Notes: generated by a model from the letters alone, not told the origin. A stretch of 64,000 bases of DNA from a virus (IMGVR_UViG_3300035696_000016:1-64000), one strand, 5' to 3'; shown: positions 1-64,000, counted from the first letter of the stretch. Translations and numbers: made by a program.

Positions 1-255
1 ATAGATACGGATTTTATTGAAGAACCGATACAGTCTAATTCGGTTTGGGATACCATCATTGAAATATATTCAAAACGAAATTTAAATGTATATGGTAATT
101 TTGCAATAGCATTAAAACAATTTTGTAATAGAAATTTAGATTACAGCATTGACAGTATGTTAGAATGGCTTGGTAAAACAGAACAACATTCACATATAAA
201 TATTGAAGAACTGAAAAAAATACTTATTAATAATGTAGGTGTATGTAGGACTTGA
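1..255 (+). CDS. Partial small protein, family A of the C-terminal-tail proteins; tail displaced by an A7 run
   Basis: Frame 1 reads IDTDFIEE..VWDTIIEIYSKRNLNVYGNF, matching 44888. Removing one A from the run at 214-220 gives the ending LKKYLLIM-stop at 238. Confidence 0.65.
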   Translation: MDTDFIEEPIQSNSVWDTIIEIYSKRNLNVYGNFAIALKQFCNRNLDYSIDSMLEWLGKTEQHSHINIEELKKILINNVGVCRT

Positions 256-280
256 CACGGCGTGTTGTGAGCCTTATATT
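252..280 (+). promoter_or_regulatory. sigma70-type promoter
   Basis: TTGACA(252-257)-17 bp-TATATT(275-280) upstream of the peptidase gene. Confidence 0.75.
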
Positions 281-354
281 GGTTGTGCCATTAGCAGGTG
301 TTGATGGCGGGCGTGAAACTATTCCCAAAGCGGGAAAGAAAGCAAAAGAAAACA

Positions 355-1305
355 ATGTCATATTCATCAGGTAGTGAAAAAGCGGAACAGATTGTTAAAG
401 AAGAAATGAAGACAAAGGATATGTCAGCATATGAATATCATGTAATTCAATGCTGCAAAAATGATGAATGGGTTTTGCGAAAATGGCTACATAAAGCGCT
501 TGGGCGCGCTGGTTTTACTATCTATGAAGATGGATATCAGACGGATCGTATTAAGAAAGATAAGCGATATTCTGCCGTCCATAATATGGTGGCAATCAGA
601 GGAAATCCCCGCGTATGTCTTGTTGCGCACACAGATGTTTGTCGTGATCATGATAGTAGCCGATACAGCATTATGGGGGAATATTCTTGGATGGCAGATC
701 GTGAAGAAGAAAACATTGGAACAAAGAGCCAGTTGTCAAGTCAAAAAGTTGAACCAGTTATTAAGGTGGTTGAACACGAAGGGCAGATGCGAAGGATCAT
801 TCAGGATAAGGACTGCAAATTGCAAGTGGGCGGAGACGATAGACTTGGTGTTGCTATTGCAACATGGATAGCATTAAATACAGGCTACGATCTTGGATTG
901 TATTTTCCGACAGACGAAGAGATTGGGCTCAAAAGCGCCGCTGCATGTGAAATGGAACAGCTTCGTCGATTCGAATTGTGCATGCAAATCGACCGAGGGA
1001 ATCATTCTCATCAAATAGTTTTACGTATCAGCAACGAACTCATGTGTACTTATTCCACGGCCGTATTTTTATTAGAGAAGGCGTACGATTTAGGATTACC
1101 AAGAGAGCCAGTGTCCGGTCTATCAACAGACGTTTATGCATTGCATAAAAAAGGACTTATAAAGGATGCAGTTAATATGACATGTGGATATCATAATTCA
1201 CATGGCAGTAGTGCAAGCGAATACATTGACATACAAGAAAGTAAAGATACCATGCGGTTTGTTTCCGAAGTGGTAAAAGCATATTATTTAGGCGAAAATC
1301 CGTAA
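355..1305 (+). CDS. Zn-dependent M28/M20-like peptidase
   Basis: Motifs AHTDV, GGDDRLG, TDEE, QIDR and GYHNSH. ATG 355 is preferred over GTG 298. Confidence 0.7.
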   Translation: MSYSSGSEKAEQIVKEEMKTKDMSAYEYHVIQCCKNDEWVLRKWLHKALGRAGFTIYEDGYQTDRIKKDKRYSAVHNMVAIRGNPRVCLVAHTDVCRDHDSSRYSIMGEYSWMADREEENIGTKSQLSSQKVEPVIKVVEHEGQMRRIIQDKDCKLQVGGDDRLGVAIATWIALNTGYDLGLYFPTDEEIGLKSAAACEMEQLRRFELCMQIDRGNHSHQIVLRISNELMCTYSTAVFLLEKAYDLGLPREPVSGLSTDVYALHKKGLIKDAVNMTCGYHNSHGSSASEYIDIQESKDTMRFVSEVVKAYYLGENP

Positions 1306-1328
1306 AATAAAAGCATTTTATTGCATAT

Positions 1329-1337
1329 TGATATAAT
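1329..1337 (+). promoter_or_regulatory. Extended -10 promoter element
   Basis: TGATATAAT (TGnTATAAT) just upstream of the 1364 nuclease gene. Confidence 0.45.
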
Positions 1338-1363
1338 CTTTTTTCATGGCAATTTTGCCATGA

Positions 1364-2512
1364 ATGGTTATATTAGTATACATGTTAAGCAAAAACACAT
1401 TAGCCCAAATACTTGAAAAAGCAATCCGTGTTCATGGAGATGAGTATGACTATTCACTTGTTATAGATGAAAATCTAACGAGATGGAAAGATAAGATAGA
1501 AATCATATGTAAGAAACACGGAGTTTTTAAACAAACAATCGGTAATCATACTAACAATGAGCAAGGTTGTCCAAAATGTTATGGTAAGCCAGTCGTAGAT
1601 ACAAAGTTATTTATTGAACGAGCAAACGCTATTCATGGTATTGGAACATATGGTTATGATTTAGCCAATTATATTGATGCAAAAACAAAAGTAAAAATAC
1701 GTTGTCCAAAGCACGGAATATTCGAACAAACGCCACATCATCATACAAAATCCAAATCGGGATGCCCTAAATGTAATGGTAGAAAAGAAGGATATACTAC
1801 GGAGTTATTTATAGAAAAGGCAAAAGAAATACATGGAGAAAACACGTATATTTATACTAATACAATATACAAACAATCCCGAGATGAGGTAGAAATAACC
1901 TGCCCGAAGCACGGGTCGTGGATGATAAAAGCATATTTACATTTACAAGGGCACATGTGCCGGGAATGTTATTGTGATAGTAAACGGAGAACGAAAGAAG
2001 AGATTTTAGCGAAAGCAAAACTTAAACACGGTGATAGGTATGACTATTCACTGAACACACATGATTTTGGTATGCAGGACAAGATAAAAATCATATGTCA
2101 AAAACACGGGGTATTTTTACAAGTTGCTGCAAATCATGTTAACGGTGGTCATGGATGTATAAGTTGTAGTAATGCTAAATTTAAAGATGAAAATGCATGG
2201 TTGGACAGTCTAAATATACCAAAAGAATATCGCCAAATATGGATAAACATTGATGGGCGCCGTTTTAGCCTTGATGCACTTGATCCTATAACAAACACAA
2301 TATATGAATACAATGGAGATTTTCATCATGGTAATCCAAATAATAAAAGATTCCCTCACGATAAAATAAATCCACGAAACAAGAAAACATACGGTGAATT
2401 ATACAAAGCAACACTCGAACGCGAAGCCATTCTAAAATCAGCAGGCTATAACCTCATCACCATATGGGAAAGCGACTGGCTTGCCCAAAAGAAACTTGCA
2501 AAGAAAAAATAA
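1364..2512 (+). CDS. Putative homing endonuclease: four zinc-ribbon repeats plus a C-terminal Vsr/DUF559-like nuclease domain
   Basis: Four repeats of HG..YDY..I.C.KHG.F.Q...H....GC..C; C-terminal YEYNGDFHHG and GYNLITIWESDW. Confidence 0.7.
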   Translation: MVILVYMLSKNTLAQILEKAIRVHGDEYDYSLVIDENLTRWKDKIEIICKKHGVFKQTIGNHTNNEQGCPKCYGKPVVDTKLFIERANAIHGIGTYGYDLANYIDAKTKVKIRCPKHGIFEQTPHHHTKSKSGCPKCNGRKEGYTTELFIEKAKEIHGENTYIYTNTIYKQSRDEVEITCPKHGSWMIKAYLHLQGHMCRECYCDSKRRTKEEILAKAKLKHGDRYDYSLNTHDFGMQDKIKIICQKHGVFLQVAANHVNGGHGCISCSNAKFKDENAWLDSLNIPKEYRQIWINIDGRRFSLDALDPITNTIYEYNGDFHHGNPNNKRFPHDKINPRNKKTYGELYKATLEREAILKSAGYNLITIWESDWLAQKKLAKKK

Positions 2513-2576
2513 TTTTGATCTCAAAAATCCTACAAGATAACAAACTTGCATTTTAAACATAGATCTAAATGACGAT

Positions 2577-2735
2577 ATGACAAATCTAAAACGTGAAATC
2601 AAATTATTAGTGAATACTTATGTTGTATCAAAACACTTATACGTTAAGACAGAAACATTCATTGAAACATATAATTTTATTCGTCATACACATTTTACAG
2701 TCGAACAATTGGAAAAATATCTATTACTAATATGA
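2577..2735 (+). CDS. 52-aa tailed protein, family F (not in ORF track)
   Basis: MTNLKREIK...HTHFTVEQLEKYLLLI-stop; ATGA overlap with the next ORF. Confidence 0.7.
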   Translation: MTNLKREIKLLVNTYVVSKHLYVKTETFIETYNFIRHTHFTVEQLEKYLLLI

Positions 2736-2866
2736 AACAGTTAATAGAAACATACAAAGCAACAAATGTTGTTGTATCATTGAGTTATTTTATTGAAGTG
2801 TATAACTTCATTCATAAAACGCACTTCACCGCAGAACAATTAGAGAAAATATTACTGCTTATATGA
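2732..2866 (+). CDS. 44-aa tailed protein, family F (not in ORF track)
   Basis: MKQLIETY...YNFIHKTHFTAEQLEKILLLI-stop; paralog of 2577. Confidence 0.7.
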   Translation: MKQLIETYKATNVVVSLSYFIEVYNFIHKTHFTAEQLEKILLLI

Positions 2867-3210
2867 AGAAATATACTTGCAAGGTATGCAATAAAGAACT
2901 ATCGTCATTGTCCAAAAACATATTGTCTTGCAATGGAAATGATACTTTTATTCTTCCAGCGGATCATAATTATTCAATCATTCTAAATGATAACGGAACA
3001 TTGTTTTCCGAAGAAATTATGATTTATAATATAATTAATAGCGTTGGTTATTTAGTTGATGTAAATTATGTATTATGTAATACAGTTTTTGCAACAATAA
3101 GAGAAAATCGTTTCTCACATAAAATAAAACAGAATACAATTTATTCGTTGGATAATTTTGATAAAGAAGTTTTTATGAAGCGTTTTGATAAATTGATGGT
3201 GTTATTTTGA
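2863..3210 (+). CDS. Tailed protein, family D (N-terminal CxxC)
   Basis: CKVC; ends FDKLMVLF. Confidence 0.7.
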   Translation: MKKYTCKVCNKELSSLSKNILSCNGNDTFILPADHNYSIILNDNGTLFSEEIMIYNIINSVGYLVDVNYVLCNTVFATIRENRFSHKIKQNTIYSLDNFDKEVFMKRFDKLMVLF

Positions 3211-3443
3211 GATGCGTCGATGCTGGGTTAGATATGTGCGTGGAATGTCAGGTGGAAGAATATAGATATTGTCATCTTGTATGGGAAAGAGAATATATTA
3301 AACCTAAAAGCGATAGTTTCATAATAAGATATTACAGTGGGATGATAAATGTATCGCATAACATATATTACATTCGCAACGCTATTAAGACAGATCGTCC
3401 TCATTTAATTGAAAAAATAGACAAACTAATGGTGCTAATATGA
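3207..3443 (+). CDS. Tailed Cys-rich protein, family E
   Basis: C..C..C pattern; ends RPHLIEKIDKLMVLI. Confidence 0.7.
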   Translation: MRCVDAGLDMCVECQVEEYRYCHLVWEREYIKPKSDSFIIRYYSGMINVSHNIYYIRNAIKTDRPHLIEKIDKLMVLI

Positions 3444-3698
3444 CTTGTGAAGATTTAGGTATAAGATTATGCATTCATTGTAGAGAGCAAAGTGGATCCA
3501 CTTGTTGGTCAGAGGACTACTGCAATGATGATAGAATCATTGGTCAGCCAGATCAAACGATAATAAAACATTTTTTTCAACGCGATGAATCATAGTTCTT
3601 GGAGAGATCTATATTGGTATGTCGAAGCAATAAAGAGATACCGTCCTCATCTGATTGAAAAAATAGATAAGTTAGTCATACTATGGGATAGCAAATAA
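3440..3698 (+). pseudogene. Frameshifted paralog of 3207 (family E)
   Basis: MTCEDLGIRLCIHC...; deleting one T from the T7 run at 3571-3577 restores ...RPHLIEKIDKLVILWDSK. Confidence 0.6.
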
Positions 3699-3699
3699 A

Positions 3700-4011
3700 A
3701 TGTCATTACAAATCATTGAAGAATTGCTCGAAGACGCCGATGTTCTCGGATACATAAAAGCAGGAGCAGATCATAATCAATATGATCGTGCTGCAAAAAA
3801 GATATTCGATAAACTATCTATTGATCTTTCGGTTGCGCAAATTGAAAAGATTATATGGGAAAGTTTTTATTCCGATTTTTTAGTATGCACAGTCGGAAAC
3901 TCAAATGATTATTTTGCAGTTGATCAAAAACAAGCAGGATATATATTAGGAGAGCCAAGCAGATTTTCTGGCATAGCAAAAAACATTAGACACATAGTCT
4001 ATAAATTATAA
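3700..4011 (+). CDS. Hypothetical protein
   Basis: 103-aa ORF in the gene chain. Confidence 0.55.
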   Translation: MSLQIIEELLEDADVLGYIKAGADHNQYDRAAKKIFDKLSIDLSVAQIEKIIWESFYSDFLVCTVGNSNDYFAVDQKQAGYILGEPSRFSGIAKNIRHIVYKL

Positions 4012-4023
4012 AGGGATAATACA

Positions 4024-4734
4024 ATGAAAAAAGATTTTACAGCAATAGCAGTTATACTCGATCGTAGTGGTTCAATGGCAAAATTAAGCAAAGAGACAAT
4101 AGAAGGATTTAATTCATTCGTTGCGGAACAACGAAAAGTTAAAGGGGAAGCGGTGTTAACATTGGCGACATTCGCTTCCGACTATCGTCTTGTGTATGAC
4201 TTCGTTCCATTAGACAATGTTGCAGATTTAACACCAGAAACATATGTATGCAATGGATATACTTCGCTATTAGATAGCGTTGGCAGAACAATTAATTCAC
4301 TCGGTGCTCGTCTTGCAGCAATGCCAGAAAATGAACGACCAAGCAAAGTGATCGTGGTAGTTATGACCGATGGTGAGGAGAACGCAAGCACAGAGTTCGC
4401 CATTGATAAAATCAAGGAAATGGTGGAGCATCAAACAAACAAATACTCATGGCTATTCGTATTTTCGGGCGCCGGGATCGATGCTTTTAAAGGATCAAAA
4501 TCACTCGGTATGAATACTCGCAATTCGATGAAATTCAGTGCAACATCCGCTGGTATCGGTGGAATGTATAAATCACTGAGTAGCAATACTGCATCATATC
4601 GTTCATCTTCAATGAATGCGCACGATATCGGTGAAGTTGGATTTTTCAATCTCGACCAAACACAACAAACATCGGTTGTTCCAACAACAATTGTTCCACC
4701 AACAGTCGTAATTGGCACACCAGACAAGAAGTAA
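4024..4734 (+). CDS. von Willebrand factor A domain protein
   Basis: MIDAS residues DRSGSM, TSLLD and MTDGEEN. Confidence 0.85.
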   Translation: MKKDFTAIAVILDRSGSMAKLSKETIEGFNSFVAEQRKVKGEAVLTLATFASDYRLVYDFVPLDNVADLTPETYVCNGYTSLLDSVGRTINSLGARLAAMPENERPSKVIVVVMTDGEENASTEFAIDKIKEMVEHQTNKYSWLFVFSGAGIDAFKGSKSLGMNTRNSMKFSATSAGIGGMYKSLSSNTASYRSSSMNAHDIGEVGFFNLDQTQQTSVVPTTIVPPTVVIGTPDKK

Positions 4735-5055
4735 ATGGATATTCACTGCCCACGATGTAATATAGAGTGGTCAGAGAAAAATGAGAAAGAACAATCTTAC
4801 ATATGGTATACTTGTGATTGTGGATTGGAATTAGTTAGACGCAGCAATAGTTTTTATTATTACGACGATCATTCCAGCCTACATCATAAATATCCTACCA
4901 CTTGGTTCAGTCATAATAATAAATGTCGTATCGTTATATTTAATCCAAATAAGAAACGACACGAAGATAATGATTTTGTTGAACTGAACAAATGGATTAG
5001 TTTTGATTTAGAAAAAGCAAAACGACAAATTGAAAACATATTATTATTGATGTGA
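4735..5055 (+). CDS. Tailed protein, family D (zinc ribbon)
   Basis: CPRC..CDC; ends IENILLLM. Confidence 0.7.
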   Translation: MDIHCPRCNIEWSEKNEKEQSYIWYTCDCGLELVRRSNSFYYYDDHSSLHHKYPTTWFSHNNKCRIVIFNPNKKRHEDNDFVELNKWISFDLEKAKRQIENILLLM

Positions 5056-5306
5056 AAGAAAATAAAATGTCAAAAAAGAAAACGACAAATAAAACAACAA
5101 AGAAGTCATTGGCTAAAAATAAAGTTAAAACAAGACCGGCAATAGATATTATTAAAGAAATAAATACTTCGTATCCAAAAATAAATATATCGCCAGAGCA
5201 ATATAAAGCGTGGGTTGAACATTTTTCAAATACGATAATCGAAACATTGCTGCCAGAAATTGTAAAAATGAAAACCGCTGGCAAAAAGAAGAAGATTGAT
5301 GTATGA
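5052..5306 (+). CDS. Hypothetical basic protein
   Basis: ORF with overlapping junctions. Confidence 0.5.
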   Translation: MKENKMSKKKTTNKTTKKSLAKNKVKTRPAIDIIKEINTSYPKINISPEQYKAWVEHFSNTIIETLLPEIVKMKTAGKKKKIDV

Positions 5307-5491
5307 GAAAAGATATTAAAAAATTAATCTATAATTATGGTATGCAAAGAATATTAGAGGATTTAATTGCCATCGTTAAAGATATAAATGAAAATAATGA
5401 AGAAGAGTATCTGAATCAATTAATAAAAGATTTACAGAATACATATATAAATTATATGAACAGATACTATGACGAGCCAGAAGACATATAA
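5303..5491 (+). CDS. Hypothetical protein
   Basis: ORF, ATGA-coupled to the upstream gene. Confidence 0.5.
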   Translation: MRKDIKKLIYNYGMQRILEDLIAIVKDINENNEEEYLNQLIKDLQNTYINYMNRYYDEPEDI

Positions 5492-5804
5492 AAGTCCCAC
5501 AAATCCCACAGAGTATTGGAATATAGTGGATGCTTATTGGAATGATATTTTTCATATTCTAAATATCTATCTTCCAACATTCCGCAATTTTTGGATTGAT
5601 AAAACAAAATTGAATAAAACACTTGGCGAATATCTAATTGAATTGAAGGATACGAGAAATCCTAAATTGATTAGAGCAATTAGCGCCGGGTTGTGGAACA
5701 TTCCCGAGGAGAATGAGGGAGAATTGCTCGATAAAGGATTGCTCGTGATGAGAGACCTTGTTGAAAGCGAAGTTTTCTTGTATGAGGAATTAGAAGATGT
5801 TTAG
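5469..5804 (+). CDS. Hypothetical protein
   Basis: 111-aa ORF. Confidence 0.55.
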   Translation: MTSQKTYKSPTNPTEYWNIVDAYWNDIFHILNIYLPTFRNFWIDKTKLNKTLGEYLIELKDTRNPKLIRAISAGLWNIPEENEGELLDKGLLVMRDLVESEVFLYEELEDV

Positions 5805-6096
5805 TCATACAGTTGAAAACAATGGAGATTTATTTATAGTAGATAGTGATTTTACTATGTGTATTGTAAAAAATTGCGGGAGAGCAGAAAACCTTACAGG
5901 TGAAATAGTATGGGACGGGATTGTTTATGCATATGAAACACATACGCCAGATAATGTTGTTAAAAATGTATTTTTTGCGTTGAAAAAATTGGGATGGATG
6001 AAAGCACTTAATCTTTCGCAATTGCGACAATTACTTGATAGTGAAGGTTTATTTAAATATAAAGATGATATTGAAAAGTATTTAATGTTGGTATGA
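5797..6096 (+). CDS. Tailed protein, family A
   Basis: IVDSDF..WDGIVYAYE..NVVKN..YKDDIEKYLMLV. Confidence 0.75.
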   Translation: MFSHTVENNGDLFIVDSDFTMCIVKNCGRAENLTGEIVWDGIVYAYETHTPDNVVKNVFFALKKLGWMKALNLSQLRQLLDSEGLFKYKDDIEKYLMLV

Positions 6097-6102
6097 GATC
6101 AT

Positions 6103-6366
6103 ATGTTTAAAAACAGTATTTATATTGGATCGCATACATATGAAATAGTAGATACTAATTTTACGGAGTTAATTAAATGTAAAGATGATTTTTGGGATTC
6201 ATGGACAGATGAATTCATTGAATTATACAAATCTCGTGGATTAGATGTTGCGGCTAACTTCGTATTGGCATATAAACATTTTTATTTTCAAAGATACGGA
6301 TTACCGAGGACCCAAAAATTAGATCCATATAGAGAAGATATTGCAAAATATTTATTGTTGATGTGA
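6103..6366 (+). CDS. Tailed protein, family A
   Basis: IVDTNFTE..YKSRGLDVAAN..YREDIAKYLLLM. Confidence 0.75.
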   Translation: MFKNSIYIGSHTYEIVDTNFTELIKCKDDFWDSWTDEFIELYKSRGLDVAANFVLAYKHFYFQRYGLPRTQKLDPYREDIAKYLLLM

Positions 6367-6423
6367 GATATTAAATTGTTTTAGTTGTGGGTTGTGTAAT
6401 ATTGGTAATAGATTTATATTAGT

Positions 6424-7863
6424 GTGATGGCAAAATCAGCACCGTTAGTATGGAGTCCGTATCAGCAAGCGATATTTTCAGATGTGCAGAATGGCACTGG
6501 CAATACCGTTGTTATTGCTCGTGCAGGGGCAAGTAAAACTACAAGTCTTGTCGAATGCGTTAAATATATCCCTAAAAAGAAAAAATCACTATTCATCGCC
6601 TTTAATAAGGCGATAGCGGTTGAGTTAGAAGAGCGTATAAATAAATCTTATATCGAGGTAAGAACATTGCATTCGTTCGGTTGCCGTGTTGTTATGAGCG
6701 CGTTCGGCAAAGTAAAAATCGATCCGAACAAAACATATAATCTATCGCAAGCAGTTTTGGAAGAGAACGGACTTAAACGATACGAAAAAAAGAAGTTTGA
6801 TTTAGCGCAGTCAATATGTAATACAGTTAATTTATGTAAGAGCTCATTAATTGATATTCCATCAAAAATAGATATATTGATCGATCAATATGATATAGAT
6901 ACATTGGAATTAGATAGAGATGACTTCATAAAAATTGTATGTCAAGTCCTTCGTAAATGTAAAGATGAAAGGGCTTGTATCGATTTTTCAGATATGATCC
7001 ACTATCCATATATATTCAATATGAATATACCTAAATACGATAGAGTCTTTTTAGATGAAGGACAAGATATGTCGCCCGCACAATTGCATATAGCATTGTC
7101 TGCTTGCAAAAAAGATGGTAGATTTTTAGCCGTTGCTGACGACAGACAAGTATTGTATAGTTTTGCGGGAGTTGATATTAACTCAGTAGATATTTTAGTA
7201 AAAAAACTAAATGCTAAAATACTCCCATTGCCTATATCATATCGTTGTGCAAAAAGTATAGTGAAATTAGCACAGACAATTGTTCCTGATATTCAATCAG
7301 CGCCTAACGCCAAGGACGGATCAGTAAGATCGATATCCGAAGATATATTTTTGTCATTAGTCAAGCCCGGAGATTTTATTCTTTCGCGAGTAAATGCACC
7401 ACTGATTTATTATTGTATGGAATTGATTCATAATAAAGTTAGAGCGAATATTCTTGGCAAAGATGTTTCACAAGGACTCATTTATATGATAAAGAAATCC
7501 GAAGCCAAAACGATTGATGAATTTTTAGTATGGCTTGGAAAATGGAAAAAAGAAGAAATAAAAAGACTGGAAGATAAAAATAGAGATCCTATTTTAGTTT
7601 TAGATAAAGCAAATTGCTTAGAAAACTTATGCAGAGGAATGAAGAGTCTAGATCAAGTCAAAAATAATGTAAAAGAATTGTTTAATGATGAGGATCGGGG
7701 GAATATAGTTAGGTTAGCAAGTATCCATAAATCAAAAGGCTTGGAAGCAAAAAGAGTTTTTATACTAATGAATACATTACGACGAGATATGAGCCAATCG
7801 GAATTGAACATAGAGTATGTTGGTTATACAAGGGCTATGGATGAATTATATCTTGTGAGATAA
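6424..7863 (+). CDS. UvrD/Rep-like superfamily 1 helicase
   Basis: Q motif, ARAGASKT (variant Walker A), TLHS, DEGQD, SYRC, SIHKSKGLE, YVGYTRA. Confidence 0.9.
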   Translation: MMAKSAPLVWSPYQQAIFSDVQNGTGNTVVIARAGASKTTSLVECVKYIPKKKKSLFIAFNKAIAVELEERINKSYIEVRTLHSFGCRVVMSAFGKVKIDPNKTYNLSQAVLEENGLKRYEKKKFDLAQSICNTVNLCKSSLIDIPSKIDILIDQYDIDTLELDRDDFIKIVCQVLRKCKDERACIDFSDMIHYPYIFNMNIPKYDRVFLDEGQDMSPAQLHIALSACKKDGRFLAVADDRQVLYSFAGVDINSVDILVKKLNAKILPLPISYRCAKSIVKLAQTIVPDIQSAPNAKDGSVRSISEDIFLSLVKPGDFILSRVNAPLIYYCMELIHNKVRANILGKDVSQGLIYMIKKSEAKTIDEFLVWLGKWKKEEIKRLEDKNRDPILVLDKANCLENLCRGMKSLDQVKNNVKELFNDEDRGNIVRLASIHKSKGLEAKRVFILMNTLRRDMSQSELNIEYVGYTRAMDELYLVR

Positions 7864-7948
7864 TTATTTTATATGTTTGTAAGTCTTCCGTCTAAGCATA
7901 TCATATATAGATATATATGATAATTTATACTGGTCAATTTTCATTAAA

Positions 7949-8842
7949 ATGAAAGTTCTCATCATTGTTAGCATAACATTCAATCAATCAGGTTGGTCAT
8001 TCAAGAAAGACAAAATAGTTTTCTCTAAAATAGAAAGTCCGATTTTCTTCAAGTCAAAAGATGATGTATCGAAACTAATAGTCAAAGAGGTTAGAATAAA
8101 GTTAGTCAATAATAAGTGGTTATGTGATATAGTTGCCGAATATAACGATGTCTTTCAAGAAAACAAATCGAGTAAAGTTCTGGCTCTTGACCTCGGATTG
8201 AAGTCGCTGGCAACAGGTGTTGATAGCGATGGCAAAGTTATCGTGCTATATAACAAAGCCAAAAAGAAAGCCAAGTATTTTGGCAAACAAATAGCAAAAG
8301 TTTCTAAACAATTATCAACAAAAACAAAAGATAGCAATCAGTATAAACATTTAGAAGAAGTTCGTAAAAAACTATATAATAAGAAAAACGCACAAGTGAA
8401 ACAAACTCTACATATTCAGAGCAAACAGTTAGCGAATATGAACTATCATACGATAGTATTAGGTGATTTATCAGTCAAAGAACTAATGTCAAAAGAAGTA
8501 TCATATAAGGGTATTCGTAAGTCATTTTCACAATCAGCAATAGATACTTTTAGGCAGTTTCTAACATACAAGTGTCAAGGCAAAACTAATGTTGTGGAAA
8601 TTGATGAGCGACATACCACACAATTGAATTGTCTAACTGGAAAGAAGTTCGATCAGAAAGTTGAATTGAAAGATAGAATGGTTCAATTATCTGAAACTAT
8701 AATCATCGATCGTGATCTAAACTCTGCCATCAATATATTGAAACGATGGGAAAGTTATCATCTTGCGTCTCTGATAGCGCCATTAGAATTGTCTAATGTA
8801 TTGGAAGAGAATAATCTTTTCCAGAGAACCTCACGACTTTAG
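7949..8842 (+). CDS. tnpB: TnpB RNA-guided nuclease, N-terminally truncated
   Basis: SITFNQSGW, RuvC-I ALDLGL, IVLGDL, TTQLNC and DRDLNSAINI. The N-terminal HTH region is missing. Confidence 0.8.
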   Translation: MKVLIIVSITFNQSGWSFKKDKIVFSKIESPIFFKSKDDVSKLIVKEVRIKLVNNKWLCDIVAEYNDVFQENKSSKVLALDLGLKSLATGVDSDGKVIVLYNKAKKKAKYFGKQIAKVSKQLSTKTKDSNQYKHLEEVRKKLYNKKNAQVKQTLHIQSKQLANMNYHTIVLGDLSVKELMSKEVSYKGIRKSFSQSAIDTFRQFLTYKCQGKTNVVEIDERHTTQLNCLTGKKFDQKVELKDRMVQLSETIIIDRDLNSAINILKRWESYHLASLIAPLELSNVLEENNLFQRTSRL

Positions 8843-8858
8843 TCGTGAGAGTATGTCA
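7971..8858 (+). mobile_element. 5'-truncated IS200/IS605-family element (tnpB only) with right-end hairpin
   Basis: tnpB remnant followed by the hairpin CTCACGACT-TT-AGTCGTGAG (8830-8849) and AGTATGTCA. Confidence 0.75.
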
Positions 8859-9286
8859 GTAATTTTATTTTTATGTTCTTGTGTAAGTTTTTTGCCAAAA
8901 TTAGGATGTAATTGACCTTTCTTACCAACGAATGATCCTGTTATTTTTAATTTTTCACTTATTTTATTTTTGGTTTCCTCGGAAAGTTTATGATTGTTTC
9001 CGCCTCGTTTTATATTATATCCATTAGGAACAAGAGTTCCTAAATAATCAATGAAGAACTCCTCCGCCTCATTGGCATCATCAATGTTGTCGTGCGTTTC
9101 TATAACTTGCCAAGTGAAACTATCATTGCCGTATTTATGCAAAGCGTTTTGAAACGCATATACGCGTCCCTTATACAATTTTTCGCCATCACGTTTATGG
9201 TTAGACCAACGATCTTCCAAGTTTTCAGTTTGACCGACATAAGATTTATTGTTTAGTTTATTGGTTATACAATATATGTAATGCAT
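8831..9286 (-). CDS. GIY-YIG endonuclease with NUMOD3-like motifs, C-terminus interrupted by the IS
   Basis: YIYCITNKLNNKSYVGQT, RWSNH, GYN, HPNFGKKLTQEHK. The last residues are read from the IS right end. Confidence 0.85.
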   Translation of the reverse strand: MHYIYCITNKLNNKSYVGQTENLEDRWSNHKRDGEKLYKGRVYAFQNALHKYGNDSFTWQVIETHDNIDDANEAEEFFIDYLGTLVPNGYNIKRGGNNHKLSEETKNKISEKLKITGSFVGKKGQLHPNFGKKLTQEHKNKITDILSRLKS

Positions 9287-9328
9287 ATAATTTTATATAT
9301 CAGTGCGTTTTCGAGTTTAGAATAAAAT

Positions 9329-9553
9329 CTAAACTCGTTTCAACATATCAGCCGCTTGCAATACCAATTTAGCGATGTGGCTTAATTGTTGTTTCTTTTC
9401 TGGGTTATTTTCTTCTTGCGCCCTATAATGAAGTTTTCCTGCCATGAGTGCCAGATTTTTTGCCTCATCAATATACGGAACTATTTTGAATACACTACTC
9501 GTTGGTGCAGTGTCTTTCTCAAATAATTGTGCAAGTTTCAAAAGATCATCCAT
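9329..9553 (-). CDS. Hypothetical helical protein (MDDLLKLAQLFEK...)
   Basis: ATG 9553 lies just downstream of a TAAT-N6-GCAT motif. Confidence 0.55.
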   Translation of the reverse strand: MDDLLKLAQLFEKDTAPTSSVFKIVPYIDEAKNLALMAGKLHYRAQEENNPEKKQQLSHIAKLVLQAADMLKRV

Positions 9554-9578
9554 CCTATAAGTATGCAAAAGTATTACC

Positions 9579-9917
9579 TTGTCCCACCTTGACAAAACCG
9601 CATTCCGTAATTATATTATTTTGATGATAAACCAATTAATTATGCGCTCATATATGTTTCGTTTTCATAATAGTTTTATTGGATTTTTTGATACAGTTTC
9701 AGATGTAATGAAAACTATTGGCAAAGAATGGCAGGACTACGCATTTACTAATCAAGATAAAATTGCTCATTCGTGGGGAGCAGCATTTATTAATGCTTCA
9801 AAATCATTAGATGTAATTGTGGTCGATTTACAACGAATTAAGGATGAACATGATGCAAGAATTACAAAAACAACAAGAACCGGGACAGTCATTACTGCCA
9901 AGTCCAGCGAAATATAG
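9579..9917 (+). CDS. Hypothetical protein (true start probably downstream of the promoter)
   Basis: ORF following the promoter at 9589. Confidence 0.45.
   Translation: MSHLDKTAFRNYIILMINQLIMRSYMFRFHNSFIGFFDTVSDVMKTIGKEWQDYAFTNQDKIAHSWGAAFINASKSLDVIVVDLQRIKDEHDARITKTTRTGTVITAKSSEI
9589..9617 (+). promoter_or_regulatory. sigma70-type promoter
   Basis: TTGACA(9589-9594)-17 bp-TATATT(9612-9617). Confidence 0.75.
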
Positions 9918-10031
9918 TCCAACATATTTTGTATTGATTGTTCGTAAATATCTAATGAAATACTCGGCGGTGTATTATATTCGCACGAGTAATTTTATTA
10001 GAAAGTATTTATTGAACAGAAAACCATTTTA

Positions 10032-10364
10032 ATGTTGTTTTGTTCATCTAATAGTAAAGAATATAATCCTATTATGAGTTTTTTCGCATCACATAAATTG
10101 TCTATTGAATATCAATCAAAATCTAATGGTAGATTATATGGATTCTTTTTATTGGAAAATAAAAATCGTTATAGATTACAAATCTTGGCTGGCGGGTATC
10201 TTACAATATGTGGTGAGCAACGATCTGCAATAGCAGGAGATTATGATTCTATAACAGAAACTATCGATTGGAATGATTTAGATTTACTAAAAGATTTTTT
10301 ACCAGATGATGTAAGAAAATATTGTGAGTTCGTTGTGAGGTATCCAATTTTATATGATTTTTAA
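10032..10364 (+). CDS. Hypothetical protein, family G (tail degenerate)
   Basis: Shares YxSxxNGR and P.D.R.Y...VVR with 10354. Confidence 0.6.
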   Translation: MLFCSSNSKEYNPIMSFFASHKLSIEYQSKSNGRLYGFFLLENKNRYRLQILAGGYLTICGEQRSAIAGDYDSITETIDWNDLDLLKDFLPDDVRKYCEFVVRYPILYDF

Positions 10365-10650
10365 GTCTTCCAATGGTCGCACATACAAAGCCGACTTCAA
10401 TAAAAAATATTCTTGGTTAGAAGATAATAGATTTTACCTCGAAATCATAAAAGGCAATCCTATTAGATGTCGTAATGATGGTTCAGGCGATGACAGGGTA
10501 TATGCAATAGCACCATATTATGATCCTATTGCAGGTATAATTTATTGGGAAAATAAGGGACGAGATGAGCAAGATATGATCAACGCGTTCGTTCCGCAAG
10601 ACTTGCGCGAGTATTTAGACAAAGTAGTTAGGAAACTGGTGTTATTATGA
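10354..10650 (+). CDS. Tailed protein, family G
   Basis: Ends VPQDLREYLDKVVRKLVLL. Confidence 0.65.
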   Translation: MIFKSSNGRTYKADFNKKYSWLEDNRFYLEIIKGNPIRCRNDGSGDDRVYAIAPYYDPIAGIIYWENKGRDEQDMINAFVPQDLREYLDKVVRKLVLL

Positions 10651-11393
10651 AACAAATAATTGCAATTGGTTCTGGTGGTATGGACGGTAAAAACCCATCC
10701 ATTGAGTTATATATTCTGGCACAATCGAAAAAACAAAACCCAAAAATACTATTTTTACCCACTCCAAGTGGAGATGATGGTGGATATATAAAGTATTTTA
10801 TGGAATACTTCGGTCGTTTTCCTTGTGAGCCATCGTATCTTTCATTATTTAGTCCTCCAAACGAGGATTTAGAAAAACTTGTATTGTCTAATGACATAGT
10901 GTTTGTTAGCGGAGGGCATTCACGAAATGCTCTTGTATTATGGCAAAGTTGGAAAATGAACACAATATTACAAAAGGCTTATGATAATGGTGTTATTCTA
11001 TCAGGCGGAAGTGCTGGTAGCGTTGTATGGTTCGATGAATGTATCACAGATAGTGTGCCCGGAAAACTCACAGTAATGCCTTGTCTTGGTATTTTACCAT
11101 ATAGCAATTGTCCTCATTACACATCCAAACATAGACAGCAAGCATATTCAAAAGAAATGCTTAATGGCAATATTAAAAATGGATATGCCATTGATGATGA
11201 TGCAGCGCTCCACTTCATTGATGGAAACCCGGTTCGCAGTATCTCGATTAGAGATCAATCAAAATCATTTTATTGTCATACAAATGACGATACCCGATCT
11301 TTTATTCAAGATGAAATTGAAACAAGAAGTCTTAATAAGATTGCAATGGAAGAATTAGTATGGAGTTCTAAAACATTTTCTCACTTGGTTTAA
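10647..11393 (+). CDS. pepE: Peptidase E (S51 family)
   Basis: FLPTPSGD, VSGG, nucleophile motif GGSAG, CPHY, GYAIDD. Confidence 0.85.
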   Translation: MKQIIAIGSGGMDGKNPSIELYILAQSKKQNPKILFLPTPSGDDGGYIKYFMEYFGRFPCEPSYLSLFSPPNEDLEKLVLSNDIVFVSGGHSRNALVLWQSWKMNTILQKAYDNGVILSGGSAGSVVWFDECITDSVPGKLTVMPCLGILPYSNCPHYTSKHRQQAYSKEMLNGNIKNGYAIDDDAALHFIDGNPVRSISIRDQSKSFYCHTNDDTRSFIQDEIETRSLNKIAMEELVWSSKTFSHLV

Positions 11394-11395
11394 TA

Positions 11396-11722
11396 ATGTT
11401 TATTCGATATGACTATATTTTACCTTTTAGTGAAAACCCAAATTCCTTTAAAAAATGGAAATATAAAATAATTGATAATGATTTTATAGAAGAAGGAACA
11501 GAGTATGGTGTAGGAATATGGTATTCATGTATTAATACATATGAAAAACGTAATCTTCCGGTCGTTCCTAATTTAATCAGAGTATTTAGATGGTATACAA
11601 ATTACCTTACCAAGCATGGTTTAAATTACGATATCAATTATGCAATGGGTGCATGCAGAATGCACGAGCCGAAATTTTCAAAATACGAAAACGAAGTTAA
11701 AAAGTATCTACTATTAGTTTGA
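11396..11722 (+). CDS. Tailed protein, family A
   Basis: IIDNDFIEE..YEKRNLPVVPN..YENEVKKYLLLV. Confidence 0.75.
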   Translation: MFIRYDYILPFSENPNSFKKWKYKIIDNDFIEEGTEYGVGIWYSCINTYEKRNLPVVPNLIRVFRWYTNYLTKHGLNYDINYAMGACRMHEPKFSKYENEVKKYLLLV

Positions 11723-12486
11723 GCAAACCAATGTTATTAATTACAACGCCAAATATAAAGCCAGAAGTTAGATCACTAATCAATACCGCGCAAGCGTTAG
11801 GTTGGTCAGTATATAGTGATAGTTGGAATATTCCAGTTCATTTAAGAAATGAAACTGGCGCAACATATGGTGAGTGGTTATTTTGTGAAACCGTTGCAAG
11901 CCAATTAAATTGGAAACTAATTCGTAATTCCCTTGATTGGTTAGCAAACCTTCCTATTGAATATGTCAATAGAAATATTAAATTCACTAATTTTAGTGAA
12001 GCGTTAAAAATAACAGATGAGAAGTTCATCAAACCAGCGGATGATAAAGTTTTTACAGCGAAAGTATATTCATCTGGATCCGAGCTACGCTCATCAACAG
12101 TGGATATTGATACACCGGTTTTAGTATCCGATGTTATGAGATTTACATCTGAATATAGGTGTATCGTAAAAAACAGAAAAGTAATATCTGCTTGTTGTTA
12201 TTGGCTGCACACAAAGCAAATGCAAAACTCACGAAACCCCGCTGAATTTAATCTTGCTAAAAATTATGACAACAATCATGCTGATGTTGTAGGGTTCGTT
12301 AGCAATATGTTAAAAGATGGCAGAGTGGAGTGTGTAGATAGTTTTGTTGTAGATATTGGAAGATACGATAAAGATAAATACGCAGTTATTCAGGAAAATC
12401 CAATTTATGCATCAGGAATTTATGGCTGCGATTCGGTAGCAATGCTTGATGCATTAAAAACTGCTTGTATGAGTGGGAGAAATTAA
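11719..12486 (+). CDS. ATP-grasp protein (DUF4343/R2K-like)
   Basis: FIKPADDKVF, SEYRCIV, FVVDIG, QENP..ASGIYGCD. Confidence 0.75.
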   Translation: MSKPMLLITTPNIKPEVRSLINTAQALGWSVYSDSWNIPVHLRNETGATYGEWLFCETVASQLNWKLIRNSLDWLANLPIEYVNRNIKFTNFSEALKITDEKFIKPADDKVFTAKVYSSGSELRSSTVDIDTPVLVSDVMRFTSEYRCIVKNRKVISACCYWLHTKQMQNSRNPAEFNLAKNYDNNHADVVGFVSNMLKDGRVECVDSFVVDIGRYDKDKYAVIQENPIYASGIYGCDSVAMLDALKTACMSGRN

Positions 12487-12489
12487 AAT

Positions 12490-12864
12490 ATGAAAATTGT
12501 ATTAACGGTTTCCTTTCTATTAGAAAGTTATGAAAATACAGCAATTATAGCCTTAGTTAAGGCTGGATATAAAGTTTCAACATTCATATCAATTAAAGGT
12601 CAGGATAACTTGGCATCGTATACAGTCCAATTTTTTTTGGAAAATGATATACGAATAAATGATATAGAAAATTCACAAAAAGAAATTAAAAAAATAACAA
12701 TGGCTCTTAATGATACAAAATATTATGCAATAGTATATAGAGACGATTTTTATTCCTCAATTACTCCTTCTAATATTTTGATAATAAAAAAACCAAAAAT
12801 AAAACGAGAAGTTCCATATCTAAAAGTGTTAGAATCTAAAAAAGAAGAAAAGTTAGAGAATTAA
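12490..12864 (+). CDS. Hypothetical protein, paralog of 12866
   Basis: L.K.GY, YY.I, SN.I core and PYLKVLE. Confidence 0.6.
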   Translation: MKIVLTVSFLLESYENTAIIALVKAGYKVSTFISIKGQDNLASYTVQFFLENDIRINDIENSQKEIKKITMALNDTKYYAIVYRDDFYSSITPSNILIIKKPKIKREVPYLKVLESKKEEKLEN

Positions 12865-12865
12865 A

Positions 12866-13351
12866 ATGAATACATGTGCTGCTTTTATTTTGTTCCCAAC
12901 AAATACAACAATAGATAACCTTGTTCTCTTTCTATTTAAGAAAGGTTATGGTATCGCACCATTCGGTGAAAAACATACTCTTTCTGATAATCATAGTCCA
13001 GCAGATTTATGTGCATTATTAATAATGCATAATAAACCGTTTTCAGCACAAGAATTGAAAGAACAAATTACAACATTTTTATGTGAAAAAGAAATTGCTT
13101 TTTATTCAGTCATTGTTTGCGTAGGACATGGAGCGGTTGATTACGCTTGGTCGGCGAGTAATTTAATTCAGCGAGACAATAAAACAGAAACAACAAATAA
13201 CAAAAAATCAAGCGTATCATACCTTAGACTTGTTGAACCAACAAGTAATAGTGAAGAATTTAAAGAAGAGGTTATTGAGCCTATTATAGAATCAAAACAA
13301 GAAGAGCAAATTGCTTCGGAACCAAACACACCACAAGAGCCAAATCCATGA
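12866..13351 (+). CDS. Hypothetical protein, paralog of 12490
   Basis: LFKKGY, FYSVI, SNLI, SYLRLVE and an acidic tail. Confidence 0.6.
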   Translation: MNTCAAFILFPTNTTIDNLVLFLFKKGYGIAPFGEKHTLSDNHSPADLCALLIMHNKPFSAQELKEQITTFLCEKEIAFYSVIVCVGHGAVDYAWSASNLIQRDNKTETTNNKKSSVSYLRLVEPTSNSEEFKEEVIEPIIESKQEEQIASEPNTPQEPNP

Positions 13352-14142
13352 CATCAGAATTTTCTAATTACAATAAAATACACGATTTTTTAAATCTAAT
13401 TAGACAAAATCCAAAAAATGAAGTTAATTACTTCTTTTTAGATGAAGAAAATAAATTCATAGTTTTTGGAGAAAAACTAAAATCTCTTCCCGTGCCACAT
13501 AATAAATATTATGAAAAAGAACAGTTTTATATTCATATTGACCTACCTAACAAGCGTGTTCAATTTTATGCTTTCGACATAAAAGATTATATGAGTGGAG
13601 AAAGGATAAACGAAGTCGGCGGCACCATGTCGTGGTCTAAAGAGATAGAAGATAGTATCTACAACTTTTTTGTGTTGAATATGAAAGAGTTGTCTAATGC
13701 TACATATCCATATTCGTCATTGAATGACAATAAACAAATCAAACCTATGCAATCGTATGCGCCATATGATAAAACATATGATAAGACATATCAAACGCAT
13801 ACTTATGGAACTCCTTATGGAAGTCAGGCATATAAAGAACGTGAAGCATTTATAGATAAAGTTGGTGATTTACTAAAAACAAACAAAACCTCTCAAACAA
13901 TTGATTACATATCTACGACCATAAATAAATGGAGTGAAGAAAAAAAACTTACAATAATTGATGATGTTTTGCGTCTCCTTAATTTTGATAAACTAAACAT
14001 TCCAGCAATGGTTAGTGTTTTGGAAGCAACAAAAGGAATAGAAGGATTAAAAGATAGAACTTTTTTCTACGGAAAAGTAAGAGAACATATCGTTAAATTA
14101 AAGCCAAATCGAGTAGATATGGTATTAAAGAGGGTAGCATAA
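13348..14142 (+). CDS. Hypothetical protein
   Basis: 264-aa ORF. Confidence 0.6.
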   Translation: MTSEFSNYNKIHDFLNLIRQNPKNEVNYFFLDEENKFIVFGEKLKSLPVPHNKYYEKEQFYIHIDLPNKRVQFYAFDIKDYMSGERINEVGGTMSWSKEIEDSIYNFFVLNMKELSNATYPYSSLNDNKQIKPMQSYAPYDKTYDKTYQTHTYGTPYGSQAYKEREAFIDKVGDLLKTNKTSQTIDYISTTINKWSEEKKLTIIDDVLRLLNFDKLNIPAMVSVLEATKGIEGLKDRTFFYGKVREHIVKLKPNRVDMVLKRVA

Positions 14143-14372
14143 TGACAACAATTAAACATAACGCAACAGTTAAAGCAACGCACGATGATGTCATTGATCA
14201 TATTGTCGGTATGACAGAGGAACAGGCCATTAGAACATTGAAGCTTAATGGTGAAAATAATATTCGTATTGTAAAAAAGAACGGCGAAGTATTTATTTTT
14301 CCAATGATATTTTGGACTGGGGTAAATCTTATTATTCAAAATGATAAAGTAATACAAGCAACACGAGGTTAA
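14142..14372 (+). CDS. Possible I78/potato-inhibitor-fold peptidase inhibitor
   Basis: IVGMTEEQA..RIV..NG...NL.IQNDKV....G pattern. Confidence 0.45.
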   Translation: MTTIKHNATVKATHDDVIDHIVGMTEEQAIRTLKLNGENNIRIVKKNGEVFIFPMIFWTGVNLIIQNDKVIQATRG

Positions 14373-14382
14373 TCCTAATATA

Positions 14383-15246
14383 ATGTGTTCCATTATAGCA
14401 ATTAATCATCATTACAAGGGCTTTCCGCTTGTTATTGCATCGAATCGCGATGAAGATATTGCACGCCCATCATCTGGTGTTCAATTACTTTCTAATGAGC
14501 CAATTATTATTGGTGGTAGAGATGAATTGAAAGGTGGAACTTGGCTTGCGGTAAATGGTCATTCCTTATTCGTTGGAATAACAAATCAAGGTATAACCAA
14601 TCCAGATCTGGAAACTCGCGGTAAGATTGTAATGGAAGCATTAAGACGAACTACGCTTCGCGATTTAATTCAATTCGTTGAAGAAATTAATCCGTCTATG
14701 TATAATGGTTTTAATTTAGTGTTCGGAAATCAGGAAAAAGTTTTCCTCGCTCATTCATACATATTACACTCAATGATAATTAAAGAACTTCCAAAAGGGG
14801 TTCATACAATATCAGATGATATTATATTTAATAGAATATCATCAAAATCAACCTATATACACTCTAAACTTGATAAAATTGTTGATAAGGAGTGGTTAGA
14901 ATATTACAAAATATTAAAAAGAACCCTTGCTAATACTGATTATGTTAGAATTAAACAATCAAAAGATTCAGCCGGAAAATGCACGGTTTCGTCATCCATA
15001 TTAGCATTTTCAGAACAAGGCTTGTCAAGGTATAAGTTTTACGATAGAACTAAATCAAACTTACCAGCAAATAAAAGATATAAGGATTACATTAATCTTT
15101 TTAATCAAAATCCAGATGAGAAACCGGTTTCAGAAGAATCGGGTGATGATTGTGATTCTGATCCAGAAAAAATAGCCACATCCACATTCATAACAGACTT
15201 CTCGGCAAACCCAACTATCTATAAATCCATAAGGCTAAAATACTAA
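14383..15246 (+). CDS. NRDE/TANGO2 family (Ntn-hydrolase fold)
   Basis: N-terminal MC, SNRDE, GRD..GGTWL, TRG, YNGFNL. Confidence 0.9.
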   Translation: MCSIIAINHHYKGFPLVIASNRDEDIARPSSGVQLLSNEPIIIGGRDELKGGTWLAVNGHSLFVGITNQGITNPDLETRGKIVMEALRRTTLRDLIQFVEEINPSMYNGFNLVFGNQEKVFLAHSYILHSMIIKELPKGVHTISDDIIFNRISSKSTYIHSKLDKIVDKEWLEYYKILKRTLANTDYVRIKQSKDSAGKCTVSSSILAFSEQGLSRYKFYDRTKSNLPANKRYKDYINLFNQNPDEKPVSEESGDDCDSDPEKIATSTFITDFSANPTIYKSIRLKY

Positions 15247-15267
15247 CAATAAAATGGCATAATTATT

Positions 15268-15585
15268 ATGAACGCACCAAGCACAGCATCATCGGGCGAA
15301 TGCCGCTATCAAAAGCAGCGCTTCGAGTTTCGTGTGCTTAATTTAGAGTTCGTTCGAGGTAAATCATTATTGATTGAGGCGGTATGCTATAATCCGAGTC
15401 TCGAATATCCTCATAATAAAGAAAAGACATTAACATACGCAACAAACAATTTTTTCGTTGAACACGAGGAATTAAAAATTGCAATGGCAATTATTAATGC
15501 TATTGTGAAGAAATCTAAATTGCCCAAGAACAGACTATATAAATTATGCGTAAAAGACAGTAAGATATTTTTTATATTAGGATAA
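15268..15585 (+). CDS. Hypothetical protein
   Basis: ORF preceded by CAAT-N6-GCAT. Confidence 0.5.
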   Translation: MNAPSTASSGECRYQKQRFEFRVLNLEFVRGKSLLIEAVCYNPSLEYPHNKEKTLTYATNNFFVEHEELKIAMAIINAIVKKSKLPKNRLYKLCVKDSKIFFILG

Positions 15586-15587
15586 CG

Positions 15588-15977
15588 GTGAAAAAAAAAG
15601 ACGCTAAAATAGAATTAATAAAGATCTTTTCAGAAACCAAATACGAGTTCGCTTATATAGATGATAAGTTCGTTTCTAATTTTATTGCAGTGATGTGGAA
15701 AAATGTATTCGACAATACAAAATCAGCAATAAAATCAGGCAGAAAAGAAGTCGTTATTGACGATTTTATTGTATCGTCGTATTCGGGTAAATACCCTCCG
15801 CATGAACGATCTCATGTATATGATCAAATGCTTCCGTATATCAGACAAGAATTAGATAATAGCGAAATACCATACATTGAAGATTGTTATACGATAAATA
15901 AGACAGCAAGATTTAAGATTGATTTAGAAGACTTGAAAAAGTTTTCTAATGTAGATAGATTAACTATTTTAAAGTAG
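15588..15977 (+). CDS. Tailed protein (singleton)
   Basis: Ends VDRLTILK. Confidence 0.6.
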   Translation: MKKKDAKIELIKIFSETKYEFAYIDDKFVSNFIAVMWKNVFDNTKSAIKSGRKEVVIDDFIVSSYSGKYPPHERSHVYDQMLPYIRQELDNSEIPYIEDCYTINKTARFKIDLEDLKKFSNVDRLTILK

Positions 15978-15986
15978 AGAAGTCTA

Positions 15987-16148
15987 ATGATTTATTATTG
16001 TAATTATTGCCCTTGCAAGGATTGCAAGAGCGAACATGGAAATAAATATATAACACACGCTAAAACGATCAATGGTGATTGGATATGCAATGTGTGCTAT
16101 ACATATGAAGTATGCCTTGATGCAGGAGCAAAAGAGCCATGCCCATAA
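15987..16148 (+). CDS. Small Cys-rich protein (not in ORF track)
   Basis: MIYYCNYCPCKDC...WICNVC..EVC..PCP-stop. Confidence 0.5.
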   Translation: MIYYCNYCPCKDCKSEHGNKYITHAKTINGDWICNVCYTYEVCLDAGAKEPCP

Positions 16149-16173
16149 TGCATACATAGACCAAAATTAGTTA

Positions 16174-16710
16174 GTGATTGGAGTAAATAATATGGCATCA
16201 ATAGTTAGCGTTATAAAAAAATACTATCCAGAAGTGAATATAGTTGAGAAGAAATCTTCATGGTTCATGAAAGCCATTGCAGCAATAATGTTTTGGCAAA
16301 CAAATGCATTCATGACAAACTATTGGACGACAATCGGAAATACAATTTATGTAGTTTCATTAGATCAGGTTGAACAAGACCCAGCGCGCGTACTGCATGA
16401 GATCGTACATGTAATGGATCGTAATAGAAACATATTTTATTCTTTTCTATATCTTTTACCGTTTCCATTCCTATTCCGTGCTAATTATGAAAAGAAAGCA
16501 TACTTGGCGCAATGTTATGCTAATAAAAGAATAAATCCAAGTTTTGATGTTGCTTCTAATTGGAAAGAAATAGTTGATTACAATTTTCATTCTGCAATAT
16601 ACTTATGGATGAATCCATTCCAAGGTTATGATTTACCAGCAGAATTGATTAGTGATCCTTTTGTCAAATTGCAAATTGATACTATGTTAAACGAATACCT
16701 CGGAGTATAA
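16174..16710 (+). CDS. Zincin-like metallopeptidase
   Basis: TTIGNTIY, LHEIVHV and a downstream YEKKAY glutamate. Confidence 0.65.
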   Translation: MIGVNNMASIVSVIKKYYPEVNIVEKKSSWFMKAIAAIMFWQTNAFMTNYWTTIGNTIYVVSLDQVEQDPARVLHEIVHVMDRNRNIFYSFLYLLPFPFLFRANYEKKAYLAQCYANKRINPSFDVASNWKEIVDYNFHSAIYLWMNPFQGYDLPAELISDPFVKLQIDTMLNEYLGV

Positions 16711-16711
16711 G

Positions 16712-16891
16712 ATGGCAATACATATAAATGTCGTATGTGATCATGATGGCTGCAAATTATGTCAATCAATTGGTTTCGAACAGTTTGAGGAAACTTGGGG
16801 AGATCTAATTAAAGCGTTGTATGATGCTGGTTGGAAATTGGATATTGAGGAAGAGAAAGTAATCAAAGCATTTTGCCCTGAACATAAATGA
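16712..16891 (+). CDS. Small Zn-binding protein (not in ORF track)
   Basis: CDHDGC...AGW...FCPEH. Confidence 0.55.
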   Translation: MAIHINVVCDHDGCKLCQSIGFEQFEETWGDLIKALYDAGWKLDIEEEKVIKAFCPEHK

Positions 16892-17202
16892 AACAAGGTG
16901 GAGCAAATCCCATTGATGTAGTTATTCATAGGGAAAACTATTTTTACAATCGTAAAGTATCATTGGAGCAGTTTCGTTCCAATCTCGAAGAACAAAAGAA
17001 TAAGTTCGCAGTTGATGCGGTATTCAGATTTATTATTGAACAAGAGCGGTTCATCCAACATATAACTAAAAACAAACATGCCGTGGCAAAACCGAAGGAT
17101 GAAGAAAAGTTTTTGGAATTGTTGATTGGTGAGGCAAAAAAGGTATTCGGAAAAGAATACGATAAATTATACACGGAGATTGAAACAGAATGTACCAAAT
17201 AA
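16888..17202 (+). CDS. Hypothetical protein
   Basis: ORF, ATGA-coupled to the upstream gene. Confidence 0.5.
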   Translation: MKQGGANPIDVVIHRENYFYNRKVSLEQFRSNLEEQKNKFAVDAVFRFIIEQERFIQHITKNKHAVAKPKDEEKFLELLIGEAKKVFGKEYDKLYTEIETECTK

Positions 17203-17447
17203 AAACAATAAAACAAACTTGTTTTGGTTGCCCATCACAATGGGAGGGAAAAACAATTGATGACCACGATGTCTATATTAGATACCGTGGTGGGTATCTT
17301 CGGTTGGATATCGATGGTAAAACCGAATGCGGAATGGAAGTTGGTGATGACCTCGATGGATGTATTGGCTTGGAAGAAGCGCTAACACATATGGCTAATT
17401 ATATAACTATGTGTAAAGAGGCAACAGCAGAATACTATGAATGGTAA
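17190..17447 (+). CDS. Hypothetical phage protein
   Basis: TCFGCPSQWEG...YIRYRGG motif. Confidence 0.6.
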   Translation: MYQIKTIKQTCFGCPSQWEGKTIDDHDVYIRYRGGYLRLDIDGKTECGMEVGDDLDGCIGLEEALTHMANYITMCKEATAEYYEW

Positions 17448-17655
17448 AACTTACTATAAAGTCTATTTTATATGTTGGTTGCCAGATAGTTTTGGCAACA
17501 TAACAACGGAATTAGATGATCGAACAGAGAGAACAAAATACTTCGATACAAAAGAAGATGCTATTGAGTATATAGAAGAAACAAAATCTTGGCAAAAAGA
17601 ATGGCTGGCGACGATTGAATTGAAAAAAATTGTTGAAACAGATGAATCGATCTAG
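17437..17655 (+). CDS. Hypothetical protein
   Basis: ORF with F.TKEDA motif. Confidence 0.5.
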   Translation: MNGKTYYKVYFICWLPDSFGNITTELDDRTERTKYFDTKEDAIEYIEETKSWQKEWLATIELKKIVETDESI

Positions 17656-17932
17656 ATATCTTTTGCCATATCAAAAGGTTCGCTTACCGCTTGATCGAAT
17701 GCTCAATTTAGATAGATATGTTCGTTGTTTTCTATCAGGAGAATATTTAGATATTTTTGCTGATGGACATATTGTATGTTCAATGGATTTTGTGAGCAAG
17801 GAAAGATATTGGCTTATAACCTCAAAACAAAAACGACATGTTTCCTTGCAAGAAGCAATGGCAGATCTGGATCAAAGATTGATTGAACAGGGTTATATAT
17901 TATTGACAGAAAAACAGGCATTATTAATTTAA
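17642..17932 (+). CDS. Tailed protein, family B
   Basis: YLLPY...LDQRLIEQGYILLTEKQALLI. Confidence 0.75.
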   Translation: MNRSRYLLPYQKVRLPLDRMLNLDRYVRCFLSGEYLDIFADGHIVCSMDFVSKERYWLITSKQKRHVSLQEAMADLDQRLIEQGYILLTEKQALLI

Positions 17933-18189
17933 TGGATAAACATAAGTATCTAACACCATATCGTCCAGTTAAGCGCCTTGATGCTCGCCCAAGTTGTGAT
18001 TTTGGAAGATATTTTGTGAAAAATAATTTATGTATTTGTATGGTGTATCAAACAAATGTTGGTTTTTGGACACATACAAGAACTTATAGAAGTTTTAATA
18101 CAAAAGAAGCAGCAATAACAAGTTTAGATACAATACTTACTAATGGTGGTTATATTCTATTGACAGAAGAACAGATGTTATTGATATGA
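17932..18189 (+). CDS. Tailed protein, family B
   Basis: YLTPY...LDTILTNGGYILLTEEQMLLI. Confidence 0.75.
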   Translation: MDKHKYLTPYRPVKRLDARPSCDFGRYFVKNNLCICMVYQTNVGFWTHTRTYRSFNTKEAAITSLDTILTNGGYILLTEEQMLLI

Positions 18190-18500
18190 AAGAAAGTAAA
18201 TTACTATCACCTTGGTCAGTTTTTGTTGATGAACAACAAATCGATACAAATATTTTTGTTAGATGGAGAATTGGCGGAAACGATTTACAGCCAGAGTTGT
18301 GGGGTGCGTGGGTTGCTTATTACGGTTTTGATAAATCATTTAGTCGTGCAATACATTACATAATATGTTCATCTTATAATAGAATGGGTGATTTTTCCTC
18401 CATACAAGAAGGACAGAATCTGATTGATAAAGAACTAACTGATCTTGGTTATATATTATGTAATCAGGAACAATGGGACAAATATTCGTTGTTAATATGA
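18186..18500 (+). CDS. Tailed protein, family B
   Basis: LLSPW...IDKELTDLGYILCNQEQWDKYSLLI. Confidence 0.75.
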   Translation: MKESKLLSPWSVFVDEQQIDTNIFVRWRIGGNDLQPELWGAWVAYYGFDKSFSRAIHYIICSSYNRMGDFSSIQEGQNLIDKELTDLGYILCNQEQWDKYSLLI

Positions 18501-18727
18501 AAGAAAGTTATATACTATCACCTTGGCGAGCACGAAAGTTTGACTATTACACCCGATATTACAGAATATCGTTAAATAATATCATTCGAGCATCACATAT
18601 TATGGGGCATGATTCCAATCATGAGTTTTGGATTGTTATGGGTAGTATAGACAGAGAACTAATAAGTGCCGGGTATAAATTATGCTCTTCGGAAGAAGGG
18701 TTTGATAAGTATAGGTTGCTGGTGTGA
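18497..18727 (+). CDS. Tailed protein, family B
   Basis: ILSPW...IDRELISAGYKLCSSEEGFDKYRLLV. Confidence 0.75.
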   Translation: MKESYILSPWRARKFDYYTRYYRISLNNIIRASHIMGHDSNHEFWIVMGSIDRELISAGYKLCSSEEGFDKYRLLV

Positions 18728-19011
18728 TTATGGATAAGACAAAATTAGTATCACCTTGGATCATCGTTGCAGAAACGGAAAGAGAATGGAGACAGTACAG
18801 ACTATCACTCGGGGCTCCGTCGTTGGTAGGAAATATAGTAAAAACTAAAGTACAAAACAGGCTTTATTATTGTGGACGAGTAATAGGAGAATACAGTCAA
18901 ATATTCTCATTATTGAGCAGCGCCATACATTATGTAGATAAGCAATTATTGGATGATGAATATGTGTTCTTGACCCAAGAAGAATGGGATAAATACCAGT
19001 TGCTAATGTAG
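18724..19011 (+). CDS. Tailed protein, family B
   Basis: LVSPW...VDKQLLDDEYVFLTQEEWDKYQLLM. Confidence 0.75.
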   Translation: MIMDKTKLVSPWIIVAETEREWRQYRLSLGAPSLVGNIVKTKVQNRLYYCGRVIGEYSQIFSLLSSAIHYVDKQLLDDEYVFLTQEEWDKYQLLM

Positions 19012-19024
19012 GGCAATGTAAGCC

Positions 19025-19053
19025 TTGACAGGCTGGCTGGGGGTGATTATTAT
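19025..19053 (+). promoter_or_regulatory. sigma70-type promoter
   Basis: TTGACA(19025-19030)-17 bp-TATTAT(19048-19053), followed by AAGGA and ATG 19078. Confidence 0.7.
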
Positions 19054-19077
19054 AGCATTTAACCAAAGGATGCTGCT

Positions 19078-20175
19078 ATGAAAATCGGTAATGATGTCGA
19101 TCGCTTTCACTCGATTGTTAAAGGTAAAGTTCGCAAAGACTTAAAAAGGTTTGCGACGAGTGATGCTATGACCGCGCAAGTTGGCGGTAAAGTCATCAAA
19201 GTGCCCTTGGCAAGCATTGATCTTCCACGATTTACGTTCGGTGGGCAAGGCGGTGGTTCAGGCATGGGCGAAGGCGACGTTGGCGATCCAATGGGGCCAG
19301 GTAAAGGTAAGCCCGGCAAAGGTGATAAAGCAGGCGAAGGTGAAGGCGATCATATGTTCGTTGAGTTTGATCGCGATGAACTTGTTGATATGCTCAAAGA
19401 GGAACTTGAATTACCAGATCTTGAACCAAAAGGTAAGGGCGGTGTTAATTCAGAAAAAGCAAAATGGGATCAGATCTCGCGGGTAGGCAATGATGGACTT
19501 AAACACTTTAAGCGCTCGTATAAAGAGGCATTAAAACGACAAATCTCAACAGGAATGTATAATCCAAGTAATCCAATTGTTATTCCTCAAAAAAATGATT
19601 TTAGATACAAAACATCAAATGTTCAGCCGAAGCCGGAAACTTCGTGTTTTATAGCATATATTCTCGATTGTTCAGGATCCATGACAGACGAGGCTCGTAA
19701 TAGGTTTCAGAAGGTATGTTTTTGGATAGATTTAATTCTTGGTAAAACATATAAAAACATTGAAAGCGTTTTTATTATTCACGATACAAAAGCATCTATT
19801 GTTGAACATGATGAGTTTTTTAAAATTAATTCATCTGGTGGAACGCAAATATCATCAGCGTATAAATTACTTACAGATTTACTCGAAAAAGAGTTTCCGT
19901 TTTCGGAATATAATTCTTATGTGTTTGCCGGAGGCGATGGAGATAATCTTAGTGATGGCGATAATCAGTTATGCGGTCAATTACTAAAAGAGCGTATTCT
20001 TCCAAATTGTAATGCTTTCAATTTTGGTGAAACAAAGACGAATGGTGGTTCGGGTGATTTTGCTCGCTATCTTGAAAAGGATTTTGGTGATAACGATCAG
20101 GTCAACATTGCAACAATAGGATCCGACGATGACATACTTCCTTGTATTAAGTCTTTCTTTAAAAAAGGACAATAA
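19078..20175 (+). CDS. YeaH/YhbH family protein (DUF444, VWA-like)
   Basis: D..RF..IVKGKV, VPL..IDLPRF, Gly-rich segment, ELELP.L.PK, DFRY, DCSGSM, SGGTQISSAY, DGDN. Confidence 0.85.
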   Translation: MKIGNDVDRFHSIVKGKVRKDLKRFATSDAMTAQVGGKVIKVPLASIDLPRFTFGGQGGGSGMGEGDVGDPMGPGKGKPGKGDKAGEGEGDHMFVEFDRDELVDMLKEELELPDLEPKGKGGVNSEKAKWDQISRVGNDGLKHFKRSYKEALKRQISTGMYNPSNPIVIPQKNDFRYKTSNVQPKPETSCFIAYILDCSGSMTDEARNRFQKVCFWIDLILGKTYKNIESVFIIHDTKASIVEHDEFFKINSSGGTQISSAYKLLTDLLEKEFPFSEYNSYVFAGGDGDNLSDGDNQLCGQLLKERILPNCNAFNFGETKTNGGSGDFARYLEKDFGDNDQVNIATIGSDDDILPCIKSFFKKGQ

Positions 20176-20243
20176 ATACAAGGCATAATTTTGTATCTAT
20201 TTAGTAATCGGGGGGTTAATCCCAAAAATACAAGGAGTTCAAT

Positions 20244-20594
20244 ATGTTTAGCCTTTTCCATATAGTATGTCTCGCAATATACGGTCTATATGTATTTTTT
20301 AAAGTAGATCGTAGCAAGCCATGGCCTTGGTTGGTTGCTCATTTAGGTGTTATTGCCGTTGGTGTTTGGGGTATTTTAACACACGCTGATTGGTATCTTG
20401 GTATTGGTTGCGTTCTTGGTCTTGTTCTTGCAGCAAAATCAATGTTTGTTGACAAATTGTCTTTTACGAGCAACGTAAAAACATATCTCTTAAACTTCGT
20501 CCAAGATGCTCTTTTTAGCCCAGTCCACTCTTTTGAAGCGCTATATCAGTGGGTATCTACAAAAGTTAATCTTCCATCTCTTCCAAAAGTTTAA
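20244..20594 (+). CDS. Small membrane protein with about 3 TM segments
   Basis: Three hydrophobic stretches; AGGAG ribosome-binding site. Confidence 0.65.
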   Translation: MFSLFHIVCLAIYGLYVFFKVDRSKPWPWLVAHLGVIAVGVWGILTHADWYLGIGCVLGLVLAAKSMFVDKLSFTSNVKTYLLNFVQDALFSPVHSFEALYQWVSTKVNLPSLPKV

Positions 20595-20648
20595 TTTTAT
20601 TCGTTTCATTGTTTGTTTCCTTTCGTTAGTTGTGTTGTTCGTTGGTCT

Positions 20649-20683
20649 CTCACCCAGTATGTAAAAATGCTGGGTGAGTTTTT
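20649..20683 (+). terminator. Rho-independent terminator
   Basis: CTCACCCAGTAT-GTAAAA-ATGCTGGGTGAG stem-loop followed by TTTTT. Confidence 0.7.
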
Positions 20684-20700
20684 ATATCCGAGTAAGTAAA

Positions 20701-21363
20701 TTGAGAATAATTGGATTGAGCGACACGCATGGACATCATCGCAGGGTGAATATACCTGATGGCGATGTATTGGTGCATGCTGGTGATATTACCATTAGCG
20801 GTCAATTAAAAATTATGAGTGATTTTGCTGAATGGATGGGATCGTTTTCTCATAAAAAAAAGTATGTCATATTCGGAAATCATGATCGATTCCAAGCACA
20901 ATCATACTATCGCGATATGGCTCTCACATATATACAAGATGCTGGTATTACATATCTGCAAGATAGTGAAGATGTAATTGATGGAGTGAAGTTTTATGGT
21001 TCGCCTTGGACACCTGCGTATGGTGAATATTGGTTTATGGCTTCGAGAGGTGAAGATATTGCAAAAAGATGGAATGCTATACCTGATGATGTTGATGTAT
21101 TAATTACACATTCACCGCCATATGATATTCTCGATCAGGTTTTCACAGGAGAGGTTTGGTTTGGAGAAGAGATTATTCGTAATATCGGGTGCGAAATGCT
21201 TGCAAAACGCATTCAACAATTAAAATCATTGAAGGCTCATATTTTCGGGCATTGTCATCCAAGCAGCGGGGTTAAAGTAATCAATGATATCGTATTCGCT
21301 AATTGTGCAATTTTAAATGCTAAATATGAAGTTGTCAATCCGGTGAGAGTAATCGATATCTAA
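20701..21363 (+). CDS. Calcineurin-like metallophosphoesterase
   Basis: SDTHG, HAGD, GNHD, THSPP, FGHCH. TTG 20701 is the probable start. Confidence 0.9.
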   Translation: MRIIGLSDTHGHHRRVNIPDGDVLVHAGDITISGQLKIMSDFAEWMGSFSHKKKYVIFGNHDRFQAQSYYRDMALTYIQDAGITYLQDSEDVIDGVKFYGSPWTPAYGEYWFMASRGEDIAKRWNAIPDDVDVLITHSPPYDILDQVFTGEVWFGEEIIRNIGCEMLAKRIQQLKSLKAHIFGHCHPSSGVKVINDIVFANCAILNAKYEVVNPVRVIDI

Positions 21364-21381
21364 TAATTCCGTATTTTACTA

Positions 21382-21546
21382 ATGGATTTACTAACTAAAA
21401 CCTCACAATTCGTAGCATCAATAGAAAAACTTGGTGATATCAAATTATTGGTTAAGGCATCAAAAGCACAAGAACAAGCAGCACAGGTTTCGGAAAAAGC
21501 AAGAAAATTATTCAATCATTATATAGAAAGTAGAGAAAGCAAATGA
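21382..21546 (+). CDS. 54-aa helical protein (not in ORF track)
   Basis: MDLLTKTSQFVASIEK...; preceded by TAAT-N6-GTAT. Confidence 0.55.
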   Translation: MDLLTKTSQFVASIEKLGDIKLLVKASKAQEQAAQVSEKARKLFNHYIESRESK

Positions 21547-21812
21547 CAATCGGAACAGCATTATTCCTCGCATTAGCAGTATTCATCGTTTGTGGGTTTG
21601 GGTTTCTTTTGGCGATATATCTAAAAGAGTATAGTCGCGAAGAAAAAACAATCCAAAAACTGGTTGAGCAACAAGAGAAGTATTATGCAAATGCTGGTTC
21701 AATGCCGGTATATGTTTATGACATGCCAGCACCAAAGAAAACAAAATCCACGGAAGACAAGTTTGTAATTCCGGCAGAGGCTACTGGTAAGAGTAAGAAA
21801 AACATTAATTAA
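21543..21812 (+). CDS. Single-TM membrane protein
   Basis: N-terminal hydrophobic helix. Confidence 0.55.
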   Translation: MTIGTALFLALAVFIVCGFGFLLAIYLKEYSREEKTIQKLVEQQEKYYANAGSMPVYVYDMPAPKKTKSTEDKFVIPAEATGKSKKNIN

Positions 21813-21814
21813 TC

Positions 21815-22081
21815 GTGAGTAGAAAATATCTTTCTCCATATGTGAATGGTAATCTTGGTTCAGAAAGTTATTGTCGTCGTTTATTAGGTTCTGACAATAG
21901 TTTCTATGTATGGAGAGCCGTCAAGGGTGAATGGTATCATGTAAGCGGAACTCAATGGGATCCAAGCGTGTCTTGTTCCTCTTTTGAGGAAGCATCTAAT
22001 GCTTTAGATAAGGAACTTATTGAACAAGGATACATCTTTCTTACAGAAGACCAATGGGATAAATATCAATTGTTATGTTAA
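21815..22081 (+). CDS. Tailed protein, family B
   Basis: YLSPY...LDKELIEQGYIFLTEDQWDKYQLLC. Confidence 0.75.
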   Translation: MSRKYLSPYVNGNLGSESYCRRLLGSDNSFYVWRAVKGEWYHVSGTQWDPSVSCSSFEEASNALDKELIEQGYIFLTEDQWDKYQLLC

Positions 22082-22530
22082 TCAATATTCCTCCATTCAT
22101 ATCTTATGTTCGTTCCGAATTCATATTCGATGATATGACGGGACAGCAGTATTTTCAGGATGCAACAGCATTCGCAATATCATCTCGACCAAATGAAACA
22201 TTGAAGTTTGAGATACTTGTAGGTGAAGGTAGGATGTATTCGGAAGTTTCGGTTGCCGCCTTGACGAACAGCAAGGAAGCGGTTAAGTTAAGTGATGAGA
22301 GTTGCAGTTATTCGGTATTCAGCGATGACAAGGTTTCAATTATTGTCCTTGAATACCTTGTTGGATTAGGGACTTGCATTGTCAATAATAAAGATGGTTC
22401 GCATTGGCAAAATGGTCAATATGTATTGACAGTCAAATGGGAAAATCTAAAACAACAGTTGCATCTAATCGAGTTGGATGATGGTAATTACGTGTTTTGG
22501 GACAATGAAGGATTGGTGTGGGGTCAATGA
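22075..22530 (+). CDS. Hypothetical protein
   Basis: 151-aa ORF (NIPP..YVR.EF; HLIELDDGN). Confidence 0.6.
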   Translation: MLINIPPFISYVRSEFIFDDMTGQQYFQDATAFAISSRPNETLKFEILVGEGRMYSEVSVAALTNSKEAVKLSDESCSYSVFSDDKVSIIVLEYLVGLGTCIVNNKDGSHWQNGQYVLTVKWENLKQQLHLIELDDGNYVFWDNEGLVWGQ

Positions 22531-22724
22531 AAAAGATGATTTTTGATCTTTCTAAAACATCAAAGGTTTCTTTTGAATATAGAGCCGATTTTAATGATAT
22601 TTATATGACATTAGGAAGTGTTGGTTCTCGTGGAATAGTCAGTGGAATAGTCATTCATATGGACGAGATTGAAGGGCTATCACTCGCTATTGAACGAGTA
22701 AAAAGACTAATGGTATTAGCGTGA
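22527..22724 (+). CDS. Tailed protein, family C (PC4-like)
   Basis: FDLSKTSKVS..SGIVI..IERVKRLMVLA. Confidence 0.7.
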   Translation: MKKMIFDLSKTSKVSFEYRADFNDIYMTLGSVGSRGIVSGIVIHMDEIEGLSLAIERVKRLMVLA

Positions 22725-22957
22725 AAGAAATAAAACTAAAAATCGAAAGCGAAATGGAAAGGCGATTAGTCGTCAAAGTTTTTGATGATGGTAGTATTGA
22801 CTTAATTTTTGATCGTATGGCTAGTTGGGAAACAACAGACGGAAAACATTTTGAAAGAAATTGGGTATCCGATCATGTCGGAGCGATATCAATAGAGGAT
22901 ATGAAATCGCTTGGTGATGCGATCATAAAAGCATCTAAATTATTGGTATTGATGTGA
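22721..22957 (+). CDS. Tailed protein, family C (PC4-like)
   Basis: RRLVV..W..ISIEDMKSLGDAIIKASKLLVLM. Confidence 0.7.
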   Translation: MKEIKLKIESEMERRLVVKVFDDGSIDLIFDRMASWETTDGKHFERNWVSDHVGAISIEDMKSLGDAIIKASKLLVLM

Positions 22958-23160
22958 AAAATAAAGAACTAACCTTCGATCTTCAAGAAGGATATAGAGT
23001 TAAAATCGTAGTGAGTGGTGCAATATATATTTATATTCAAGAGCATTATAAAGAAGAAGATAAATGGATAAATCTTAGCGATATGTATATTGTGGAAAGC
23101 GATTTTGATAAGTTTGCGGATAGTATTGAAAAAGTTAGAAAACTAATGGTTTTGGCGTGA
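22954..23160 (+). CDS. Tailed protein, family C (PC4-like)
   Basis: FDLQEGYRVKI..IYIQEHYKEEDKW..IEKVRKLMVLA. Confidence 0.7.
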   Translation: MKNKELTFDLQEGYRVKIVVSGAIYIYIQEHYKEEDKWINLSDMYIVESDFDKFADSIEKVRKLMVLA

Positions 23161-23399
23161 AAAATAAATCCTATATCTTTTCCTGCCCGCTCCCAATATC
23201 AAATAAATGGTTTGAGTTTCAGTTTCAATGGCGTGGCAATCTTGCATCAATGTGGGAACTATACTTGAAACGAAGATATAAGCAAGATCACCCAGGCATA
23301 TTTTTTAGTTTTTCAATGTTGAAGTTATTTTTTTTGGAAATGAATATTGCAGATTGCAGACATTGGGATTTTCATAACGACGATTTTGAAGTTCGGTAA
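23157..23399 (+). CDS. Hypothetical protein
   Basis: ORF with QDH.G and D.RHWD motifs. Confidence 0.55.
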   Translation: MKNKSYIFSCPLPISNKWFEFQFQWRGNLASMWELYLKRRYKQDHPGIFFSFSMLKLFFLEMNIADCRHWDFHNDDFEVR

Positions 23400-23440
23400 T
23401 TTAGACACAACAACAAAACAACACAACAAGGAAGAAAACA

Positions 23441-24571
23441 ATGGCATCACCATCATCTAATTTTAACATGCAGCAAATCAATACCAAGGAACTTGCAGAC
23501 ATTACGGCTGCAACGATTCAGTTTGGCGGGAACGTTTTCTCGTGCGCAAGACGTGGAAGCGGTAAGTCAGCAATTGGTAAGTCTTGCATTAGGAACTCGG
23601 GTTTTAGTTCATTATATCTTAATGCCAGCACGTTCGAACGAACGGACGCAGGTGGATTCCCGAAGATTATGGACGTAAAGGAAGCAGAGTTCATTAAGTT
23701 CCTGCTTCCATATTACTACGAAACGCTAATGAAGGGCAATGAAAAGGTTGTCGTTTTCTTCGACGAAATCGATAAGATGGATCATAGCGTTATTGCACCG
23801 CTGCTTGAATTTACCCAGTTCCACACAATCAATGGTCGCAGTCTTCCTAATCTCCAAGCCGTTCTAATGGCAGGAAATCTTCCCAATGAAGGTGGTTCTC
23901 GTCCGCCGCTGCCACTTCTCGACCGTGCAGAGAAGTATCTTGTTGAAGCAACAACAACGCAATGGCTTGACTGGGCAGCAAAGGAAGGCAAGATCCACGC
24001 TTCTATTACAGCGTATCTTCATGATCATCCCGACGATCTTTTCGGCGACACAGATCCGGGCGATGTTTATGCGGATCCTTCTCCACGCGGTTGGCATAAT
24101 TATTCTGAAATCGTCAATTTTGGTGAGCAACATAAATGGGGTCATAATCTTCTAACGCTCAAAGCATCAGGTTGCGTTGGTCGTAAGGCTGGTATCAAGT
24201 ATGCTGCATACTTCGATCACTATCAGGTTCTACTCCCAATCGTTGAGAAGGTTATGCGCGGCGAAGACATCAAGGGTTTTGATGATCTCGAACCAAGCAA
24301 GCGATGTGTTGCATGCATGATTGTTTGTTCTCGTCTTGCACGCATTCTTGATGAGAATGCAGAAAAGAACAAGAACAAAAAGAAGGATGCTCGTGAGTTG
24401 CCGCGAGAGACAGAAACGGTTGCAAGGTTCTTGCGAAAGGTTGATCCGGAGTTGGCACTTGTTAGTATCCGATCACAAATCGGACTTGATCGAACGGTTG
24501 ATATGGATCTTGATCGATCGCCAGAGTTCGATGCAATTTTGAGGGAACTATCTGGTCGTATGAATGGCTAA
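23441..24571 (+). CDS. AAA+ ATPase (MoxR/AAA_5-like)
   Basis: Walker A RRGSGKS, Walker B FFDEID, AGN sensor, LDR, PSPRGW. Confidence 0.85.
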   Translation: MASPSSNFNMQQINTKELADITAATIQFGGNVFSCARRGSGKSAIGKSCIRNSGFSSLYLNASTFERTDAGGFPKIMDVKEAEFIKFLLPYYYETLMKGNEKVVVFFDEIDKMDHSVIAPLLEFTQFHTINGRSLPNLQAVLMAGNLPNEGGSRPPLPLLDRAEKYLVEATTTQWLDWAAKEGKIHASITAYLHDHPDDLFGDTDPGDVYADPSPRGWHNYSEIVNFGEQHKWGHNLLTLKASGCVGRKAGIKYAAYFDHYQVLLPIVEKVMRGEDIKGFDDLEPSKRCVACMIVCSRLARILDENAEKNKNKKKDARELPRETETVARFLRKVDPELALVSIRSQIGLDRTVDMDLDRSPEFDAILRELSGRMNG

Positions 24572-24874
24572 TTGAGAACGATAGCGTTTGAAATAGATGA
24601 TGACCGTTGTGGAGGCAAGCCCTGCCTCCCCGGTCATCGTATTACAATAAATCAAATAATCGCTATGGTCATTCAAGGAATGACAAGAGACGAGATTTTT
24701 GATTACTGGGGACAAGATTATTTTAATGATCTTGACTTGAATGATTACATTGACTTCGCACAACGTGTTGTTGGTGATAATGGTTATTGCCCCGGTGGAT
24801 TGAAGTTTGCAAAGACTTGGCAAGAAGTGGCAGATGAAGAAAAGTATTTAGTTGAGGATGAGAAAATTGTATGA
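24572..24874 (+). CDS. DUF433 domain protein
   Basis: D..RCGGKPCLPGHRITI..I..M...GMT.DEI. Confidence 0.75.
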   Translation: MRTIAFEIDDDRCGGKPCLPGHRITINQIIAMVIQGMTRDEIFDYWGQDYFNDLDLNDYIDFAQRVVGDNGYCPGGLKFAKTWQEVADEEKYLVEDEKIV

Positions 24875-25080
24875 AAGCGAAAATGAAAAAATATGAACTT
24901 GAAGGATTGCTGGCTCATATATGTGATATCATCAATGATCGGTATGAGCGACCAGATATGAAGTTAGAAATTGTGTTTGATTTATGCGCGCAAGCAGCGT
25001 TTGGAGATGAGAGCAATGGAATTGCGCCTATGCCAAAGTTTGAAAAACCAAATAAAAAGCGATCTAAAAAGAAGCCTTGA
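24871..25080 (+). CDS. Hypothetical protein
   Basis: ORF, ATGA-coupled to the upstream gene. Confidence 0.5.
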   Translation: MKAKMKKYELEGLLAHICDIINDRYERPDMKLEIVFDLCAQAAFGDESNGIAPMPKFEKPNKKRSKKKP

Positions 25081-25106
25081 CAGACGCGGTTAAGTGGTTA
25101 TAGTAT
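25077..25106 (+). promoter_or_regulatory. sigma70-type promoter
   Basis: TTGACA(25077-25082) with TATAGT at a 16-bp spacer or TAGTAT at an 18-bp spacer. Confidence 0.55.
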
Positions 25107-25147
25107 TAAAATGTGCAAATTTAACGTTTCATCATTGAGAAAATCAA

Positions 25148-27235
25148 ATGAAGTTTAGCAAAGTTATTGGCAAATGTGATCCGGCTATGGTTAAAGAGGC
25201 TGAAAACAAGTTATCAGCAGTATTTACAGAATTATCGTTGTCATATGACAACAAGGGCCTTGGAAGTAATCTTGGGGGTGACCCCTTTATATTCAATTTA
25301 GTATATCCGCTCCCTCATATATGCGATGCGATGGGCGTTCAAATTGATGAGTTTGAAAAACAGCAAAAAGAAATTGAAAAGAAACTTGCTAATGGTGAAG
25401 AACTAACAAAAGAAGAAAAAGATCAAATATCTGACGAGGTAAAAAAATACAAAAAACATATGAAGGGCAAGGTATTGCGCACCGCTGCTACGAATGGCAG
25501 GCAATTCTTTTGGGCTCCTGACTTCGTAATCAAGAAATCAAAGATTGGGCTACGATTAGTTGTAATCCATGAGGCTCTCCACGCACATCTCAGTCATCCT
25601 TCCCGTCGCGGATCTCGTCTTCCACGTCTATTCAATATTGCAATTGACTACAAGGTCAATCACGTTGCATTGATGGATCTAAAATCGCGTGGTCGTAAAG
25701 ATTATATCCAAGACTTCAAAAAAGAACTCGGAGACTTCATTGCATTAGAAGAACTCGCTCAATTGTATCGAGATCCGTTCAATCCTCCCGAAAGACTCGC
25801 GCACTTCAATCCGATCCATAATCTTCGTGAGCAAGCGGATCCTGCATATAAGCATCCCGGTGATGATGCTCCTCCAATGTATTATGCAGAAGAAAAACTC
25901 GAAGGCGATATGTTGAAGCCCGAGAATATCTATGCATACTTGTATTCTTGTATTCCCAAATGCCCGAAATGTGGGAAACTTGGAATGTATAAAAAGCCAG
26001 ATGAATACAAGAAACTTCAAAAGCAAATTGAAGACCAGAAAAAGAAAGACGCAGAAGCGAAGGCTAAAAAAGAAGCCGAAGGCAAAGATCCGTCTGCTGC
26101 TAATGCCAAAGACGAAGAACAAGCGGATAACCAGACTAATCCCGGCACTGGTAAAGGAAAGAAAACTCAAAAGCCCACTGGTAAAGGTTCGCATGCTGGT
26201 AAAGGAATGAAGGGTCAAAAGAACGATCAGCACGATCCTTCCGATGAAGGTGAGAGTTGCGAACACGAAGGTCAATGCGATAATCCACAAAGCGGCAAAG
26301 GTCAAAGCAAAGGGGAAGGGCAAGGTCAAGGCGAAGAGAGCTCAGAAGGGCAATCTGGCGCTGGCAATGGGCAACAAGAGGGCGAGGGCGAAGGTGGCGC
26401 TTGCTGCGATGGTGAGGAACAAGGTCAGGGTCAAGGTGGCAGTTGTGGGGAACCCGGCGACAAAGAAGGTTCATGTGGGTCATGTGGTTGCCCGACTTGT
26501 GGCGGTGGCGATAGTGAATACGTTGATCCATTCGGTCATGGCGATCTAACCGACGAACACATGGATTGTGATGTGTCAGAAGATGAATTGGCAAAGCGAT
26601 TGTATGATGCTGCGGAAATGGCAAAACGTCTTGGTGGCAAAATTCCACTTGGAATGGAAGATGAGATTGGTGAATTGCTCGCTCCTAAGATTCGTTGGGA
26701 AGACATCGTTAGACAATTGATGACCAAAAAACGAGACGGCATGGGACGTAATAATTGGCAAAAACCAAAGAGCAGACCATTGTTTGCTGGGCTATATGTT
26801 CCCAAGAAGGAAGATTATTTTCTTAATATCTTGGTAGCATACGATTGTTCGGGATCGATGAGCGCAGAAGACATAGCACACGGTATTAGTCAGTTGCAAG
26901 TAATTGATACACGCGGTGAATTGAGTTGCGTTGCGTTTGATTGCGTTGCGTACTGGGATCAAATGGTCAAGATCAAGAAAGCGGATAAAGAAAATCTGGC
27001 AAAATTGATTGCCGTCGGACGCGGAGGTACCGCAGTTAATCTCGTATTCAATCAGTATGAGAAACATTGTGGCAAGGTAGATCTAATCATTATTATCAGT
27101 GATTTATATTTGAGTGATACAGAACTCAATGATGTCAAAAAACCGGGCAAGGAAACAGATGTGCTATGGTTATGCACAAGTGAAAATAAATGGAGGCCGC
27201 CATTCGGTAGAGTAAAGTCATTGCGCAATGAGTAA
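25148..27235 (+). CDS. DUF2201-type metallopeptidase-like plus VWA protein (AAA+ partner)
   Basis: TAATNG, HEALH, FNIAIDYKVN, G/E/Q-rich linker, DCSGSM, GRGGT, ISD. Confidence 0.85.
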   Translation: MKFSKVIGKCDPAMVKEAENKLSAVFTELSLSYDNKGLGSNLGGDPFIFNLVYPLPHICDAMGVQIDEFEKQQKEIEKKLANGEELTKEEKDQISDEVKKYKKHMKGKVLRTAATNGRQFFWAPDFVIKKSKIGLRLVVIHEALHAHLSHPSRRGSRLPRLFNIAIDYKVNHVALMDLKSRGRKDYIQDFKKELGDFIALEELAQLYRDPFNPPERLAHFNPIHNLREQADPAYKHPGDDAPPMYYAEEKLEGDMLKPENIYAYLYSCIPKCPKCGKLGMYKKPDEYKKLQKQIEDQKKKDAEAKAKKEAEGKDPSAANAKDEEQADNQTNPGTGKGKKTQKPTGKGSHAGKGMKGQKNDQHDPSDEGESCEHEGQCDNPQSGKGQSKGEGQGQGEESSEGQSGAGNGQQEGEGEGGACCDGEEQGQGQGGSCGEPGDKEGSCGSCGCPTCGGGDSEYVDPFGHGDLTDEHMDCDVSEDELAKRLYDAAEMAKRLGGKIPLGMEDEIGELLAPKIRWEDIVRQLMTKKRDGMGRNNWQKPKSRPLFAGLYVPKKEDYFLNILVAYDCSGSMSAEDIAHGISQLQVIDTRGELSCVAFDCVAYWDQMVKIKKADKENLAKLIAVGRGGTAVNLVFNQYEKHCGKVDLIIIISDLYLSDTELNDVKKPGKETDVLWLCTSENKWRPPFGRVKSLRNE

Positions 27236-27297
27236 TTTTTAATTTTTAGGCATTATACGATATAGAATAAGAACTCACTATTACGGAGGCTTGTTCT

Positions 27298-28272
27298 ATG
27301 GTTTATATAAATAAAAACGCTAAAACATTAACTAACTTACAACATCAGGTTTTAATCGGATCTTTACTGGGAGATGGTTGCCTCGGTATTCGAAAAGATA
27401 GTATTAGCCCAAGACTAACAATTAGAAGACAGATTAATGATCTTCCATATTTGGAATGGCAATTTGAAGTTTTCAGAAATCTATGTAGAGATAAAGCAAT
27501 AACAACAGGAAAAGTATGGGATGAACGGTATCAAAAGTTTTACCCATATTGTAATTTAGAAAGTCGTTATATCCCTGCGTTTAAAGAATACCATAATAAA
27601 TGGTATGGAACAGGAGAAAAACGAATACCAAAAGATTTAAAATTAACGCCGCTAATTATAGCGGTATGGCTTTGTGATGATGCTCATGTTAGGGTTTCGA
27701 AAATAAATGAAAAAAGATTAGGAATAAAGTTTCATACGCAGGGATTTACCGAAGATGATGTTTTATTTTTACAAAAATTATTAAACGATAGATATAATAT
27801 TAAATTCACCATGCAAATGGCTGGTAAAAATAAAAAAGGATGGACTATATCTGGTTCAGACCATCAGACACGGCTTTTATTAAAAGATATAGATAATGTT
27901 TTCCCGATATCTATGACTAGGAAAAGTGATGTATGGAGGAATAAAACCACTTGTTTTTATGAAAATGAACCAAAACAATTTCAAGGTCATATTATAGAAA
28001 GTATAAATACTGATATTTTATATGAAAAATTATCAGTTATTAATCATAATATAACATCAGATATGTTTGTAAATGATGAGGAAATTATAATAAATAAAAA
28101 AATGGAGTTGCCGGCTCGACGTAGTGGAATTAATTATAGACTAAAATATCTAATGAACAAAGGATATCTCATCAGAACAGGAAAAGAAGACCATACATTT
28201 TTATACACCATCACGCCCGCAGGCAAATCATTCTTCCAATCTTCACTGGATGGCATGATAGAAAATAAATAA
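27298..28272 (+). CDS. Free-standing LAGLIDADG endonuclease with C-terminal wHTH
   Basis: LIGSLLGDG, KRIP..LTPLIIAVWLCDD, HTQGFT. Confidence 0.85.
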   Translation: MVYINKNAKTLTNLQHQVLIGSLLGDGCLGIRKDSISPRLTIRRQINDLPYLEWQFEVFRNLCRDKAITTGKVWDERYQKFYPYCNLESRYIPAFKEYHNKWYGTGEKRIPKDLKLTPLIIAVWLCDDAHVRVSKINEKRLGIKFHTQGFTEDDVLFLQKLLNDRYNIKFTMQMAGKNKKGWTISGSDHQTRLLLKDIDNVFPISMTRKSDVWRNKTTCFYENEPKQFQGHIIESINTDILYEKLSVINHNITSDMFVNDEEIIINKKMELPARRSGINYRLKYLMNKGYLIRTGKEDHTFLYTITPAGKSFFQSSLDGMIENK

Positions 28273-28288
28273 AAAGGCAAATAAAAAA

Positions 28289-28864
28289 ATGGATGATGGT
28301 ATATTCGTATTAATAGTAGCCGGACTTATGATAGGCGGAATATTATTAGCGATAAAATCAATTATACATAAATACTATATTCGCAAATACTATAAGAGTC
28401 TAATAAGACTAAAAAATATGGGACTTACAAAAGATGAAAAGGACATTCTCAATATTATTGAGACTGCGGATGATTTAGCAAATATTCGTATTCTCACTGG
28501 GGCTAACCGACCTGATCTTTTAGTAAAATTGCGAGAGGCAAAAGAGAAACAGTTTCTTGCTCATATTATTATGTTTGGTGGCTACTTAATTTATTTACAC
28601 ATATATCATAAATATGATATGCCATTCCCATCGTTGTTTTTATTGGAGGAGGATAAAAAAGAACTTGCTTTCCAAGCAAACGCATTCGATGTTATAATGG
28701 CTATGATCGGTATGGCGGGTGAGAAAATAAGAAATAAAATGAAGCAAAACGAGTGGGAAGTTTTTATTGATCTCGCTGGATATCATATGAGCCTTCGTAG
28801 TGGGAAAGCGTATGGAGCGTTCAATTCTTGGCTAAATGAAATTAATTGGTTAGAGGAAAATTAA
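28289..28864 (+). CDS. Hypothetical membrane-anchored protein
   Basis: N-terminal TM helix. Confidence 0.55.
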   Translation: MDDGIFVLIVAGLMIGGILLAIKSIIHKYYIRKYYKSLIRLKNMGLTKDEKDILNIIETADDLANIRILTGANRPDLLVKLREAKEKQFLAHIIMFGGYLIYLHIYHKYDMPFPSLFLLEEDKKELAFQANAFDVIMAMIGMAGEKIRNKMKQNEWEVFIDLAGYHMSLRSGKAYGAFNSWLNEINWLEEN

Positions 28865-28866
28865 AA

Positions 28867-29343
28867 ATGAAAACTATCATTGCATCAATAATCGCAATTA
28901 GTATGCTTGGATGTGATCAAAAAATTGCAAATGAATCGCGTAATGTTGGCGAAGTTTGCCAAGAAAGCATTCAATGCAAAGGATCATTATTGTGCGTAAA
29001 TAATATATGCTCACAACGGCAACACATTGAAACAGCAGATGAGTTTCACCACGGTTCCCTTCACAAAGGCGAACAATGCCAAAACACAATTGAATGCGAG
29101 GGAGCATTATTTTGTGTAAATAATACATGTTCAGAACATGATAATCAAAAGATTTCATCAAATAAAAATAATGAAACTCAATTATATGGAGAACGATATA
29201 GTAGAGGAGATTCCATATGTCAAATGGGACGAGATGAATACGGAAATGCTTGGGAGTTTTGTATGGACATTCATTCTCATTGCATGAGGGCTTGTCCCAA
29301 CGGTAATTCTAATTCTTGGTTATGCGCGTATCATTGTAATTAA
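28867..29343 (+). CDS. Cys-repeat lipoprotein
   Basis: Signal peptide ending MLGC; two GExC....xCxGxLxCVNNxCS repeats. Confidence 0.65.
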   Translation: MKTIIASIIAISMLGCDQKIANESRNVGEVCQESIQCKGSLLCVNNICSQRQHIETADEFHHGSLHKGEQCQNTIECEGALFCVNNTCSEHDNQKISSNKNNETQLYGERYSRGDSICQMGRDEYGNAWEFCMDIHSHCMRACPNGNSNSWLCAYHCN

Positions 29344-29357
29344 TTTTTAATAAAACT

Positions 29358-29382
29358 CATACCTGATATAGTATCAGGTATG
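29358..29382. repeat. Perfect 11-bp inverted repeat covering the ATG of 29380
   Basis: CATACCTGATA-tag-TATCAGGTATG. Confidence 0.8.
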
Positions 29383-29742
29383 ACCTCCATACAAAAAAAA
29401 CCTTCCATTACCATAACTTGCGACGGCGAGACCAGAACATTCGATAATTACTATCGAGCCTATCATTATTTTTATGAAAAGGCATCTGCCATCGATAAGC
29501 AACAGCGACACGACCGTGCCGAGCAAGTCTATAAATCCAATCCAAAATATATTTACGAAGTAAAGTTCGTATTGGAAGAGAAGTTTGGATTTTGGGTTGC
29601 GACAACAAAGGAACATAAATACAATATCCGAAAGGATAATCGACCATTCTCATTCGGGAGCCGTGTTATGTTTCATTTAACCGGCAAAGAATTGATTGAG
29701 TTTTACAATCGATACACAAAGGTATGTATTCTTGGAGATTGA
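29380..29742 (+). CDS. Hypothetical protein
   Basis: 120-aa ORF. Confidence 0.55.
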   Translation: MTSIQKKPSITITCDGETRTFDNYYRAYHYFYEKASAIDKQQRHDRAEQVYKSNPKYIYEVKFVLEEKFGFWVATTKEHKYNIRKDNRPFSFGSRVMFHLTGKELIEFYNRYTKVCILGD

Positions 29743-29748
29743 GTTTCG

Positions 29749-30003
29749 ATGGATCTATCAGATATAGAATTATTTATACCATATCATCCCCCCGATGATT
29801 CAAAAACATTTTACGAATCAAGAGATCGTAGATTACGAATTGGATTTACAACAGAAGGCAATATTCTAATCACAGATCAGTATTACAAAGAAGGATGCTG
29901 GAATGTTTCTGAATACGCGAGCACATTAGATTTTCCGGTTCATGTATTGCCAAGTATAATGGAACAGTTGGAACGATTACAAAAACTTCTAATCCTAAAA
30001 TAA
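29749..30003 (+). CDS. Tailed protein, family C
   Basis: ELFIP..RRLRI..LERLQKLLILK. Confidence 0.75.
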   Translation: MDLSDIELFIPYHPPDDSKTFYESRDRRLRIGFTTEGNILITDQYYKEGCWNVSEYASTLDFPVHVLPSIMEQLERLQKLLILK

Positions 30004-30004
30004 A

Positions 30005-30238
30005 ATGGAACTATTCATCCCATTCGTCAGAAACGACGGAAGAGGTTTAAGAGAACGAAGACTAAAAGTCAGTATAACCGCTGATTCCAGCGAATGTATT
30101 ATTAGCGAAGAAGTTAAAATAAGAAATACTTGGTATGACACCAAAGATGATTTTGACACGATCAATTTTCCTGCTGATAAAATGCTGGAATTGGCAGAAG
30201 CATTGCAACGAATGAATAAATTATTGGTATTGAAATGA
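30005..30238 (+). CDS. Tailed protein, family C
   Basis: ELFIP..RRLKV..LQRMNKLLVLK. Confidence 0.75.
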   Translation: MELFIPFVRNDGRGLRERRLKVSITADSSECIISEEVKIRNTWYDTKDDFDTINFPADKMLELAEALQRMNKLLVLK

Positions 30239-30441
30239 AGGAAATAGTAATACGAATATCTGAAACGATGGATGTTAGTCTTTCAGATGACGGAACGATA
30301 CACATTGATGGTAATATCGATCGTCATCAAAACGATCGATTTTTTAAATCTTATCCGACAAGTCTCGTGATAAGACCAGAAAATACGCAATCATTTATTG
30401 ATGCAATTGAACGAATTAAAAAATTATTGATATTGAAATGA
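30235..30441 (+). CDS. Tailed protein, family C
   Basis: Ends FIDAIERIKKLLILK. Confidence 0.75.
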   Translation: MKEIVIRISETMDVSLSDDGTIHIDGNIDRHQNDRFFKSYPTSLVIRPENTQSFIDAIERIKKLLILK

Positions 30442-30659
30442 AAATAGAAGTTTCAGTTTCGAATGATCGTAAATTAGTAGCGTCGATACGTGGTGATTTA
30501 ATCGAAATCCATTCTTACAGTTATATTGATTGGGATCATATTGCAGATGAGTTTAAGTGGCAAGAAGCTATAACACCACTGACAACAGTAGATATTGATG
30601 ATTGGTCGGCACTTGTGGAATTGGTAAATAAAATGGATAAATTACTGGTATTAAAATGA
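30438..30659 (+). CDS. Tailed protein, family C
   Basis: Ends LVELVNKMDKLLVLK. Confidence 0.75.
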   Translation: MKIEVSVSNDRKLVASIRGDLIEIHSYSYIDWDHIADEFKWQEAITPLTTVDIDDWSALVELVNKMDKLLVLK

Positions 30660-30901
30660 AAGAAAATTATATCGTTATTCCAGTTAGTGAAAAAACTCGA
30701 TTAATATACCACGACGATAGAAGCCAGAGAGGTTATTTTCCAGATAGGCTTTTATTACAGAATTACCAAGATGTGGGCGGATGGGTGAATATAACTAAAA
30801 ATAATCTCGAAAACTGGAACTCAATAGGATTTAATCCACAGGAATTACCACAGATAATCGAAGCATTGCAACGGTTAGAAAAATTATTAGTATTAAAATG
30901 A
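30656..30901 (+). CDS. Tailed protein, family C
   Basis: Ends IIEALQRLEKLLVLK. Confidence 0.75.
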   Translation: MKENYIVIPVSEKTRLIYHDDRSQRGYFPDRLLLQNYQDVGGWVNITKNNLENWNSIGFNPQELPQIIEALQRLEKLLVLK

Positions 30902-31074
30902 AGAAATTATTTATTCCATATACAGATGGTAATAGTGAAGAAACTATCTTTTTGCGTGAGGACGGCGTTGTTGGTATTTATGATGGTAGTTGGGCTATAC
31001 TCATTGATCCATCAGGTTGGAAAGATTTTGTCGAAGCCGTAAATAAAATGGATAAATTACTGGTATTGAAATAA
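30898..31074 (+). CDS. 58-aa tailed protein, family C (not in ORF track)
   Basis: MKKLFIPY...FVEAVNKMDKLLVLK-stop. Confidence 0.75.
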   Translation: MKKLFIPYTDGNSEETIFLREDGVVGIYDGSWAILIDPSGWKDFVEAVNKMDKLLVLK

Positions 31075-31076
31075 AT

Positions 31077-31466
31077 CTAATTTATTTTTCTATTCGCGAA
31101 TGCAAGTTTTACAATGGCATCATATTTTGATGGGTCGGCTAATACTTCGGCTGCATACTTTCTAACTTCGGAAACATATTTTTTAAAATCCCCGCCGTGG
31201 GCTATTTTAAGGTGGCATTCTTTTCCCATACTCATACACATAGTTATTAAATTATTCGGATCCAGTTCCAATGATGGTTCCAAGTGGAACGGAACACAAT
31301 GATGGACATTCAATCTTTCCGTTCCTCCACAAGCAGCACAAGTCGGATGCGTTTCTAAAAAATGTTTCTCGACCGTTGGCCATTGACCCGATCGTTTTGC
31401 AGATAACCCTACGTCTCGTAAATGATGGCGTATAAGATTGATTCCGTGTTTTATTGTTTTTAGCAT
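31077..31466 (-). CDS. HNH endonuclease
   Basis: CAACG..LNVHH..NLITMC....CH...AH. ATG 31466 is the probable start. Confidence 0.8.
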   Translation of the reverse strand: MLKTIKHGINLIRHHLRDVGLSAKRSGQWPTVEKHFLETHPTCAACGGTERLNVHHCVPFHLEPSLELDPNNLITMCMSMGKECHLKIAHGGDFKKYVSEVRKYAAEVLADPSKYDAIVKLAFANRKIN

Positions 31467-31538
31467 ATTGATATACATAAATATAGAAAGGAGAATATAC
31501 AATAATTATAGCCGCAGCGGATTTTTGCTGCTCACACC

Positions 31539-31567
31539 TTGACGCACACGCGGGGAGTGCATACATT
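31539..31567 (+). promoter_or_regulatory. sigma70-type promoter
   Basis: TTGACG-17 bp-TACATT in the divergent intergenic gap. Confidence 0.6.
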
Positions 31568-31597
31568 ACACGATACTATACGAGATCACATGGCAAA

Positions 31598-31966
31598 ATG
31601 CCACGTGTTTCCAAAGAAAGAGATATTTATACGATGAGCGATAATACCCATACAAAACCAATAGATATAATTGAAACAATTAAATTAGAATTATACGAAT
31701 TACTAAATTCAATTCCAGATGATGAAAAAACTACATTAAAAGATTTAGTTGATAAAATAGTATATAAAACCAAAATACAGGTTAGCATGGTAAATAGCAT
31801 TGTTCCAATGCTCGTGCATACTTGGTGTCGAGAAGGAAACGGAACAATTAGCAGAGGAAGAGATGGTGGTATTAGACGAGGTGTTAAGAAACAAAGAGTT
31901 GATCCTCGACCAAGATGTTCCGAATGTCATCAGGTATTGCGGAAAATTAATTCCGAAGAAAAATGA
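31598..31966 (+). CDS. Hypothetical protein, possible wHTH with C-terminal CxxC
   Basis: SRGRDGGI, RCSECHQ. Confidence 0.55.
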   Translation: MPRVSKERDIYTMSDNTHTKPIDIIETIKLELYELLNSIPDDEKTTLKDLVDKIVYKTKIQVSMVNSIVPMLVHTWCREGNGTISRGRDGGIRRGVKKQRVDPRPRCSECHQVLRKINSEEK

Positions 31967-31981
31967 AGTTAGGATATTAAA

Positions 31982-32176
31982 ATGACAACAATGCTATTAT
32001 ATATGTTAATTTACGCAACGATATTAAATATAGCTATCTGCCCAATATTTTTTGTATATAAAGAAAAGGTTAATGCTGCCAGAATCATTCTTGGTCTCAT
32101 ATACGGATTATTTTGGCCAATTAGTTTCCCGGTGTTAATTGCAGTATTTTACTATTGTAAGATAGATAACGAATAG
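31982..32176 (+). CDS. Small membrane protein
   Basis: Two hydrophobic segments, LFWP. Confidence 0.5.
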   Translation: MTTMLLYMLIYATILNIAICPIFFVYKEKVNAARIILGLIYGLFWPISFPVLIAVFYYCKIDNE

Positions 32177-32188
32177 AAAGTATATATT

Positions 32189-32521
32189 ATGCCATATATT
32201 AAATCAGAAGTTAGACCCAAGTTAGATCTTTTTATTGATCAATTGGCTGGTAATATAGTAGAACTTGCCAGACAAGATGGAAGCGAAACAGCATATGCTG
32301 GATTGTTAAACTATACTTGCACAAAATTAGCAATGAGAATAATCGATATTCAATTCGGCAAAATTAAATATGGAACACTTGCTACGATAACAGGCGTGTT
32401 TAAAAACATAGCAGATGAGTTTTATAGACGCATTGCCGTTCCATATGAAGATAAGCAAATAGAAAAAAGCGGCGATGTTGATTTATATGCCACTTATGTA
32501 AATAAAATAAAAGAAACCTAA
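32189..32521 (+). CDS. Conserved hypothetical phage protein
   Basis: MPYI...GLLNY...EFYRR.A.PYED..I...GDV. Confidence 0.65.
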   Translation: MPYIKSEVRPKLDLFIDQLAGNIVELARQDGSETAYAGLLNYTCTKLAMRIIDIQFGKIKYGTLATITGVFKNIADEFYRRIAVPYEDKQIEKSGDVDLYATYVNKIKET

Positions 32522-32713
32522 ATGAAAACACAAGATGAATTATATAATGAATACATTGAATTAATCGATCAAATGCTAAAAGATCGATCACTATCAGACA
32601 ATGATGGGTTTTTGGATAAATGTGATGAAGTTTGGTATGCAATGGATAAAGAAACTCATCAGCGAGTGGAAACATATTTAATTAAGAAATCTAAAACAAA
32701 TATGATCGAGTGA
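32522..32713 (+). CDS. Hypothetical protein
   Basis: 63-aa ORF. Confidence 0.45.
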   Translation: MKTQDELYNEYIELIDQMLKDRSLSDNDGFLDKCDEVWYAMDKETHQRVETYLIKKSKTNMIE

Positions 32714-32719
32714 TCTGTC

Positions 32720-32748
32720 TTGACTTCCGCTCACCGAAGCCTTACAGT
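32720..32748 (+). promoter_or_regulatory. sigma70-type promoter, probably giving a leaderless transcript
   Basis: TTGACT-17 bp-TACAGT; ATG 32755 lies 7 nt after the -10 box. Confidence 0.55.
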
Positions 32749-32754
32749 CCTACG

Positions 32755-33321
32755 ATGAGCACACTTCCGCCTGCACACCTCGACACACCAGAGAACCGTT
32801 TCTTATGGCAACGCAATGTCAGAGATCAATATAAAAACGTATCTACGGAAGATATAAAAAATGATCTAAAAGAAAAAGCGTTGCCAGCAGGCGTATTGGT
32901 GCAAAATCTTGAAAAAGATTTTAATATTGGAACTATTATGCGTTCGGCTAATTCTTTTGGTATTTTTGATTTTTATTATTTTGGCGCAAGACATATCGAT
33001 AGAAGAGGCGCTGCTGGATGCTATCATTATATGAATGTAAATAATATAAAAAATATACAAGATGTAAAGAAATTAAAAGAACGATATGTGTTCGTTGGAT
33101 TAGAGAATAATTTAACTCGTGGATCAGTTGATATTCGTAAATATCAATATAAACCGGCAACATTATTTATTATTGGCGAAGAAAATGCCGGTATTACAGA
33201 TGAGTTATTGGATTTATGTGATGACTTAATTGAAATACCTATGTTCGGTAGTATTCGTAGTTTCAATGCTGCAACAGCAGCAAGTATTGCATTTTACGAT
33301 TATGTGAATAAAACACAATGA
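32755..33321 (+). CDS. SpoU/TrmH SPOUT RNA 2'-O-methyltransferase
   Basis: NIGTIMRSA, IGEENAG, IEIPMFGSIRSFNAATA. Confidence 0.9.
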   Translation: MSTLPPAHLDTPENRFLWQRNVRDQYKNVSTEDIKNDLKEKALPAGVLVQNLEKDFNIGTIMRSANSFGIFDFYYFGARHIDRRGAAGCYHYMNVNNIKNIQDVKKLKERYVFVGLENNLTRGSVDIRKYQYKPATLFIIGEENAGITDELLDLCDDLIEIPMFGSIRSFNAATAASIAFYDYVNKTQ

Positions 33322-33674
33322 TAATTGATTTTGCATTGACATCTAATTTAGATAATTTTGCCCATTGTTGCATCTGCGGAAAAGAAAACGATGTATTCGC
33401 ATCATTACAATATAGATGTTATGATTGTAAAGTATATATTGAAGTAAGAGAAGACAATAAGGTATCTCAAATATGGATTGGTTGGGATATAGATGTGGAT
33501 AGAGCTGCCGTTTATTATAGCAAGTTGGTTATTCAGCCATTTTTCCTTACTATAACAAAAGATTACATTGTGGTGTTTTCTTTTGGTGATGAAGTAAAAC
33601 GCTTACCAACACCAGAAACGATAGATATCAAAAAACTATACAACAATGTCGATACGTATAAATTACTAATATAA
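33318..33674 (+). CDS. Tailed protein, family D (zinc ribbon)
   Basis: CCIC..CYDC; ends VDTYKLLI. Confidence 0.7.
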   Translation: MIIDFALTSNLDNFAHCCICGKENDVFASLQYRCYDCKVYIEVREDNKVSQIWIGWDIDVDRAAVYYSKLVIQPFFLTITKDYIVVFSFGDEVKRLPTPETIDIKKLYNNVDTYKLLI

Positions 33675-33682
33675 AGGAAACT

Positions 33683-33865
33683 ATGTTATATCTTATATAT
33701 AAAACGTACTATTCATTGGATGGTAATATAGAAAAAGTAGAACTTGTTGAGGCAGATCAAAATGAAACATCTGTCATTAGTTTTACAAAACTATATGGCT
33801 TACAGACACCAAAAGATATAAAAGATCGCATTGCCTATAATTATATAGGAATGAAAATAGTATGA
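33683..33865 (+). CDS. Hypothetical protein
   Basis: ORF with AAGGA ribosome-binding site. Confidence 0.5.
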   Translation: MLYLIYKTYYSLDGNIEKVELVEADQNETSVISFTKLYGLQTPKDIKDRIAYNYIGMKIV

Positions 33866-34335
33866 TTTTAGGAACATCTGGACATCGTGCATTGGGCGAG
33901 GCTTCGTTTCCGAAGTCTGCGTATAATGCTATTTATGATAAAACGAAAAGCATTATTCAAGACTTGAAACCAAGTAAAACTATAATGGGTGGCGCTATTG
34001 GTTTTGATCTAATGATCGGTGATATATGCATTGAATTAGGAACACCATACATTGTTGCAGTTCCGTTTAGTGGTCAAGAAGCATATTGGTCAGTATATGA
34101 TAAAAAGCATTACAATGATGTTTTAGCAAAAGCAGATAAGATAGAAGTGATCAATAGGGCGGGTTGGGCAAATTGGAAGTATAATACGCGGAATCAATGG
34201 ATCGTAGATAATAGTGATAAAATGTTGTTTTGTTATGATGGTGGTGTTTCCAGTGGAACTAAAAACTGCTATGATTATGCCGTGAAAAAGAACAAAGAGA
34301 TTATTAGGATAAATCCGTTGGATTACAGGAAGTAA
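33862..34335 (+). CDS. YspA/DUF1273 SLOG-family protein
   Basis: SGHR, GGAIGFD, PFSGQE..W, RNQWIVDNSD, GTKNC..YA. Confidence 0.85.
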   Translation: MILGTSGHRALGEASFPKSAYNAIYDKTKSIIQDLKPSKTIMGGAIGFDLMIGDICIELGTPYIVAVPFSGQEAYWSVYDKKHYNDVLAKADKIEVINRAGWANWKYNTRNQWIVDNSDKMLFCYDGGVSSGTKNCYDYAVKKNKEIIRINPLDYRK

Positions 34336-34361
34336 TCTAATATATTGGTATTTATATTGTT

Positions 34362-35036
34362 ATGAATAAATTGTTCGAGAAATGTAGGGAGTTTTTGAAA
34401 CAAGCAACGGAATTGAAAGTTTCGCTTGTGGAGAATAATGATCCGATTTTGAAACAATTGAGTGAGTTGAAAGATTTTGATGATAGGGTGGAGTTGGCGG
34501 AAGAACATTGGGAAAAACTTGGAACCGGCTCAGCCAGAGCGGTATTCAAAATTAGTGATGATTTAATAATTAAAATTGCGATAAATAAAAAAGGCGTTTC
34601 TCAAATAAAAGTTGAGGCGGAGTTTGACTTACAAAAGCCTTGTGTTGCTACGGTTGTAGTTGCCGATCCAGAAGGTAAATGGCTAATATCACATTTTACC
34701 GATACGATGACTCACGAATTATTTAAAAAAATAATTGGATACGGATTCGATAATTTTATGTCATGTTTATTTTTTGCCTATAATAATGAGAGTGATAATT
34801 GGATTAAAGAACCTAAAAGTTATGATGAGATTAAAAATCTCCCATTATTTAAATGCATTGGAGCAATGGTAGTAGATGGAAATATATTGTTGGGGGACGT
34901 GGGAAAAGTTTCAAGTTGGGGCGTTAGAAACGGAAAAGTTTTATTGAGGGATTACGGATTAGATAAATTAACTTATGAAAAATTTTATGATGACGGGTCT
35001 GCCCCAAGTTCAAGTCCGCCAAAAACATCAAGTTAA
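34362..35036 (+). CDS. Minimal protein-kinase-like protein
   Basis: LGTGSARAVF, IIKIA, QIKVE, GD....SWG, LRDYG. Confidence 0.65.
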   Translation: MNKLFEKCREFLKQATELKVSLVENNDPILKQLSELKDFDDRVELAEEHWEKLGTGSARAVFKISDDLIIKIAINKKGVSQIKVEAEFDLQKPCVATVVVADPEGKWLISHFTDTMTHELFKKIIGYGFDNFMSCLFFAYNNESDNWIKEPKSYDEIKNLPLFKCIGAMVVDGNILLGDVGKVSSWGVRNGKVLLRDYGLDKLTYEKFYDDGSAPSSSPPKTSS

Positions 35037-36091
35037 GTTTTAATACGCCCAAGCGGTATATTGTTTTGTTTTTTATATTTTGTAATTAATTTTTCTATTG
35101 TTTTTGGTGGAATATTAATTATTTTACTAATTTTTAGTGCGGAAAGTTTTTCATTAAATGTTAAATCAATAATCTTATTATAAGTTTCACTATTTATAAT
35201 TATTTTAATTGGTTTTGTTATTTTTATTTTTTTAGCGAGTTCCGAGCGACGTTTTTCGGTTAGAGGGCGTTTAATTCCTTTGACTATACCACAAATTGTT
35301 TGTCTGCTTACCTTGTAAGTTGATTGTAAATCAGCAAGTGAATAATCACCAGTTGCATATAATTTTTTTATAGTTTGCTTTTCTTGATCATTGATTTTTC
35401 TTCTTGCTTTTTGGCTTTTTGCCCACTGCCCATTTAATCTTTTTTCAATTGCTTTTTGTTTGTCATAATTATTTTTACCTTCGCGACCTTCGTTAGTGAG
35501 AAAGGTTCGATCATTAGGCGATTTTATTTTAGCATTACGCAATATGCTACCAACGGTACTTATACCTATTTCATATTTTCTTGCTAACTGCTTTCTTGTA
35601 TATTTTCCAGATTTGTAATCGATACATAAATCTTGTGTTTTTTCGGGAGTTAAAATAAAATTACCAATATTTGGTGATTGATATGTTCCATCAGATATTC
35701 TTTTTTGAACCGCTATGCTTAATTTTTCCTTTGTTGCATCTGAAACGATTACCCCAATAGATCCATCACCCCCATCGGTTAAATTATATCCATAAAATGG
35801 ATTTTTAGTTTCGAAAAACGCAATATATTTTATTTCTCCCGCTTTCATTTCTTGGCTGGAATTATATTCTCTGATCACTTCAAATTTAAAATTTTCAGCA
35901 CCATATTTTCTAATTGCTCGGGAAAGATAACAGTGATACCTTCTTGCTTTCGGATTATTTGCAGAATAAATATGACCACGCATTCTTGTGGCGGAATTGG
36001 TGGTAAATCCTATATATAATTTCCAATTAATAATATTAATTATTTTATATACGTAAAATCGTTTTTCTTTTTTATTTTTTGCTACTAACAT
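35033..36091 (-). CDS. GIY-YIG endonuclease with HTH repeats
   Basis: YVYKIIN...KLYIGFT, RAIRKYG..NF.F, GYNLTDGGDG; repeated LA.KY.I/VS HTH motifs. Confidence 0.85.
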   Translation of the reverse strand: MLVAKNKKEKRFYVYKIINIINWKLYIGFTTNSATRMRGHIYSANNPKARRYHCYLSRAIRKYGAENFKFEVIREYNSSQEMKAGEIKYIAFFETKNPFYGYNLTDGGDGSIGVIVSDATKEKLSIAVQKRISDGTYQSPNIGNFILTPEKTQDLCIDYKSGKYTRKQLARKYEIGISTVGSILRNAKIKSPNDRTFLTNEGREGKNNYDKQKAIEKRLNGQWAKSQKARRKINDQEKQTIKKLYATGDYSLADLQSTYKVSRQTICGIVKGIKRPLTEKRRSELAKKIKITKPIKIIINSETYNKIIDLTFNEKLSALKISKIINIPPKTIEKLITKYKKQNNIPLGRIKT

Positions 36092-36233
36092 TTTTAATAC
36101 CTTCTTTGATTAAGAAACGACATAGCATAGCATAATTTGCTTCACCTTTAAAAATTGATTGGTTCAGAGCATCCATAGCCTTAATTTCTTCATCAGTAAG
36201 TCTTACATTAATTTGGTGATTGAACTTTTTCAT
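36072..36233 (-). CDS. Ribbon-helix-helix DNA-binding protein, 53 aa (not in ORF track)
   Basis: MKKFNHQINVRLTDEEIKAMDALNQSIFKGEANYAMLCRFLIKEGIKNVSSKK; overlaps the GIY-YIG start. Confidence 0.65.
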   Translation of the reverse strand: MKKFNHQINVRLTDEEIKAMDALNQSIFKGEANYAMLCRFLIKEGIKNVSSKK

Positions 36234-36317
36234 TTGATATCCTTGATATTTTTGATCCCATAAATATATATCAATAGTAGTAGAAAACGTAATAAAGGTG
36301 CATTTAAGTAGGTAAAA

Positions 36318-36806
36318 ATGTTATTGTACTTGGCGGTGATAATATTTGGTTTAATGTCAATGACTTTTTTGGGTTATTTTTTTCACTGGATTTTCCACCA
36401 AAAATGGAGCGGTCGCTTAAATATCGCTCACAAAACTCATCATAATATTTTATACCCGCCAAAAGATTTTGTATCCGATGTATATCGAAATCCAAAAAAA
36501 GATAACACGGTTTATTTATTCGGACTTGTGTTTGCTCCATTTATATTGACAGCATTCTTTCTAACAGTTTTCCGAATAATACCACTTGGTATTGGATTAA
36601 TTATTCTCGGTGAGATGGCGATCGTTGGCACAGTTAATAATTTTTTACACGATGCGTTTCATCTAAAAAATAGTTTTTGGCATAAGTTTTGGTTTTTTCC
36701 GCGTTTGAAAAGACTCCACTATAATCATCACGTTAGACAAAACACGAACTTCGGCATTTTCTCATTCGTGTGGGACAGAGTTTTTCATACTTACAATAAC
36801 AAATAG
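36318..36806 (+). CDS. Fatty acid hydroxylase/sterol desaturase family protein
   Basis: His boxes HWIFH, HKTHH, HDAFH, HYNHH; NFG...WDRVFHT; TM segments. Confidence 0.85.
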   Translation: MLLYLAVIIFGLMSMTFLGYFFHWIFHQKWSGRLNIAHKTHHNILYPPKDFVSDVYRNPKKDNTVYLFGLVFAPFILTAFFLTVFRIIPLGIGLIILGEMAIVGTVNNFLHDAFHLKNSFWHKFWFFPRLKRLHYNHHVRQNTNFGIFSFVWDRVFHTYNNK

Positions 36807-36933
36807 GATCATCCATGACACGCTTATTATGTTTGCTTGGATTGCATTGTTTTATTCTCGACTATATAAAAGAAGACGAAGAAGTTGAGTGGAAGTGTGC
36901 AAAATGCGGTAAGCATTGGGAATGTATTTTTTG

Positions 36934-38037
36934 ATGAATGATATAATTGAAAAGATTGTAAAACAATCACCGCATCTATCTTGGATGAGAAGCGGTGTTA
37001 TATATTTAACGCTATATGGAAGCAAGGCGTATGGCACGGACACGCTTACAAGTGATTCCGATTACAAGGGTGTTGCAATCCCAACAGCGCCATATTTTTA
37101 TGGTTTCCAAAACAAGTTCGAACAAGCAGAACTAAAAGAACCAGACACGGTTATATATGATATTCGTAAGTTTTTCAATCTCGCAAGCGCTGCCAATCCA
37201 TCGATCATAGAAACATTATTTACGGACGATAAAGATCATTTATTGGTTTCAGATATTGGCAATGTTTTATTGCAAAACAGAGACAGGTTTCTATCGAAAA
37301 GAGTTCGTTTTACATTTTCGGGTTATGCAGTTTCGCAATTAAATAGGATAAAACTTCATCGTCGATATCTACTAAATCCGCCAACGCATTTTCCAACGCG
37401 TAAAGAGTTTGGTTTGCCAGAAGAAACATTGATTCCGGCAGATCAATTAATGGCAGCGGAAGCAGAAATAAAAAAAGAATTGGAAAAATATCAGTTCGAT
37501 TTTCTTGGTGAATTGTCGGAACCAATGAAAATTATGATCCGAAACTCAATGTCGGATATATTGACGGATTTAAAAATCTCAAAAGATGATCAATGGCTTG
37601 CTGCATCACGAAAAGTAGGCTTCAATGATAACTTCATTGAGTTTATGAAAAAAGAGCGATCGTATAAAAATCTTAAAACGGAATGGGATAACTATCAGAC
37701 TTGGAAGAAGAACAGAAACGCAAAGCGTGCAGCAGACGAAGCAAAGTTTGGAATTGATTTAAAACACGCATATCATTTAGTAAGATTGATGCGAATGTGT
37801 AGAGAAATACTTACAACAGGCAAAGTAATCGTAAAACGACCGGATAGAAAAGAACTGCTTGCCATTAGAAATGGTGCATGGACTTACGATCAAATCGTAG
37901 AGTTTGCAGAACGAGAAGATAAAGATTTACAAGTTATTTATGAGACAAGTAATCTTTTGCCGAAAATGCCAGATATAAAGTTTTTGGACAATTTATGCGT
38001 TGAGTTAGTAGAGAGACGATTATGCGATGTATATTGA
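36934..38037 (+). CDS. Pol-beta-like nucleotidyltransferase (YcgL/RlaP-like)
   Basis: YGSKAYGTDTLTSDSDYKG, ANPSIIE.LF, K.AYHLVRL, LLAIRNG. Confidence 0.8.
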   Translation: MNDIIEKIVKQSPHLSWMRSGVIYLTLYGSKAYGTDTLTSDSDYKGVAIPTAPYFYGFQNKFEQAELKEPDTVIYDIRKFFNLASAANPSIIETLFTDDKDHLLVSDIGNVLLQNRDRFLSKRVRFTFSGYAVSQLNRIKLHRRYLLNPPTHFPTRKEFGLPEETLIPADQLMAAEAEIKKELEKYQFDFLGELSEPMKIMIRNSMSDILTDLKISKDDQWLAASRKVGFNDNFIEFMKKERSYKNLKTEWDNYQTWKKNRNAKRAADEAKFGIDLKHAYHLVRLMRMCREILTTGKVIVKRPDRKELLAIRNGAWTYDQIVEFAEREDKDLQVIYETSNLLPKMPDIKFLDNLCVELVERRLCDVY

Positions 38038-38222
38038 AAGATACTGAATACAATCTATGTGTATCTTGGTGTGGTAAAAAAGGAATAAGTTGGAGTGATT
38101 CATATAAAAATATAAAAGAGTGTATTGATATGAAAGATGGCAATGCCTGCAAAGAATGTTTGCATAAATTAATTTTATTACTTCGCGTTTTAGAAAATGA
38201 AAGTTTTACCCTATTGACATAG
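38022..38222 (+). CDS. Small Cys-containing protein
   Basis: SWCG..CKEC. Confidence 0.45.
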   Translation: MRCILKDTEYNLCVSWCGKKGISWSDSYKNIKECIDMKDGNACKECLHKLILLLRVLENESFTLLT

Positions 38223-38233
38223 GAGATGCCAGT

Positions 38234-38563
38234 ATGACCCTCACGCCAGCAGCCATAGCAGCAGCCAAAACAAAATTACAAAATAGCCAGCACGCTCGCC
38301 TACGCATCGGAATTAAAGGTTCGGGTGGTTGCGAGGGAGCGGTTTTAGCCTTAAGTTATTCCGATGGCGACCTTCGTGCCAATGACACAGAGTTTCTTTT
38401 CGATGATATAAAGATCGTTGTTGATGCTAAAAGTTTGGCATATTTACAAGGAGCCGTTATAGACTATGAGAAGAGTTTGATGCAAGAAGGATTTATACTA
38501 AAAAGTGAAAAAATACAATCAGTTTGTTCGTGTGGAAAATCATTCGTAATCACAAAGGAATAA
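38234..38563 (+). CDS. iscA: HesB/IscA Fe-S cluster assembly carrier
   Basis: LRIGIKGSGGCEG, VVD.KS..YL.G..IDY, CSCGKSF. Confidence 0.9.
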   Translation: MTLTPAAIAAAKTKLQNSQHARLRIGIKGSGGCEGAVLALSYSDGDLRANDTEFLFDDIKIVVDAKSLAYLQGAVIDYEKSLMQEGFILKSEKIQSVCSCGKSFVITKE

Positions 38564-38567
38564 TCAA

Positions 38568-38792
38568 ATGATACTTGGAATATATATCAAAAATCGCAAG
38601 AAAGATAAATGGAGTTTATTCACGGTATCAAAAGATTTAGAAGTAGCAAAGAAAACAAGTAAGAAGTTGATAAAAGAGTTTCAGGAAATTGGTTATGATG
38701 ACGCAGATGCGATCGTTCAGAAGTTTGACAATGTTCATGACATCCCCGGAACATTGGATGTTGTTAAGTCCGAATCACAATTATATAACTAA
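38568..38792 (+). CDS. Hypothetical protein
   Basis: 74-aa ORF. Confidence 0.5.
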   Translation: MILGIYIKNRKKDKWSLFTVSKDLEVAKKTSKKLIKEFQEIGYDDADAIVQKFDNVHDIPGTLDVVKSESQLYN

Positions 38793-39082
38793 TGTTCGCC
38801 CAAATGAAAAGTCGTCAGCCAAGTAAGCCTTGCCCTTGCAATAATACTTGCTTGTGTCATAAGTCCCAAGGAGAAACTTGGGAAGTGTGGCTATTGTGTT
38901 TTATTGGACTTGCAGTATTAATTGTATTCCCATATTTAATGTATCAAGTTGGTCATCATCAGCCAAGAGAACAACACATTGAAGTAAATGGTCAGGACTG
39001 CATCGTAATGAAAAAAATTGACGGTGTAGGTAGCACCGGAAATCCTTATGGTCATGATATTGCGGTTTGCCCGGTAAAATAA
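38792..39082 (+). CDS. Small membrane protein
   Basis: Cys cluster followed by a TM helix. Confidence 0.5.
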   Translation: MFAQMKSRQPSKPCPCNNTCLCHKSQGETWEVWLLCFIGLAVLIVFPYLMYQVGHHQPREQHIEVNGQDCIVMKKIDGVGSTGNPYGHDIAVCPVK

Positions 39083-39083
39083 A

Positions 39084-39398
39084 ATGATAACACATTTTTT
39101 TGAAAAAAGCGCGCATAGTATTCTCATCGTTGATGATACCTATGGAGAGGTTGAATTAGGTATAAGAATGGGATATACATTTGTATGTTGCATTAGATCG
39201 GTAATGGAGTTTTATACTAGTAAAAATGAAGATGTGGCAAAGAATGTTATAAAATTTATGTTAATATACAGTAAGTATGCCGCGATACCTCACGCCTCAA
39301 ATACATCTATACTCGAACTTGCACAGTTTGTTAAAAAATATGATGATAAGTATCCACAATATGGCGAACAATTAGAAAAATATACGCTATTACTATGA
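39084..39398 (+). CDS. Tailed protein, family A
   Basis: IVDD..FYTSKNEDVAKN..YGEQLEKYTLLL. Confidence 0.75.
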   Translation: MITHFFEKSAHSILIVDDTYGEVELGIRMGYTFVCCIRSVMEFYTSKNEDVAKNVIKFMLIYSKYAAIPHASNTSILELAQFVKKYDDKYPQYGEQLEKYTLLL

Positions 39399-40207
39399 AT
39401 CGACCATTTATTTTCCTATCAGGTGAGTTCCGTATAACATTACCGCTTGTGTTTCAACACGAACGGTGGCAACATTGCATGAATGCTCGGATATTAGAAT
39501 TGAATGACAATAAATCATTCCATCGTAAAAATAACGATGAAAAATTACTTGGTTGCATATATCACGCAGACGTTTCCGACGACACAATCAGACGACAAAA
39601 CTTCCATTTTCTAATTGACAACAATATTCCTTGCTATCCCGATCCAAGAAAATTGCTTGCGATAGACAATAGGCATGTGTGCATGGAGAAGGTTATTCGT
39701 GCCAATTTACATACCAATGTAGTTGTTCAATCCAAATACACGAAAGATATTCCAATACAATATCCATTCGTCGTAAAGACCGGAAATGAGCATCAAGGGC
39801 AAGGAAAGTTTTTAGTTAGGAACGAATTAGAGTTGCCAAGATGGGATGGTATTGCAACGATAGAACCGTTTTTTGATGGCGTATCTTGCAGGGTGTTGTG
39901 GATTGGTGATGATTGGTTTAATCTTCGTTTTGACAATGAAACTTCGTGGATAAAAAACAGCAGCGGAGCAGAGGCTTCATTATATCCAGAGATGCCACAA
40001 GGAGTTATAGATCATTCACGCAAAGTAAAAGAATTGTTTGGATTGGATGTTTGTGGAATTGATTATATTGTCGGAAAAGATGGTTGGTGGTTCTTGGAGT
40101 TCAATTATGCGCCGGGATTGGATGTAAGCAATCAAGCTACGGAAGTGGTTAATAAGTTTTTTGGAAGCAAGATGAAATGGGTTGAGGAACAGGTTTATGG
40201 AATATAA
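39395..40207 (+). CDS. RimK-like ATP-grasp ligase
   Basis: YPFVVKTGNEHQGQGK, EPF, RV, W..N, GLDVCGID, LEFN.APG. Confidence 0.75.
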   Translation: MNRPFIFLSGEFRITLPLVFQHERWQHCMNARILELNDNKSFHRKNNDEKLLGCIYHADVSDDTIRRQNFHFLIDNNIPCYPDPRKLLAIDNRHVCMEKVIRANLHTNVVVQSKYTKDIPIQYPFVVKTGNEHQGQGKFLVRNELELPRWDGIATIEPFFDGVSCRVLWIGDDWFNLRFDNETSWIKNSSGAEASLYPEMPQGVIDHSRKVKELFGLDVCGIDYIVGKDGWWFLEFNYAPGLDVSNQATEVVNKFFGSKMKWVEEQVYGI

Positions 40208-40439
40208 GGAAGTAAGAATTGCTCATACGAGCGCAAGCCCCAATGAGGAGTTCATATGTATCGATTTATATGTGGATAATATAGATTCAGAATATGACAT
40301 AGATAAAATGGAAAACAAAACTCGGTTTAGAATTGGAAACAAGGGCGAGTATTTTTGTTTGAATACGGTTCTTTTAATGAATATAAATGAACCAAAAGAA
40401 ACATTGTGTAGATTTTTCAAATTATTGATGTTGCAATAA
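40197..40439 (+). CDS. Tailed protein (singleton)
   Basis: Ends RFFKLLMLQ. Confidence 0.6.
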   Translation: MEYKEVRIAHTSASPNEEFICIDLYVDNIDSEYDIDKMENKTRFRIGNKGEYFCLNTVLLMNINEPKETLCRFFKLLMLQ

Positions 40440-40754
40440 ATGATTACAGGTATTAGTTTTGAATATTGTGGGGCAAAACAGCAAGCACATTATATTGTGT
40501 ATGATACGGATTTTGAATTAAATATTGAAACTACGATGCTTTCATTTACATCCAATCCTTATATATTCGAATGTCTAAAAGTAATTATAGATGTATATAA
40601 GGAAAAACAATTAAATGTTGCCGCTAATATTGCACATTGGCTGATTATTTTCTATCCTTCCACTGCTCACTCATATTTAGAGCAATTTAAAATGAACATA
40701 CCGGCATACAATAAGTATGCGAATGATGTAGAAAAGTATCTATTACTAATGTAA
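40440..40754 (+). CDS. Tailed protein, family A
   Basis: VYDTDFE..YKEKQLNVAAN..YANDVEKYLLLM. Confidence 0.75.
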   Translation: MITGISFEYCGAKQQAHYIVYDTDFELNIETTMLSFTSNPYIFECLKVIIDVYKEKQLNVAANIAHWLIIFYPSTAHSYLEQFKMNIPAYNKYANDVEKYLLLM

Positions 40755-40765
40755 GGAAAAATAAA

Positions 40766-41083
40766 ATGTGGAAATCAAAATATACGAACGGTGAAAAGTG
40801 CCATTGTGGAGAAGATGCCATTGCAAAAGTGGGCGAAGAAATTATGAACGATGATCCGTTTTCGGCAAGACACAATCTAACTGCTTATATATGTGAAAAA
40901 CATTATAGAGAGTTGTTCGGAAATTATGGTGTTGATCTTGTTGATGGAATGAGAAAAAAAACAATGGATCAAATTAAGTTTAGAGAACATATGAATAAAT
41001 TGTCTGGTAATCGTGATATTGATATTGCAGAAGAGTTGAGAACAGATCAAATAATACTTAAAGATTTTATGGATAAAAAATGA
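40766..41083 (+). CDS. Hypothetical Zn-binding protein
   Basis: CHCG..RHNLTAYICEKH. Confidence 0.55.
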   Translation: MWKSKYTNGEKCHCGEDAIAKVGEEIMNDDPFSARHNLTAYICEKHYRELFGNYGVDLVDGMRKKTMDQIKFREHMNKLSGNRDIDIAEELRTDQIILKDFMDKK

Positions 41084-41415
41084 AAACCCCATACATACAC
41101 ATATACGGTCAGGCATATAACCACAGCAATGCATTTATTATTGGAAATTACGATGGGTTAATGTTATTATTGAGAGCGCTCGAAAAAACATTACATTATG
41201 AGCCTACGCCAAATGGCGATGCGGTTGGAACTAATTTTTTTGTGGGAGATGGCGAAGGATACAAAATCATTATTAAAGAAACTTCCAATGAGGAAATGGC
41301 ACAGTTAGAATTACCATATACAGAAACATATCAAAGTGATTATGATAATATAGATGGTAAATCACCAGTTGAGTTGATTGGTGTTGATGCGTATAGAAAA
41401 TTGTTTGGGAAATAA
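41080..41415 (+). CDS. Hypothetical phage protein
   Basis: HIYGQ...H..AFIIGN..GL..L; DGEGY. Confidence 0.6.
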   Translation: MKTPYIHIYGQAYNHSNAFIIGNYDGLMLLLRALEKTLHYEPTPNGDAVGTNFFVGDGEGYKIIIKETSNEEMAQLELPYTETYQSDYDNIDGKSPVELIGVDAYRKLFGK

Positions 41416-41416
41416 G

Positions 41417-41671
41417 ATGGCAAAGAAAAAGAAAACAAGAATGATTGAAGTTTGTAAAAATGTTGGCGAACGAATTGATGTTCAAAATCTATCATATTCA
41501 ATCCCAGAATTATTGAGTTTTATTAAACGCAATACGCCAGAAGGTGTAAAAGAAGAAGATATTCAGTTGTCGTTTGAGAGTGAAGAAGAACCATATTATT
41601 ATGATGAGACCATAAATCATTGTTATATGAGTGTCGTTGTTAGAGAAATGAAAGAATTGAATGTGCGATGA
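41417..41671 (+). CDS. Hypothetical protein
   Basis: ORF. Confidence 0.5.
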   Translation: MAKKKKTRMIEVCKNVGERIDVQNLSYSIPELLSFIKRNTPEGVKEEDIQLSFESEEEPYYYDETINHCYMSVVVREMKELNVR

Positions 41672-42609
41672 ATAATCAATTGAAAATAATGATGTTGCGC
41701 GGAGTCCCAGCATCAGGGAAATCATCATTTTGTCATGAATTGATTAGGAAAGAACCGGGCGTGTGGAAACGCATCAATAATGATAGTTTGCGTGATAGCA
41801 TCGATCTATCCGTGTATTCCGCTGATAACGAAAAAATCATACATTCACTTCGCAATCACATGTTGAAAGAGTTTTTGCGAAAAGGATACAATGTTGTAAT
41901 TGACAATGTCAATGCTGGTTCGCGTCATTTTAAAGAGGTATGTGAGATTGTTTCTAAAATGAATATCGATGCGCAGGTTTTCGAGAAGCATTTTTTCGTG
42001 CCGCTTGACGAATTATTGGAACGAGATAGCAAGCGTGTTGGCAATGCAAAAGTTGGCGAAGATGTTGTGAAGAAGTTTTTTGGAAAACTCGGCGGAAATC
42101 AATTTAAATTTTATAAGCCGCAACATGAAGTATTCTCAAAACGAACAACAGCAGCAGAAGGTCATTGGGCACCTATGCAACAAAATGAAAAACTTCCAAA
42201 ATGCGTTGTGTATGATCTTGATGGAACTATGTGTCTGATATCACATCGAAATCCATACGATGCATCCCGTTGCATTGATGATGCTCCTCATCAGCATGTT
42301 GTCGAATTGTGTAAATTGCATCACGACAATGGACATAAGATATTTTTCTTTTCGGGAAGAGAAGATAAGCATCGTGCGATGACAGAAGAGTGGTTGAATA
42401 CATATTTTGGCTATCCGTATGAGTTATACATGCGGGAAACGGATAATTTTGAAGACGACGTAAAACTGAAAGAAAGACTATTCCATACGCATATAAATGG
42501 AAAGTATAACATTCGGGCTTGGATCGATGATAGAGCGAAGGTATGTAAATGGGTATATGAGAATGCCCTTCCGCTTTTTCGCGTCGGAGATCCGTATAGT
42601 TCATTCTAA
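41668..42609 (+). CDS. pseT: Polynucleotide 5'-kinase/3'-phosphatase (T4 PseT-like)
   Basis: GVPASGKS, RINNDSLR, IDN.N; HAD domain DLDGT, SGR, K, IDDR. Confidence 0.9.
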   Translation: MNNQLKIMMLRGVPASGKSSFCHELIRKEPGVWKRINNDSLRDSIDLSVYSADNEKIIHSLRNHMLKEFLRKGYNVVIDNVNAGSRHFKEVCEIVSKMNIDAQVFEKHFFVPLDELLERDSKRVGNAKVGEDVVKKFFGKLGGNQFKFYKPQHEVFSKRTTAAEGHWAPMQQNEKLPKCVVYDLDGTMCLISHRNPYDASRCIDDAPHQHVVELCKLHHDNGHKIFFFSGREDKHRAMTEEWLNTYFGYPYELYMRETDNFEDDVKLKERLFHTHINGKYNIRAWIDDRAKVCKWVYENALPLFRVGDPYSSF

Positions 42610-42661
42610 AAACTACGCATAAAGATGCATTAGGGTATCCATCTATGAAAAGGAGATCCAG

Positions 42662-43456
42662 ATGCAGATATTTACAAGACAATGTCCAGTATGTAATAAA
42701 ACCATAGAATATACCACGAAACTTGGGCTAATTAATGCACAAGGAAAACCATGTATTAGTTGTCATGATAGAAAAAATAGTATCATATCAATAACAGAAA
42801 TACAATCCTTTAAGGATATGATAGCAAACGGAGCTTTTAAAAAAGATATTGTGAAACACTTCAAAATAACTAATTCTCAATATAAAGTATTGATGTCTAA
42901 ATTAGAATTGAAATCTAATAAAGAAACTTCGATTAAAATAATCGATAAAGATAATAGATTGGCTGAATGTAGTGATTGTAAAGAAGTAAAATCATTAGAT
43001 GAGTTTCCGACCAGAACAAAATCCACAGGATGCACATACTATTTCACATATTGTTATGAATGCACTTATAAAAAAAAATCAGAATATATAAATTCAGATA
43101 TAAATATATTTTTGTCCGAAAGATATTTAAAAATAAAAGGAGCATCCACAAAAAAGAATTATATTTTTAATATAGCAAAAGAAGATTTTGTATCGCAATA
43201 TAAAAGTCAAAATGGAATGTGTTTTTATACTGATTTACCAATGGTATGTTTATGGGGACATGGAAAACAAAGAGATGCAGTTAGTGTAGATAAAATAATA
43301 CCAGAATTAGGATATGTTAAAAACAATGTTGTGTTTTGTTTAAATAGAATCAATATGGCAAAACACGATTTTTCACTTGAAGAAATAAAACTATGGATGC
43401 CAGATTGGCATAGACGAATAATGGTTTTTTTTGAAAAAAATAAAGCAGACAAATAA
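42662..43456 (+). CDS. Putative His-Me finger (HNH/EndoVII-like) endonuclease
   Basis: CSDC..CYEC, QNGMCFYT..SVDKIIPELGYVKNNVVFC...N..K. Confidence 0.7.
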   Translation: MQIFTRQCPVCNKTIEYTTKLGLINAQGKPCISCHDRKNSIISITEIQSFKDMIANGAFKKDIVKHFKITNSQYKVLMSKLELKSNKETSIKIIDKDNRLAECSDCKEVKSLDEFPTRTKSTGCTYYFTYCYECTYKKKSEYINSDINIFLSERYLKIKGASTKKNYIFNIAKEDFVSQYKSQNGMCFYTDLPMVCLWGHGKQRDAVSVDKIIPELGYVKNNVVFCLNRINMAKHDFSLEEIKLWMPDWHRRIMVFFEKNKADK

Positions 43457-43461
43457 TATAT

Positions 43462-44016
43462 ATGATATATATAAAAGACCAGGTAAAAGATTTAGTTATA
43501 GAACATTCATACAAAAATAATATTTTTACGGATTGTAAGAATACATTCGTTAATTCGGATGCCATATATACGATAGGTCAATACATCATTGATGTAATTG
43601 AACGGCATGGGTTTTGGGAATCGAGACATAATTTTTCATATCCACTAAAATCAAAACTTGATGCGGTCGTTTCAATAAATGAAGGAAGTTATGCTATGGC
43701 TACTTCGGTAGCAACTATTAGCAATAGTTGGTTTGATGACGAATCAATAAATCATATTGCTATTCATGATAATGATATTACTGGTGAAATCATAGATGAT
43801 ATGTGTGTAATAATATTGTGTGATGTTTTAACAGATGGACAAGATTGTATTAACGCTATCAATTTACTAAAACAAAAAAACGTATATGTTTATAAAGTTA
43901 TATCATTAATTGATAAGGGTTGTGGTGGAGAAACAAATATACGAAAACATTGTAAATTTGAATCTCTTTTAAATATTAAAGATCTCGATAAGCCTACTCA
44001 AAAAGAAATTGATTAA
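43462..44016 (+). CDS. Degenerate orotate-PRTase-like paralog
   Basis: DCK, IILCDVLTDG, LIDK..GG; lacks the RKxxKxHG loop. Confidence 0.65.
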   Translation: MIYIKDQVKDLVIEHSYKNNIFTDCKNTFVNSDAIYTIGQYIIDVIERHGFWESRHNFSYPLKSKLDAVVSINEGSYAMATSVATISNSWFDDESINHIAIHDNDITGEIIDDMCVIILCDVLTDGQDCINAINLLKQKNVYVYKVISLIDKGCGGETNIRKHCKFESLLNIKDLDKPTQKEID

Positions 44017-44021
44017 ATAAA

Positions 44022-44588
44022 ATGACAACAAAATCATTACTATTAAATCTCCTAAAACAGTATTCCTATCGACAAGGTTCATTCACCCTTGCGTCGGGAC
44101 AACAGAGCAGTTTCTTCCTCGACTGCAAGCCCACATTATTGCAATCGCAAGGACATATACTATCCGCAGAACTCATCTTCGATGAAATCATAAAACTTCG
44201 ACAATACCAAAACATAGGAACGGTTGCAGGAGTTCCACTTGGTGGTTGCAGTCTTGCATCAGCGGTATCTACATATAGCGCAATGCAACGAACAGATATA
44301 ATACATTCACCAGTCAATGCATTGTATATTCGTAAGCAAGCAAAAGACCACGGGACACAACAATTAATTGAAGGCTACGCCGACAACAAGTCAGGTATAG
44401 TTTTACTCGAAGACGTAATCACAAGCGGAGGCTCATCAATTATTGCCCTTGACACATTATATCAAAATGGCTATAATCCAGTAGCAGTTATATGTGTGGT
44501 GGATCGCCTTGCTGGTGGTAAAGAAAATATAGAAAAGAAGTTTCGCATTCCAGTGGTATCGTTGTTTTCGATTGAGGATTTTCAATAA
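44022..44588 (+). CDS. pyrE: Orotate phosphoribosyltransferase
   Basis: FTLASGQQS.FFLD, RKQAKDHG, LLEDVITSGGS, VVDR. Confidence 0.92.
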   Translation: MTTKSLLLNLLKQYSYRQGSFTLASGQQSSFFLDCKPTLLQSQGHILSAELIFDEIIKLRQYQNIGTVAGVPLGGCSLASAVSTYSAMQRTDIIHSPVNALYIRKQAKDHGTQQLIEGYADNKSGIVLLEDVITSGGSSIIALDTLYQNGYNPVAVICVVDRLAGGKENIEKKFRIPVVSLFSIEDFQ

Positions 44589-44878
44589 TGTTCGTTAAGT
44601 CATATAAATCTGATGATGATTGGATTATAGAAGATACGGATTTTATAGAAAAAATAGTGAATCCTCCACCAGTGTCTGGATGGGAACTGATTGTTTGGGT
44701 GTATGAGAAGAAAAATCTTGATGTCGTCAAAAACTTATTACTTGCAATGGATCAATATGATATATTGACTTGTTTTACCCATATGGATATTTTTAATTAT
44801 AGTGATGAACATAAAGAATATTATTCTAAATACCTTAAATATAAAGACGAAGTTGCAAAATACTTGATGTTAGTTTGA
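44588..44878 (+). CDS. Tailed protein, family A
   Basis: IEDTDFIE..SGWE..VYEKKNLDVVKN..YKDEVAKYLMLV. Confidence 0.75.
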   Translation: MFVKSYKSDDDWIIEDTDFIEKIVNPPPVSGWELIVWVYEKKNLDVVKNLLLAMDQYDILTCFTHMDIFNYSDEHKEYYSKYLKYKDEVAKYLMLV

Positions 44879-44887
44879 GGATCAATA

Positions 44888-45220
44888 ATGTTTATTCGTA
44901 GTAGCAGCGCCTATAAAGGTAATACATTATTCTTCACAATAGAAGATTCAGATTTTACTGAAACAATAGAAATGGAAAACTTAAAGCATTCTGGATGGGA
45001 AGCAATTATCAGAGTATATGAGCAAAGAAACCTAAATGTTGCCAAAAATCTAATGCGCGCCATGGTGGCTCCATTTTATGGAAATAATAACAGTTCTTAT
45101 ACAGATATTTATTTAATTATAAATGCTATAAATGCTATAAATCATAAAGATATGATAGAATATAATCCGAGTTTTCATAAGTATGCTGATGAAATTAAAA
45201 AATATCTATTGCTAATATGA
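44888..45220 (+). CDS. Tailed protein, family A
   Basis: IEDSDFTE..SGWE..VYEQRNLNVAKN..YADEIKKYLLLI. Confidence 0.75.
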   Translation: MFIRSSSAYKGNTLFFTIEDSDFTETIEMENLKHSGWEAIIRVYEQRNLNVAKNLMRAMVAPFYGNNNSSYTDIYLIINAINAINHKDMIEYNPSFHKYADEIKKYLLLI

Positions 45221-45630
45221 ATAAATTAGAACAATATAAAAATATAATTAAATATGATACATGCCCCGTATGTGGTAATAAAGATATGATGTATGAGAAG
45301 ATGGGCGATAATCCCAATGTCGCGCGTCCAAAAGAATATCCATTCGAACTTAGTATAGCATGCTATATTGATAAAGATATTACTAATTACAGCCATTATT
45401 TTCAAAATATAGATAATGAAAATCATACCTATTGGAACTTACGATATAAACATAATGGATACGTTTATGAGATAACCAATTCCTACAAGAACGGATTAAT
45501 ACGTTCATATTTTTATTTTTCTGAAACGGGGCATAAAGTTGATTGGGTTTATAGTCCGGGTAAAGATTTTAGCAATCTATCAAAAGAAGAAGTAATCAAA
45601 TTAATTGATAAGGCGGTATTATTGAAATGA
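45217..45630 (+). CDS. Tailed protein, family D
   Basis: CPVC; ends IDKAVLLK. Confidence 0.7.
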   Translation: MNKLEQYKNIIKYDTCPVCGNKDMMYEKMGDNPNVARPKEYPFELSIACYIDKDITNYSHYFQNIDNENHTYWNLRYKHNGYVYEITNSYKNGLIRSYFYFSETGHKVDWVYSPGKDFSNLSKEEVIKLIDKAVLLK

Positions 45631-46457
45631 GAAAGATTATTGTTGGAACAATTTTGGGTTCGGCGTTGTTAGTTGCGTTTCTTAGCGGGAAAGAAACTGC
45701 GATTGCGGAAGAATGTCATCGCAGCGATAGTTGTGATGTGAAAACACAAAAGATTGATGAGAAGAAATGTCCTGATGATATGCAATTTATTGAGGGAGAT
45801 TTTTGCCCCAATGTTGAAGAAATATGTTTATACGGAGTAGATGCATACGGGAAACGTATTCCTGGCCCGTATAAATCGGGTTCTTGCGGAGAATACAAAT
45901 ATCCAACACGTTGTCTATCCACAACAAAGATTCATAAAAGATTTTGCATTGACCGTTTTGAGTTTCCGAATAAGGAAGGTGTTGTTCCTCGTGATTGGAT
46001 GACTTGGTATGAAGCACGAGATGAGGCTGCAAAAATTGGAAAACGATTATGCACAGATAGTGAATGGACGTTTGCAGCAGAAGGTCAGGAAATGCGTCCG
46101 CTTCCATATGGAGACGGCTATCATAGGAATAGCGGTCTATGCAATATTGACAGACATGAAAAAATAGATGTCTTTCACGCGAAAACTCCACATTCACCTG
46201 CATCCGAAATGCTACGAAGCCTCCTTGTTCCAAGCGGATCAATGCCATTATGTGTTAGTAGCACAGGAGTTCATGATATGGCTGGAAACATAGATGAGTT
46301 TGTAATTAATGAAAGCGGAAAACCATATGTTTCAGCATTGAAAGGCGGTCATATATGGCATGTAAGACAGGCATCGAGACCAAGCACACTTGCCCATGGG
46401 CCTAATTTTGCATGGTATGAAACAGGAACTCGTTTTTGCCAAGATGCACTAAAATAA
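45627..46457 (+). CDS. Secreted FGE-sulfatase (SUMF1-like) domain protein
   Basis: Signal peptide, CPDDM, FCIDRFE, KRLCT.SEW..A, DMAGN..E, GTRFC. Confidence 0.85.
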   Translation: MRKIIVGTILGSALLVAFLSGKETAIAEECHRSDSCDVKTQKIDEKKCPDDMQFIEGDFCPNVEEICLYGVDAYGKRIPGPYKSGSCGEYKYPTRCLSTTKIHKRFCIDRFEFPNKEGVVPRDWMTWYEARDEAAKIGKRLCTDSEWTFAAEGQEMRPLPYGDGYHRNSGLCNIDRHEKIDVFHAKTPHSPASEMLRSLLVPSGSMPLCVSSTGVHDMAGNIDEFVINESGKPYVSALKGGHIWHVRQASRPSTLAHGPNFAWYETGTRFCQDALK

Positions 46458-46460
46458 TTT

Positions 46461-46844
46461 ATGAATCTAATCTATCCTAAATGCATTATATGCGACGATA
46501 AATGGGACGATGATCCCCGTGATATATTATGGGAAAATGAAAGTTTAGATCTATTTTGTTCAAATAACCACGACACAATATGGTATTCCCAAAGTAAAGA
46601 TGGTGAATGCAGTTTTGATAGGAACATCCACAATCTATGCGGACATGAGTTCTTGCTTCGATATAATTGTAATTGCGTAATAGATGCTTGTCGTAATAAA
46701 AATGTAATCTATAATTACTCACACACGCGAAACCATGGATGGCATCCAGATAAAATAATAAAAATATTCGATCCTCCATTGCCATTAAATGTATCTCACG
46801 AAGATTTATGGAATAAAATTGAGCACCTATTGGTATTACTATAA
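46461..46844 (+). CDS. Tailed protein, family D
   Basis: CIIC; ends IEHLLVLL. Confidence 0.7.
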   Translation: MNLIYPKCIICDDKWDDDPRDILWENESLDLFCSNNHDTIWYSQSKDGECSFDRNIHNLCGHEFLLRYNCNCVIDACRNKNVIYNYSHTRNHGWHPDKIIKIFDPPLPLNVSHEDLWNKIEHLLVLL

Positions 46845-47087
46845 ATGATAGCGTTAGTATCACTTGCAGTCATAGGATATATCCTATATGTTCTTTTCGT
46901 CAAAGGAGCGTTTTGGGGAATTGCCGTTTTGGTAGGGGGAATATATGGAATACGATTAGGCTTGCTAACATTAGTTCCCGAAAGTCAAAATTCAATAATG
47001 ACATTCCTATCCTACGATGTTAGTTATGCTGCATTTTTTGCAACGATAATAACAATACTTGGATTAGCATATTTTGCGAAAGATTAA
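46845..47087 (+). CDS. Small membrane protein
   Basis: Three hydrophobic segments. Confidence 0.55.
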   Translation: MIALVSLAVIGYILYVLFVKGAFWGIAVLVGGIYGIRLGLLTLVPESQNSIMTFLSYDVSYAAFFATIITILGLAYFAKD

Positions 47088-47089
47088 AA

Positions 47090-47287
47090 ATGAGTGAGAT
47101 ATTACATTACTTGCGCTTAAACGCAACACAACATAATTTTTCAAATAAAATAAGAATACTTAATTCGGTCAAAGACTTAAAACAGTTATTCATACAAAAT
47201 TGTAATGACCCTATATTTATTGATGTTTTAAAAAATAATTTTCCGATATATTACGAAATCCTCGAACCGCTAATCTTATTAAAATAG
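47090..47287 (+). CDS. Tailed protein, family E-like
   Basis: LKNNFPIYYEILEPLILLK. Confidence 0.6.
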   Translation: MSEILHYLRLNATQHNFSNKIRILNSVKDLKQLFIQNCNDPIFIDVLKNNFPIYYEILEPLILLK

Positions 47288-47400
47288 GAAAACATAGGAT
47301 AATGAATGAGACATCATGATGGTGATATAACAAAAGACCAATTAATTGAAATGTTTGCAATTATATGTATCGTATTTTTTGTTGTTGAAGTATTTATTAA

Positions 47401-47658
47401 ATGAGTTTTGTAAATTGTTCAATGTTTGATATTGAAAAATGTTGGATGTGTTGTCGCGAAGATTCCAGTATTACTGGAAGTTGTTCGATTAATTATTTTT
47501 ACCGTCGTATTAAGTATATAGAAAATGTAAAAGATTTTATAGTTCGTGTATTTAATGCTAAATCGTCCAAGGACAAATCTATATATTTACAAAAATCAAT
47601 AGAATATCATTTTCCACAATATATAAAGTTATATAACACGATATCGCTATTATACTAA
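47401..47658 (+). CDS. Tailed Cys-rich protein, family E
   Basis: C..CWMC..C; IEYHFPQYIKLYNTISLLY. Confidence 0.65.
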   Translation: MSFVNCSMFDIEKCWMCCREDSSITGSCSINYFYRRIKYIENVKDFIVRVFNAKSSKDKSIYLQKSIEYHFPQYIKLYNTISLLY

Positions 47659-47676
47659 TTTTCCAACATTTACTAT

Positions 47677-48375
47677 GTGGAAAATATTTACCTTTCTGCT
47701 ATCCATAATGTAGTTAAAATTGAAAATAAAAAAGAGCGTTTAGAACAAGTAAAAGAATTAGAAGATTACATATTCGAGACTAAAAACACATATATGGCGT
47801 TGCGACTTGCATATGAATTAGAGTTCATTGGGGTCAGGACTACGCGAATAGAAAATTATATATGTAAAACTGGTAATGGGCGTTTGATTTACCGTTTTGC
47901 TTCTAATATAGAAAAATCAAATATTCAAAAACTCCAAAATGCGATCATTGAATCGAATGATTTTGAAGAAATGGCGCGTTTTGCTTGTTTTGTTAATGGA
48001 GCAGATAAGAATAAAATAGGCGATATCATTGCTCAATCAAACAACATTAAAGCACAATACTTATACATGTGCTTCGTTAAGACATACCCATATATTAATT
48101 TTAGAGAAAGTGTATTAAAATCAAAACGACCACGGTATATTTTTCAATACGCAAAAGTATCAAAAAATGAAAAAGATTTAGAAATAATTCAGGAATTAAT
48201 TTTGAATAGTAAAAGTCTTATGTATTGTAGATTATTTTGCAAAATGTTTCCAAAAATGGATATAAAACGATTCGAGGACAAAGTCTTACGAAGTAAGAAC
48301 GCAAGAGAAATTAGATTATTCGCCAATGAGATTCCGTCAGCAGAACGAGCCAGAACGATGATGTTGTTATTCTAA
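47677..48375 (+). CDS. Helical-repeat protein with tail
   Basis: Roughly 29-aa repeats (I..S.....Y.FA..V...D...L); ends ARTMMLLF. Confidence 0.65.
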   Translation: MENIYLSAIHNVVKIENKKERLEQVKELEDYIFETKNTYMALRLAYELEFIGVRTTRIENYICKTGNGRLIYRFASNIEKSNIQKLQNAIIESNDFEEMARFACFVNGADKNKIGDIIAQSNNIKAQYLYMCFVKTYPYINFRESVLKSKRPRYIFQYAKVSKNEKDLEIIQELILNSKSLMYCRLFCKMFPKMDIKRFEDKVLRSKNAREIRLFANEIPSAERARTMMLLF

Positions 48376-49088
48376 AATAAATGAAATATATCGCTTGAAC
48401 ATGAAGGAGATGTGTCGCAAGGATTTAATAGTTCAGGATCACAATTATACAGATAACAAAAATATTTTAGATCTATCAATGTAATACATGATGAAGCAAA
48501 GTCCGCGCCCGGTGCCATGATAGAATAATCACGCAAGTGCATCATTTTTAAGTTATGAGCATACTCGTGTTCTACAATAGTTTTATATTCTTCGATACTA
48601 TCAATTCTTCCATTAACAATATATATTGTTTTTATATCTTGGTTAGTTTCATTGTCTATATCGGCATATCCTGCAATAGGTGCTTGTAATAAATCATCCG
48701 TTCGTTGAATTAATGGATCGGTTCCTTGTGCTGGCTTAATTCTTATTATATTAAACAACGTGTTTGGGTTTAATCTTATTTTTATATTGGGATAATACCC
48801 CACCTCATAGGTTATATTAACAATACCTTTCGTAGCATATACCCATTGATCTAACGCATCTTTTATTGTATCTACTTCTATTTTACTAAATGTTGGATCT
48901 ATTAATACGATAGATTTTATATAGATAGGTTCATTAGATTGTGTTGTTAGTAATGTTTCATTGTGTTCAATAATTGGTTGCGGTGTATCGTTTGATAAAG
49001 TTTTTGGAATAAACGATCGTATCGTATAAATTGTTGTAAATATAAAAACTAATAGTAGTAAAAGTCTAAAAAAATAATATATTTTCAT
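48372..49088 (-). CDS. Membrane-anchored matrixin (M10-like) metalloprotease
   Basis: HEYAHNLKMMH..SIM Met-turn; N-terminal TM. Confidence 0.75.
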   Translation of the reverse strand: MKIYYFFRLLLLLVFIFTTIYTIRSFIPKTLSNDTPQPIIEHNETLLTTQSNEPIYIKSIVLIDPTFSKIEVDTIKDALDQWVYATKGIVNITYEVGYYPNIKIRLNPNTLFNIIRIKPAQGTDPLIQRTDDLLQAPIAGYADIDNETNQDIKTIYIVNGRIDSIEEYKTIVEHEYAHNLKMMHLRDYSIMAPGADFASSCITLIDLKYFCYLYNCDPELLNPCDTSPSCSSDIFHLF

Positions 49089-49705
49089 TTAATATTACAT
49101 ACCTTCATATCACTATAATTAAATCTATAAATAGAACAGACATTTTTTATATCTAATTCAGTAATTTTATTAGAGCCTATGTCAGTAAATCTATACATAA
49201 CACTATTCTTGTCATCAGAATGACCTAATCCCAAAAAATGTCCGATCTCATGAATCGAGATTGTCCAAATATCATCAGTTCCTATTCTATCCATCCTTAA
49301 TAATATAACGCTCGGATGTTTAGTTCCAATTAAAAATAACCCAACAACAAACCTATCCGTTCTATCATCGCCTTGTTCAAGTTTTTTGTCAGCCTCAATT
49401 ATATGTTCGTTTTTAGAATCAACCTTCCATATGAATAAATCTTTTTTGTCAGCGGCTTCGAAATATTCATAATGAGTATCATAATGTATCTTAAATCTTA
49501 TTTTGTAATTTAAAGAACATTCCCAAGATTTTAATGCATTAGTTATACTGGTTTCTTCTGGTTCAGAGAAACGGTAATCTATATAAACGTTTGTTTGGAC
49601 TGATTCACCGCCAGAAGATAATACTGGAAATAATAACGGTGTGGGTTTAGTGCATCCTACAAGAATAAGAAATATTACAATAATAAATGCGAGAAGTTTC
49701 CTCAC
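49085..49705 (-). CDS. Matrixin (M10-like) metalloprotease lipoprotein
   Basis: Lipobox LVGC; HEIGHFLGLGHSDDKNSVM. Confidence 0.85.
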   Translation of the reverse strand: MRKLLAFIIVIFLILVGCTKPTPLLFPVLSSGGESVQTNVYIDYRFSEPEETSITNALKSWECSLNYKIRFKIHYDTHYEYFEAADKKDLFIWKVDSKNEHIIEADKKLEQGDDRTDRFVVGLFLIGTKHPSVILLRMDRIGTDDIWTISIHEIGHFLGLGHSDDKNSVMYRFTDIGSNKITELDIKNVCSIYRFNYSDMKVCNIK

Positions 49706-49738
49706 AAAGATATATGTATAAATTAGTATATATGGACT

Positions 49739-50608
49739 ATGAGCGATTTTAATAAATTAGCAGAAAAGTTTGAATATTGGTGTGATCAGCCATTAGAAGT
49801 TATTGCGAAAGCGGTAAAGGAAAAAAAGAAAAGTAAAAACCTAAAACCCTCCGCAAAATCCCGTCATAGAGGGACAGTTGCAGTAGATGTCAATCATCCC
49901 AAAAATAAATCAAATGTTCAGCATTTTCCGGTCAATTCAGAAGCGCAGGGAGCAAATGCGATAGCGCGCGTGCATCAATATAGTTCAGCGCCTGAATGGT
50001 GGTCAGGAAGCCTTAAAGAGTTGCAAAATACAGTGGTTAGAAAAGTTCATAGTGAATATCCGGGCATCAAAATAAAAGATTTAGAAAAGAAGAAAAAGAA
50101 ATCATCATTAGAAATACTGCTCGAAAAATATGCAGACAACGAAGACGCATTCGTAAAATGTCCCGTATGCAAAGATAATCGTTTAGCATCATCCCCCGCT
50201 CATGCAAAGGTTCATGCAAGACAATGTGCTAAAAAACATAATGTTGATGCATCTAAATATAAGTCATTCATTGAAGAGGCAGAAGCAAAATCAAAACATA
50301 AAAAATCAGCAGATGAATCGATATCATTAACCAAGACCGCTAATCCACAAGCGTTTTCAGCCATCGTAAGTCAATACGAAGGTAGCGCGGATTGTGTTAG
50401 AGATTTTGCTCATGCAATGAAACTATCAGCAGAACAGTTTGCTCGTGAAAGCGATTTAAATAATCCAAAAGATCGCCGTATTTATGATATTCTATTGAAA
50501 GCAGCAAATGTTGTTTTTGAAACAGTTCCAGAATTGGAAGCATTAGACCAAGAGATGGAAAAAACTTGGAACGCACCAGATCAGGCACAGGGCGAAGGAG
50601 AAATTTAA
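49739..50608 (+). CDS. Hypothetical protein, possibly virion-associated
   Basis: MSDFNKLAEKFE; K-rich segments; CPVC. Confidence 0.6.
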   Translation: MSDFNKLAEKFEYWCDQPLEVIAKAVKEKKKSKNLKPSAKSRHRGTVAVDVNHPKNKSNVQHFPVNSEAQGANAIARVHQYSSAPEWWSGSLKELQNTVVRKVHSEYPGIKIKDLEKKKKKSSLEILLEKYADNEDAFVKCPVCKDNRLASSPAHAKVHARQCAKKHNVDASKYKSFIEEAEAKSKHKKSADESISLTKTANPQAFSAIVSQYEGSADCVRDFAHAMKLSAEQFARESDLNNPKDRRIYDILLKAANVVFETVPELEALDQEMEKTWNAPDQAQGEGEI

Positions 50609-50655
50609 TTTACGCACCTTACGCTAAAAACATTAGTAATTAAATTGGTGATGTT

Positions 50656-51288
50656 ATGAAGTATCCACGCACCTTTCACCTAACATTTTCACATTGTTCC
50701 AATGATGATAAAATCTTGGATGATAACTCCTATTTTTTAAATAGAGAAATAATTATCAGTAGCAAGTTAGACGGATCATCAGTTGCATTGTCTAATGGTG
50801 ATGTATTCGCTCGTTCTCATGCACAAGTCCCAACGCATCCAAGTTTCAATTTACTAAAACAAATACATAGTGAATTAAGACATAGTATTCATCCAAATTT
50901 AATCATATATGCCGAATGGTTATATGCACGACATACAAATAAATACACACAATTACCATCATACCTACAAGTATTCAATATTCTCGATAAAAACTCACAT
51001 ACATTCCTATCTTGGATAGATGTGGAATTAGTGTGTGATATATTAAATATTAATACAGTTCCGGTTCTTTTTAGTGGCATAGTGAAGACAGAAAAAGAAT
51101 TAGAAAAATTAGTTCTTTCATTAGCGAAAGAAAAAGAGTTTGATATAGACGAACGCGAGGGCGTTGTTGTTAGGGATGCGAGATTTTTTCAGCAAGATGA
51201 GTTTCCAAAATCAGTCGCAAAATATGTCAAAAAATCTTTTACAGAAAGCATTGGCGACGAACATTGGAAACATAAAAATATGTCATGA
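50656..51288 (+). CDS. ATP-dependent RNA ligase family protein
   Basis: KYPRT.HL, KLDGS, YAEW, EGVVVR, AKYV. Confidence 0.85.
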   Translation: MKYPRTFHLTFSHCSNDDKILDDNSYFLNREIIISSKLDGSSVALSNGDVFARSHAQVPTHPSFNLLKQIHSELRHSIHPNLIIYAEWLYARHTNKYTQLPSYLQVFNILDKNSHTFLSWIDVELVCDILNINTVPVLFSGIVKTEKELEKLVLSLAKEKEFDIDEREGVVVRDARFFQQDEFPKSVAKYVKKSFTESIGDEHWKHKNMS

Positions 51289-51578
51289 AAAAAGAGGATA
51301 TAGAAAAATTACAATTATTGGCAAATGATAACTATCATTTTCTAACGATCTTATTAAATAAGATAATAAAAGAAGAAGTAAAAAATCACAATATGGGCGA
51401 GCCATACGAGTATTGGCTCCATAATAATTATTATGAAGACACAGATGGTGTTAGGTCGGCTTGTAGAAAATGTAGTTATATTATTGATGTTGAGTGTAGC
51501 CGTAATACTAATTACAAAAACGTATTAATAGAACATATCAATGTTGGAACAATACGTTTTTGTAAGGCTAATATATGA
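51285..51578 (+). CDS. Hypothetical Zn-binding protein, paralog of 51575
   Basis: DIEK...LAN..H; H.M; CRKC. Confidence 0.6.
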   Translation: MKKEDIEKLQLLANDNYHFLTILLNKIIKEEVKNHNMGEPYEYWLHNNYYEDTDGVRSACRKCSYIIDVECSRNTNYKNVLIEHINVGTIRFCKANI

Positions 51579-51856
51579 ACAATGACGACATAGAAAAATT
51601 TCGCCCGCTTGCAAATAACACAAAACATTTAATCCAGATCATTTTAGAAAAAATGACAAAAGAGGCATGTGAGATTGGGCATGAGATGTCAGGGAAGTTT
51701 CAGGAGTTTTACAATTTTGGCGGTCAAGGTGTAGTATATTCATATTGTAAATATTGCGCTTACGAAATTGAAATAGAATTGATCACGACTGACAAAAAAG
51801 AAGAGAAAATATACGTTAAAGAAATTGCAGCGTTGAAAAAATTATGTGAAAAATAA
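51575..51856 (+). CDS. Hypothetical Zn-binding protein, paralog of 51285
   Basis: DIEK...LAN..H; HEM; CKYC. Confidence 0.6.
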   Translation: MNNDDIEKFRPLANNTKHLIQIILEKMTKEACEIGHEMSGKFQEFYNFGGQGVVYSYCKYCAYEIEIELITTDKKEEKIYVKEIAALKKLCEK

Positions 51857-51891
51857 AACGCTGATATATTTTATATTGAGGAGACTATACA

Positions 51892-52293
51892 ATGAAATTA
51901 TTTTACCAATTAGATCACGAACAAAGGCACAATGCTACCCATTATATGATTGATATAGTGGTTCAAAATATGATTGAGGACGGTGTAGAAATTGATCCAG
52001 AAGATGATGAAGAAGAAATTGAAATGAAAGAAAAAATGCGTGAAGCGTTTGAGCACATAAAACAGTTTGATCAATATGAAGACAAGATAGAATATCTTAT
52101 GTCCGATGATGATATAAATAGTATCCTGCATCAAATTGGAGAAAACATGGCGACCGGAGCCTATTACCATGAGGACAGTGAAATGGTAGTGTTTGAGGGC
52201 GAAATTACGCCAGAAGACGGCGATGAAGTAAAAGAAGACGATGGAACGGTAAAAAATGTCATCAGCAGTGATGATAAAAAGATGTTGAATTAA
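51892..52293 (+). CDS. Highly acidic hypothetical protein
   Basis: GAGGAG ribosome-binding site; TGATATATT extended -10 at 51862; D/E-rich. Confidence 0.65.
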   Translation: MKLFYQLDHEQRHNATHYMIDIVVQNMIEDGVEIDPEDDEEEIEMKEKMREAFEHIKQFDQYEDKIEYLMSDDDINSILHQIGENMATGAYYHEDSEMVVFEGEITPEDGDEVKEDDGTVKNVISSDDKKMLN

Positions 52294-52294
52294 T

Positions 52295-52531
52295 ATGTCA
52301 GAACGAAAACTTACATGGTCAGATGAAGAAATAATCGTCATCAATCCTATGATTTATGTTGTTGATGCGATAAAAAGAAATGACAAAACAGTTAACTTAT
52401 CAAATATTAATAAATTAATAAAATTGTGTTTCTCACTTTCCCTAAATAGAAAAGAATATATTCTCGATAGAATTGAGAAGGCGTTCCCTCATTTAAAAGA
52501 CGAAATAGATAAATATAGGATTTTAGTATGA
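52295..52531 (+). CDS. Tailed protein, family E-like
   Basis: IEKAFPHLKDEIDKYRILV. Confidence 0.65.
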   Translation: MSERKLTWSDEEIIVINPMIYVVDAIKRNDKTVNLSNINKLIKLCFSLSLNRKEYILDRIEKAFPHLKDEIDKYRILV

Positions 52532-53268
52532 CAACGAGCGTTATGCTTACTACATTTAACCGTCTTTCGCTCACACAGCGAACATTCGATAATTTTTTTG
52601 CCACGACAAAATCGCCCTATCATTTAATCATTACAGATAATGGTTCCACGGATGGAACGCCTGAATATCTAAAATCATTAAAAGTGAATGAGTTTTGTCT
52701 ATCATACGATATTCATTTAAATGCTGAAAATCTTGGCATTGCCCGCGGAAGAAATCGTGGATTGAAAATTGCTGAAAAATATAATGCAGAATATTTATGC
52801 ACAATGGATCCCGATGTTGAATTACCAGATGATTGGCTCGGAAAATGCATTGATATAATTGGTTCCAATCCTAATTTTGTAATTGGAGTTAATTTTGAAG
52901 ACACGACATACCCGCCAATTACTATAAATAATAAAACATTCCAATTAAAGGCTCGTGGAAATCTTGGTTCCGCATTAATGGTGTTCAAGAAAGAATTACA
53001 CAATAAAATAGGCTATTTTTATACAGATTGGCCAAAGCCAAGGTATGCCCACGAAGACGCAGACGCTGGTCAGAGAATGAGATTGGCAGGATACAAATTA
53101 GGATACCTATTGGAGAACGGCGTCCATTTAGGGGTTGGAGCAGAAGACAGCGGCGAATATCGTCAAATGAAAGACGAATGCTCAAAAGCAAATCTCACCC
53201 AGTTCCATCAAAATTGCGCATTATATACAAGTGGTAAAAAATCCATTTACATTCCTTTCAATGGTTAG
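52528..53268 (+). CDS. Glycosyltransferase family 2
   Basis: TTFNR, TDNGSTDGT, NLGIARGRN, DPD, HEDAD. Confidence 0.9.
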   Translation: MTTSVMLTTFNRLSLTQRTFDNFFATTKSPYHLIITDNGSTDGTPEYLKSLKVNEFCLSYDIHLNAENLGIARGRNRGLKIAEKYNAEYLCTMDPDVELPDDWLGKCIDIIGSNPNFVIGVNFEDTTYPPITINNKTFQLKARGNLGSALMVFKKELHNKIGYFYTDWPKPRYAHEDADAGQRMRLAGYKLGYLLENGVHLGVGAEDSGEYRQMKDECSKANLTQFHQNCALYTSGKKSIYIPFNG

Positions 53269-53286
53269 ACATACTATTAAGGAATT

Positions 53287-55188
53287 ATGCATCCAGCGGA
53301 ATATCAGCAGAGAAATCATAAATTAATAAAACTAATTATAGATCATTTTGGTCATCGTTATTTTTTAAATAAAACAGTTTTAGATTTAGGTTGTTTCAAT
53401 GGTGATTTAGCCAATGCCTTCGCACGAATTGGTGCCAAAATAACAGCAGTTGATGCTCGAAAAGAGCATATCGACGATATAAATAAAAAATACCCTCATA
53501 TCCGCACGATCCAATTAGATTTAGATAAAGATTGGCCGTTTGCGGATTTTGAATTTAATATCGTTCTTTCACTCGGTGTGATGTGCCATTTAAAGGATTA
53601 CGCGAAACACTTAAACAATATATGTTCCGCCGCAGAAGTAGTTGTTTTAGAAACAGAAGTTCTTGATTTTGCTCATGAAAAAAGCGAAATGCATCGTGAA
53701 GATAATGTGATTCCAGATCGTTCGTTTAACGGTGAAATTAATTTAGTAAGCGGACTTGCAATACAAAATAAGTTGTCAGAAATTGGTGCTACATTCAAAA
53801 GAATTGATGATACAAAATTAAATGTTAGAGGTCATCGATACGATTGGAGAGAACATAACACCGGTAAAAACGATGGACTCCGAAGAATATGGTTTATTAG
53901 AAGAGATAAGCACATTGCTCAAAAGGTATTAAATGAACAGAGAATGGTATTGGCGAGACAAGAAGCGGATGAGAGAGCAAAAAGGTTAGCAAGCGAAGAG
54001 CAACAAAGGAAAGAGAGAGAAGAAAAAGATAGAGCAGAAGCGGAAGCAAGATCAAAGGAAATGCCGGTTCCTCATATTGCAAGACAGTTTCCGCCGCCTG
54101 ATGTGAATATTATACCCGAAATAAAATCGGAACAAATTATGTGTTCAATGCAGCCAATACAAACGAGTAATCAATCAGTTAAATTATACCCATTGCCAGA
54201 TGATCTTTCCACGCTTCGTAAAAATAATGAAAAACTTCGTGTATTATATTTAGAGTTGGGCGAACAACAAGGAATGCGAGATGCATTCAATAATATTGGT
54301 GTTGATTTACAAGTATATGATTATTGGTCAAGTTGGTTAAATCATAAAAATCATTCAAGATTAAAATCAGAGTTTTTGCAAAAAGTAAATGATTTAAAAC
54401 CACAATTAATACACACACAATTACAATTTACTGGATTATTAAAAGATGCATTAAATGAAGCCAGAACAACATCACAAGGAACAATTATAACAAATTGGTC
54501 AGGAGATGTCAGAGCCAATGCAGTATCAGATTTTATTACTATTGGTAGATTAGTTGATTATTCATTAATATCAAGCACCGGACAATTAAATATGTATAAA
54601 AGTGCTGGACTGAATAACATTCAATATTGGCAAATCGGGTTAGATCCAAAAATCAATTATGCTAAAAATGCAACAGAATTTAAATATGATGGAGTATTTT
54701 TGGGAAACCATTATGGTGGAACATTCCCAGATGGAAGAATGAGACATGATGCAGTTAGCAAATGCAAAGATGTTTTTGGTAGTAGGTTCGGATTATTCGG
54801 AAATGGTTATGGAAGTAAATCAAATGGTAGCGTGGAAAACAGAAGAGCCAATGACATATATAATGAAAGTATATGTTGCGTTAGTATAAGTAATTTTAAT
54901 AATATAGCACATTATTTTTCAGATAGATTATTACATTGTTTAGGATCAGGAAGACCAACAATATCTTGGTATTTTCCGGGGATTGAAGATTATTTTATTG
55001 AAGGCGAGAATATATTAATCGCTCGTTCAATACAAAACTTGGTAGATAAAATTGAATGGTGCAAAAATAATATAAATGAAGCCAATAGAATTGGTAAAAA
55101 TGGCTATAATCTTGTTATGAAAAATCATACATTTACTTCGAGAGTATTAGAATTATTAAATATAACGGGACTAATTGGAAAACTATAA
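53287..55188 (+). CDS. SAM methyltransferase fused to a CgeB-like GT-B glycosyltransferase
   Basis: VLDLGCFNG and DAR; coiled-coil linker; FLGN, YFSDRL...LGSG, GY..V...HTF..R. Confidence 0.8.
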   Translation: MHPAEYQQRNHKLIKLIIDHFGHRYFLNKTVLDLGCFNGDLANAFARIGAKITAVDARKEHIDDINKKYPHIRTIQLDLDKDWPFADFEFNIVLSLGVMCHLKDYAKHLNNICSAAEVVVLETEVLDFAHEKSEMHREDNVIPDRSFNGEINLVSGLAIQNKLSEIGATFKRIDDTKLNVRGHRYDWREHNTGKNDGLRRIWFIRRDKHIAQKVLNEQRMVLARQEADERAKRLASEEQQRKEREEKDRAEAEARSKEMPVPHIARQFPPPDVNIIPEIKSEQIMCSMQPIQTSNQSVKLYPLPDDLSTLRKNNEKLRVLYLELGEQQGMRDAFNNIGVDLQVYDYWSSWLNHKNHSRLKSEFLQKVNDLKPQLIHTQLQFTGLLKDALNEARTTSQGTIITNWSGDVRANAVSDFITIGRLVDYSLISSTGQLNMYKSAGLNNIQYWQIGLDPKINYAKNATEFKYDGVFLGNHYGGTFPDGRMRHDAVSKCKDVFGSRFGLFGNGYGSKSNGSVENRRANDIYNESICCVSISNFNNIAHYFSDRLLHCLGSGRPTISWYFPGIEDYFIEGENILIARSIQNLVDKIEWCKNNINEANRIGKNGYNLVMKNHTFTSRVLELLNITGLIGKL

Positions 55189-55751
55189 TGATTAGGTTAT
55201 TTTACAATTATTATGAAGATAAAAATCCTACAAGAAAACAGGAAATAGATTTATGTTATAAAAATAATTTAGCAAATCCATTACTAAATGTTGTTATTTT
55301 GGACACAAAAGATAGACCTACATATAAATTTTTTTTTGATAAGATAAATGAAATAACAAGTAATAATGATATCAATATAATATGTAATTCAGATATATTT
55401 TTTGATGAAACGATTAGTCTAACAGAAAAACTAAAAGAAAAACAAGTGTGGGCATTGTCGCGTTGGGATTGGAAAGGAAATGGCACGAGCATTCATTTTA
55501 ATCGCCAAGATAGCCAAGATACTTGGATAATTAGAGGAAAAGTTGAAAACGTATATGGAGATTTTCCATTAGGCAAAAGAGGTTGCGATAACAGAATTGC
55601 TCACGAGTTTCATAAAGCAGGGTATAGCATCAGTAATCCAAGCAAAACGGTAAAAAGTCATCATGTTCATAATTCCAATATAAGAACATATGGAATGAAA
55701 GATGTTGTTCCGCCCCCATATAAGGTTCTTCCGCCAGAGGATTTACCATGA
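55188..55751 (+). CDS. Putative GT-A-like glycosylation protein
   Basis: NSDIFFD, ALSRW, DSQDTW, G..GCDN, H.H. Confidence 0.55.
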   Translation: MIRLFYNYYEDKNPTRKQEIDLCYKNNLANPLLNVVILDTKDRPTYKFFFDKINEITSNNDINIICNSDIFFDETISLTEKLKEKQVWALSRWDWKGNGTSIHFNRQDSQDTWIIRGKVENVYGDFPLGKRGCDNRIAHEFHKAGYSISNPSKTVKSHHVHNSNIRTYGMKDVVPPPYKVLPPEDLP

Positions 55752-56653
55752 ACATAGTTTTTTACAATCATTTTCATAACGGCGATATTCATGTCAGTCG
55801 AGGATTTATTCGTAAAATAATGGAAAAAACAAAAGAGATGCACAAAGATGTATCGTTTTGTTATACGCATAAAAATTATGCTGGATTGTTGGCAGATATC
55901 GATGGATTAATATATGACAGGGGCGTATTGGGTAATTGTGGTAGCGAACATAATACTTGGCATAAAAATGGCGATACAGTATATATAAATACTTGGTATG
56001 CACAAGGAAAATTTAAGCACATGAATAGATACGGTATATCTATGGATTGTTTATATTCAGCCTTGGATGAAAATTGCATTGGAGCATTGGGGTTTTCACT
56101 TGGAGATATTGGTTGCGATCCAAAAGAGTTTTTTCCAATAATTAATTATAGCAAGTTTTATATTGGAGAAGCGAAAAAATGGCTGGATGAGCATACTGGG
56201 AAAAAGATTTTTATATCAAATGGAAAAGTGTTGTCGGGACAAGCACACGAGTTCAATATGAATGGTATTATTGAAAGCGTTGCAAAAAAACATAGCGATA
56301 AGATTTTTATTGTTTCCAATAATGAAGGAAAGATTAATTTACCAAATGTTATTTATTCTTGTGATATAATAAAGAAAAACGGAAATGATTTAAATGAGAA
56401 TGCATTTTTGAGCGAATATTGCGATGTGATTATTGGAAGGGCATCGGGAACATTTAGTTTCGCATTAACGCAAAAAAATCTATTCGAGAGAAATATTAAG
56501 TTTTTATGTTTTTCTAACTTGGTTCCAAAGAAAGACGGAAAGTTTTGGTTGGATGATATGTTTAGCGATAAAATAAATTATAATTCACCGATGATTACAA
56601 CGAATGAGAACGATCAAAATAAGATTATAAAAATTATTGGAGAAAATATATGA
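55748..56653 (+). CDS. Putative glycosyltransferase-like protein
   Basis: HNGDIH, CDVIIGRASG; cluster context. Confidence 0.5.
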   Translation: MNIVFYNHFHNGDIHVSRGFIRKIMEKTKEMHKDVSFCYTHKNYAGLLADIDGLIYDRGVLGNCGSEHNTWHKNGDTVYINTWYAQGKFKHMNRYGISMDCLYSALDENCIGALGFSLGDIGCDPKEFFPIINYSKFYIGEAKKWLDEHTGKKIFISNGKVLSGQAHEFNMNGIIESVAKKHSDKIFIVSNNEGKINLPNVIYSCDIIKKNGNDLNENAFLSEYCDVIIGRASGTFSFALTQKNLFERNIKFLCFSNLVPKKDGKFWLDDMFSDKINYNSPMITTNENDQNKIIKIIGENI

Positions 56654-57549
56654 AAGTATTATTCGTTGGTGGCGGCAGAAGAGTTTCACTTGCTAATAGA
56701 TTTATTGCAGGCGGGTTCGATGTATTAGCATATGAAACAGATGTTAGATGCCCCGTTGCAAGTATTGGAGAAGTCATTCAGGGGAAAAAATGGAATGAAG
56801 CGGGCATCGAAGAAGATTTATTGAATGTATTTTCAGAAAGAAAAATAGATATTGCTATCCCGTTGCAAGACGCAGCAACAACGATATTGTCAAGAATATC
56901 AAATAAAACATTTACTAAAATACCTACGGCATCAGAAGAAACTAATAGTTTATGTTTAAATAAAACATTGTTTGAGAAAAAATTATGCAATGAAGATATC
57001 TATCCATCGGTAGAAAAAAATTGTGATGTAATGATAAAACCAGTTTTTGGATTTAATTCAAAGGGAATAAAACGCATTAGTTATTACGATTATAGTCGAG
57101 GTGAGTATGACGAAGAGGTCGTAGCGCAAAAGTTCATTGATGGAAAGCGAGAAGTTTCCGTTGATGCATATTTTAATAGAGATGCAAAAATGGTGGATGC
57201 AGTGCCAAGATGGCGCGTTGAAGTGCAAGGCGGAGAGGTTAGTAAAAGCACAACAATGCGTCGAGATGAGTTTGGATTAATTGAAATAACAAGAAAAATC
57301 GGAGAACAGTTTGGGTTGATTGGGCCCACATGTTGTCAATACATAATTGACAACAACGACAAGCCGTTTATTATGGAAATAAATGCTCGTTTCGGTGGCG
57401 GAGTTATTTTGAGTTTGGAAGCAGGGCTGGATATGGTAAGTATCATTAAAAATGAATATATAGAAGGAATTACATATCCGCCAAGAAATCATAATTGGAA
57501 AGAAAGTTTTTCAATGGTTAGATATTTTCAGGAGTATTTTTATGAGTAA
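56650..57549 (+). CDS. ATP-grasp protein (carbamoyl-phosphate-synthetase-like, polysaccharide clusters)
   Basis: GGGRRVSL, IKP.FG..SKG, QKFI.G..E.SVD, EINARFGGG. Confidence 0.85.
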   Translation: MKVLFVGGGRRVSLANRFIAGGFDVLAYETDVRCPVASIGEVIQGKKWNEAGIEEDLLNVFSERKIDIAIPLQDAATTILSRISNKTFTKIPTASEETNSLCLNKTLFEKKLCNEDIYPSVEKNCDVMIKPVFGFNSKGIKRISYYDYSRGEYDEEVVAQKFIDGKREVSVDAYFNRDAKMVDAVPRWRVEVQGGEVSKSTTMRRDEFGLIEITRKIGEQFGLIGPTCCQYIIDNNDKPFIMEINARFGGGVILSLEAGLDMVSIIKNEYIEGITYPPRNHNWKESFSMVRYFQEYFYE

Positions 57550-57841
57550 GACATATGTGTTTGACCTCGATGGTTCATTGTGTGAGGAACGAAAAACATT
57601 CGAAAAAGCATTGGCAAAACCATATCAGCATGTGATAGATATTGCAAATAAATTATATGATAACGGTAATACAATAATCGTATATACTGCAAGAAGTTGG
57701 GGTGAATATAAAATAACAGAACATTGGCTACAAGTAAATGGTGTTAAATATAATTTATTAATGTGCGGTAAAGTGATATATGATCATTGGATTGATGATA
57801 GGGCAATAAATATAAAAGATGTGGAAACTATAAAGGAATAA
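57542..57841 (+). CDS. HAD-family (capsule-biosynthesis-type) phosphatase
   Basis: FDLDGS, YTAR, GK, IDDRA. Confidence 0.85.
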   Translation: MSKTYVFDLDGSLCEERKTFEKALAKPYQHVIDIANKLYDNGNTIIVYTARSWGEYKITEHWLQVNGVKYNLLMCGKVIYDHWIDDRAINIKDVETIKE

Positions 57842-57842
57842 A

Positions 57843-58151
57843 ATGGCTGATACATTGGGTGGAATTATTGATAAATTATTTACGATCGATACCAAAATGT
57901 GGGTTAATCAGGATTTAATTTATGAGATACGAAGAATGAGTTTTGATGAATATAAAACAAAATATTTTACCAATGAAGAGGGTGCCCAAAAACTATGGGA
58001 TTGTTTAAAAAAGGCTTGCGATCTTAATGTGCAGAGGAACGCCCTCATTGATGAAATTGATCAAAAAATAATTGAGATGATTGAAGCGAAGTTTAGCGGT
58101 GAAGAGTTAGATGGTGGAAAGTTTTTGCAAAGAAAACATAAAACTTATTAA
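57843..58151 (+). CDS. Helical protein (DUF4254-like)
   Basis: G..IDKL.....KMW..Q; LN.QRN.LIDEID. Confidence 0.55.
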   Translation: MADTLGGIIDKLFTIDTKMWVNQDLIYEIRRMSFDEYKTKYFTNEEGAQKLWDCLKKACDLNVQRNALIDEIDQKIIEMIEAKFSGEELDGGKFLQRKHKTY

Positions 58152-58957
58152 TGAAAACATTCAAAGCCACAATTCACATCGGATTAGGTGATATAATTTA
58201 TACACGTGGTCAATTCGATCCAGTAAAACATTTATATGATAGAATTGAAATATCATTTAATAAAATGTTATATGGGCTACATGATGATAACTATCCGATT
58301 TTTTTAAATGATCTTGGAAAACTACTATTTTCAGAACACCCATATGTATTAACTGACGCCGATCATCCACACCTTAATCCAGTTGATATGGCAAAAGAAG
58401 CAAAACCATGCAAACCAGATTTAAAAAATATTTTATGTAAAGGAAACTCGTTAAATTTAGGTTCTGAATACATTGTATTAACAACAAAATTACGATATTT
58501 TCGCAGAAATATATTTAATAGTCTATCTAATGAACTATTTAATACAATAAAAGAACTATCAAATAAATATAAAATAGTTGTTTTAGGTGAAAAAATTATT
58601 GAAATGAATAATGAATATAAGTTTTGGGGAAATAACGAAATATATAGTATTTACGATGATATAATTAAGAATATTCCAGCGGATAAATTAGTTGATTTAA
58701 CAATTCCAGCATTAGGAATAACAAGCCCTAAATTGTCGCAAGTCCAACAAGATTGTTTAATAATGAAGGAAGCAAAATTAGTAATATCACTTGGAGTAGG
58801 GGGTAATTTTTGTATGGCAACAGCAGTTGCCAATACAGTAGGATATAGAACGGATAATGATCCAATTGCCAATGCCGCATTCGACAGAGAATACCCAGAC
58901 GCTATAATAACTAAAAATTGGACATATTTTATAGAAACATTAAAAAAATACTTATAG
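58151..58957 (+). CDS. Putative GT9-like glycosyltransferase
   Basis: IGLGD, IVVLGE, DLT, A..VI..G.GG. Confidence 0.5.
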   Translation: MKTFKATIHIGLGDIIYTRGQFDPVKHLYDRIEISFNKMLYGLHDDNYPIFLNDLGKLLFSEHPYVLTDADHPHLNPVDMAKEAKPCKPDLKNILCKGNSLNLGSEYIVLTTKLRYFRRNIFNSLSNELFNTIKELSNKYKIVVLGEKIIEMNNEYKFWGNNEIYSIYDDIIKNIPADKLVDLTIPALGITSPKLSQVQQDCLIMKEAKLVISLGVGGNFCMATAVANTVGYRTDNDPIANAAFDREYPDAIITKNWTYFIETLKKYL

Positions 58958-58964
58958 GAATAAT

Positions 58965-59588
58965 ATGTTTTATGGTCAATTCGAGTTAGATAGAATTATT
59001 TATGAAACATTTTTCCAAAATAAAAGAAACGGATTTTTTGTCGAATGTGGGGCATTCGATGGATTGACGGAATGCACTTGTAAGTTTTTTGAAGAAACTA
59101 TGGGATGGACTGGATTGAATATAGAGCCTACGCCATACGCATTTAACAAATTAAAACAAAATAGACCAAATTGTATAAATGAAAATTATGCCTTGTCATC
59201 AGCAACGGGTAAAGCGATTTTTACAAATGCCATTCACCCATCACATGGATTGCATTTTGGAAATGGATCATTATCACATTCGGAAAATCATAAAAATGAA
59301 TTAATAAATACCGGATGTTCATTCGAAACCTTCGAGGTTAATAAAATAATATTTATAGACTTATATAATAAATATTCATTACCAGATATAGATTTATTCG
59401 TTTTAGATGTGGAAGGACACGAAGCAGACGCACTAAAAGGTATCTTATTACTTCCACAACATGCATTACCAAAAGTTTTTTGCATTGAGAACTCAATCAC
59501 TAATTCTAATAAAATAGTACATATGCTATCACAAAGTTATATTTTTCATAGCCAACACGCACATAACGCGTTTTACACAAAAATATAA
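58965..59588 (+). CDS. FkbM-family methyltransferase
   Basis: GFFVECGAFDG, GW.GL.IEP, LDVEGHE. Confidence 0.9.
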   Translation: MFYGQFELDRIIYETFFQNKRNGFFVECGAFDGLTECTCKFFEETMGWTGLNIEPTPYAFNKLKQNRPNCINENYALSSATGKAIFTNAIHPSHGLHFGNGSLSHSENHKNELINTGCSFETFEVNKIIFIDLYNKYSLPDIDLFVLDVEGHEADALKGILLLPQHALPKVFCIENSITNSNKIVHMLSQSYIFHSQHAHNAFYTKI

Positions 59589-59589
59589 T

Positions 59590-60429
59590 ATGAGTAGCGA
59601 AAAACTCCAAAAAGTTTTAGGATTAAATGAGTATCAGCCTAAAACTAAATATGTATGTTTTCTTCCTTTCATCGGAGAATTTGGATGGATGATCACTACA
59701 TTCGTCAAGCGCATTCAAGGCTATAACCACGCCAACAAAATCGTTTGCACAAAACGAGGACACGAATGTTTATACCCTTCCGCAACGCAATTTTTCTACG
59801 ATTGGCAAGATATTCCAGATCATATGAAAGCGGGTATTTACGAGAAGTTCGATCACGAAGAAATCATCAAAGAAAAAATCAAAACTCAATTAAATACAGA
59901 CGATATTCATTTTTGTTCCCCATCAGAAACTTCGTGGGATGAAAAGAAAACATTAGCAAATAATATATTTATTCCAAAATCAAATCATAATCTTGGACTA
60001 AAAACGGATATCGTAATTACTCCTCGCAATCGTAAGATGGATCCAGATAGAAACTGGAGACAAGAAAACTGGCAACTCGTTGTGGATGAGTTAGCAAAAT
60101 TAAATATCACAGTAGGCGTATGTGGAGCAAAAGATTCGACATTCCAATTAGATAATATAAAATATAAATCATATGATTATATAGATGTCGATAGTGATGT
60201 TGAATTGATGACTAACGCACAATTAGTGATAACACAAGAAAGTGGATTACAATATCTATCATTTTTATGTCAGAGGCCAACATTTTGTATAGATCGCTAT
60301 CATAGGGATTTTGGCGCAGATCTCCATAGAAACCAACATATTCCATTCAGAGAATTAATGAGACAAGTATGGGATAAGCCACAAAGATTAGTAGGAGAGA
60401 TACAATTATTTTTAGACCAGAATAAGTAA
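59590..60429 (+). CDS. Putative GT9-like glycosyltransferase
   Basis: GEFGW, RNW..ENWQ, A.LVITQESGL.YL. Confidence 0.55.
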   Translation: MSSEKLQKVLGLNEYQPKTKYVCFLPFIGEFGWMITTFVKRIQGYNHANKIVCTKRGHECLYPSATQFFYDWQDIPDHMKAGIYEKFDHEEIIKEKIKTQLNTDDIHFCSPSETSWDEKKTLANNIFIPKSNHNLGLKTDIVITPRNRKMDPDRNWRQENWQLVVDELAKLNITVGVCGAKDSTFQLDNIKYKSYDYIDVDSDVELMTNAQLVITQESGLQYLSFLCQRPTFCIDRYHRDFGADLHRNQHIPFRELMRQVWDKPQRLVGEIQLFLDQNK

Positions 60430-60446
60430 TGATATAGCATTTAATA

Positions 60447-61556
60447 ATGAACTATATTCCAATGTATAAGCCCTATTTTCCGAAGGGCTCATTAAACCAC
60501 GCTCACGATGCATTGGATAGCACATGGGTATCTTCGCAAGGCAAGTATATTGATATGGCGAAAGAAAAACTCCAAGAATTACTTGGGGTTAAGTATGTCC
60601 AATTGCTCAATAATGGAACTTCGGCATGCCACTTAATGGCAAAAGCAGTTATTCGTAAGCATAAAATCAATGAAATCATTGTTCAAAATAATGTGTATGT
60701 TGCGGCGTGGAATGGATTCCTATTCGATGGCAATTGGAAACTTACAGCTATTGACGTAGATTTAGATACTTGGAACTTCGATTTAAATAAATTAGATACT
60801 GCGATAAAAGATAATCCATATGCAGCAGTATTGATTGTGCATAATATCGGAAATATAATTAATGTTCCAGCATTAAAACAAAAATACCCTAATACAATTT
60901 TTGTGGAGGACGCCTGCGAAGCGCTATTCGGTTCCTATGAAGGAAAACAAGCAGGAACAGATAGTTTTTGTTCAGCAATATCTTTCTTCGGTAATAAATC
61001 AATCACTTCGGGCGAGGGAGGCGCATTCCTAACCAATGACGAGGCTACATTCAATTATATAAAATGCGTTCAAGGTCAAGGGCAGTCAGACCAAAGGTTC
61101 ATTCATAACGAGTTAGGATATAATTATAGAATAACCAATGTGCAAGCAGCAATCCTATTAGGGCAACTCGAAATACTTCCAACGATTTTAGATATGAAGA
61201 ACGAAGTTTTTACAACATATCGAACTGCATTAAAAGATCGTGAAGATATATTTATGCAAAAAATTGAAGAAAATACAACACATTCCAATTGGATGTTCGG
61301 CATTCGAGTTCCAAATCATAAAGGATATAAAGAAGCAGAAGCATTTTTCAAGAAAAATAATATAGAAATACGACCAATGTTTTATTCTATTGATGAGCAT
61401 AAATATCTAAATAACAATAGTAAAGTATATTGGAATGATTGCACAAATGCCGATATTCTAAATAAAGAATGTTTTATTTTACCATCGTATCCTGAATTAA
61501 CGAAGGATGAACAAAAACATATATTAAAAACATTAGATGATTATCTCATCCCATAA
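60447..61556 (+). CDS. DegT/DnrJ/EryC1/StrS PLP aminotransferase (perosamine-synthase-like)
   Basis: NGTSA.HL, EDACEA, SFFGNKSITSGEGG, GYNYR. Confidence 0.92.
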   Translation: MNYIPMYKPYFPKGSLNHAHDALDSTWVSSQGKYIDMAKEKLQELLGVKYVQLLNNGTSACHLMAKAVIRKHKINEIIVQNNVYVAAWNGFLFDGNWKLTAIDVDLDTWNFDLNKLDTAIKDNPYAAVLIVHNIGNIINVPALKQKYPNTIFVEDACEALFGSYEGKQAGTDSFCSAISFFGNKSITSGEGGAFLTNDEATFNYIKCVQGQGQSDQRFIHNELGYNYRITNVQAAILLGQLEILPTILDMKNEVFTTYRTALKDREDIFMQKIEENTTHSNWMFGIRVPNHKGYKEAEAFFKKNNIEIRPMFYSIDEHKYLNNNSKVYWNDCTNADILNKECFILPSYPELTKDEQKHILKTLDDYLIP

Positions 61557-61572
61557 TTCCACATATTACTAT

Positions 61573-62712
61573 ATGAACCATCGTCAGCGCATCCGCATAT
61601 TAAAACTTGCCCAAGCAAATCCGTCAGCAGGTGCGCCAGCCAGTGCCCCCGGAACCGTTCCAGTGGCATCAACAACGACAACAACGGATAACAATACAGA
61701 TGCTTCAACAACCACGTCAGCACCAACTCTCAATTCTTCGCAAGCATCCGTCAATATCCGTGCCCTCCCATCGTTTCGACCTCAATTATTCCAACTTCGA
61801 CCAGATCTAATTGATGACTTCGGGAAACTCGCAAACACAATCAATAGATATCTTTTATTGTTGTCAGGAAACGTTATTAGTTTTTCAACGGTATATACAA
61901 ATCCTGCAATCACAGGCGATCAATATACACAAAGCGTAAAAAACCTATTAACGCTTGCAAAATGGATATATAACCTAATAACATCGCACGGGCCAGAATA
62001 CACAGTAGGCGTTCTTCAACAGATGACACAAACCTTACTATCTATGGTCAAATCATATGCGTTTTCCGAAAATAATGCCACAAACGCTCAAACAGAATTA
62101 GTTTCACAGGTGCAAACAATTATTACAAAACTTGGAACCGCAAATAAAACAAGCCAAGAAAGACAGCGTATTCTTCGCAGATTGGCACAAGCAAATCCAT
62201 CCGCAGGAGCACCAGCATCGGCACCGGGAACATCGGCAACATCAGCACCAACCACAACGACGACTTCCACTACAACGCCAACAACGACAACAACACCGGC
62301 AGCAGTAAAAATAGATATTCAGGCAATTCCGGGTTTTCGTCCCGATTTATTTTCTCAAAGACCAGATTTAATTCTCGATATGAGCAGAATTATTAATGCG
62401 GTGAATGGTTATTTACAAATGCTAACTCAAAATCAGGTCAATTTTCAGATGACTTGGCTTAATCCGAGTGTATCAGGGAGTGAGTATGTCAATAGTGTAA
62501 AAAACCTATATAATCTTGCAAAATGGTTATTCGGGGTTTTGACAACAAAAACAACAAAGTTTTATTCATTGGATGGATTAAAACAAATTGCCACAACTAT
62601 GATCAGTATGGTGCGTCAGTATTCTTTCCCAGAGCCATCAATGTCAAACACAGCAAGTCAATTAATAGCAATGAGTGAGAGTATGTTAGCAAAACTTGGC
62701 ACAACAAAATAA
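61573..62712 (+). CDS. Two-repeat protein with Thr-rich linkers, possibly virion-associated
   Basis: LAQANPSAGAPASAPGT occurs twice; the domain I.A.P.FRP.LF..RPDLI.D...SVKNL..LAKW..F.E..KLGT occurs twice. Confidence 0.7.
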   Translation: MNHRQRIRILKLAQANPSAGAPASAPGTVPVASTTTTTDNNTDASTTTSAPTLNSSQASVNIRALPSFRPQLFQLRPDLIDDFGKLANTINRYLLLLSGNVISFSTVYTNPAITGDQYTQSVKNLLTLAKWIYNLITSHGPEYTVGVLQQMTQTLLSMVKSYAFSENNATNAQTELVSQVQTIITKLGTANKTSQERQRILRRLAQANPSAGAPASAPGTSATSAPTTTTTSTTTPTTTTTPAAVKIDIQAIPGFRPDLFSQRPDLILDMSRIINAVNGYLQMLTQNQVNFQMTWLNPSVSGSEYVNSVKNLYNLAKWLFGVLTTKTTKFYSLDGLKQIATTMISMVRQYSFPEPSMSNTASQLIAMSESMLAKLGTTK

Positions 62713-62732
62713 ATCATTGATATATTGTTAAT

Positions 62733-63485
62733 ATGCTTACAACATTGCGTGAAAGGATCAAATCCTATGAGGATCAGTCCGATATAAAATTATTGAAAAA
62801 ACTTCCAGTCATAACGATTGTGAATGGAAGGCAATTTAAGAAACTTACGTCGTTATTAAATAAACCATTCGATATTAATTTTTTTGAGATATTTACTGCA
62901 ACGGCAATAAAACTAATGCAAGAAATTGATGGAAGTGTATTTTCATATTCTTTTAATGATGAAATTGTAATTATTAGTCGAAACGATCAAACAAACGATA
63001 CACAGCCATATTATGACAATCGAGTGCAAAAAATAGTTTCAGCAACAGCATCGATTGCAAGCATTGAATTTAGTAAAATGGCGGGAGCAAAGAATGTAGA
63101 CTTATTCGGAGATCCGATATTTACGAGCAAGTGTTTTGTCGTCCCTCATATTGGAGAGGCAATAAATACATTGATAGCAAAACAGCAACAATGTTTTCAT
63201 ATAGGGTTATATCAATGTTGTTTTTACAACTTGGTAAAACAACACGATATTGAAATAGTAAAAGAGACATTGGCTAAAAAAACCGTTGATGATAAGTTAG
63301 AGATTTTAATGGAAGATTTTGGAATAGATTTTAACGCCCTGCCCTTGACAATCCGCCGAGGCGTGGGAGTATATAGGGCAGTGGCGGAGGGGCTTGACAA
63401 ACCGCGGAAAAAGATTTATATTAACACGGAACTTCCCGTTTTTGCCAAGGCTCCGGAGTTTTTGAAAGATATTTTGAATGGATAA
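62733..63485 (+). CDS. Thg1-like tRNA(His) guanylyltransferase, degenerate
   Basis: RIKSYE, PVITIVNGRQF, KPFD, Y.FNDEI, R.QK..S..AS, RRG; TGATATATT at 62718 suggests a leaderless start. Confidence 0.8.
   Translation: MLTTLRERIKSYEDQSDIKLLKKLPVITIVNGRQFKKLTSLLNKPFDINFFEIFTATAIKLMQEIDGSVFSYSFNDEIVIISRNDQTNDTQPYYDNRVQKIVSATASIASIEFSKMAGAKNVDLFGDPIFTSKCFVVPHIGEAINTLIAKQQQCFHIGLYQCCFYNLVKQHDIEIVKETLAKKTVDDKLEILMEDFGIDFNALPLTIRRGVGVYRAVAEGLDKPRKKIYINTELPVFAKAPEFLKDILNG
63394..63422 (+). promoter_or_regulatory. sigma70-type promoter inside the Thg1-like gene
   Basis: TTGACA-17 bp-TATATT, 55 nt before the family-B ORF at 63478. Confidence 0.65.
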
Positions 63486-63753
63486 ATTATATTACTTAAC
63501 TCCGTGGCAGAAAAAACAAGATGATTTTTATTTTGCACGATATTCCATTGGTGATAATTTTAGACGAGCAATAGTATATCTAATCGAACCATACAAGAAA
63601 ACTAATGATAGTGAATGGGCTGGTTCGGAAACTGGTAATAAATTGTGCAAAACCAAAAAAGAAATTATGAAACGCACAGATAAAGAGTTGGTGGATCGCG
63701 GGTATATCTTACTAACGCAAGAACAATATGATAAACTCATAATTTTAGTATGA
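63478..63753 (+). CDS. Tailed protein, family B
   Basis: YLTPW...DKELVDRGYILLTQEQYDKLIILV. Confidence 0.75.
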   Translation: MDKLYYLTPWQKKQDDFYFARYSIGDNFRRAIVYLIEPYKKTNDSEWAGSETGNKLCKTKKEIMKRTDKELVDRGYILLTQEQYDKLIILV

Positions 63754-64000
63754 ATAAAGTATATTTTTCACCTTGGATTGATGTTGGAACATACCATTGG
63801 GAAAGAAAATCTTTTAGTAAAATATATTTTGTCTATTTATATGATATTCATAGATTGGATAATTATTCATGTTCAGCCTGCATCGATGGTATGTCTATAT
63901 ATCATATAGATGTAAAAGGGAAAATAAATGCTTTCAATCATATGAATAAATGGCTTGCAGATAATAAATGTGTTTTGTTGTCCCAAGAACAATGGGATAA
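63750..64000 (+). CDS. Partial family B protein running off the window
   Basis: MNKVYFSPW...LADNKCVLLSQEQWD. Confidence 0.7.
   Translation, partial: MNKVYFSPWIDVGTYHWERKSFSKIYFVYLYDIHRLDNYSCSACIDGMSIYHIDVKGKINAFNHMNKWLADNKCVLLSQEQWD

What the first reader, a model, noticed from the sequence alone, without database searches (positions are those of the whole stretch)
2577..63753. One C-terminal tag on about 40 unrelated small proteins: candidate sorting, docking or degradation system
Seen: 38 intact ORFs (2577, 2732, 2863, 3207, 4735, 5797, 6103, 10354, 11396, 15588, 17642, 17932, 18186, 18497, 18724, 21815, 22527, 22721, 22954, 29749, 30005, 30235, 30438, 30656, 30898, 33318, 39084, 40197, 40440, 44588, 44888, 45217, 46461, 47090, 47401, 47677, 52295, 63478) end in a helix-like segment followed by [D/E]-[K/R]-[Y/L]-x-[LVIM]-L-x-stop, e.g. 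EKYLLLM, DKLMVLI, DKYQLLM, EKLLVLK. Leu at -2 and an aliphatic residue at -3 are present in all 38 (the set was chosen on this pattern); K/R at -6 is present in most. The tail sits on at least seven N-terminal families with no shared sequence (A-G plus singletons). No recognisable enzyme in the window has it. Leu codons vary (CTA/TTA/TTG/CTG), and the tail also ends ORFs with no coupled downstream gene (19011, and the convergent ends at 31074 and 48375), which points to selection on the peptide rather than the DNA. Established: short hydrophobic C-termini are recognised by PDZ/Tsp, ClpXP (ssrA), FtsH and Lon and by HbYX-type docking, and T4 uses a short terminal capsid-targeting sequence. Inference: a phage-wide address label that sends a diverse effector library to one receptor, for packaging/ejection, protease docking or timed turnover.
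Basis: partly seen in the sequence, partly recalled or inferred. Interest (0 to 1): 0.92.

Follow-up and report, generated by a model that had tools for sequence, protein, structure and literature searches.

The report
Shared C-terminal tag on phage proteins
About a quarter of the genes in this piece of a huge uncultured phage encode small, otherwise dissimilar soluble proteins that all end in the same short helix-forming tail, which behaves like an address label read by one still unidentified partner.

Summary
All 38 listed ORFs end in [LIVM]-L-x. In the 120.6-kb contig, 59 of 221 ORFs do so against 4.8 expected. The strict motif [DE][KR][YLIM]x[LIVM]Lx occurs 36 times, 31 of them at the C-terminus. 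A 95%-complete 406-kb relative has 104 of 648.

Selection acts on the peptide. In 11 orthologue pairs the tail shows 31 synonymous and 18 non-synonymous changes, against 124 and 284 in the bodies.

The carriers are small soluble ORFans in about 61 sequence-unrelated groups.

Sister phage lineages carry a Phe(-2) version of the tail, including homologues of family A. This concerted switch argues for one co-evolving reader.

The best candidate reader is the conserved AAA+ / metallopeptidase-VWA gene pair at 23441-27235. Tailed gene arrays sit beside this pair in several divergent phages. The link is not universal, and binding is untested.

Earlier agents of this scan noted analogous tags on other phage DNA. 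I found no description in print.

The parts
2577..2735 (+). tailed ORF, 52 aa, ...EQLEKYLLLI (pair D with 2732)
2732..2866 (+). tailed ORF, 44 aa, ...EQLEKILLLI
2863..3210 (+). tailed ORF, 115 aa, ...RFDKLMVLF; one N-terminal CxxC
3207..3443 (+). tailed ORF, 78 aa, ...KIDKLMVLI
4735..5055 (+). tailed ORF, 106 aa, ...QIENILLLM; one N-terminal CxxC
5797..6096 (+). tailed ORF, family A, ...DDIEKYLMLV
6103..6366 (+). tailed ORF, family A, ...EDIAKYLLLM
10354..10650 (+). tailed ORF, 98 aa, ...KVVRKLVLL; orthologue in L004 keeps the tail
11396..11722 (+). tailed ORF, family A, ...NEVKKYLLLV
15588..15977 (+). tailed ORF, 129 aa, ...NVDRLTILK
17642..17932 (+). tailed ORF, family B, short tail ...LLTEKQALLI
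17932..18189 (+). tailed ORF, family B, short tail ...LLTEEQMLLI
18186..18500 (+). tailed ORF, family B, ...EQWDKYSLLI
18497..18727 (+). tailed ORF, family B, ...EGFDKYRLLV
18724..19011 (+). tailed ORF, family B, ...EEWDKYQLLM; TAG stop, 66-nt gap downstream (no coupled gene)
21815..22081 (+). tailed ORF, family B, ...DQWDKYQLLC; AlphaFold2 model pLDDT 88.3, tail = helix 78-87
22527..22724 (+). tailed ORF, family C, ...ERVKRLMVLA
22721..22957 (+). tailed ORF, family C, ...IKASKLLVLM
22954..23160 (+). tailed ORF, family C, ...EKVRKLMVLA
23441..24571 (+). AAA+ ATPase, 376 aa, first gene of the conserved pair (candidate reader)
   Evidence: Walker A/B columns invariant in A5. Best PDB sequence hits: Midasin AAA modules 3.7e-8, ClpB/Hsp104/ClpA. 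A homologue stands just upstream of the DUF2201 gene in 69 of 78 loci. Pfam AAA is only weak and AAA_5 is not hit.
25148..27235 (+). zincin-like metallopeptidase (DUF2201_N) fused to a VWA-like domain, 695 aa, second gene of the pair (candidate reader)
   Evidence: Pfam PF13203 8e-18 and PF09967 4e-8. HExxH (H141 E142 H145) and D566-x-S568-G-S570 invariant in 26 homologues. 129 homologues at E<=1e-10, many on contigs of 200-490 kb.
29749..30003 (+). tailed ORF, family C, ...ERLQKLLILK
30005..30238 (+). tailed ORF, family C, ...QRMNKLLVLK
30235..30441 (+). tailed ORF, family C, ...ERIKKLLILK
30438..30659 (+). tailed ORF, family C, ...NKMDKLLVLK
30656..30901 (+). tailed ORF, family C, ...QRLEKLLVLK; low-confidence model (pLDDT 59.8) with one long C-terminal helix 61-80
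30898..31074 (+). tailed ORF, family C, ...NKMDKLLVLK; convergent end, no downstream gene
33318..33674 (+). tailed ORF, 118 aa, ...NVDTYKLLI; CxxC motifs
39084..39398 (+). tailed ORF, family A, ...EQLEKYTLLL
40197..40439 (+). tailed ORF, 80 aa, ...CRFFKLLMLQ
40440..40754 (+). tailed ORF, family A, ...NDVEKYLLLM
44588..44878 (+). tailed ORF, family A, ...DEVAKYLMLV
44888..45220 (+). tailed ORF, family A, ...DEIKKYLLLI
45217..45630 (+). tailed ORF, 137 aa, ...LIDKAVLLK; CxxC motif
46461..46844 (+). tailed ORF, 127 aa, ...KIEHLLVLL; Cys-rich
47090..47287 (+). tailed ORF, 65 aa, ...ILEPLILLK (degenerate tail)
47401..47658 (+). tailed ORF, 85 aa, ...LYNTISLLY (degenerate tail)
47677..48375 (+). 232-aa ORF ending ...RARTMMLLF; weakest member, may be a chance match
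52295..52531 (+). tailed ORF, 78 aa, ...DEIDKYRILV
63478..63753 (+). tailed ORF, family B, ...EQYDKLIILV; first of a further array that runs past the window end

Best explanation
The tail is a C-terminally anchored recognition tag. It is about 10-12 residues long, forms a helix, and reads E-x-Phi-[D/E]-K-[Y/L]-Phi-Phi-L-x-COOH. It is carried by roughly 100 small, soluble, fast-evolving accessory proteins of this huge-phage lineage and is read by one common partner that co-evolves with it.

The most likely reader is the phage's own two-gene machine in the middle of the tailed arrays. This is the AAA+ ATPase (23441-24571) and the zincin-metallopeptidase/VWA protein (25148-27235). The machine would capture the tagged proteins and remodel, cleave or destroy them as a group.

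Shown here:
- the tag exists, is highly enriched and is fixed at the C-terminus;
- selection acts on the peptide;
- the carriers are dissimilar and soluble;
- sister lineages use a Phe(-2) version;
- tailed arrays lie next to the conserved gene pair in several divergent phages.

Inferred:
- that there is a single reader;
For: 1. Enrichment and anchoring. The strict motif ends 31 of 221 ORFs (0.21 expected) and 41 of 648 in the 406-kb relative G001 (0.27 expected). Of all occurrences, 31 of 36 and 41 of 52 are terminal.

2. Peptide-level selection. In 11 orthologue pairs against L004, the last 10 codons show 61 identical, 31 synonymous and 18 non-synonymous. The bodies show 462, 124 and 284. 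Fisher odds ratio 3.9, p=1e-5. At tail positions with the same amino acid, the same codon is used 51% of the time against 44% expected.

3. Unrelated bodies. With the tail trimmed, HMMs of families A, B and C find no cross-family hit at E<0.05. hhalign gives 0.1-0.2% probability. BLAST gives 84 clusters for 136 tailed proteins. Weighting gives 61 groups.

4. Different context of the tail. In family B it is a separate 10-residue helix after a strand (pLDDT 88.3). In family C it is the end of a 20-residue helix (pLDDT 59.8).

5. Soluble carriers. A TM-like segment occurs in 2 of 136 tailed ORFs against 67 of 367 other small ORFs, p=5e-8.

6. Concerted change between lineages.
- L(-2): 68 observed vs 18.8 expected in G000, and 147 vs 53.8 in G001.
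- F(-2): 58 vs 32.5 in G004, 22 vs 13.7 in G007, 31 vs 18.5 in G006.
- In 43 non-redundant loci with a close homologue of the pair, Phi-Phi-F-x endings number 81 against 9.7 expected. Distant-pair loci give 4 vs 7.1 and control loci 3 vs 4.2.
- Family A keeps L(-2) in 146 of 150 representatives. Its homologues in L098/L099, near-identical loci from two records and counted as one lineage, end [DG]YL[IVA]F[LMI].

7. Link to the pair.
- 69 of 78 loci with the DUF2201 gene have the AAA+ gene just upstream.
- 13 of 78 loci show a cluster of at least 4 ORFs with dissimilar bodies and a shared, lineage-specific C-terminus (KKLxMLL, LKEII, VMES, LLxxEI, ILEKL). The count is 0 of 78 for internal or N-terminal control windows and 0 of 30 control loci.
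- At whole-record level, a tail signal appears in 4 of 7 records with the pair and 0 of 6 without, one-sided p=0.049.
- In G001, G004, G006 and G007 the densest tailed region contains the pair.

8. Precedent read in papers. vWA domains are proposed to capture a peptide of a client, which MoxR then remodels. Zincin peptidases work with small fast-diverging proteins that have a conserved C-terminal peptide (PMC7159879, passages). The NorD C-terminus contacts NorQ (PMC13036017, abstract).
Against: 1. No binding evidence of any kind.

2. The link to the pair is not universal.
- 65 of 78 pair loci show no cluster of at least 4 within 10 kb.
- Three pair-bearing records (G006, G008, G009; 50-62% complete) gave no clear cluster with the generic detector. 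G006 does show F(-2) excess.
- G015 has tails but no DUF2201_N hit. It is only 32% complete.

3. Presence of the pair, huge genome size and phylogeny are confounded. The six pair-less controls are smaller (90-219 kb), and four of them look related to each other.

4. No tailed protein has a tail-less homologue or a known domain. So 'appended tag' is not demonstrated.
- Family A keeps L(-2) in 146 of 150 representatives.
- Homologues of 65992 keep the tail down to 28% identity.
- Pfam or PHROG gave nothing for about 30 tailed proteins.

5. In family B the tail helix is modelled with confidence as part of a compact domain (last block pLDDT 84) and is conserved together with the N-terminal strand. 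It may therefore be partly buried.

6. Iyer et al. 2021 propose a different role for the pair: virion assembly and processing of structural proteins (PMC7824862, section 3.4.5 passage).

7. The AAA+ gene gives only weak Pfam AAA matches and no AAA_5 match.
Confidence: 0.38

Rival explanations
1. The tail is a recognition tag, but the reader is something other than the AAA+/VWA-peptidase pair. It could be a host machine: an AAA+ protease or its adaptor site such as the ClpX N-domain, FtsH, Lon, or DnaK. Or it could be another phage protein. The tag would then act as a degron for timed turnover of early proteins, as a tether that makes each small protein an adaptor, or as a chaperone handle.
For: - All the evidence for a common reader applies equally: anchoring, peptide-level selection and the concerted L/F switch.
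- The run of hydrophobic residues after a Lys resembles two peptides I recall from memory and did not test: the SspB 'XB' peptide that binds the ClpX N-domain, and the DnaK model substrate.
- The contig encodes its own trigger factor.
- The pair link is incomplete.
Against: - The tag is lineage-specific and switches L to F between related phages. That is easier to explain with a private, co-evolving phage reader than with universally conserved host machines.
- The last residue is variable, K in 13 of 55. This is unlike ssrA-type, PDZ or Tsp ligands.
- No ClpP, S41 peptidase, PDZ, proteasome/HslV or DnaN is encoded in G000 or the 95%-complete G001.
- The host is unknown, so no host factor could be examined.
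Confidence: 0.22
2. There is no reader. The tail is a structural element: the closing C-terminal helix of small domains, or a homo- or hetero-oligomerisation helix. It looks like a tag because all carriers descend from one hyper-diverged superfamily, or repeatedly recombined with one C-terminal module, and the helix is the slowest-evolving part.
For: - The tail is never found separated from its body in any family.
- The family B model places the tail helix in a compact, confident fold.
- The N- and C-terminal segments of family B are conserved together while the middle varies.
- hhalign of full-length B against C gives 41% over 48 columns.
- These ORFans evolve fast: bodies show 33% non-synonymous codons between G000 and G001. 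Lost sequence similarity is therefore plausible.
- An identical 21-bp tail-coding stretch ends two adjacent unrelated genes, which hints at module exchange.
Against: - A family-specific core helix should diverge with its core. Here about 61 unrelated groups keep one motif.
- Unrelated families switch L to F together between lineages.
- The motif ends exactly one residue before the stop in 31 of 36 occurrences.
- Carriers range from 44 to 267 aa, and some carry CxxC motifs.
- With tails trimmed, profile-profile probability is 0.1-0.2%.
- The tail's structural context differs between families B and C (the C model is weak).
Confidence: 0.25
3. The constraint lies in translation or in the DNA. The tail-coding sequence, or the nascent peptide in the exit tunnel, would serve termination-reinitiation at the ATGA overlaps, or act as micro-homology for gene shuffling.
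For: - 37 of 55 tails end in an ATGA, GTGA or TTGA overlap with the next start, against 27 of 150 other plus-strand genes. Odds ratio 9.4.
- The motif is fixed relative to the stop codon.
- The third base of the Leu(-2) codon is A or G in 54 of 55.
- One exact 21-bp repeat exists.
Against: - The DNA of the tail is no more conserved than the bodies: 55% against 53% identical codons. Substitutions in the tail are mostly synonymous.
- Codon sharing is near expectation.
- Tails persist, with synonymous changes, at ends with no downstream gene (18724-19011).
- Coupled genes without the tail show no such ending.
- The motif tolerates Y or L at -5, and L, I, V or M at -3. These are chemically similar but differ at the DNA level.
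Confidence: 0.04

Closest known systems
MoxR AAA+ / vWA chaperone-cochaperone pairs. This includes the metallopeptidase-vWA plus MoxR pair that Iyer et al. 2021 noted in 'group 2.2' jumbo phages (PMC7824862, passage read), and NorQ-NorD (PMC13036017, abstract read).
   Same: - The window holds the same two-gene unit: an AAA+ gene directly followed by a zincin-peptidase/VWA fusion with invariant HExxH and DxSxS.
- In NorQD an extreme C-terminus contacts the AAA+ ring.
- vWA domains are proposed to capture client peptides (PMC7159879, passages).
   Different: - No paper I read links this pair to a shared tail on many small proteins. Iyer et al. propose virion assembly.
- The clients here would be about 100 small soluble ORFans, not one metalloenzyme or a structural protein.
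- Binding is untested.
- The AAA+ gene is not recognised by the Pfam AAA_5 model.
Zincin metallopeptidase plus small, rapidly diverging proteins with a conserved C-terminal peptide (FxSxx-COOH type), as described in Kaur et al. 2020 (PMC7159879, section 24 passage)
   Same: Variable small proteins with a conserved extreme C-terminal peptide, encoded near a zincin-like peptidase that is associated with vWA-MoxR components.
   Different: - Those are bacterial conflict systems with one or a few precursors. Here 11-27% of a phage's ORFs carry the tail.
- The motif is different.
- The carriers look like folded domains (pLDDT 88 for family B), not peptide precursors.
- Cleavage is not shown.
C-terminal degrons and tethering peptides of AAA+ proteases (ssrA tag, SspB XB peptide) and HbYX-type docking tails. 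Motifs are recalled, not fetched.
   Same: Short C-terminal peptides shared by unrelated proteins and read by one machine. As in HbYX, a hydrophobic residue, then an invariant residue, then a variable last residue.
   Different: - Position -2 is Leu (or Phe in sister lineages), not Tyr.
- The last residue is not conserved, unlike ssrA.
- No phage proteasome/HslV or ClpP.
- The tag is lineage-private.
C-terminal signals that address many unrelated proteins to one machine: Dot/Icm type IV secretion signals and encapsulin cargo-loading peptides (recalled)
   Same: One loosely conserved C-terminal signal on dozens to hundreds of unrelated proteins. Acidic residues lie upstream of a hydrophobic residue near the end.
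   Different: - No secretion system or shell gene is linked here.
- The tailed genes avoid the block of large genes in G001.
- The carriers are phage, not bacterial, proteins.

Membership tests
MoxR AAA+ / vWA client system (reader = genes 23441 and 25148) | AAA+ ATPase of the MoxR/midasin clade with intact Walker A and B | tested here: inconclusive
   G39-x-G41-K42 and D108-E109 are invariant in 17 homologues. The best PDB sequence matches are Midasin AAA modules, E=3.7e-8. However, Pfam AAA reaches only E=0.0018, and AAA_5 is not hit in G000 or G001.
MoxR AAA+ / vWA client system (reader = genes 23441 and 25148) | Adjacent partner with a VWA domain that carries a MIDAS motif | tested here: met
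   PF09967 VWA-like domain at residues 562-692. D566-x-S568-G-S570 is invariant in 26 sequences. The AAA+ gene lies directly upstream in 69 of 78 loci.
MoxR AAA+ / vWA client system (reader = genes 23441 and 25148) | Physical capture of the client's tail by the VWA or AAA+ component | not testable with these tools
   Needs pull-down or a structure. See Tried and rejected for the single co-folding job.
Zincin peptidase / conserved C-terminal peptide (FxSxx-COOH-like) processing systems | Small, fast-diverging proteins with a conserved extreme C-terminal peptide encoded near a zincin-like peptidase | tested here: met
   The tail is conserved while the bodies diverge. DUF2201_N with invariant HExxH lies between family C arrays.
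Zincin peptidase / conserved C-terminal peptide (FxSxx-COOH-like) processing systems | Cleavage of the precursor by the peptidase | not testable with these tools
   Needs mass spectrometry of co-expressed proteins.
ssrA-type / PDZ-Tsp-type C-terminal ligands | Conserved (small or hydrophobic) last residue read together with the carboxylate | tested here: not met
   Position -1 is I 16, K 13, L 7, V 6, M 5 and others among 55 tails, with information 0.73 bit.
HbYX docking motif | Hydrophobic-Tyr-any at the C-terminus | tested here: not met
   Position -3 is hydrophobic and -1 is variable, but -2 is Leu in this lineage and Phe in sister lineages, never Tyr in the consensus.
HbYX docking motif | A proteasome-like or HslV ring to dock on | tested here: inconclusive
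   No PF00227 match in G000 or G001. The host is unknown.
Bacterial beta-clamp-binding motif (QL[SD]LF, recalled) | Gln at the first motif position, and a clamp partner | tested here: not met
   Lys or Arg, not Gln, precedes the hydrophobic run in 47 of 55 tails. No DnaN domain in G000 or G001. The host clamp was not examined.
Capsid / encapsulin-type cargo-loading peptide | Tagged genes linked to the shell or structural module, with products found inside the particle | tested here: inconclusive
   In G001 no tailed ORF lies at 100-220 kb, the block with few, large ORFs, while tails fill 220-380 kb. That block was not annotated, and virion content is untestable here.

The most novel reading that the evidence does not exclude
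Huge phages run a private protein-addressing system. A conserved AAA+ ATPase with a zincin-peptidase/VWA partner reads a genome-wide C-terminal tag, Phi-Phi-[L or F]-x-COOH preceded by a charged helix. About 100 small soluble accessory proteins carry the tag, which is 11-27% of all ORFs. The machine processes, remodels or destroys them on schedule. Tag and reader co-evolve, so each phage lineage has its own version (L-type, F-type, or acidic types in more distant lineages).
Probability: 0.25. Interest if true: 0.92.

Novelty: new variant of a known kind. Interest (0 to 1): 0.8.

Why it matters
If the tail is a true address label, it marks about a sixth to a quarter of the 'dark' genes of a group of huge phages as clients of a single process. 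It would also give a testable function to a gene pair that is conserved in many jumbo and huge phages and has so far only been guessed to act in virion assembly.

It would show that a virus can run its own proteome-wide tagging system with lineage-specific tags.

It would also offer a portable, orthogonal tag-and-reader pair as a tool.

Even under the modest structural reading, the tail is a practical marker. It groups hundreds of ORFans: family A alone has 716 clusters at 50% identity in public metagenomes.

Tried and rejected
Annotation of the tailed proteins gave nothing.
- Pfam and PHROGs on 10 tailed proteins returned only sub-threshold noise.
- Pfam on 20 more, including the longest ones from both genomes, gave none.
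- The DGPA/WxNG repeats in 66792 and its relatives reminded me of MORN-like repeats (recalled). Pfam gave no support at E<=1.

Fold searches with the family B model gave nothing.
- Foldseek against PDB had a best E of 0.42.
- VIA-align wide had a best Z of 4.4, with anti-CRISPR and SH2 chains among many ties, which is below any meaningful level.
- ESM Atlas for a family A member gave no usable feature hit and TM<=0.52 to unrelated enzymes.

Co-folding gave no answer. I sent the DUF2201 protein (alignment A4) with Mg and Zn plus family C protein 30656 (alignment A3). The score was 0.00 in two runs and no controls were run. This is neither for nor against binding.

Family searches of G000 and G001 found no ClpP, DnaN, S41 peptidase, proteasome/HslV, PDZ_2 or AAA_5. 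PDB sequence searches with the AAA+ protein alone and with the DUF2201 profile found nothing.

The IMG/VR scan for DNA that could encode EKYLLLI-stop gave 33 loci. Only 3 were real tail genes. The other 30 were used as negative controls.

There is no close cultured relative of the DUF2201 protein in the phage collection. The 27 records found are all under 60% identity and at most 34% coverage, and are mostly N4-like phages. The 633-aa methyltransferase/glycosyltransferase had no phage match.

Resemblances I considered and dropped:
- The eukaryotic acidic dileucine signal [DE]xxxL[LI] and leucine-rich export signals fit the letters (recalled). The gene content is that of a phage of bacteria, so their readers do not exist in the host.
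- The RimK-like ATP-grasp gene at 39395-40207 lies between tailed genes. With 31% of window ORFs tailed, adjacency means little, and the match is weak.

The host was not identified. Supplementary files of the papers were not opened. Those of PMC7824862 and PMC7159879 may list this gene pair or its neighbours in more detail.

Literature searches that found no description of such a tail:
- huge phages / C-terminal motif / paralog;
- phage / unrelated proteins / C-terminal tail / shared / docking;
- jumbo phages / MoxR / vWA / metallopeptidase;
- DUF2201;
- jumbo phage / C-terminal / targeting signal / hypothetical proteins / conserved motif.
I saw only the listings and abstracts, except for passages of PMC7159879 and PMC7824862 and the abstract and outline of PMC13036017.

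Full report
**What the DNA is**

The window is the first 64 kb of a 120,590-bp virus record (G000). The record is 33% G+C and CheckV estimates it as 28% complete. Its genes are those of a huge phage of bacteria:
- UvrD-like helicase, an IS605 OrfB/TnpB-like gene, LAGLIDADG and GIY-YIG homing endonucleases, polynucleotide kinase-phosphatase, RlaP and a DUF444/YeaH-like protein;
- further along the contig, a Pol III alpha subunit, RecA, topoisomerase I, SbcCD-like proteins and a trigger factor.

A 406,470-bp relative (G001, 95% complete) is syntenic with window 10-27 kb.

**Checking the observation**

I used a crude gene call: greedy longest ORFs of at least 40 aa, 221 in the contig.
- The loose ending occurs in 59 ORFs against 4.8 expected.
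- The strict form [DE][KR][YLIM]x[LIVM]Lx occurs in 31 against 0.21 expected.
- Of the 36 strict matches anywhere in the proteome, 31 are exactly terminal and none lies 1-24 residues from an end.

G001 has 104 loose, 70 intermediate and 41 strict endings among 648 ORFs. Of 52 strict matches, 41 are terminal. The endings are concentrated at 220-380 kb and absent from 100-220 kb.

Thirty chance-hit loci of other AT-rich phages (444 ORFs) have no such ending.

A group-weighted logo over 143 tailed proteins in 61 groups shows:
- E at -10 (0.54);
- a hydrophobic residue at -8;
- E/D at -7 (0.64);
- K/R at -6 (0.75);
- L/Y/I/F at -5 (0.92);
- L/M/I at -4 (0.75);
- an aliphatic residue at -3, and L at -2;
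- a variable last residue.

This is about 18.5 bits over 12 residues. Positions -3 and -2 are fixed by how I chose the set.

**Peptide or DNA?**

Leu(-2) uses five codons.

I compared 11 orthologous tailed genes between the window and L004.
- The last ten codons show 61 identical, 31 synonymous and 18 non-synonymous.
- The rest of the same genes show 462, 124 and 284. Fisher odds ratio 3.9, p=1e-5.

So the tail DNA is no better conserved than the bodies, but its changes are mostly silent.

Across all pairs of tails, positions with the same amino acid use the same codon 51% of the time, against 44% expected from codon usage.

Tails are strongly associated with 4-nt start/stop overlaps: 37 of 55 against 27 of 150. 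This fixes the third base of the last codon and probably explains part of the variability at -1.

However, the tail is also kept, with synonymous changes, where no gene follows (18724-19011). Coupled genes without the tail show no similar ending. I therefore reject a DNA-level or coupling-level cause as the main explanation.

**What carries the tail**

The carriers are small, with a median of 93 aa. They almost never have a membrane-like segment: 2 of 136 against 67 of 367 other small ORFs.

None of about 30 tested carriers matches Pfam or PHROGs.

Three large families stand out over the two genomes: A (25 members), B (27) and C (10). Every member has the ending.
- With the last 10-12 residues removed, their HMMs find no cross-family hit.
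- hhalign then gives 0.1-0.2% probability.
- With tails included, A and B align only over the ten tail columns, while B and C reach 41% over 48 columns.
- BLAST on trimmed bodies gives 84 clusters for 136 proteins.

AlphaFold2 results:
- Family B gives a confident model (pLDDT 88.3). It has four strands, a helix, a strand and then the tail as a separate helix at residues 78-87.
- Family C gives a weak model (pLDDT 59.8) in which the tail is the end of one 20-residue helix.
- Neither Foldseek nor VIA-align finds a known fold for B.

The tail is never seen apart from its body.
- Family B homologues in metagenomes keep it.
- Family A has 716 representatives at E<=1e-3. Among the top 150, L(-2) is present in 146 and K(-6) in 143.
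- Homologues of the 267-aa protein 65992 keep the tail down to 28% identity.

So I could not show a known domain with the tail appended. That leaves room for the structural rival.

**The lead from earlier notes, and my own test of it**

Notes of this scan on other phage genomes report analogous shared tails and point to a MoxR-like ATPase / metallopeptidase-vWA gene pair.

The window holds exactly this pair between the two family C arrays:
- 23441-24571 is an AAA+ protein. Walker motifs are invariant in 17 homologues, and the best PDB sequence hits are Midasin AAA modules at 3.7e-8.
- 25148-27235 has DUF2201_N and a VWA-like domain. HExxH and D-x-S-G-S are invariant in 26 homologues.

Iyer et al. 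2021 describe such a pair in 'group 2.2' jumbo phages and propose a role in virion assembly (PMC7824862, passage read). They do not mention tails.

I fetched 78 viral loci that encode a relative of the DUF2201 protein. In 69 of them, a homologue of the AAA+ gene lies directly upstream.

I then ran a generic detector. It looks for at least 4 of 7 identical terminal residues between ORFs whose bodies share at most one 4-mer.
- It finds clusters of 4 or more in 13 of 78 loci.
- Each cluster has its own tail: KKLxMLL, LKEII, VMES, LLxxEI or ILEKL.
- Internal and N-terminal control windows of the same ORFs give none at that size, and 30 control loci give none.

At whole-record level:
- G000 gives 428 C-terminal pairs against 15-36 in control windows.
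- G001 gives 1094 against 62-111.
- G004 gives 207 against 76-145.
- G007 gives 39 against 11-20.
- Three further pair-bearing fragments (G006, G008, G009) show no clear cluster.
- Six records without the pair (G002, G003, G010, G011, G012, G014) show none.

That is 4 of 7 against 0 of 6, one-sided p=0.049. Genome size and relatedness are confounded with presence of the pair.

**A concerted switch**

Lineages with a close homologue of the pair (AAA+ 43-51% identical) use a tail of the same build but with Phe at -2: roughly [KR]-Phi-K-[TN]-[LY]-[LK]-Phi-F-x.
- In 43 non-redundant loci (1235 ORFs), Phi-Phi-F-x endings number 81 against 9.7 expected.
- Distant-pair loci give 4 against 7.1, and control loci give 3 against 4.2.
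- Genome-wide, L(-2) is 68 against 18.8 in G000 and 147 against 53.8 in G001, with F(-2) depleted.
- F(-2) is 58 against 32.5 in G004, 22 against 13.7 in G007 and 31 against 18.5 in G006.
- In G004, only 44 of 780 pairs of the 40 Phi-F-x ORFs share more than one 4-mer.
- A body-only HMM of family A finds five paralogues in L098/L099, near-identical loci from two records that count as one lineage. They end [DG]YL[IVA]F[LMI].

Thus the same body family carries L in one lineage and F in another, in step with the unrelated tailed proteins of each genome. A helix that merely closed each family's own core would have no reason to change in concert. A single co-evolving reader would explain it.

**Mechanism**

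I commit to a recognition tag read by one partner. The AAA+/peptidase-VWA pair is the most likely reader.

The pair has what such a reader needs: a peptide-capturing VWA/MIDAS domain, an intact zincin site and an ATPase. It sits in the densest tailed region in G001, G004, G006 and G007.

An 11-of-12 sigma-70-like site lies in the gap before 25148. This is a consensus match only.

I cannot tell whether the clients are cleaved, remodelled or degraded. The one co-folding job gave no answer.

The main rivals are a different reader (host protease or chaperone) and a purely structural or oligomerising helix in a hyper-diverged superfamily.

**Novelty**

Shared C-terminal tags read by one machine are a known principle. 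Examples are degrons, secretion signals and cargo-loading peptides.

A phage lineage that puts one tag on 11-27% of its ORFs, with lineage-specific versions and a candidate private reader, was not described in any paper my five searches returned.

The scan has noted the same kind of thing before on other phage DNA. Those notes gave me the lead to the pair, and I tested the link here with mixed but positive results.

Noticed in passing
contig G000 99517-103026 and 103077-104069 (L002:15517-19026 and 19077-20069), outside the window: The Pol III alpha (DnaE) protein and the next ORF both end in a similar acidic stretch (...GLIDLDDE...), a second, different shared C-terminus.
   Followed up: no
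window 7949-8842: IS605 OrfB / TnpB-like gene (PF01385, PF07282) inside the phage genome.
   Followed up: no
window 27298-28272 (+) and 35033-36091 (-): LAGLIDADG and GIY-YIG homing endonuclease genes. The first sits right after the DUF2201 gene.
   Followed up: no
contig G000 95719-96960 (L002:11719-12960): Phage-encoded full-length trigger factor with N, FKBP and C domains.
   Followed up: no
contig G000 about 66775-66795 and 67020-67040 (L001): An identical 21-bp tail-coding stretch ends two adjacent genes with unrelated bodies, 65992 and 66792 (both ...EKYAMLI). This is possible micro-homology for gene gain or loss.
   Followed up: partly
window 19025-19053 and 25077-25104: The two best sigma-70-like sites in window 15,000-33,000, the only part scanned (11 of 12 matches; a minus-strand site at 21338-21310 also scores 11 of 12), lie in the intergenic gaps before the DUF444 gene and the DUF2201 gene. 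Overall the site count is not above shuffles.
   Followed up: no
whole contig: Tailed genes end in ATGA, GTGA or TTGA overlaps far more often than other genes: 37 of 55 against 27 of 150. The third base of the Leu(-2) codon is A or G in 54 of 55.
   Followed up: partly
window 39395-40207 and 56650-57549: Two ATP-grasp genes. The first is weakly RimK-like and is translationally coupled between tailed genes.
   Followed up: no
record G009 (L198-L210): This pair-bearing phage fragment shows no shared C-terminal tail. It does show an excess of shared N-terminal 7-mers: 98 pairs, largest cluster 12.
   Followed up: no
window 17642-17932, 17932-18189 and contig 73218-73463: Three family B members lack the three residues W-D-K-Y to one turn of helix (...LLTEEQMLLI) yet keep Phi-L-L-x. 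The last four residues are therefore the most persistent part of the tail.
   Followed up: partly
window 10647-11393: A 248-aa ORF between two tailed genes has weak matches to S51 peptidases (PepE, cyanophycinase).
   Followed up: no
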